In this document: piece after piece, positions 1 to 32,000 of the stretch
Position numbering within the stretch: the stretch's first letter is position 1
Layout: each line of letters opens with the position of its first letter
Source of the DNA: Candidatus Saccharimonadota bacterium
Lineage (GTDB): Bacteria; Patescibacteriota; Gracilibacteria; BD1-5; UBA6164
DNA: 32,000 nt
Reading direction: 5' to 3'
Assembly: GCA_004563595.2 (NCBI GenBank)
Contig: CP042461.1
Coordinates: 840,001-872,000 of the forward strand
Made by a program: the position numbers and the translations under genes
Notes under the pieces: model-generated
Databases searched by the model: none
What the model was told of the DNA's origin: nothing
The model's input: only the letters and a program-made list of their open reading frames with translations

Positions 1-420
1 CTAACCAAATACATCTACTATCATAGTTTATTTTAATATTTGAATAAGTGGAAAACAAACAAAAAACTTATTCAAAAATTTTATCTATGGGTACTTGTAT
101 GTACAAGACAAAATTAAAACCCGATCATACAAGACTTAGATTAATAATCTATAAACTCTCCTAAGTAAAGTTTTATAGATTGTGTAGCAGGCCAGTCGGC
201 ACTCATCCCTTAGGAAGACTACAGCATTGCTGGCAATTAAGCAGCGAATGCTAAAGTATTAGATGTTACATTCGAAAATGCAGCAGTTAATCCTTTGTAA
301 GCTCTTTGAGCATTAGTTTTAGCAGTTATGCTTGTTTGTAATTGATTAAGGAAGTCACAAACATCTCCCTGATAGCATATAAGACGAGCGGATCTCCTAA
401 TAGAAACCATAAATAACCCC
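1..420 (-). ncRNA. ssrA: tmRNA (ssrA); 3' tRNA-like end probably lies beyond the window start
   Basis: The minus-strand RNA starts GGGGTTATTTATGGTTTCTATTAGGA (420 downwards), which fits the tmRNA 5' consensus GGGG-N7-TGGATTCGAC-GGGA. An internal tag frame reads GCT GCA TTT TCG AAT GTA ACA TCT AAT ACT TTA GCA TTC GCT GCT TAA (stop at 237-239), giving AAFSNVTSNTLAFAA*, a classic ..LAxAA tag end. Downstream there is an H-type pseudoknot ATCTATAAA/CTTAG/TTTATAGAT/CTAAG (180 down to 135) and further hairpins. No T-arm or ..CCA complementary to GGGGTTA is seen before position 1. Confidence 0.6.
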
Positions 421-428
421 TCAAGAAA

Positions 429-456
429 AGTATACTAAAAAAACAAAGAAAGTAAA
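429..456 (-). promoter_or_regulatory. candidate ssrA promoter (-35 TTTACT, 16-nt spacer, -10 TATACT)
   Basis: On the minus strand, TTTACT (456-451) and TATACT (434-429) are separated by 16 nt. The -10 ends 8 nt before the GGGG at 420. Confidence 0.35.
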
Positions 457-650
457 TAAAAATGTATTATGAATAAAATATTTTAGAATACAATATATGA
501 TATATTCAAGTCATAATTTCGTATAAAATTGCAAAAAAAACATATATTTGTATACTAAAGAATACAAATTATTTAGTTTTTTTTCTAACAAATGTCGCTA
601 ACTACTCAGAAGAATGATTAATCCTCCTTTAGTATTATTAATTCTGATTT

Positions 651-1535
651 ATGTATTGAAATTTAAGTACATCTTTTAATGAAATATTATCATCTTTAAA
701 TGAAAAAGATAGATGACTTTTGAAAGATGTGTATGATTTTTCATATAATGCACACTTCTGACAAAAAAGAAAGTCATGAGAAGACTATTTCATTCACCCA
801 CTTGCTGTTGGAATAAACCTCTGGAATAAGTTTTGAGATATAAATTTATTTTGTGCTTGATTATTACATGATGCAGTAGAGGACAATGATAATATTCATC
901 CAGTAAATATATATACAAACTTTTGAGAAGATATTGGATTTCTTGTTGATAGTGTGACTAAAAATGAACCGAGTTTCTATAATTGAACAAAAGTATTTGA
1001 AAAAAAAATTGATAAATTAATCGACTGAGGATGTGAGGATATAAGATGTTTTTTATTGAAATTAGCAGATAGAGAAGATAATCTAAAAACTCTTAGCAAT
1101 TTAAAAAACAATAAACAAGTAAGGATGGCATTTGAAACTCAAGCTATCTTTACTCCTCTTGAAGAACTCATTTGATATAAGGAGATTAAGAGCGTAAAAG
1201 AATGAGACAGAAAATTCCAAGAAATCCTGAAGAAAAATAATATAGAAGACTCTTGTCAGCTTAAAGATTACCTGATCAAAAGTACCTTTCATGATTTTAC
1301 AAATAGCTGTTTTGATACAGTTTACCAAAATTCTTGAAATGTAACTTGGAAAATTAAAAATAAAGAAACTTTTGAAGATTTATTAAAAATTCCAAACATA
1401 GATGATAAAATAGATATTGAATCTATTGAACATAAAGAAAATTGAGAATTCCTGGTAAACTTCAAATTTAAAAAGTGAGAAATTATGAATTATAACGTAA
1501 AGCTCGGTATTTGAGACACTTATTCCTTTGATTAA
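651..1535 (+). CDS. HD-domain protein, RelA/SpoT-type (p)ppGpp hydrolase-like N-terminus plus a C-terminal region of about 150 aa of unknown function
   Basis: The code-25 translation gives MYGNLSTSFNEILSSLNEKDRGLLKDVYDFSYNAHFGQKRKSGEDYFIHPLAV...CAGLLHDAVED...FLVDSVTK...LADREDNL. The Gly of GQ and of SGE are TGA codons. The frame is open from 642 to TAA at 1533-1535 (885 nt). Confidence 0.85.
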
Positions 1536-1540
1536 AAAAA

Positions 1541-2524
1541 ATGGACCAAATTTACAATTTAGATTCTGACTCTTCTTTATTAGATCAGCTATCTATTTGA
1601 ATTAGAAATAGAGATATTGAACAAAAATTTATATATCAATGAGATTGAGCAAAGTTGTATTATCAACAAAAAAATAGTAATCAACTTTATACTAATTGCA
1701 CATTAGAAAAAAAAGATTTTTTAACCTTCTTAAATAATGAAGTTATTTTAAGTTGAAAAAAAGTAGCAATAATAAGCCTATGATGTTGAAACTCATGAAC
1801 AGAAAAATTTATATTTGAAAACATTGATACTACAAATATAGACTATTTTTGAGTTGATTCATCCATTGATATGTTAAAATTAAGTATAGAAAATGTTAAA
1901 GAATTAAAAATGAATAAAAACTTCATTTGTGCTGACTTCTCTACTAAACATTTTAGACTAGAATTAGAACACTCCTCAAAATGATATGATGATAGAATAT
2001 TTGTATTTTTCAGTAATACATTCTGAAATATTAAACATACAAATATTATTGATATACTATGAAATCTTCTTGATACATGAGAAAAAATATGGCTTGATGT
2101 TAGATTAAGGAAATGAACTAGTATCCAAGATGATCTAGAACTCTCAAATATAATGGCAGGTGACTTAGCTAGAAAAGAAATTGAAAACTCATACCTTTGA
2201 GTATTAAAGCATTTATGAGTAAATGTCGAACATTGACAACTTGTTATGAAAACAAGTACAGAAAAAACAGTATGAGCATTAAAATTTATGTTCTCATTTT
2301 TATTTGAGGAAAAATCAGAAATTAATATAAAATGAGATAAGCTATTTATCCTCCCTGGTGAATCTGTAATGGTACAGGAAATATACACTTATGATCCTGA
2401 TAAATTAATCAATTTTTTTAACGAACATTGATTCAATTTCCTAGATAAACAAACTAAATGATATAGGTGACAATTTCTATTTGAAAAAAATTGAAGTTGA
2501 AAGACTAAAAAAAGAGATTCATAA
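1541..2524 (+). CDS. SAM-dependent methyltransferase, EgtD-like (Methyltransf_33-like)
   Basis: The ATG lies 5 nt after the upstream stop. The translation contains the SAM-binding loop VAIISLGCGNSGTEK and a FFSNTFGNI motif typical of EgtD-type histidine N-methyltransferases. Many Gly residues are TGA. The stop is TAA at 2522-2524 (984 nt). Confidence 0.7.
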
Positions 2525-2550
2525 ATGAATCTCTTTTTTTAGTCTTTTTT
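2503..2550. terminator. bidirectional rho-independent terminator
   Basis: A perfect 19-bp inverted repeat, gactaaaaaaagagattca (2503-2521) and tgaatctctttttttagtc (2526-2544), has loop taaa and is flanked by A and T runs. It lies between convergent genes. Confidence 0.75.
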
Positions 2551-3016
2551 ATTTAAACCATTTTTTCATAACTGAATCAAGTGCAAATGTTCATCCTCAT
2601 CTTAACATAAGAACAAGGGCCATAGCTCAAGCTAATATATGATACTCGATTCCATTTCATTCTTGATTCCCAAACCAGTCTATATAAAAACCGTATTGTA
2701 AATGTGCCATAAAAGCTGCTCCAATCATTATTACCAAGATTCAAAAAGCCATAAACCTTGTTTTAAATCATACAATCATTGCAAGAGCTCATAGTGATTC
2801 TCATAACACAACAAGCAAAGCAATTATATATGGCATTCACATCACACCTGTGAAAAATCACATAGTTCATTCAAACCCATTTCATCAAAAGAGACCAAAT
2901 AATTTTTGTCATCCATGTGCAAACATAACAATTCATAAAGTAACCCTTAAAATGAGTAAACCGTAATCTTTATCATCAGTGTCAAAAAATTTATACGAAA
3001 GTGTCTTAAAAGACAT
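2549..3016 (-). CDS. DoxX family membrane protein
   Basis: The code-25 translation is [66 protein letters not shown]...IEYHILAGAMALVLMLRGGGTFALDS, a DoxX-type pattern. Length is 468 nt. Confidence 0.8.
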
Positions 3017-3056
3017 AATATTATAGTTAAATAGTAAAACTCAATAATAGATTTAA

Positions 3057-3084
3057 ATTATATGCTCAATCTTGTATTTATCAA
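3057..3084 (-). promoter_or_regulatory. candidate promoter for the DoxX gene (-35 TTGATA, 16 nt, -10 TATAAT)
   Basis: On the minus strand, TTGATA (3084-3079) and TATAAT (3062-3057) are separated by a 16-nt spacer. The site is about 40 nt upstream of the ATG at 3016. Confidence 0.45.
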
Positions 3085-3102
3085 TAAAGTTTTAAAGTTT
3101 CC

Positions 3103-5271
3103 TTATTTACGTTTCCCTCTTTTTATCTCTAAAATTTGATCTCTCATCTCTGCTGCTTTTTCATACTCCATATTTGCAGCAGCAATATCCATTTCTAACT
3201 CTAACCTTGCTAACTCTTTCTCTGCAGACTTCTTATCAAGAATAGAATAATCTTTATTTTTCGTTTTGATTCACATATCTTTTATCGTAGAATAGACAGT
3301 AGTAGGAGTAATTCCATTTTTCTTGTTATGCTGATCTTGAAGATTACGCCTATAATAGGTGAGCTCTATTGCTTTTTTCATTGCTTCAGAAATAATAAGT
3401 CCTTCGTCATTACACATTTTTGCTTTATCGACTCTATATAATCAACTTTCTTCTTTTTCTAATTCTCTTTCTTTTGATCCATTTATGATTTTAGGAAGAT
3501 GTCCTTCTTTATATTCAAAACCTCTGAGTTGCTCACTATACATAGTAACAATTCATTCACTATTTCTTGCAGCCCTTCATATTATTTGAATAAGTGCTGA
3601 TTCTGATCTTAAAAACCCTTGTTTATCCGCATCTAATATTGCTATTTTGCTTACTTCTGGAAGATCAAGACCTTCTCTGAGTAGATTTACTCACACAATA
3701 ACGTCTATCATTCATGTTCTGAGTTCATTCAATATTTCTATTCTCTCTAATGTCTCAACTTCGCTATGAAGGTATTTTACCTTAATTCCATTTTCAAGTA
3801 AATAATCAGATAATTCTTCACTTGATTTTTTTGTTATTGTTGTGATAAGCATCCTTTCTCATTTTTCAATGACGATATTTATATTATTTATAATATCATC
3901 TATCATAAACTCCATTGGTTTAATTTCAATATTTGGGTCTAATAGCCCTGTTGGACGTATGAGCTGTGAGATTACCCTACAATCATCACCTGACTCCCAT
4001 TTTCCATCAGTTTTTGGATCAAAATTAAAAAAATCATCTGGATCTTTACAACTCATTTCAATTTCATAGGGTCTTGGTGTTGCTGATACTGCAACAACCT
4101 GATTCAGTTTTTTTTCAAATTCATCGAACTTGAGAGGTCTATTATCCATAGCTGATGGAAGCCTAAATCAATTGGAAACAAGGTTTTCTTTTCTGGCTCT
4201 ATCCCCTGCATACATTCAACCAATTTGAGAAAATGTCATGTGTGATTCATCTACAAAACAGAGATAATCTTTTCCAAAATAATCCATAAGAGTTGCTGGT
4301 GAATTCCCTGGTTTTCTTCCATCTAAATATCTCGAATAATTTTCTATCCCATTTACATACCCGACTTCTTGCATCATTTCAAGATCATATTCAACTTTTG
4401 TTTTTAATCTTTCATATTTCAATACATCTCAAAGATCTTCTTTGAAGTATTTTAATCTCTCATCAAGCTCTTTTTTTATATCTGGAAGAATTCCATCTAT
4501 TCTTTCTTTTGTCGTTACGGTATGTTTCGCAGGAAAAATAGTTGCTTCATTTAAATACTCGTATATTTCCCCTGTGAGATAGTTTCTTTTTGTTATTTGA
4601 CTCACTTCATCTCACCAAAACTCAATTGAGAAGCACATTTCACTACTTGCTGGAAATATTTCAAGTAAATCTCCCATAACTTGAAAAGTTCCTGGTTTAA
4701 AATCACTTCATGCTCTTTTATACTGAATCGCAACGAGTTGTTTTAATAAATCTTCAATTTTATATTCATTTCATACTTTGATATCAAATACTTGTTCAGT
4801 GTATAATGCAATATCTCAAATACCATAAATACATGATACAGAAGCAACTATAATAACATCTTTCCTGGTAAGCAAGTCTTGCGTTGCAGCATGACGAAGT
4901 CTATCAATTTCCGCATTTATTGTAGCTTCTTTTTCTATATAAGTATCAGTCTTTGCCACATATGCTTCTGGTTGATAATAATCATAATATGATACAAAAT
5001 AATGCACTGCATTATCGGGAAAGAACTCTTTAAATTCATTTGCTAACTGTGCAGCAAGGGTCTTATTATGGGCAATTACAAGGGTTGGTTTGTTGGTCTT
5101 TTCTATTACATTTGCCATCGTAAAAGTCTTTCAACTTCATGTCACTCACCATAAAGTTTGAAATTTTTCTCATTTTTCAAGATATTTTACGACTTCTTTT
5201 ATCGCACCAACCTGATCCCCTGCCGGAGAATATTTAGACTTCAACTGAAATAACTGTTTATTTTCGCTCAT
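3103..5271 (-). CDS. uvrB: excinuclease ABC subunit B
   Basis: The N-terminus is [58 protein letters not shown]. The ORF-track fragments [30 protein letters not shown] fit UvrB, and the C-terminal UVR motif is [32 protein letters not shown]. Length is 2169 nt, interrupted only by TGA. Confidence 0.95.
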
Positions 5272-5323
5272 ATGTTTTCGTATTTATGTATAACCGATTC
5301 ATTTTATTCAACTTTTTTAGAAA

Positions 5324-5357
5324 ATCAAAAAAAAGCTTTCATTTTGAAAGCTTTTTT
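5324..5357 (-). terminator. rho-independent terminator after the amidase-SpoIID gene
   Basis: The hairpin aaaagctttca/tgaaagctttt (5331-5355) is followed by a T-run on the minus strand. It starts immediately after the TAG at 5358-5360. Confidence 0.7.
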
Positions 5358-7262
5358 CTACATTTCATTCCCCTGATATCATACTTCAACTCCTCTGAGA
5401 TAATATTTAATAATCATTTCACTTGTCCATCACTTTGATGCGAAATAACTTGACCCGAGTCCTGATATTCAAACTCAGTGTCATAATCTTGTTTTTCATT
5501 TACTAGCATTATCAGAAACTGACTGTAAATATGGATATTGTTTTTTGAGCTCATCACAAACTTCTGTAACATTATTTTTTAAACAGTACTCTTCAAAACC
5601 AAGAGTTTTTCCATCACTTTGTGAGAAATACCAAGGTTTTATCAATTTTCAATCATACGTAATAATTTTATTTTTTGTTTCATCAACAAGAGTATTTACA
5701 TTTGGACTTCTTAGCTCAAGAGAGTAACCAAGATATTTTTGAAATACATTTGGATCATCTGAGGCATCATACCACTCTCATGGGAATTTTCTTGCTTTAA
5801 GCACATACCATAGAGCATAGGTTCTTGCTGAGGTTATAATAGTTTTTATTTTTTCTGAATTATCACCATTACTTACTTCTCATAATCACTTCAGGTAATC
5901 ATTCATAGGAAGTCTATTCACAACATGAAGTTGTTTATTTTTTACATATAAAATAATATCTCCTCTAAATTTATTATCATTATATTTCATATTTCTGTCC
6001 CAACTAGGAATTCTATTCCATGATAAGATTTCAACATATCATCATTTTTTTGATTTTAGATTAAATACCTTCTCTTTTTTTCAATTTATAATCAGGTAGT
6101 TCCCTTCTCTTGTTATATTATAGGTTTCATCACTATTTGTAAGCTCTATTTTATTATTACTTGGGTATGATAATTTTACTTTTATAAGTTGATTCGCTAT
6201 GTTAAGAGTTTCATTATTTCATTCTTGAGAGTTTGTTAATTCTTTATTTTTTACATATTCTATTATGTGATTTTTGATACTAGAAATAAGGTATATTTTT
6301 TCTGAAATATTTGATGTATTTTTTTCAAGGTGCTTTTCTATTTTTTCTAAAAGAATGAGTAAATTAAGTTCAGAAATTTTATCTAATTTCTTAAATAACT
6401 TTAGTTTATTAATTTTTGCTAACTGTGACCCATATCTTAACTCTGCTTTAATTCATTCAATTTGAGCATATAGAGCATCTCAAGGACACGTTGTAGTTCC
6501 TGCATCACGATGTCAAATAATACTATCAAGTTTAAAACTGTTCAAAGGGAGCTCACATCAATCTCACATACACTCTTTATGATAACTTTCTTGAGAGTTC
6601 AGATCAATAGAATACTTATTTACTAAAAATTTAGTGAGTGATTGAAGTGATTTTAATTGTTTCTCGTTAACTTTATTCACTGAATAATTTCCAATGAGTG
6701 CAATTCATATTGTAGAACGATTATTCCATTTATCGTGTGCAGCAACTGTATTTGCTCATCAAGCTCTTCATTCAAATATTTCTCCATCTTTTCAGATGAG
6801 AAAATTATATCAAATATCTCACCATTGTCTGGTAAGAGTATGAAATTTATATATTGATCTTACTCAACTATATGAATCATCGTATTCTGAATAAGTATGA
6901 TGAATAACAATAGAATTGATACTTTTTGTTTTTTGAATTGGCCACCTAAGACTATGTCAATTTTCTGTATAAATAGTATCTACTACTTTTACATCATCAT
7001 AATAATCTTTTACGAGAATTTCATTCATTTTCTTTGTTTTTTCTGCTCTTTTTCTTGCAACTTCTTTTTGTTCTTCAGATAATTCAACATACACAGCCTC
7101 ATCAGCTTTTTTAATGATACTTTGCCATTCTGGGGAATCCACATATCTATAGCTTTCATTCGCTCACCACTGCGATCTTGATATTATTTTTAGATCTTCA
7201 TTTGCGTAAGAGGACGTAAAAATAAAAAAAGTGGTAAAAAGAATGGCTAAAATTTTCCTCAT
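5358..7262 (-). CDS. secreted peptidoglycan hydrolase: N-acetylmuramoyl-L-alanine amidase (Amidase_2/PGRP-like) fused to a SpoIID/LytB-like domain
   Basis: The signal peptide is MRKILAILFTTFFIFTSSYA. The amidase_2 block is ISRSQWGA..IVIHHTYSEYDDSYSGVRSIYKFHTLTRQWGDIGYNFLIGKDGEIFEGRAGG..VAAHDKWNNRSTIGIALIGNY..GHRDAGTTTCPGDALY. The C-terminal SpoIID-like block is NDYLKGLGEVSNGDNSEKIKTIITSARTYALWY..YDASDDPNVFQKYLGY..KPWYFSQSDGKT..HGVGISGLGSSYFASKGWTSEMIIKYYLRGVEV. Length is 1905 nt. Confidence 0.85.
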
Positions 7263-7312
7263 AGTGGTTTTTATGATAAAATAATATAGAAATAATTATT
7301 TAAAACTACTCT

Positions 7313-8155
7313 ATGTCTAGACAAGTCAAAAAATTTCTTAAAAAAATTTTTGTTTTAAGTGCCATACTCGCACTGATTTTTAATATATGAGATAATCTTA
7401 TAAATGCAAATTCTTCTGAGAAAAGTAATACTGAGACTCAAAAAAATGAAAATAAAAATAGTTTTAAAAGTATAGGAACTCCAATACTAGGGGTCAGTTG
7501 AGTTGCTATTAGTACGAATATCTGAATAAGATTTAAGCAAACAGCTGAGCTTCCAGTCACTATATACAAAGAAGTCATGTCTTTTGAAAAAGCTCTTTGA
7601 AATAATAATCTCGCAAAAAAGGAACTCATAGCTAATAATATGCTTGCAATTCAAGAGTATAAAAATGTACTTCAAACAAGCGTAAAGAAACTTCTTTCAA
7701 ACTCGTATGATAGAAAAGCTATTTTAGAAGCATATATAGGACAACTTGAGTATAGATATGAGAACTGAGTCAATCATGAGAAAACTCTTCTCAATCAAAG
7801 AGCTATACTCCTACAAGCAATGGAAAAATCAAATGCACAGTTAGATCAACTGAAACAAAAAATTGATACTGATTTCAATAATAATGATGCAGATGAGAGT
7901 CTTAAAAATATTGATACACTTCTTGAACTCAAGAAAAAGTTTTACTTTGCAAGAACCTACGTAGTATATATAAATCAATTTTTAAATGAATACACAAAAT
8001 TAAATAACTATAATAAAATACTCCTTGATGTCCTTATAAATAACAAAGAAGCTATCATAAAAGACGCTTCTATAGTCATTCCAAATAATGGTGGTTTAGG
8101 ATCTCTCAAATCATTTGGGCTCCTATTTGAAGAAGCTGAAAAGAAAAGTAAATAA
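7313..8155 (+). CDS. hypothetical secreted or membrane-anchored coiled-coil protein
   Basis: The frame from the ATG at 7313 joins the track ORF 7820-8155 once 5 TGA codons are read as Gly. The N-terminal hydrophobic segment is KKIFVLSAILALIFNIG. The rest is K/E/N-rich and helical-looking. Length is 843 nt. Confidence 0.6.
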
Positions 8156-8164
8156 TCTAAAATA

Positions 8165-8191
8165 TTGACATTTTCATTAATATCCTATAAT
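8165..8191 (+). promoter_or_regulatory. sigma70-like promoter with perfect hexamers (TTGACA, 15 nt, TATAAT)
   Basis: TTGACA lies at 8165-8170 and TATAAT at 8186-8191, 36 nt upstream of the ATG at 8227. The spacer is 15 nt, which is short. Confidence 0.5.
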
Positions 8192-8226
8192 TAGGTTACT
8201 AAAAACAGAAACAAAAAGGGCTCGTA

Positions 8227-8703
8227 ATGGATTATAAGACTTATATTAATGGATTAAATATCATCCTTATTGGATGCACAGATACAACTGAATATTATGC
8301 AAAATTACTAAGAGAGAATGAGATAGAAAATGTATCTATAGCATTAAACTCTTTAGAATTTACAATGTATTACAATGCACAAATAGAGGAAGAATACAAT
8401 GTTGTTAAAATAACTCCTTCCCTCTTGTATAATGCTGATGTATTACTGTTTGATTTAAGCTTTAATAACTCTAAAACATATAGGCAAATAAGCAATATTC
8501 GTAAAAGCAAAGGTACTTTTATATTTGTAGAAAATAGGATAATGAAAACCCCTATTGAAGAATTTTCACACACAAATCTGAATATCACTGCAATAACCAC
8601 AGAAAAAAATGTAATCCCATGTCAAAAAAAGACAAGTTCTAGTGGAATTATTAATCATTTTTTTCAACAGATTCTTAATGAAGAATTATGTATTGAAGAA
8701 TAG
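8227..8703 (+). CDS. hypothetical protein (158 aa), contains no TGA codon
   Basis: The ORF is intact in the standard-code track. An AAGGG lies 7 nt upstream of the ATG, and an in-frame TAA lies upstream at 8200-8202. It has its own promoter and terminator. I recognise no family. Confidence 0.6.
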   Translation: MDYKTYINGLNIILIGCTDTTEYYAKLLRENEIENVSIALNSLEFTMYYNAQIEEEYNVVKITPSLLYNADVLLFDLSFNNSKTYRQISNIRKSKGTFIFVENRIMKTPIEEFSHTNLNITAITTEKNVIPCQKKTSSSGIINHFFQQILNEELCIEE

Positions 8704-8719
8704 ATAACTCTTTATAACA

Positions 8720-8752
8720 AAAAGCCGATGAGATTATTCTCAATCGGCTTTT
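8720..8752. terminator. bidirectional terminator shared by convergent genes
   Basis: The hairpin is aaaagccgatgag-attatt-ctcaatcggctttt. The stop codon of the minus-strand gene (8751-8753) sits at the end of its 3' arm. Confidence 0.7.
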
Positions 8753-9821
8753 AAACTGTTATAAATGGAGCAAAGACAAGTCTATTGTTATCATTTTTTA
8801 CAAAATCATCTTGTAAGTAATCAAGATGTAACTCACTCCTATATCAGGCATTCCCTCTTTGAATCATATTATATCAAACTGTTTTTATCTTATACGAAAC
8901 ATCATATCTATTACATGTTCTTGGACAAATATCATCCGTTGCATACATCCCTCTACTTGGACTTTCTATCGCTGAAGTATCACATAACCTCCCTGTAAAG
9001 ATCAAAGCCCATGGATAGTATACATCTACTCAGGTTCCATGAAACCTAGAATTATCATATAAATTCTCTCTTTTTTCCATGAAATCAAGGGCAACTCTCT
9101 CAATCTTATATTTTTGTAAAAAATTTTTATATACGTCTAAACTCATTTCAGAAGAAGAATAAAACTTCATCTGCCATTTTACAATCTCTTCCCTCAGTTT
9201 AAGTTTTTCTTGGTCAGTTTTATTCTTAATATTCTCTCACGCAGGATGAGCTTCATATCAAAAAGTATCTATAAGTGGAGTTTTAAGGATCTTATGAATA
9301 AGTCTTCAAAAAATTGGTTTCAGATTTGTATATTTTTTGTTTAATAACCTCAATACTCAAAAATCATTTACTACTACTTCGATAGGGTTTTTAATTTTTA
9401 GATTATTTAAATATTCAAGTGACTCTTCTAACTTTGCTAACATAGTATCCCCTACATATGGAGTTACAAAAGTGAAAGTTCTTACTGTATGCGGAGGATA
9501 GTTTTTGTTAAATATTTTAAACTCTTCGATAGCTTGTTCTATTTCATTTTTATATGCTGCTAAATATTCACAATTATCAGATCAATAATAGATTCACTCT
9601 ATTTTATTAAATGCGTCTTGTCAAAATTTCTTTTTAATCTCACGAATTCCCATGAAGTTTACTTCGTATTGAGGAGAGACATCAACGGTAAGTTCACCAG
9701 GAAAATTTTCCATGAAAAAATTAGCAACTTCCCTATCTTTCTTTCACTGAGATAGGAGATGTCACTTATTTAAAAGCTTAAAATATTCTAAAGTGGTTCA
9801 GATATGGATAAAAAGTTTCAT
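8751..9821 (-). CDS. hypothetical protein (356 aa), family not recognised with confidence
   Basis: The code-25 frame is continuous over 1071 nt: MKLFIHIGTTLEYFKLL..KKFGQDAFNKIEGIYYGSDNCEYLAAY..PIEVVVNDFGVLRLLNK..YYPWALIFTGRLCDTSAI..DDICPRTCNRYDVSYK..RLVFAPFITV*. It is broken only by TGA in the standard code. Confidence 0.65.
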
Positions 9822-9829
9822 AATTCTTA

Positions 9830-10225
9830 TTAATAAACAAAGTCAACTTTTACTATTCTATTTCAGAATTTTTTTGATTCTTCTGCTTCTCTTACAGAAA
9901 TTACTTCAAATGCATCAAGAAATCTCTCAGAAATATCCCTAATATCAATTTCTAAACCTTCAAAACTTGCCAGTTCATAGAGTCATTCAGCATCAAAATC
10001 AGTATTTAATATATTCATATTATCTTCCGTTGATATTGATAGATCATGGGAAATCATTTCTCAATACGTTTCAAAATCTTCTACAAGATCTTTCGAATTC
10101 TCTATTTTTGTATCTCAAAAAACAAAGACCGTTGTATTCTCTCAATCAACTACTAATTTTTTACAATTCATCTTTGATACGTCTACTCCTCATTCAAAAG
10201 TAATAGTTCCTGCAAATGTATTCAT
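9830..10225 (-). CDS. hypothetical small acidic protein (131 aa)
   Basis: The code-25 frame reads MNTFAGTITFEGGVDVSKMNCKKLVVDGENTTVFVFGDTK...KFGNRIVKVDFVY*. Its stop lies 8 nt from the downstream gene start. Length is 396 nt. Confidence 0.55.
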
Positions 10226-10243
10226 ATATTTTAGTTATTCAGT

Positions 10244-10286
10244 ATTATCCCTTTCCTAATTCTAGGGAGGGTTAGGATGGGTTATT
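10244..10286. repeat. GC-rich intergenic element E1 (C-tract / CTAG / G-tract), homologous to 21675-21720
   Basis: The plus strand reads ATTATCCCTTTCCTAATTCTAGGGAGGGTTAGGATGGGTTATT. The hairpin arms are ccctttccta (10249-10258) and tagggaggg (10263-10271). The element aligns block by block with ATTATCCCCCCTCCTGCTAGGGAGGGGGTTAGGGGGTGGGGTTATT at 21675-21720. Confidence 0.6.
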
Positions 10287-10634
10287 CTATCTAATAAAAA
10301 TTTCTTTTATTTTTTCTGGTGGTCTCCCTATGACAGCTCTTATTTCATCATATACTATAGGTCTTTGCATAAGCTTTGGAAAATGAGCCATTTTCTTTAA
10401 AATCTCAGTATCAGATGAACCTTTTGTGAGTCATTGTTCTCAAAATTCTGGTTCATTCGTTCTGGTAAAATCTATAGCTTTTATCCCTAATTTTTCTTGT
10501 AAATCACGTAATTCATCAAGATCAAGTGCATTTTTTAGATATGCTCTTAAAATATATCTTTTTCAAGACTTATCCATGAGCTTTAATGCTTCTCTAGACT
10601 TTGAACACCTTGGGTTGTGTAGAAATATATACAT
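10287..10634 (-). CDS. ArsC/Spx/YffB-family thioredoxin-fold protein
   Basis: The translation is MYIFLHNPRCSKSREALKLMDKSGKRYILRAYLKNALDLDELRDLQEKLGIKAIDFTRTNE...MQRPIVYDEIRAVIGRPPEKIKEIF. It carries the N-P-x-C-S-K-S-R signature. Length is 348 nt. Confidence 0.8.
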
Positions 10635-10639
10635 CTATA

Positions 10640-11842
10640 TTAATTAAAAATTATATTCTTTATTAACTCCGTTATTTTAACTTTGTTATGTTTATAAAAA
10701 CTCTCATCGTCAAGCAAGTCTGCTTCTATTACTTGTACTTTTCTTCTCTCTAGCTCCGACCTTTCTCTATTACTTAAAAATAGAAAATCTCATCATTTTA
10801 CAGATATATCATCTTGAAATTTTTTATATTCTAGAGGAGTTAAATCAGGCTTTTTATTATTTACAATAAAGTAATCTATTCTTTTTCATAAAAACATTTC
10901 CACCTTATTCACAAAATCTATTTGAGCGAGACCAGTTGTCTCTCATCATTTATTAGTTGAATTTCAAATATAGATTATTTTTGCATTTGATTCACATAAC
11001 GATTCTCTCACTCAACCAATAATGAAGTTTGAAATAATTGATGTAAATAGATCTCATGGCCCAATAATTATGTAATCAGATTCTACTATAGTGTCATGAA
11101 CTTGTTTATTATGAGAAGCATCTTGCGAACAATGATTGAGTACTAAATCAGAAATTCAAGAATTATATGAAGCAACATTACTTATTCTATCTTGAGATTC
11201 TATAACGTCCCCATTTCATAAAATAGCTTTTATACGAGCTCTTTTTGTTGTAACTGGGATGACTTTTGCTTTTACTTCTAATAAAGTATGCATAAAATCT
11301 ATCATTTTATCATAATCCTGATCAAAGTTATAAAACAAACTTGCCATAAGAATATTTCCAAATTTATGTCATTTAAGAGATGAATGAAGAGGAAGCTTAA
11401 AATCGAAAATATTTGAATAATTGTTATTCAATAGATGAAATAAATCTCCATCTGAAAAATCTACAAACTTAATAAGCTCTTCTTTTAAATCTCATCATCT
11501 TCAAAAAAATAAAAGCTCTTTATTTACTTGCTTAAACAAGTCAAAAATAGTGAATTCTCATATTTTTTCCTCATTTAAAAAAGTATATTCAAATACAAGC
11601 TTAAAATAGTCTCTATATTCTGATGAAGAAAGTGAAAATAAACACCTTCTTAAATCTCCTGGAGGAGGTAAGTGTAAACCAAGATCATCATGAAAAGCCT
11701 TCATTAATTCTCATGTTGTTCTTCCATCATCACTCATTGATACAACTGATGTTATTGATACTCTATCATCTAATGAATGATAAAATGCATCGAGTAGATT
11801 AGATTGCCCATTTCAACCTCAGATTGTTGTAATTTTTAGCAT
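10640..11842 (-). CDS. YvcK/CofD-like (UPF0052, gluconeogenesis-factor family) protein
   Basis: The translation is MLKITTIGGGNGQSNLLDAFY..VVSMSDDGRTTGELM..LPPPGDLRRCLFSL..DYIIIGPGDLFTSIISNF. It is longer than typical family members because of insertions. Length is 1203 nt. Confidence 0.8.
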
Positions 11843-11845
11843 AAA

Positions 11846-12715
11846 CTATATTTTTAAACTTTTTATAAAATCTTTTAGTTCACCTTTTAGATCATCTCTT
11901 TTCAATCAATAGGCAATAGAGGCTTTTAAAAACCCTATTTTTGATCCTGTATCATACCTATCTCATTGGATATTTACTCAATAAATATCTTGATCTTTTC
12001 TCATGAGCTCAAAAGCATCAGCAAGTCTTATTTCATCATCTCAACTTCCTGAAGATGATTTCTCTAAATAATCAAAAATTTCAGGAGTAAGCACATATTT
12101 TCAAATCACTCATGAACGAGACTCTGTTTCACTTGATTTTGGTTTCTCTAAAAACTTTGATACTTCAAAAGTTTCTCTATCAGTTGAATTTGTTTCTATG
12201 ATTCAATAATTTGAAACATCTTTATCTGAAACTTGAACTGTAGCAATAACTGGGTTATGTTTTCTCTCAAAAGCATCTACTAATTGACATGCTGCACTAA
12301 CTTCATTATCAATGATATCATCTCAAAATAAAACAAGGAATGGTTCATCTCAAATTAGATTTTTTGTTCTCAATATAGCTTCTCAGTCTCCTTTTGGATA
12401 TGGCTGTCTCACATATACAATATTTGCCATATTATTGAGTCATTTGATAGTTTTTAAGTACTCAAACTTTCATGATTTATCGAGTCTTTCTTCTAGCTCA
12501 AAATTTGAATCAAAATGATCTTCGATAGCTCTTTTACTTCTTCATGTCACAATAATAATATCTGTACATCAAGCTGAAATTGCCTCTTCAACCAAGAGTT
12601 GCATCACAGGTTTATCTATAATTGGAAACATTTCTTTTGGGAGAGCTTTTGTGGCTGGTAGAAACCTAGTTCCAAATCATGCTGCTGGGATAACACATTT
12701 TCTTATCTTTTGCAT
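11846..12715 (-). CDS. galU: UTP--glucose-1-phosphate uridylyltransferase
   Basis: The translation is [103 protein letters not shown]. By hand count, about 15 of its Gly codons are TGA. Length is 870 nt. Confidence 0.9.
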
Positions 12716-12733
12716 AGAGCGTAATATATTATT

Positions 12734-13018
12734 TTAATAAATAGTTTGCAGTACTACTTCAGAGTTTTCATCCTTTATTCCAGAAATGCATGTCATAATC
12801 TCTTCAGGAGCAAGAGGAAATCACGCTTCTCATCTAAAATTATCTATTATATTGTCTCTGCCTGATTCCACCCTACACATACAAGCTCCACAAATCCCAG
12901 TGAAACAAGCAGATGAAATTTCTACTCAAGATTCATTTAATTGTTTTAATAAAGTCTTCTTTGTATCTCAAGGAATCGTTTTTATAATTTCTCAAGTACT
13001 ATTCTTGATTACGATCAT
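12734..13018 (-). CDS. plant-type [2Fe-2S] ferredoxin-like protein (94 aa)
   Basis: The translation is MIVIKNSTGEIIKTIPGDTKKTLLKQLNESGVEISSACFTGICGACMCRVESGRDNIID..IMTCISG. It has the C-x4-C-x2-C spacing plus a distal Cys. Length is 285 nt. Confidence 0.7.
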
Positions 13019-13020
13019 TA

Positions 13021-13974
13021 TTATTTATTTCAAATATTTAAAAGTGGAATTGCTGAACCTTCTCATCCCATATAATACGTTGGGTATTGTCCATTCCATT
13101 TATTAATAGCATTTAGTTCATTTTCTAGCTTTTTATAATCAATTACATCTTGATTAATTTGTTGTCTGATAAGCTTATTATAGGCTTCGATTCATTCTCA
13201 CTCTAAGATTTTTGCTTGCCTTTCTCATTCTGCTTCTTTAACTTTTGCTTCAGCTATTGCTTCTGCTTGCTTTACTTTTTGTTGTGCCTCAATCGCTACT
13301 CTTTCCAGTTCATATATTTCTTTTTCTTTTCTTTGTTCTGCAATTTGTTTTTCTTCAATACTTTTCTTAAACTCTAGATTAAAGTCAAAGTTTGTTAAAC
13401 TTACTCATTCTAAAATAAGTCATTCTTTTAAAAATGCTTCTCTTAATTGTAGTTCAACGTTTGTTTTAATTTTTTCTCTGTTTGTAAGAATTTCGGATAC
13501 TTTAAATTTTGCTGTGTGTGTTTTGATACTATCAATAATAGCAGGAATTACTTTTTTTGATTCATAATCAAGTCATACATTTTGATATATTGTAGATACC
13601 TTCGCTTTATCTAAACTATAAGTAACAATAGTATCAACATATACATCTTGTAAATCTGCTGAAGCACTATCAAGTCTTGCTCTTACATTACTAATATCAG
13701 GATATTTTTCTGGATTATTCGTAAATACAATTTTTTGTGTTCTTACATCAATAGATGTAATTGATTCTACCAAAGGAAATCTAAAATGAATTCATTCATC
13801 AAGTACTTTATCTTTTACTCATCAAAATTTAGAAAAGACTACTCACCTTTGTCATGCATCGATAACAACAAGAGGATTTAACATTGTAAACACTAAAACT
13901 ACAATAAATATTATTAATACAAACTTAATTGGTTTTAATACTGAATTATTTAACCATTCTACTATTTTTCTCAT
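13021..13974 (-). CDS. SPFH/Band 7 (prohibitin-like) membrane protein
   Basis: An N-terminal TM helix is followed by VVIDAGQRGVVFSKFGGVKDKVLDEGIHFRFPLVESITSIDVRTQ..ILTNREKIKTNVELQLREAFLKEGLILEGVSLTNFDF and then an A/E/K-rich coiled coil. The stop lies 2 nt before the ferredoxin ATG. Length is 954 nt. Confidence 0.85.
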
Positions 13975-14005
13975 AATCATATAATTAATAATATAAAACT
14001 TATTT

Positions 14006-14512
14006 TTATTTTCAAAGCTTATCTACTACACTTTCGTAGTCATCCCAAACACTTTTTCAATTATTAAATGAAAAATCTGAATTCTGTTTTCTTTTTGTTT
14101 TTGTTTGTAACTTTTCTTCATTTATATTTGTCTCTTTGACTGGTTTCGATTTATCTGAGCTATAGATCAGAGTTTCTCATGTGTAATTAATTTTATCCAT
14201 TTTTTCAATTTTTTCTACTTTTTTATCTTTCTTATTTTTTCACTTGTATTTTGCTATTTGCATATCTACAGAATATACTCACTTCTTAAATGTCTTGTAT
14301 TTTTCTTCATCTCACAGAAGCTCCTTTATACATGTATATATTTCATATTTTACAAATATTCTATCTAAATCTATATCAGTGTTTACAAAAAATATAAATG
14401 CTAGTATCAATAAAAAAGGAAAGTGATAAAAAAATATCCCTGCAAAAATACAAAATACAATAAATATTTGTACTCTTTTTTTACAATGTGATTTCCTTAC
14501 CATTCAAGTCAT
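14006..14512 (-). CDS. hypothetical membrane protein with K/E-rich tail
   Basis: The translation is M(TGM)VRKSHCKKRVQIFIVFCIFAGIFFYHFPFLLILAFIFFV...; it continues through 5 TGA codons to ...SVWDDYESVVDKLGK*. The start may be 14512 or 14503. Confidence 0.5.
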
Positions 14513-14531
14513 AATAGTAGTTAATTGATAT

Positions 14532-14602
14532 ACCTCTCTCTTGCCCTAAAGGATACACCTTCGGATAATTTCTCTCCCCTTTGGAGGGGAAAGAGGCTGC
14601 AG
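14532..14602 (-). terminator. GC-rich structured spacer E3; likely metG terminator hairpin
   Basis: The minus-strand RNA forms tctttcccct-ccaa-aggggagaga (14594 down to 14571), a 10-bp stem that includes one G.U pair. That pair becomes a C.A mismatch on the plus strand, so the fold favours the minus transcript. The hairpin starts just after the metG TAA. Confidence 0.5.
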
Positions 14603-16186
14603 TTAAACATCAAATCTTTTAAATAGTGGCTCTCATTTTTCTTTAATATGAAATACCTCTGTTGCATCTCTTAATTTTTGTAGATTTCACTCTTCTAATT
14701 CCTCTACATAATTTTCTAAACCAAGTTTAATAAACATTTCTCACATTTTTTCTGGGAAGAACACATATAATGATAAACCTACTTGCCTCAATCACTCTGC
14801 TATTGTATATAATACTTCTTTTGTCTCATCCCTTTTATTTTCATCTTTTATCATCTGCCATGGCTCATTTGTATCTACATATTTATTTATTTCATCTAAA
14901 TACTTAAATGCATGATCCAATGCTCATTTAAGATTATATGTCTTCATATTACTATCAAAATCATAATCATTTTCCCATTTTCAAATGAGTAAATCTGGAT
15001 CTAATATTATATCTGATCACTCTAATCAATCTTCTAAAGCTAATTTTAAAGTTAATACAACTACTCTATTCACTAAGTTCCCTAAATTATTTGCTAACTT
15101 TGCATTGTAGATTAATATTGCCTGCTTTTGATCAAAATCTCAGTCTTGCCCAATATTAAAACTTGATAATAAATAGAGAGTCAATAAATCTTTTGAATAT
15201 GTTTCTGAAAACTCAACCGGATCAATTACATTTCAAAGAGATTTTGAAATCTTTTGCCCATCAACAGTAAAGAATCAAGTGGTAAGAATCTGTTTTGGTA
15301 ACTCATATCATGCTGATATAAGCATAGCTGGCCAATAAATAGCATGAAATCTAATAATGTCTTTTCAGACTACATGCAAATCAGCTGGCCAAAAACCTTC
15401 ATCTCAATTTTGACAAACAGTAAGATAATTAAATAAAGCATCATACCATACATATGTAACTTGCGCTTCATCAAAAGGAAGCGTGATCCCAAATTTATTT
15501 GTTTCTCTGGAAATCGAGAAATCTTCTAAACCTCTCTTCGTAAATGCTTTCACTTCATTGAATCTATCTGAAGGAATTACAAATTTTGGATTCTCATCAT
15601 AAAATTTTTCTAACTCTTCTTGATATTTTGAAAGCTTAAAAAAATAATTTTTTTCTTTAATTGTATCTGGTGTTGTTAAATGGTCAGGGCAGACTTTTAT
15701 AATATTATCAGATACTTTTATTTCTTTTTTAATAGGGAAAGTTTCTTTTGTTGTTTTATTAAGATAGACAAGATCATCGTCTTTTTTGAATCCTTCACAT
15801 CCAACACAATACATTCATTCATACTCCCCTGCATAAATATCTCCGTTATCAAAAGACTTTTGTAATACACTTTTTACAAATTCATGATGCCTTGATTCTG
15901 TTGTTCTTATAAAATCTGTATATTCAATTTTTAATCCATCCCAAACAGCTCTGTGTTTTGAAGCCATTAAATCTAAATATTTCATGGTAGGCATACCATT
16001 TTCTTCAGCTGCTATTACAGCTTTTTGACTATTCTCATCAACTCAAGTACAAAATTTTATTTTTTTTCAGTTTATTTTATTATTTCTTGCTATGGTATCT
16101 GCTATAATTGAACTATAACTGTGTCATATATGTGGGATTCAATTTGTGTAATAAATTGGTGTAGTAACATAAAAATTTTCTTTCAT
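14603..16186 (-). CDS. metG: methionyl-tRNA synthetase
   Basis: The N-terminus is [34 protein letters not shown], with the HIGH Gly encoded by TGA. A track fragment reads CVGCEGFKKDDD..VCPDH (zinc knuckle) ..VWYDALFNYLT. Length is 1584 nt. Confidence 0.93.
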
Positions 16187-16191
16187 TAAAA

Positions 16192-16224
16192 ATAGCTAGC
16201 AATATAAATCTTATTGCTAGCTAT
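16192..16224 (-). promoter_or_regulatory. 13-bp hairpin abutting the metG start codon (terminator of the upstream gene or a metG leader structure)
   Basis: The arms are atagctagcaata (16192-16204) and tattgctagctat (16212-16224). On the minus strand the hairpin is followed by TTTTTA and then the ATG of metG. Confidence 0.5.
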
Positions 16225-16267
16225 TTTAGTTTCTTTTTTGCTTTTGTAAAGTAAAAAATCGAACAAT

Positions 16268-16981
16268 TTAAGAAATTAATTCATTTCTAAAAACTATAGG
16301 TTTTCCCAGGGATCGTACATCTATAATATTCCCTACTCTATCCGAGAATTCTCGAGAATAAACATCCAAATTTTCAGGATTTTCATCATGTAATTTTAAG
16401 GCTCTTGAGTGACTTAAAGTTTTAAACTTTATTCATGAACTTTTAATAGTAGATTCTTTATACCTTTCATCATTATAAAACCATTTCACGTAAGGAACAG
16501 GTAATATAAACATTGATTTTAAAAACATGTTTCTTTTTAAGTACTCTTGAGATGATAGTTTTGTTTGATTGTTGACATAAACATTTGTGGGATTTTCTAA
16601 CCCATTTGTTAACATATAGTATAACATAATATAAAAGCCATCTTGTTCCATTCTATCTAATTGTTCTCTTTTAATCACACCTCAAGAAGTTCAAGATAAT
16701 CTTGTTTTGATTTCTCAGGAAATACCATCAGGAAAAAAAACATCATGTCAGCTTTTATTTAAGTTTTTCTTACATCACAAAATTTTCTTTACTTTTTCTT
16801 CTCACCAATTTCATACAATTGCTCTTACTTTTTGTATGTCAGCTCAAGAATAAGAAGGAGAAATATAAGGAACTTTTTTTTCTTCTTTTGACAAATTTAG
16901 TTCATTCAAAATTTCTCAACTAGAGGGGTCAACCGATGCTCACGTCACAATTGAATCTGTAGAGTATTTTTCTATATTCAT
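16268..16981 (-). CDS. hypothetical protein (237 aa)
   Basis: The code-25 frame is continuous over 714 nt and contains track ORF 16433-16678. AAGGAGGGA lies 20 nt upstream of the ATG, so an in-frame ATT start closer to that SD is possible. Confidence 0.55.
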
Positions 16982-17063
16982 TTGAATAATATCAATAATA
17001 ATCCCTCCTTATTTAAAATTTTTACCGATATATATTAATAGATTATTTATATAAGTCAATAAT

Positions 17064-17915
17064 CTATAATTGATCATTTAACTCTTCTCCACAAATCATA
17101 CAATAATTTGCATCTTTCGGGTTTTTTGACTTACATCTATGACAATGTTTTGATCTGGCATGATGTTTATGAGTCATTTCATGATTTCTCGATGTTTCCA
17201 TAAACACCATAATCGTAACTGCTGATGCTAATGCAAGTACGAGAGGTCACAAGAATACAAGAAAACTTCAAAATACTCTTCATAGATTTGTGAGTGGTAC
17301 CATATCTCAGAATCAAACTGTTGTCATGGTAACCAGCCCCCACCAAAGAGTTATAGGAATTGAAGTAAACTTCGTTCAGATTACATCTTTTTCAAAATAA
17401 TAAACAAATGATGAACCAATAAATAATATTACAAAAAATAATATGTATACTGCTTTATACTCATCAATATAATCTTTTAAGGCCTTAATAAATCATGCGG
17501 TAAGTGGGATTTTTTTTACAAGTCTTAACACTCTCAATACTCTTAGTAGTCTTAATAACTTCAATATATCTCAGACTGATAACAATCAAAAGAAAAATGG
17601 TACAAATGAGAATAAATCAATAACTCGAATTGGATTTGCGATAAAACTAATCTTCTCTTTTGCATTGAAAAGTCTATAAAAATACTCCCCTGCAAATACT
17701 ATTGAAATGAAAGCATCAAAGACAAATAATTCAAACTTATATGTAACTTCATTTGTTCAAATACTTTCAAAAACAAAGATAAAAGCAAATAATACAACGA
17801 GTGATGTAATAAAATTACTTAAAAACTGCCCAATTTTACTCTTTGGGTCATCTAAGATATTTTCATATTTGCTATTATTATAGCCAAAAATTTTATTTTT
17901 TAAGCTCAGTAACAT
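17064..17915 (-). CDS. voltage-gated-type K+ channel with C-terminal zinc-ribbon tail
   Basis: The S4-like segment is LKLLRLLRVLRVLRLVKK. The pore is IPITLWWGLVTMTTVGFGDMVP, with both filter Gly encoded by TGA. The tail is HCHRCKSKNPKDANYCMICG. Length is 852 nt. Confidence 0.85.
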
Positions 17916-17931
17916 AATTAAACTTATGAAT

Positions 17932-17964
17932 AAAAAAAACTACTATAATTATAGCAGTTTTTTC
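17932..17964 (-). terminator. rho-independent terminator after the M48 protease gene
   Basis: The sequence aaaaaaaactactataattatagcagtttttt forms an imperfect palindrome with flanking A and T runs. It lies directly after the stop at 17967-17969. Confidence 0.5.
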
Positions 17965-17966
17965 TT

Positions 17967-19208
17967 TTATTTTCAAACTTTTCTAATTGCAGAGAATCTT
18001 TTTAATACTGTTGGGTGTGAATAGTAGAAAAACTCATATGCCGGGTGCGGTCTCAGGTTTGAAAGATTATTTCTAGAAAGCTTTGTAAGAGCTCAAACAA
18101 GCAATTCTCCATCTATATGCTTTGCAGCAAATTCATCAGCTTGATATTCATTTCTTCTTGATAATACATTTCCAAATAGCCCTAATATAATCGATATTGG
18201 AGTGAAGAGTATTCCAAATGCAATTGCTCATACATGAAAACTTCATTGTGTTGCTCCTAAAGCCATAGAAACTTCATCAAAACTAAGAGCTAATCAAAAT
18301 ACATATAACATAAACCCTGTTTGGACCGTAGAGAAGGCTAACATTTGAAGAGTATGTTTTCTCTTATAATGTCCAATTTCATGAGCAAGCACAGCCACAA
18401 GTTCATCTACTGATAAATCTTTGATAAGAGTATCATATAACACTATTCTTTTCTTTGGTCAAAAACCTGAAAAATATGCATTTGCTTTGCTTGATCTCTT
18501 TGATCCATCAATCACAAATATATTATCTAATTTAAATCATACTTTTTTTGCAAATTTTTCAATCCCATCTCTCAGATCTCATTTATCAAGAGGAGTTTGT
18601 TTATTAAAAATTGGTACGATGAGGCTTGAGTAAAACATCATAAAGAATACTGACATAAAAGTTGCTACTCACCAAGCATATACCCAGAATAAGTTTCAAA
18701 CACTCGTATAGATAAAGACTATAAGTGATAACAGTACTCATCATATAATAGCTGATAGCAGAAGGGATTTTATCGTATCAAGAAAAAAGAGTTTTTTTGT
18801 CATTTTATTAAACCCAAATTTTTCTTCTATAACAAATACTGAATACAGTGAGAATGGAAGTCCAATAGCAGTTTGAACAAGAGTGATAATTCAAAAGAAA
18901 TATAAAGCCATTACTATTTCAGAACTTGTAAGTCCTCTTACAAATATGTCTAACCAACCAAACCCTCCAAAGATTAATATAAGAAGCATAATTGTAAAAG
19001 AAAATATACTTCAGAAAATTCCAAATTTATACTTAGTTTTTTCGTAATCCATTGATTTCTTGTATTTTTTTTCATCATAAATCTCTTTTAATTCTTTTGG
19101 AAGTTTATTCGTCCAATTCAGAGTGTTTAGATATCATAATAATTTTGTTAATAAAAATTCAAATAACACTAGTACAATAATTATGTAAAAAATAGTTTCA
19201 ACTGTCAT
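17967..19208 (-). CDS. M48 family (Ste24/HtpX-like) zinc metalloprotease
   Basis: It is a multi-TM protein with ..[64 protein letters not shown]. Length is 1242 nt. Confidence 0.85.
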
Positions 19209-19276
19209 ATATATTTAAATCAATAATTAAAGAAAACTCCAAAGTAGACTACCTCTAGAGGGTTATAAGTCAATCT

Positions 19277-20149
19277 TTATTTCCCAAAATAAACCAATAC
19301 TACTCACAATACAATAAAAATTCAAATCAGAAACTTTCTTGGTAAATTACTTTCTTTAAAAAAGATTCATCAGAGTATAATAGTAAATAACATTCATGCT
19401 GTTTTGATAGCAGACATATATCAAATAAATATATATTGTATTGCCGTCATTTGGGCTATATGTCATATGGCATAAAAAACAAATGTTCCAATAAGTACAA
19501 GATAGCTATTCTTAATATACTGGATATCTTTTTTATATGTTTTTAGAAATCAAAATAGGCTCGTGAAAAATAAAAATATATTCATTATGAATAACCAAAA
19601 AATTGGGTATGTTTCTAAAACTCAAATTTTATCAAAAATGTTAGTAAAACTATAACAAACTACTGTAATGAGAAAAAACTGAGATCATTTATTGGTAAAT
19701 ATATGTTTTATAGGTTCGAAAAAATTTGTATGGTATTTTTGAAAGTTCAAGAAATATACTCAAAACAGTATGATAAATACTCATAATATTCAGAAAAGAT
19801 TCGGAGTTTCTTTGAGTAGGATAAATCACAATAATAATACTCCAACTGTAATTAATCAATTTAATGGTGAAATATATGAAATATCTTCTGATTGTAATGC
19901 TTTAAAAGAAAATAACTTTCAAGCATAAAATAATATCCCTGAAAATATGAACACAAGAATAAGCTTTCATGTTATTTCTGGAATTCAAATATACAATACA
20001 AAAGGAAACCAAAAAAGAATACTCAGCCCTGACAATATAAATACAAGCGTATTTGAATTTATATTCTTTAAATTAGTTTTTTGAAAAATTCACTTTGCAG
20101 AGTGTGAAAAAGCAGTGAGAATTGCCAATAAAAATCAAATTGTCTCCAT
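19277..20149 (-). CDS. EamA/DMT-family transporter
   Basis: The protein is 290 aa and polytopic: METIGFLLAILTAFSHSAKGIFQK..SYISPLNGLITVGVLLLGFILLKE..YMSAIKTAGMLFTIILGGIFFKE. The duplicated EamA-like halves are recognisable. Length is 873 nt. Confidence 0.75.
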
Positions 20150-20189
20150 TTATATATTTTTAAATAAGAAAAAATAAGTATAATACTTT

Positions 20190-21668
20190 TTATATTTTCT
20201 CTACTCTACTTCCCTCTCTATTATCAATAATTTTATATCCAGCTTCTTCTAATTCATTTCTCATTTTATCAGCTCCTTCAAAATCTTTATTTTTTTTTGC
20301 TATATTTCTTGCTTCAAGTTTTTCCTGAATATCTTGTGGAATATCTTCTGTAAGTTCTTCTAAAATAGAAAAATCTATAATTCATAAAACTTCATTAAAA
20401 GTTTTAAACATATCAAGTAAACTTTTTTCTTCATCTAAACTAAATGATTGATCTGCAATTCATGTATTCACAAACTTTACAAAACTATGAAACTCAGCAA
20501 GTGCCTCTGGCATATTAAAATCATCTTCAAGTCTTTGCATATATTCAGAAAGTATAATTTGCATTTCGTTTCTAAAAACTCTTGAAATCATAAGTACTTT
20601 TTTCTCTCCTGTTTGTATACTTCTATCTAATGTTTTGATTGTCTCATCAATTTTTTTAATAGTATTCAACGCTTGTTCAAGTTTTGAAAAAGAAAAATCT
20701 ATACTGTCTCTATATTTTCCGTTTATAAAAGAGAGTCTGATTGCTCTATAGAGAATTCAAGTATTTACATCTGAGAATTTTTCTTCTAAGTCTTTAAGTG
20801 TATAAAAATTTCAAGCTGATTTTGACATTTTTTTCCCATCCACAGTTAAGTGACCTCAATGTAACCAGTACTTAGAAAATTCCTTTCTAGTACATGCCTC
20901 AGTTTGTGCTACTTCATTTTGATGATGCGGAAATAGGTTATCTATTCATCACATGTGAATATCAATTTGAGCTCAAAAATACTTCATATTACAAGCACTA
21001 CATTCAATATGCCAACCTGGACGTCCTTTTAAAGTTACTCTTTCGCCATTTATTTCAAAACTTCCCTCCCAAAAATTATCTCCATCTTCTTTTTTATACA
21101 CTTTCCAGAGTGCGAAATCTGCTGCTGATTCTTTATCATACTCATCATTATCAATCCTCACTGATTCTTTCATTCACGACATATCTAAGTTTGCAAGCCT
21201 TCCATATTTTTTAAAACTTTTTACATTAAAATAGATACTCCCATCATCAGAAAGATAAGCATTTTTTCTATTCAGCATTGTTTGAATCATTCTTACCATT
21301 TCTGGTATCAATGTTGATACTGGGACAACATTATCAGCTTCTTGTATTCAAAGTTTTTTAGTGTCCTCTAAAAAAGCTTTTGTATATTTTTCTGTAAATG
21401 GTATTAATTTTTCTCATGCAGCCATACTATCTCTGATAGTTTTATCATCAATATCTGTTATATTCATTGTAGTTGATAATTTATATCACAGAAACCTTAG
21501 TGATCTTACAACAATATCTTCATATATATAAGTTCTTAAATTTCAAATATGAGCATAGTTATATACTGTTGGACCACAATAATATACTTTTACTTCTTGT
21601 TGTTTTAATGGTTTAAATTCTTCTTTTTTTCTTGTTTTTGTATTATAAACTTGCATTAATTTTTTCAT
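20190..21668 (-). CDS. cysS: cysteinyl-tRNA synthetase
   Basis: The N-terminus is [47 protein letters not shown], with the HIGN Gly encoded by TGA. Later motifs are ..[26 protein letters not shown]. Length is 1479 nt. Confidence 0.93.
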
Positions 21669-21674
21669 TTAATA

Positions 21675-21720
21675 ATTATCCCCCCTCCTGCTAGGGAGGG
21701 GGTTAGGGGGTGGGGTTATT
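21675..21720. repeat. GC-rich intergenic element E2 (homolog of E1); contains the cysS Shine-Dalgarno, an anti-SD hairpin and a G4 motif
   Basis: A perfect 8-bp stem pairs ccccctcc (21681-21688) with ggaggggg (21695-21702). On the minus strand GGAGGGGGG ends 11 nt before the cysS ATG. The plus strand reads GGGAGGGGGTTAGGGGGTGGGG (21694-21715), which is four G-tracts. Confidence 0.6.
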
Positions 21721-21949
21721 TTTTAAATTTGGCTCTTACTAATTCAGAAACCTTTGCAGGGTTCATTCATTTTTCTTTATTTCCAGCAATCATTATATTT
21801 GGTCAAATTTTACAATCTCACATACATTTAGATTCTTCTATTTCAAGGTTATCTAAATTAAATTTTTGTTTATCATTTTCTAACCTAGTGATAATATATT
21901 CACTAAATCTTGACTTACATGTTTTTCAACAGCAAACTTGTACTTTCAT
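21716..21949 (-). CDS. small thioredoxin-like [2Fe-2S] ferredoxin-domain protein (77 aa)
   Basis: The translation is MKVQVCCGKTCKSRFSEYIITRLENDKQKFNLDNLEIEESKCMGDCKIGPNIMIAGNKEKGMNPAKVSELVRAKFKK. It has the C-x3-C ... C-x-G-x-C-x2-GP pattern. Length is 234 nt. Confidence 0.6.
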
Positions 21950-22031
21950 CTACTTTATAGATTAAAATCTAAAATACTTCAAATATTTTACCTAGTATTT
22001 TTCAAGAAGCAAAAAAAACTCGAAAAAAAAT

Positions 22032-22064
22032 TTGCTTATCCTGAAATTTTTATATAATAAGCAA
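22032..22064 (+). promoter_or_regulatory. candidate tRNA promoter (TTGCTT, 15 nt, TATAAT) inside an 8-bp inverted repeat
   Basis: TTGCTT lies at 22032-22037 and TATAAT at 22053-22058, about 21 nt upstream of tRNA-Phe. The inverted repeat is TTGCTTAT (22032-22039) and ATAAGCAA (22057-22064). Confidence 0.35.
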
Positions 22065-22079
22065 GCGTTAAACGCATAT

Positions 22080-22154
22080 GCCGGGGTAGCTCAGGGGTAG
22101 AGCAGGGGCCTGAAAAGCCCTGTGTCAGTAGTTCAAATCTACTTCTCGGCACCA
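22080..22154 (+). tRNA. tRNA-Phe (anticodon GAA), CCA encoded
   Basis: A hand-folded cloverleaf gives acceptor GCCGGGG/TCTCGGC, D-arm GCTC-AGGGGTA-GAGC, anticodon arm GGGGC-CTGAAAA-GCCCT, and T-arm AGTAG-TTCAAAT-CTACT, followed by ACCA. Confidence 0.9.
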
Positions 22155-22176
22155 TTTACAATACAGCTTCAAATGG

Positions 22177-22214
22177 CTCAGCTACATATAATTAGAAGCT
22201 GAGTTATTTTTTTT
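22177..22214 (+). terminator. hairpin plus T-run between the two tRNAs (terminator or processing element)
   Basis: ctcagct (22177-22183) pairs with agctgag (22197-22203) around a 13-nt loop, followed by TTATTTTTTTT. An alternative arm, cagcttc (22164-22170), could pair instead. Confidence 0.35.
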
Positions 22215-22233
22215 GAAAAAATTATAGATACCT

Positions 22234-22319
22234 GCGAAGGTGGTGAAATTGGTAGACACGTACGCTTGAGGGGCGTATGATCCTAGATCGTGAGGGTTCA
22301 AGTCCCTTTCTTCGCACCA
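22234..22319 (+). tRNA. tRNA-Leu (anticodon GAG), long variable arm, CCA encoded
   Basis: GCGAAGGTGGTGAAATTGGTAGACAC is close to known tRNA-Leu 5' halves. The anticodon arm is TACGC-TTGAGGG-GCGTA, the long variable arm is TGATCCTAGATCGTG, and the T-arm is GAGGG-TTCAAGT-CCCTT. Confidence 0.9.
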
Positions 22320-22332
22320 TATATAAAAAAAG

Positions 22333-22368
22333 AAAAAACATATTCATATATCATGAGTATGTTTTTTT
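22333..22368. terminator. bidirectional terminator (tRNA-Leu on plus, secreted protein P1 on minus)
   Basis: The sequence aaaaaacatattcat-atatc-atgagtatgtttttt forms an imperfect stem with A and T runs on both sides. Confidence 0.55.
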
Positions 22369-22424
22369 AATTGTATAAACTCAAATATTTCTGTTTGAGT
22401 GTATATAAAAATTAATTATCACTG

Positions 22425-22892
22425 CTAAGTTTCAACACGATAACCAATTTTTACATCTGATGTACATAGTTTTGGATCATAAGTAATATCAATAGGTAAT
22501 GTTATTTTATCAAATTTTACTATATCTGACATTACTTTGTCATTTGTAGTAATTGAAACAGCATTACCTTGAATTTCTATTAAAATAAAACTTGTACCGA
22601 TGCTATAAAAGGCTGTTTTTAAATACTTATCATTAAGCTTGATATCATTTTGACCAAATTTCTGAACAGTTACATTCATACTCATTTTATTAATTTTTTT
22701 AATATTAACTTTCGCAGAATCTTTTGGAGAAGATGGATTTTCCATATAAACAAAACCTTCTTTCCATAGTACGTTACGTTTATATTCAATATTTCCTAAT
22801 GTAGATATCAATGGTACTGAAATGCTTTTGCATGTATTAGCAGCCATTAAATTACTAGAAAATAAAAGTAAAACTAAAAATACTCTTAACAT
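22425..22892 (-). CDS. hypothetical secreted protein P1 (155 aa), TGA-free, paralog of P2
   Basis: The ORF is intact in the standard-code track. The signal peptide is MLRVFLVLLLFSSNLMAA, and AAGGA lies 8 nt upstream of the ATG. There are two Cys (NTCKSISVP near the N-terminus and DPKLCTSDV near the C-terminus). All 6 Gly are GGN codons. Confidence 0.75.
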   Translation of the reverse strand: MLRVFLVLLLFSSNLMAANTCKSISVPLISTLGNIEYKRNVLWKEGFVYMENPSSPKDSAKVNIKKINKMSMNVTVQKFGQNDIKLNDKYLKTAFYSIGTSFILIEIQGNAVSITTNDKVMSDIVKFDKITLPIDITYDPKLCTSDVKIGYRVET

Positions 22893-22933
22893 TTACTATT
22901 CCTTTTTATAGTTTCAAATCAAAATGCAGCGGT

Positions 22934-22961
22934 ATATTAGATAATAAATATGAAAAGGCAA
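22934..22961 (-). promoter_or_regulatory. candidate promoter of P1 (-35 TTGCCT, 16 nt, -10 TAATAT)
   Basis: On the minus strand, TTGCCT lies at 22961-22956 and TAATAT at 22939-22934. The site sits between the P2 terminator and the P1 RBS. Confidence 0.4.
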
Positions 22962-22983
22962 GTATTTCTTATGATGAGAAAAA

Positions 22984-23008
22984 TAAAAAACCGACTTTCG
23001 TCGGTTTT
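22984..23008 (-). terminator. rho-independent terminator after P2
   Basis: aaaaaccgac-tttc-gtcggttttt has a GC-rich stem. On the minus strand it is followed by TTTTTTATTTTT. Confidence 0.8.
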
Positions 23009-23036
23009 TACATTTGTTTTCCTGTATTACCAAGAG

Positions 23037-23525
23037 TTATGTAAACTTACTTTTCATAGGGACTTCTTCCATCCTTACAAATGAGCTGCATGATTCAGGC
23101 TTAAATGAAAGAGATATCTTTAAATTTATCTGACTCAATTGATCTAAAGGATATCTTTTTGTCACCGTTTCTAAATATGATTTTTCTATAAGTACATGTG
23201 AAGCAAGGTCAGTATTTACTTTCATTTTAAAGCTATGTTTTACTTTTTTACCTTCAAATAATATAGATCCATCACTATGGATAAGAAAATTATCTTTCAC
23301 AACCACATGCTGAGCTGCTGGATAAATTTTTTTATTTCCAGTTGTGTATACACCATCTGGCCTCCATTCAATAAAAAGAGACTTCGCAGTTCTACCGTCA
23401 ATTATCTGTTCAACATTAACCGGTATTTTTTCACATATTTGATCCCCAGGAATACGTTGTAATCCAGCAGAAACATTTGCTACCATACATAATAAAGAAA
23501 ACAAAGATATAATTCTATAAAACAT
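23037..23525 (-). CDS. hypothetical secreted protein P2 (162 aa), TGA-free, paralog of P1
   Basis: The ORF is intact in the standard-code track. The signal peptide is MFYRIISLFSLLCMVANVSA, and AAGGAG lies 6 nt upstream of the ATG. The Cys pair (DQICEKIPVN and KPESCSSFV) is positioned as in P1. All 7 Gly are GGN codons. Confidence 0.75.
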   Translation of the reverse strand: MFYRIISLFSLLCMVANVSAGLQRIPGDQICEKIPVNVEQIIDGRTAKSLFIEWRPDGVYTTGNKKIYPAAQHVVVKDNFLIHSDGSILFEGKKVKHSFKMKVNTDLASHVLIEKSYLETVTKRYPLDQLSQINLKISLSFKPESCSSFVRMEEVPMKSKFT

Positions 23526-23573
23526 GTAATTCTCCTTTTTAATTTAAGTTATATACAAATTTATATCGAAATT

Positions 23574-23601
23574 ATATTACCTGTTATTTAAACTATGTCA
23601 A
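23574..23601 (-). promoter_or_regulatory. candidate promoter of P2 (-35 TTGACA, 16 nt, -10 TAATAT)
   Basis: On the minus strand, TTGACA lies at 23601-23596 and TAATAT at 23579-23574. The site is directly downstream of the PBP stop codon. Confidence 0.5.
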
Positions 23602-23614
23602 TATTCGTATTTTT

Positions 23615-25915
23615 TTACTTCACTACCCTTCTTGGTATTTCATAATAATCAAATAAATAACTCGCAACATCATTGAAAACAAATGCAGCTGTTTGTCACC
23701 CAAAATTATTTGTTCTAGGTCTATCAAGTTTCACTATAATTACAAACTTTGGATCTTCTGCTGGTCAAAATCAAGCATAAGATGCAATAGTACTTCAAAC
23801 TCATTTTTCATATATTCATTTATATGGAATTTGTGAAGTTCCGGTTTTTCATCAAACAGAATATCATAATACATTTCAATTCTTAGCTGCTCCATCTTTT
23901 GCTGATGAAACTAACATTGATACAATAATTTTTGAAGTAGATTCCTTTATAACTCTTCTTTCAAGTTCTTTTTTGTACTTTATAACTTTGTTGTTTGAAA
24001 ATTCTATATAATCAATAATTCTAGGTTTAATATATATTCATCAGTTTACAAGAGTACTATACGATGATGCCATTTGAAGAGGAGTGACACTCACTCATAA
24101 TCAATAAGAGCTCGTAAATAGTTTTGCTCTTGACCACTTCTCCCATGGGGTAACTTGTGAAAATACTTCTCACTCTAAAGTAATTCAAGTTAATTCATTA
24201 AAGCCAAAATCTGTAAAATATTGATGTAATAAAACTTTTCAAATCCTTTGAACTATTCTAATCATTCAAACATTACAACTAAAATTCAATGCATGTGCAA
24301 AGCTATGGTATCCAAGACACTTATCAGAAACATTTTTAATAGTAAAACTATCAATTGTAAGCTCTCACTTATCCATGTACATACTATATCTATTTATTTC
24401 TCATGTATCAATTCATATAGCAACAGTAAGAGCTTTCATAATTGATCCTGGCTCATATAATGATGAAATAGCATCATTTTTATAAACTTGTGGTCAAAAA
24501 TCATTTTTATATTTATATTTCACCAATGCATTTTCTCATAATTCTTCTCTAACTGCTCTTCTTAAAAGTATTTCTTTTGAATCATAATAAAATTTATCTC
24601 AGTTTTCTTTATCTTCAACAAATACAGGAAATCAAAGAAGGTCAACTTTTGGGTCAGGATATTTTGAAAATCTTACTTTTTCAAGTTCGTATACATCTCA
24701 ATAATTGTTCAGATTATATGTTGGATAATTTGCAATAGATAAGACTCTTCATGTTTTGGGTTCCATAACAACTATCGTCCCCTTATTTGCTCTGTACCTC
24801 TTTACACCATTCTCTAAGATTGTTTCTACTTTTTTTTGTATATTTCTATCAATCGTTGAATGAATTTTAATTCATTCTCAAATAAAATCTTCTTTCTTTA
24901 AATCAATCGGGTTAATTATTCTTCATAAGACATCTTTTTTACTTACAATTTTTCCATTATTTCATTTCAAAATATCATCAAAATATCACTCAATTCAATA
25001 ATGCCCCACTCATTCAGAATCTACAAATCAAATTAACTGTGATCCTACCTCTTTCTCTGGGTAATACCTATGTGGATTTGGTGTTAAGATGATAAAATTT
25101 CAAATGCTATTTATTCTATCTAATATACCATTTTTTAACGCAATATTTTCTTCCTCGAGATAATTTTTAATGTATTCTGAAACTGATATTGATAATTTAT
25201 TTAAAACTGGAATATATCTGAGTTCTCTTTTCCTAATAAGGTGCTTAATTTTTTTCTCTGTCATTCATAATATAGATGAGAGTTCTTTTGAAGCATACTC
25301 ATCACTATCAATTTCTTCTGGATTTACATATAAGAACTGTCAGCTTGGATATAATCATTTTATTCATAAATTTATGATTTGAGTTATTTCTTCATTATCA
25401 AGTTCTTTATCAATAAAAACACTGTTTACTTTTGTTTGGTTTAATTTCGGAGTCAAATATGCAGAAATAAGGTCTTTAATAAGCAATTCATCTTTTCTAA
25501 AATCCTCAATTTCTAAAACACGTAAAAACTTCAATAGGTTTTTATAACATTCTTTTTTTGAATTCAGATAACAAAGTTGCTTGTATGAAACTTCCGTTAA
25601 AAATTTTTGTAATTTATCCTTATTTCATTCCATCTTTGGATCAATCGCAATATTATACAAATTCAGTGATGTTCCTAGAATCGTACCTTGATTGGTTGAG
25701 GAATAAATGGTCCCCCTTGTAACGGGTACTGTTACTTCTCAGATTTGTTGTCTATCAGCTAATTGATTGTAAAAACTATAATTGAGAACTGTATATGCAA
25801 AAAGATTGTAGATAATTATAAGAAAGAATAATACAAAAAAAACAGCAATAACATATATTCTATTACATCAGTCAAAATATTTTTTAGCTTTTTGTATTAT
25901 CTTATTTTTTTTCAT
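23615..25915 (-). CDS. class B penicillin-binding protein (PBP2/FtsI-type transpeptidase)
   Basis: An N-terminal TM anchor is followed by VVMEPKTGRVLSIANYPTYN. The catalytic motifs are YEPGSIMKALT (SxxK), NFSCNVGMI (SxN) and GGKTGTSQI (KTG). Length is 2301 nt. Confidence 0.9.
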
Positions 25916-27303
25916 ATATTTTCTTCTATCGGATAAAAATCTATCTTTGTTTTTATTTCAGCAGGTATTATATCTTCATCATATACTTTTAAAAGTTTAT
26001 TTTCAATTTTGATATAATCATTTTTTTTCATATTCTTATCAACCTCTTTTATGAAAATTCTTAATATATACGGAGTCTCATTGTAACAAGTATTTTCAAT
26101 AGTTTTTTTCATAGCCAATATTACTTCTTCGTTTGTTCATACACATTCAAAAGGCTTCATTCATGAAACACCAAGAAGCTCTTTGAATAGTTTTTCTAGA
26201 TCTTTTCTTTGATATAAATCTTCTCAGAAGATATCAATAACTTCCTGTTTGTTAATAAAAGGTCTTAGGATAGAAAATACAAACGCACACTTAGGACAAT
26301 TATTACACCAAATTCATTGATGGGCTTTGGTTGTATTATGTATCTTAAAGTTATTATTACAACTTGAAAATGCTTGGAAATATTTCGTTCAAAGTTTTGT
26401 AAATAATTCAGCTATTTTAAATTCATACATTCATCTTAAAAGAGAAAAGTACTTCACATCTGATGAAATATATTTCTGTACATAGAGAGCAAAATCTTCT
26501 TCAAACTCTAAACTTTTTGAATACTGATGATTTACATCTACTCATTCCCACTCAGTATTTCAAAAATTTGCAGAACGTTCATTTGATAAAACAAGATATT
26601 TATAATCATATAAATATGCAATTACTTCCATAGCAAAGGCTATTATTCAAGTTATAGGGACATGTCCGTTAAAATATCAGCTTTCGTTTAGTTCAAATAA
26701 TTTTTGAGATATTTTCCTTGTGACAAGAAAATTATTTTTTCAAATTATATTTATGCAAGATTCTTTAATGCTATCAGTTTTTCCAAATACAAAAGTATCA
26801 AAACCAATTCACGCTTTTTTAAAAAGCTCCATGGATACAAGAGAGTCTTTTCCTCAACCAATCGCAACAAGTGCTCTATCTTTCAAGAGAAAATCTTTTT
26901 TTTGTAATTTCTTTTCATGATTACTTTCAAAGTGGAACAAATTTTCTGGGAAAATTTTATTTATAAATAAAAATTCTCAGAGTCAGTTCTTGTAAAATTT
27001 TTTCCAAAAAGATACTTGATAACTATCTAGATATCATGAATCAACTATTAATTTCGAAGTTGGATAGGCTTTATAATAACTAATCCCTAAAGCCATATGA
27101 AGATGAAAAAGTAAATTATCTAAAATTTCAAAATCTAAGTCCGATCTCAGATCAAAATTGGGATCATCAAAAGATATTACTTCTTCAAAGTAAGTTTCTC
27201 TATCAAAAGAGTATATAAATTTTGCTTCTAAATTCACAAGATCAAATGTGTAGTTTTCAAAATAGAATTTTTTTCAGTCTGAGTGATAAGTAATTTTATT
27301 CAT
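25897..27303 (-). CDS. PP-loop (adenine nucleotide alpha-hydrolase superfamily) ATPase-like protein with C-terminal Cys cluster
   Basis: The motifs are ..KDRALVAIGGGKDSLVSMELFKKAG.. (PP-loop SGGxDS-type), ..LSNERSAN.. and ..WCNNCPKCAF.. The gene reads through the apparent ATGA overlap (TGA=Gly) and ends at TAA 25897-25899, overlapping the PBP gene by 19 nt. Length is 1407 nt. Confidence 0.75.
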
Positions 27304-27497
27304 TTATGGTCACCAAAAATAACAAGTAATAATATATATCATATTAATTAGGAATTGAAATTTTACAATTTTTATTTGTGGTTTATTATTTTTTTCATAT
27401 ACTACCCTGCGTAATTTACTGGCGTATTTTTCTGGTTTATTACACTTTTCAGGAAATTCACTGAAAAAACTATTTATATTTTCTTAAAAATACAACA

Positions 27498-27767
27498 ATG
27501 AGTGTAACTAAAGAAGTAAAAAAAGATATTATTGCTGATTTTGCAACAAATAAATGAGATACAGGTTCAACTGAGGTTCAAATAGCTATTTTAACAGCTA
27601 AAATTGAAAACTTAAAAGACCATTTACAAGAACATAAAAAAGATAATCATTCTAGAAGATGAATTATGTTAATGGTAGCTAAAAGAAGAAAACTTCTTTC
27701 ATATTTAAAAAGAAAAGATCCTACTAAATATACTGAAGTATTAGAAAAACTAAATCTTAGAAAATAA
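27498..27767 (+). CDS. rpsO: 30S ribosomal protein S15 (uS15)
   Basis: The translation is [89 protein letters not shown]. It has 2 TGA Gly codons. Length is 270 nt. Confidence 0.92.
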
Positions 27768-27796
27768 AAAAAACTCTGCAAAAGCAGAGTTTTTTT
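27768..27796. terminator. bidirectional terminator shared by rpsO and rel
   Basis: The hairpin is aaaactctgc-aaaa-gcagagtttt with flanking A and T runs. The rel stop codon (27795-27797) lies in the T-run. Confidence 0.75.
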
Positions 27797-29993
27797 AATG
27801 CATAATTTTTTCTAACGAATGACTAACAAGGTCATCTCAATAATATAATTTTACCCTATCAATCAGTCTATCAATAATAAGGTAGTCGTAATCAGGAATA
27901 ACGAGCTTCAAGGATAATCATGTATTTAAATTTCAAATTTTCTTAGATATTATTTCTTCAATGTTTATATCCATTGAAAATAGTATCTCAGTTAAACTTT
28001 TTAACATTCAAATTTTATTCTTTAAAACAAAATTTATAGAGAATTCCAAACTTTGTGATTCATATCACTCTACATATGTTGGTAATAATCTTTCCTTATT
28101 TACATCTCTTAATATCTTACAATCTCTTTTATGAACGGTTAATATTCATTTTGAATTTATGTGTGAAACTATAGCATCTAAAGTTTGCTTTTTACAGCAC
28201 TGACAATATGTATATTTTAGATTTGCTTCTCATCATATTATTACTTTACGTTTATGTGTATTTTTTTTCTTTTTAGCTGAATCTAAAGCTTTTGCTTCTG
28301 ATCACTTTACATCAATTTTATTACTTTTAATTATTCTTTTCAATAAAATTGATGGAGTAATATTAAAACTTCCTACCTCCTCTAATAAGGTCCATCTATT
28401 CTCCGTAGAATATTTCTTTCCATCAATTACTTTTAATAATGATAAATCTTTATCAAAGACTCATAATCAAAGTTTATCTAGATACTTATTCATAATATCT
28501 TTCCCTCTTTCTCTGTGTAATTCTTTATCTTCTTTCTTTAAATATGATTTTACACTATTTTTTGCTTTTACTGTTTTTAAAAATGATATCCGGAAAGGAC
28601 TTGGTATTTTATTTTTATCAATGATTATATCAACGAAATCTCAATTATGTAATTCTTTATCCAATGGATAAATTTTATCATTTACCTTGGCCATACTAAT
28701 ATGATTTCATAGCTCAGTATGAACATAATAAGCAAAATCTACTGGAGTCGAACCATGAGGTAAGTTTATTAAGTCTCATTTCGGGGTAAAAACAAAAATT
28801 CTATTTTTAAACATATCGATTTTAAGCGATCAAATGAAATCACTATCAACTATATTTTGAGTAAGATCCTTTAATTCTTTAATCCAATCTATATCCTTCA
28901 CTATACTACTTCACTTTTCTTTATATTCAAAATGAGCTGCTACTCATATATCTGAATATTCTTTCATTTTGTATGTTTTGATTTGAATCTCTGTTGGTTG
29001 TTTCCTGTGTTCTTTTAAAAGTCATATCACAGTAGTATGAATACTTTTATAACCATTAGGTTTTGGAAGAGCTATATAGTCTTTAAATCGATAAGGGAGT
29101 GGTGACCACTTATTATGAATAAGTCATAACACTCTGTAACAATCTGATAAGTCTTTTACAATAACTCTTATTCAAAATAAATCATGTAAATCTTCTATAT
29201 GATCAATTCATTTTTTTGTTAATTTTTTATGAATAGAGTAAATAGACTTCACCCTATAATCAATTTCATAATCTTGTACTTCTCCATCTAAAATTTTTTT
29301 TATTTCTACTCTTACATTTTTCAAAAAAGACTCTCTAGAATCTTCCATTTCTTTCAGTTGTTTCTTTATTTTTTTATAATTTTTTATATCTAATATTTTT
29401 AAACACTCCTGATCAAGTTCATTTTTAAAATTATAAAGCCCTAACCTATCAGCAATTGGAGAAAATATATTTATGGTTTCCAGTGCAATTTTTTCTCTTT
29501 TTTCTGGTTTTGGATGAAATTTTAATGTCCTCATATTATGAAGTCTGTCCGAAAGTTTAATAAAAACCACTCTTAAATCTTCTGCCATAGCAATAAACAT
29601 TTTCCTCAAACTTCAGACTTCTCTTTGTTCTCATTTATATCTTACTTTTGAAAGTTTTTCCATTCCTAAACACAAAAAAGCAACCTCATCACCAAATATT
29701 TCTTGAATATCCTCAGCTGTTCTAGGGGTGTCTTCGATTACATCATGAAGTAAACAAGATTGGATGGTATATATATCAGGTTTTAAACTTAATAATATTT
29801 TCGTTGCTTCAACTGGATGAATAATATAAGGGTCTCAAGATTTTCTATACTGTCATTCATGAGCTTCTTTTGCAAATATGTACGCTTTACGAATTTCGAC
29901 GTCAATAAAATCAGGGGACAAATTTTTCATGTAACCCTTTACATTTTTTATAATTCCATCTACTTTTTTATCAATCTTGGTATACTGCGTCAT
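27795..29993 (-). CDS. rel: bifunctional (p)ppGpp synthetase/hydrolase, long RelA/SpoT homolog (HD + synthetase + TGS + ACT-like)
   Basis: The HD motifs are [30 protein letters not shown]. The synthetase region is [41 protein letters not shown]. The TGS region is [32 protein letters not shown]. Length is 2199 nt. Confidence 0.92.
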
Positions 29994-30131
29994 TTAAAAA
30001 TAATAAATAATATGTGCTATTGATATTATATGATAATCTTTTTAAGATTTTTGCAAATATTTCTTTACATAAAAGCAAAAAACGATAATATGAGCTTGTT
30101 TTTATTATATTTTTAATATCTAAGGAATCTT

Positions 30132-30962
30132 ATGAGAAATCTAAAAAATACAGCATTCACACTTGTTGAACTTCTTGTAGTAATAACAATCCTAGCAATT
30201 ATATCAGTAGTTGCATATCAAAATTTTGGATGAGCCGTTGATAAAGCTGTTTCTGGAAGAAAAATAAATGATATATCAACTATTGAAACTGCATTACAAC
30301 AATATAAAGTAGATAATAACTACTATCCTGCTACAGAGGCATATGATGCTTCAGCAAACATGTGGGGATATAATTCATGAACTACTGCAAAACCATCAAA
30401 TACAATAGATGTTACATATGACAAAGCTGAAATAACTATCTTAGATAATGCAGATGGAGGATGAAAAGTATACTGATTAAATGACTGATCAACTGACTGG
30501 ACTGCTAAACAAATCTGAGCTAAGTGAACAATATCAAGAGATATTTTAGGAAAGAAATATTTATCTAAAGATTTATATGATCCTGAAAATTGAGATTTAA
30601 AAATATGATCAAAATTACTTATAGATAGCTGAGTATGAAGATACGTATATGCCACATATAAAAAAGCTAAGTCTAGTTGAGATTGGACTCAAAATTATAA
30701 TGGGACAAATTATAACCTTGCATTTACAATCAAAGAAAACTGAACTGATAAATATGTAACCAGAATTGTTGGTGATTATGATGAAGAGTCATGTTATGAC
30801 GATAAATTACTCTGTCCATCTACTCTTATTTGATCTTCAAATACTATACTTATAGATAAACAAGAGGAATGAAAAACATCATCTTGAACTGCTCTTGCTA
30901 ATTATGATTCAAAACAAGCGGATCAATGAATTCCTTATGCAGTGACTGATTTTGCTGAATAA
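30132..30962 (+). CDS. type IV pilin / pseudopilin-like protein (276 aa)
   Basis: AAGGA lies 5 nt upstream of the ATG. The N-terminus is MRNLKNTAFTLVELLVVITILAIISVVAY, a class III signal and N-methylation motif with Glu at +5. The globular part is large and Gly-, Asp- and Thr-rich, with many TGA Gly. Length is 831 nt. Confidence 0.85.
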
Positions 30963-30973
30963 TTTTAATTACT

Positions 30974-31007
30974 AAAAAACTGAAGTGTTTACACTTCAGT
31001 TTTTTTT
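30974..31007. terminator. bidirectional terminator (pilin gene / methyltransferase gene)
   Basis: The hairpin is aaaaaactgaagtg-ttta-cacttcagttttttt. The stop codon of the minus-strand methyltransferase (30989-30991) lies in the loop. Confidence 0.75.
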
Positions 31008-31654
31008 ATGATTGAAATTATATTTCTTTGATTATCAAATAATCTATTCTCAATTACTTCAAATCATGATTCTTTAAAAAGATACTCGAGTTCAGATATA
31101 TCAAAACAATGATAATATCTTTCAAATTCTCATATTTTTATATTATAATCTATACTTCAAAATTGATTTTCTGTTCAAACTATGACACTCTTATCATATC
31201 TTTTTCTATTAAAATCACTGTTTAATGCCCAATTTGTCATATATATTTTTCATCATTCTTCTAGTAAAGCATAAGTTTTTTTTATGACCTTTCATCTTTC
31301 TTCTAGAGTTTGCAAATGATGGTATGAAGCAAAGAAAAATATATGAGAAAATTTATTTTTTATTTCATCAAGATCAAGCATATTTAATTCCTGAAAATTA
31401 TATTCAGGATATTGTTTTTTTGCTTCATCCAGTAATCATTTAGATAAGTCTACTCAAAGATAATTTTCTGAAGTTATTTTATCAGAAAACCTAGATTTTA
31501 ATTCTCATAGAAAACGTCAATTTCCACATCAGATATCAAGAATACTAATAGATTCACCATCTAAAATATTCCCTAAAAAATAATCCATTTCTGGCCATTT
31601 CATATTTTTTCTTGAATCTGAGAATGTTTTTGCAAAACTATTATAATCTACCAT
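30989..31654 (-). CDS. class I SAM-dependent methyltransferase
   Basis: The translation is MVDYNSFAKTFSDSRKNMKWPEMDYF..ISILDIGCGNGRFLGEL..YLGVDLSKGLLDEA..HIFFFASYHHL..LLEEGGKIYMTNW. Length is 666 nt. Confidence 0.8.
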
Positions 31655-31669
31655 ATTTTATTTTTATAA

Positions 31670-32000
31670 TTACATTTTTTCTGGCATTTGAATACCAAGA
31701 ATTTCAAAACTATCCTTTAATACTATTGTAAATAATTCAACTAATTGTAATCTAATTATTTTATTCTCCTGATTTTCTTCATTGAGTATATGAACTGTAT
31801 TATAAAAACTATTAAACTTTTTTGTGAGATCATATGTATAAGTACATAAATGATGTGGCATATTGGTATCAGCCGTTTTTAATAAAATATCTCAATATTC
31901 TCAAATAGACTTTACCAGCTCTACTTCTTCAGAATGTTCAAATTTTCCTATATGGGTACCTTCAAGAGACAGCTCTACATTTTTATTATAGAAATTCTCT
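31670..32000 (-). CDS. argS: arginyl-tRNA synthetase, C-terminal (DALR anticodon-binding) part; 5' end lies outside the window
   Basis: The translation is ..EEVELVKSIGEYGDILLKTADTNMPHHLCTYTYDLTKKFNSFYNTVHILNEENQENKIIRLQLVELFTIVLKDSFEILGIQMPEKM*. This is the typical ArgRS C-terminus ending in Met. Confidence 0.85.

Follow-up and report, generated by a model that had tools for sequence, protein, structure and literature searches.

In translation table 4, UGA encodes tryptophan, a reassignment found in the Mycoplasmatales/Entomoplasmatales and in Hodgkinia, Zinderia, Nasuia and Stammera. The closest described system is translation table 25, the Candidate Division SR1 and Gracilibacteria code, which was reportedly described by Campbell et al. 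and by Rinke et al. in 2013 and in which UGA is read as glycine.

The stretch of DNA analysed here (the window, 32,000 nt of CP042461) was studied together with an 8 kb extension, i.e. 40 kb of a 1.34 Mb genome. A first-pass annotation had guessed from the letters a Patescibacteria/CPR lineage; this was borne out, as the window belongs to Candidatus Gracilibacteria bacterium 28_42_T64 of the order BD1-5. CP042461 is the closed chromosome of this organism (1,343,103 bp), and GTDB lists the assembly (GCA_004563595.2) under o__BD1-5 as s__MAAV01 sp004563595, with BD1-5 and Absconditabacterales placed in class JAEDAM01. Genes of 28_42_T64 were called with table 25 by Sieber et al. 2019, who found prfA to be present and did not detect prfB (PMC6851277), and Codetta independently inferred UGA = Gly for the same assembly (Shulgina & Eddy 2021, PMC8629427). 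Validation by proteomics in another BD1-5 bacterium is credited to Hanke et al. 2014, as cited in PMC6851277. The glycine meaning of UGA in 28_42_T64 is already published and is not new.

Under table 11, in which TGA is a stop, the 32 kb held no more than 13 ORFs of 80 aa or longer. When open stretches were counted from stop to stop with a minimum of 100 codons, they covered 19% of the window under the three standard stops vs 94% with TGA as sense; taking TAG or TAA as sense instead gave 30% and 69%, respectively. With TGA as sense, 29 genes tile the window, the main features of which are given in table 1. These 29 CDS models contain 385 in-frame TGA codons (about 4% of all codons) vs 223 GGN codons, so that TGA makes up 63% of the glycine codons. 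When TGA was masked as a neutral X, Pfam domains still matched near full-length across many in-frame TGAs, e.g. positions 1-390 of 391 in the MetRS profile and 2-300 of 301 in that of CysRS. Five translations with TGA as Gly were equal to the GenBank proteins letter for letter (marked "identical" in table 1). Two adjacent ORFs without TGA (155 and 162 aa) gave no BLASTP alignment that would make them paralogs, and comparison of the 162-aa protein with 1.84 billion representatives gave only the self-match at E < 1e-10.

Table 1. Features of the window (positions counted from its first nucleotide).
Feature	Position	Strand	Remarks
HD_4 domain protein (small RelA/SpoT-like hydrolase)	651..1535	+	15 TGA
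DoxX family membrane protein	2549..3016	-	15 TGA
UvrB, 722 aa	3103..5271	-	18 TGA; identical to QFR39360.1 with TGA as Gly
Amidase_2 + SpoIID domain protein	5358..7262	-	29 TGA
Hypothetical 158-aa ORF, QFR39363.1	8227..8703	+	0 TGA
ArsC/Spx family protein	10287..10634	-	3 TGA
CofD/YvcK family protein	10640..11842	-	18 TGA
UTP-glucose-1-phosphate uridylyltransferase (GalU)	11846..12715	-	15 TGA; identical to QFR39368.1 with TGA as Gly
SPFH/Band 7 protein	13021..13980	-	13 TGA
Methionyl-tRNA synthetase (MetRS)	14603..16186	-	19 TGA; identical to QFR39372.1 with TGA as Gly
Ion_trans K+ channel	17064..17915	-	10 TGA
M48 (Ste24-type) peptidase	17967..19208	-	15 TGA
EamA transporter	19277..20149	-	20 TGA
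Cysteinyl-tRNA synthetase (CysRS)	20190..21668	-	13 TGA; identical to QFR39377.1 with TGA as Gly
tRNA-Phe(GAA)	22080..22154	+	position kept in relatives
tRNA-Leu(GAG)	22234..22319	+	not seen at same position in relatives
Hypothetical secreted 155-aa ORF, QFR39379.1	22425..22892	-	6 Gly, 0 TGA
Hypothetical secreted 162-aa ORF	23037..23525	-	7 Gly, 0 TGA; QFR39380.1 starts later
PBP2-type transpeptidase	23615..25915	-	43 TGA
MurL-like protein	25897..27303	-	18 TGA; precomputed Pfam MurL_N + MurL_epimerase_C; first-pass "PP-loop GGGKDS" gene
Ribosomal protein S15	27498..27767	+	2 TGA; identical to QFR39383.1 with TGA as Gly
Bifunctional Rel/SpoT, 732 aa (P0255)	27795..29993	-	25 TGA
Only CGG codon of window	28590..28592	-	Rel residue 468, in a column that is invariantly Trp in long RelA/SpoT enzymes
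Type IV pilin-like protein (N_methyl motif)	30132..30962	+	17 TGA
SAM-dependent methyltransferase	30989..31654	-	12 TGA

The claim that the whole window is decoded with UGA as glycine, and the check proposed for it, namely whether TGA falls on Gly, Trp or random columns, were followed up by aligning UvrB, MetRS, CysRS, GalU and Rel with crystallised homologs (PDB) that use the standard code. Glycine stood opposite 73 of the 113 TGA columns (64.6%), compared with a background of 60/3189 (1.9%) at other positions (Fisher p = 1.6e-82), which excludes chance. GGN codons were on Gly in 66 of 93 cases (71%) and could not be distinguished from TGA (p = 0.37). Non-Gly residues opposite about 35% of the TGA columns thus reflect ordinary divergence, since their share is similar to the 29% for GGN glycines. 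UGA is read through in the window, and its columns are glycine columns.

All of the motifs that had been named as evidence were found. The Walker A motif of UvrB (5125-5148, minus strand) contains three TGAs and comes out as *VT*S*KT with table 11 but as GVTGSGKT with table 25, and both glycines of the K+ channel filter TVGFGD (17304-17321) are encoded by TGA. PHIGH of MetRS lies at 16121-16135, HIGN of CysRS at 21540-21551, IGGGNG of the YvcK-like protein at 11807-11824 and GGKDS, the presumed PP-loop, at 26842-26856. A TGA does follow SCIYGI in UvrB, at 4816-4818 and not at 4813-4815 as annotated, the latter being the next codon, GAT. Trp encoded by TGG was likewise seen where reported, in LWWG (17337-17348) and WGDIGYN (6804-6824). 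It is almost certain that 28_42_T64 uses NCBI table 25, with UGA for glycine, UGG for tryptophan and only UAA and UAG as stops.

That every CDS ends in TAA or TAG, as had been observed, holds for the window but is a necessary consequence of taking TGA as sense. It is hence compatible, in the window alone, with a dual UGA that is mostly glycine and a context-dependent stop at some gene ends. Independent support comes from ortholog lengths, which agree with the TAA/TAG-terminated models in six relatives (Rel 732-757 aa, PBP2 766-780, MurL 450-468, S15 88-89). Furthermore, no factor would recognise UGA, since prfB is reported absent from 28_42_T64 (PMC6851277), making a dual role highly improbable.

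Translation of UGA as tryptophan (table 4), as it occurs in the Mycoplasmatales and in a number of insect endosymbionts, AT-rich organisms too, would fit the low GC content of the window (27.8%), and several public pipelines do put Trp at TGA (P0009, P0010, P0256). However, Trp was found at 1/113 TGA columns vs 16/22 TGG columns (73%; p = 5e-15), no TGG being on Gly, which shows that UGG is still tryptophan in the window. Table 4 would also turn the invariant glycines of Walker A, the HIGH motifs and the K+ filter into Trp, and would raise Trp to 4.7% and leave Gly at 2.4%, vs 0.63% Trp and 6.45% Gly with TGA as Gly. Only the latter is a normal amino acid composition, which favours UGA = Gly. 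Table 4 was thus refuted at the residue level by the alignments and is extremely improbable. The warning given against tables 11 and 4 proved justified, as copies of S15, GalU and Rel of the same genome with Trp at TGA are present in public protein collections (P0009, P0010 = MGYP001942307575, and P0256).

That table 11 breaks every conserved gene could also be put down to pseudogenes or assembly errors creating premature stops in a standard code. The breaks had been described as always TGA, and this held throughout: all 385 interruptions are TGA, with no TAA, TAG or frameshift. An independent ENA assembly is identical across 14.2 kb, and the same architecture was found in the orthologs of six relatives, the synteny with the window being common to six Gracilibacteria MAGs. 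The placement of the TGAs specifically on glycine columns refutes this explanation, which is hardly conceivable.

With UGA read as glycine, decoding in 28_42_T64 would be carried out by a dedicated tRNA(UCA) with the glycine identity set G1:C72, C2:G71, G3:C70 and U73, which GlyRS would charge, while loss of release factor 2, in line with the published absence of prfB, would remove competition at UGA. This mechanism is suggested by established knowledge and by the relatives. A pattern scan of genome contigs and ARAGORN detected a tRNA(UCA) with a glycine acceptor set at at least 72 Gracilibacteria/Absconditabacteria loci. Its sequence was identical in UBA6164, GN02-872 and HOT-871, three relatives bracketing 28_42_T64, and an exact 76-mer scan of metagenome contigs gave 34 loci, none of which could be assigned to 28_42_T64. 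In MFE folding of the BD1-5 tRNA(UCA) the acceptor and T arms formed, whereas a canonical D/anticodon cloverleaf did not (z = -1.6), so that the call rests on ARAGORN and conservation. No tRNA(UCA) was present within the window or the 8 kb extension, and an Rfam scan of the window revealed nothing beyond tRNA-Phe and tRNA-Leu. CP042461 was not among the matches listed in the pattern scan of genome contigs. Two genes adjoin tRNA(UCA) elsewhere, a PF05552 membrane protein in relatives and a BASS transporter in four loci of ~30% GC; no CP042461 locus was found among the best 120 matches of the former or among the matches listed for the latter. Selenocysteine at the in-frame UGAs, which the ARAGORN default label for a tca anticodon ("tRNA-SeC") might suggest, is virtually inconceivable and was refuted by the number of UGAs (385), their position on glycine rather than Cys/Sec columns, and the shape of the relatives' tRNA(UCA) (74-79 nt, 7-bp acceptor stem, Gly acceptor features, no long variable arm).

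The codon CGG carries more weight than the confirmation of UGA = Gly. Shulgina and Eddy (2021, PMC8629427) predicted CGA/CGG = Trp in Absconditabacteria and some Gracilibacteria; for GCA_004563595.2 the Codetta table gives CGG as "?" (uninferred) and CGA as Arg, with counts of 0 for both tRNA(CCG) and tRNA(UCG). The evidence from 28_42_T64 alone is the single CGG of the window (n = 1; table 1). Among the sampled BD1-5 genomes with an annotated "R" at this Rel position, the codon was CGG in 7/7. Across seven BD1-5 genomes, 3/3 CGG columns had TGG or Trp in other genomes, and in the same comparison 2/2 CGA columns had AGA. If CGG is Trp, a tRNA(CCG) showing the marks of Trp identity, G73 and the lack of A20, would be expected; no tRNA(CCG) was found in the BD1-5 loci examined.

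Table 25 is perhaps incomplete for 28_42_T64, because CGG looks like Trp, and judging from the aligned columns it probably mistranslates this codon. We lean slightly towards the view that the code goes beyond table 25 and that CGG = Trp in 28_42_T64 and a BD1-5 subclade, despite no reported tRNA(CCG) or tRNA(UCG); the codon would be read by an unrecognised tRNA or persist as an unassigned relic at a few Trp sites. If so, the Codetta prediction would be extended, and the closed genome would offer a case of intermediate sense-codon reassignment. It would be a second, sense-codon change layered on UGA = Gly, tractable and with its decoding tRNA unaccounted for, and the GenBank proteins of a closed reference-quality genome, which have Arg, would be wrong at conserved Trp sites. 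The UGA result has practical value, since it confirms that table 25 can be recognised by reading nothing but the raw sequence, and the mistranslated copies of these genes in large public collections, with Trp at every UGA, can lead homology searches and structure prediction astray.

Compared with the table 4 systems, 28_42_T64 shares the change of UGA from stop to sense in a small AT-rich genome and the reported absence of RF2, together with a tRNA(UCA) that is predicted from its relatives. It differs in the amino acid inserted, Trp there and Gly here (Trp at 1/113 columns), and in the discriminator, G73 for Trp vs the Gly identity set with U73 in the tRNA(UCA) of the relatives. The CGG data resemble the CGA/CGG = Trp prediction of Shulgina and Eddy in that CGG is extremely rare and lies on conserved Trp columns, CGA being Arg in BD1-5; the column evidence extends that prediction to a codon they had left as "?" for this genome, with no tRNA(CCG) listed. 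With the table 25 systems the window shares UGA as Gly, UGG as Trp, UAA/UAG as stops, low GC and the reported absence of prfB. It shows no difference for UGA, and a possible difference is CGG, which is Arg in table 25 and stands on Trp columns here.

Applied to the whole window (27.8% GC), translation table 11, with UGA as a stop, gave no more than 13 ORFs of 80 aa or longer. With the standard stops, open stop-to-stop stretches of at least 100 codons made up 19% of its length; the share was 30% with TAG as sense, 69% with TAA as sense and 94% with TGA as sense, and once TGA was taken as a sense codon the window was tiled by 29 genes with short spacing. For the Pfam searches TGA was rendered as a neutral X to guard against bias. 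Near full-length matches, spanning many in-frame TGAs, were found for UvrB (five domains), MetRS (profile positions 1-390/391), CysRS (2-300/301), Rel/SpoT (HD_4, RelA_SpoT and TGS), a GalU-type nucleotidyltransferase, CofD/YvcK, the PBP2 transpeptidase, an M48 peptidase, an Ion_trans K+ channel, Band 7, DoxX, ArsC/Spx and EamA proteins, a protein with Amidase_2 and SpoIID, a pilin and a methyltransferase.

The motifs cited in the first-pass annotation were all found where it had located them, except for the TGA following SCIYGI in UvrB, which it had put at 4813-4815, a GAT (Asp) codon. The gene it had described by a PP-loop motif, GGGKDS, is MurL-like and adjoins PBP2 in all relatives examined. 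Our own scan with TGA as X gave no Pfam match for this gene, in which 18 glycines were masked, and a real family can thereby fall below the Pfam threshold.

Positions of individual features in the window
Feature	Position	Strand	Remark
TGA after SCIYGI (UvrB)	4816-4818		
TGA-free ORF	8227-8703	+	
TGA-free ORF, first of adjacent pair	22425-22892	-	
TGA-free ORF, second of adjacent pair	23037-23525	-	
MurL-like gene	25897-27303	-	precomputed Pfam MurL_N + MurL_epimerase_C
Sole CGG codon	28590-28592	-	Rel residue 468

UvrB, MetRS, CysRS, GalU and Rel were aligned to crystallised homologs of standard-code organisms, and the columns of the printed alignments were tabulated. TGA stood opposite Gly in 73 of 113 columns (64.6%) and opposite Trp in one (0.9%). 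The GGN columns, used as the Gly control, had Gly in 66 of 93 (71%) and Trp in none, while the TGG columns, used as the Trp control, had Trp in 16 of 22 (73%) and Gly in none; all other residues (n=3189) were aligned with Gly 60 times (1.9%) and with Trp 15 times (0.5%). In its alignment with Gly, TGA was far above this background (p = 1.6e-82) and no different from GGN (p = 0.37), and in its alignment with Trp it differed from TGG (p = 5e-15). Table 4, in which UGA is Trp, was rejected on these columns and on composition, since it would give 2.36% Gly and 4.72% Trp, compared with 6.45% Gly and 0.63% Trp when TGA is Gly. With 385 TGA versus 223 GGN, TGA is the majority Gly codon of the window. 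Alignment columns, composition and codon counts thus show that UGA is read as Gly here, as the first-pass annotation had claimed.

The Gly translations of UvrB, MetRS, CysRS, S15 and GalU were exact matches to QFR39360.1, QFR39372.1, QFR39377.1, QFR39383.1 and QFR39368.1, respectively, which are GenBank proteins of Candidatus Gracilibacteria bacterium 28_42_T64; the proposed origin in a Patescibacteria/CPR lineage with UGA = Gly is borne out by these matches. An independent ENA assembly of the source genome (L159) matched the window without a difference over 14.2 kb. The genome that carries these proteins, CP042461, is a closed one of 1.343 Mb (1,343,103 bp; 28.87% GC), in which genes were called with Prodigal -g 25, prfA was present and prfB was not detected (Sieber et al. 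2019, PMC6851277). Its assembly, GCA_004563595.2, has been listed in order BD1-5, and its UGA was inferred to be Gly (Shulgina & Eddy 2021, PMC8629427). Given the table-25 annotation in GenBank and the Codetta inference for the same genome, the assignment is correct but already known, both published and annotated. Trp-at-UGA versions of this genome's S15, GalU and Rel (protein entries P0009, P0010, which is MGYP001942307575, and P0256) occur in MGnify/IMG/ENA/Logan-derived collections beside the correct GenBank Gly versions, so that the earlier warning against annotation with tables 11 or 4 was well founded.

UGA would be decoded by a tRNA(UCA) with glycine identity, but no tRNA(UCA) was found within the window or an 8-kb extension. 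A pattern scan of one genome per species (G1-C2-G3/C70-G71-C72, U73, U8, U33-UCA-R37 and T-loop) gave at least 120 fitting stretches. ARAGORN called a tca tRNA in 76 of the 120 matches listed and none in the other 44, which came from unrelated phyla and are consistent with chance matches. Among the matches listed, 49 of the 76, from BD1-5/Gracilibacteria MAGs, were of a type that is 79 nt long and has an enlarged D-arm; this type was nearly invariant in BD1-5, where its loop reads CTTCAAC and its CCA is encoded, and was found again, exactly, in 34 metagenome contigs. UBA6164, GN02-872 and HOT-871, between which the source genome stands in the Codetta table (Shulgina & Eddy 2021, PMC8629427), all had the same sequence of it. 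From these relatives and the published data, we infer that CP042461 would encode a Gly-identity tRNA(UCA) and would have lost RF2; the sequence predicted for the tRNA (G1:C72, C2:G71, G3:C70, U73) is nearly that of GCGGGGGTAACATAAAAGAGTGAGTGTACTAAGGCTTCAACCCTTGGGTGTGCGAGTTCAAACCTCGTCCCCCGCTCCA.

Another 23 of the 76, also among the matches listed, came from Absconditabacterales and were of a quite different type, 74 nt long and with the loop CTTCAGC. Many MAGs carrying it bear the record label 'Candidatus Peribacteria'. The two very different forms raise the question of whether two sister orders recruited their decoders independently. The remaining four, also among the matches listed, were of neither main type and had a Gly-type acceptor stem. 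They came from non-CPR MAGs outside the UGA = Gly clade (loci L006, Anaerolineaceae; L038, Akkermansia; L087, Archangium; L107, Woesearchaeota), and may represent contamination, suppressor tRNAs or wrong calls by ARAGORN.

Three ORFs contained no TGA at all, although they encode 17 Gly in sum (P = 4.6e-8 at a TGA share of 63%); their GC and GC3 were the same as those of their neighbours. The adjacent pair encodes small proteins with signal-peptide-like N-termini, which look secreted. The two showed no paralogy when compared with each other, and no homologs beyond themselves were found; among 1.84 billion representatives, the 162-aa product of 23037-23525 matched only itself at E < 1e-10. Both, together with tRNA-Leu(GAG), were missing from the relatives' syntenic PBP2 - tRNA-Phe - CysRS interval, which suggests that they form a species-specific insertion next to a tRNA gene.

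CGA occurs four times in the window and CGG once, in Rel, where it aligns with the Trp of PSQDWVK in B. subtilis Rel, a residue that the long RelA/SpoT enzymes conserve. In 120 BD1-5 orthologs this column was W 83 times, 'R' 33 times and Y four times, within invariant or nearly invariant surroundings (P464, P466 and F471 in 120/120, F467 in 117/120), and a CGA control site in Rel was R in 115/120. The DNA of six 'R' relatives and of the independent assembly of the source genome had CGG in 7/7, constant even though adjacent synonymous sites differed. In a survey of 23,928 codons, from seven genomes and 11 ortholog families, CGG was confined to three columns, namely the Rel column (CGG in 7/7 genomes, Trp in outgroups) and one each in PHO4 and PBP2, where a relative's locus, L157, has CGG and the other genomes TGG. 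At the two CGA columns the other genomes had AGA. CGG accounted for 1.3% of Arg-box codons, and 0.7% of all columns were Trp columns; the probability that all three CGG columns fall on Trp by chance is ~3e-7, a figure that overstates independence because the Rel column may be one inherited event. In this assembly CGG is rare, with a frequency of 0.48 per 10,000 codons within aligned Pfam domains.

These data suggest that CGG probably encodes Trp in a BD1-5 subclade and, judging from one codon there, probably in the source genome too, so that R468 of the GenBank Rel protein is probably Trp. The Codetta study left CGG as '?' for the closed source genome, with tRNA(CCG) = 0 and tRNA(UCG) = 0, whilst its prediction for two relatives in BD1-5 was CGG = Trp (Shulgina & Eddy 2021, PMC8629427); the present lead is a modest extension of that prediction.
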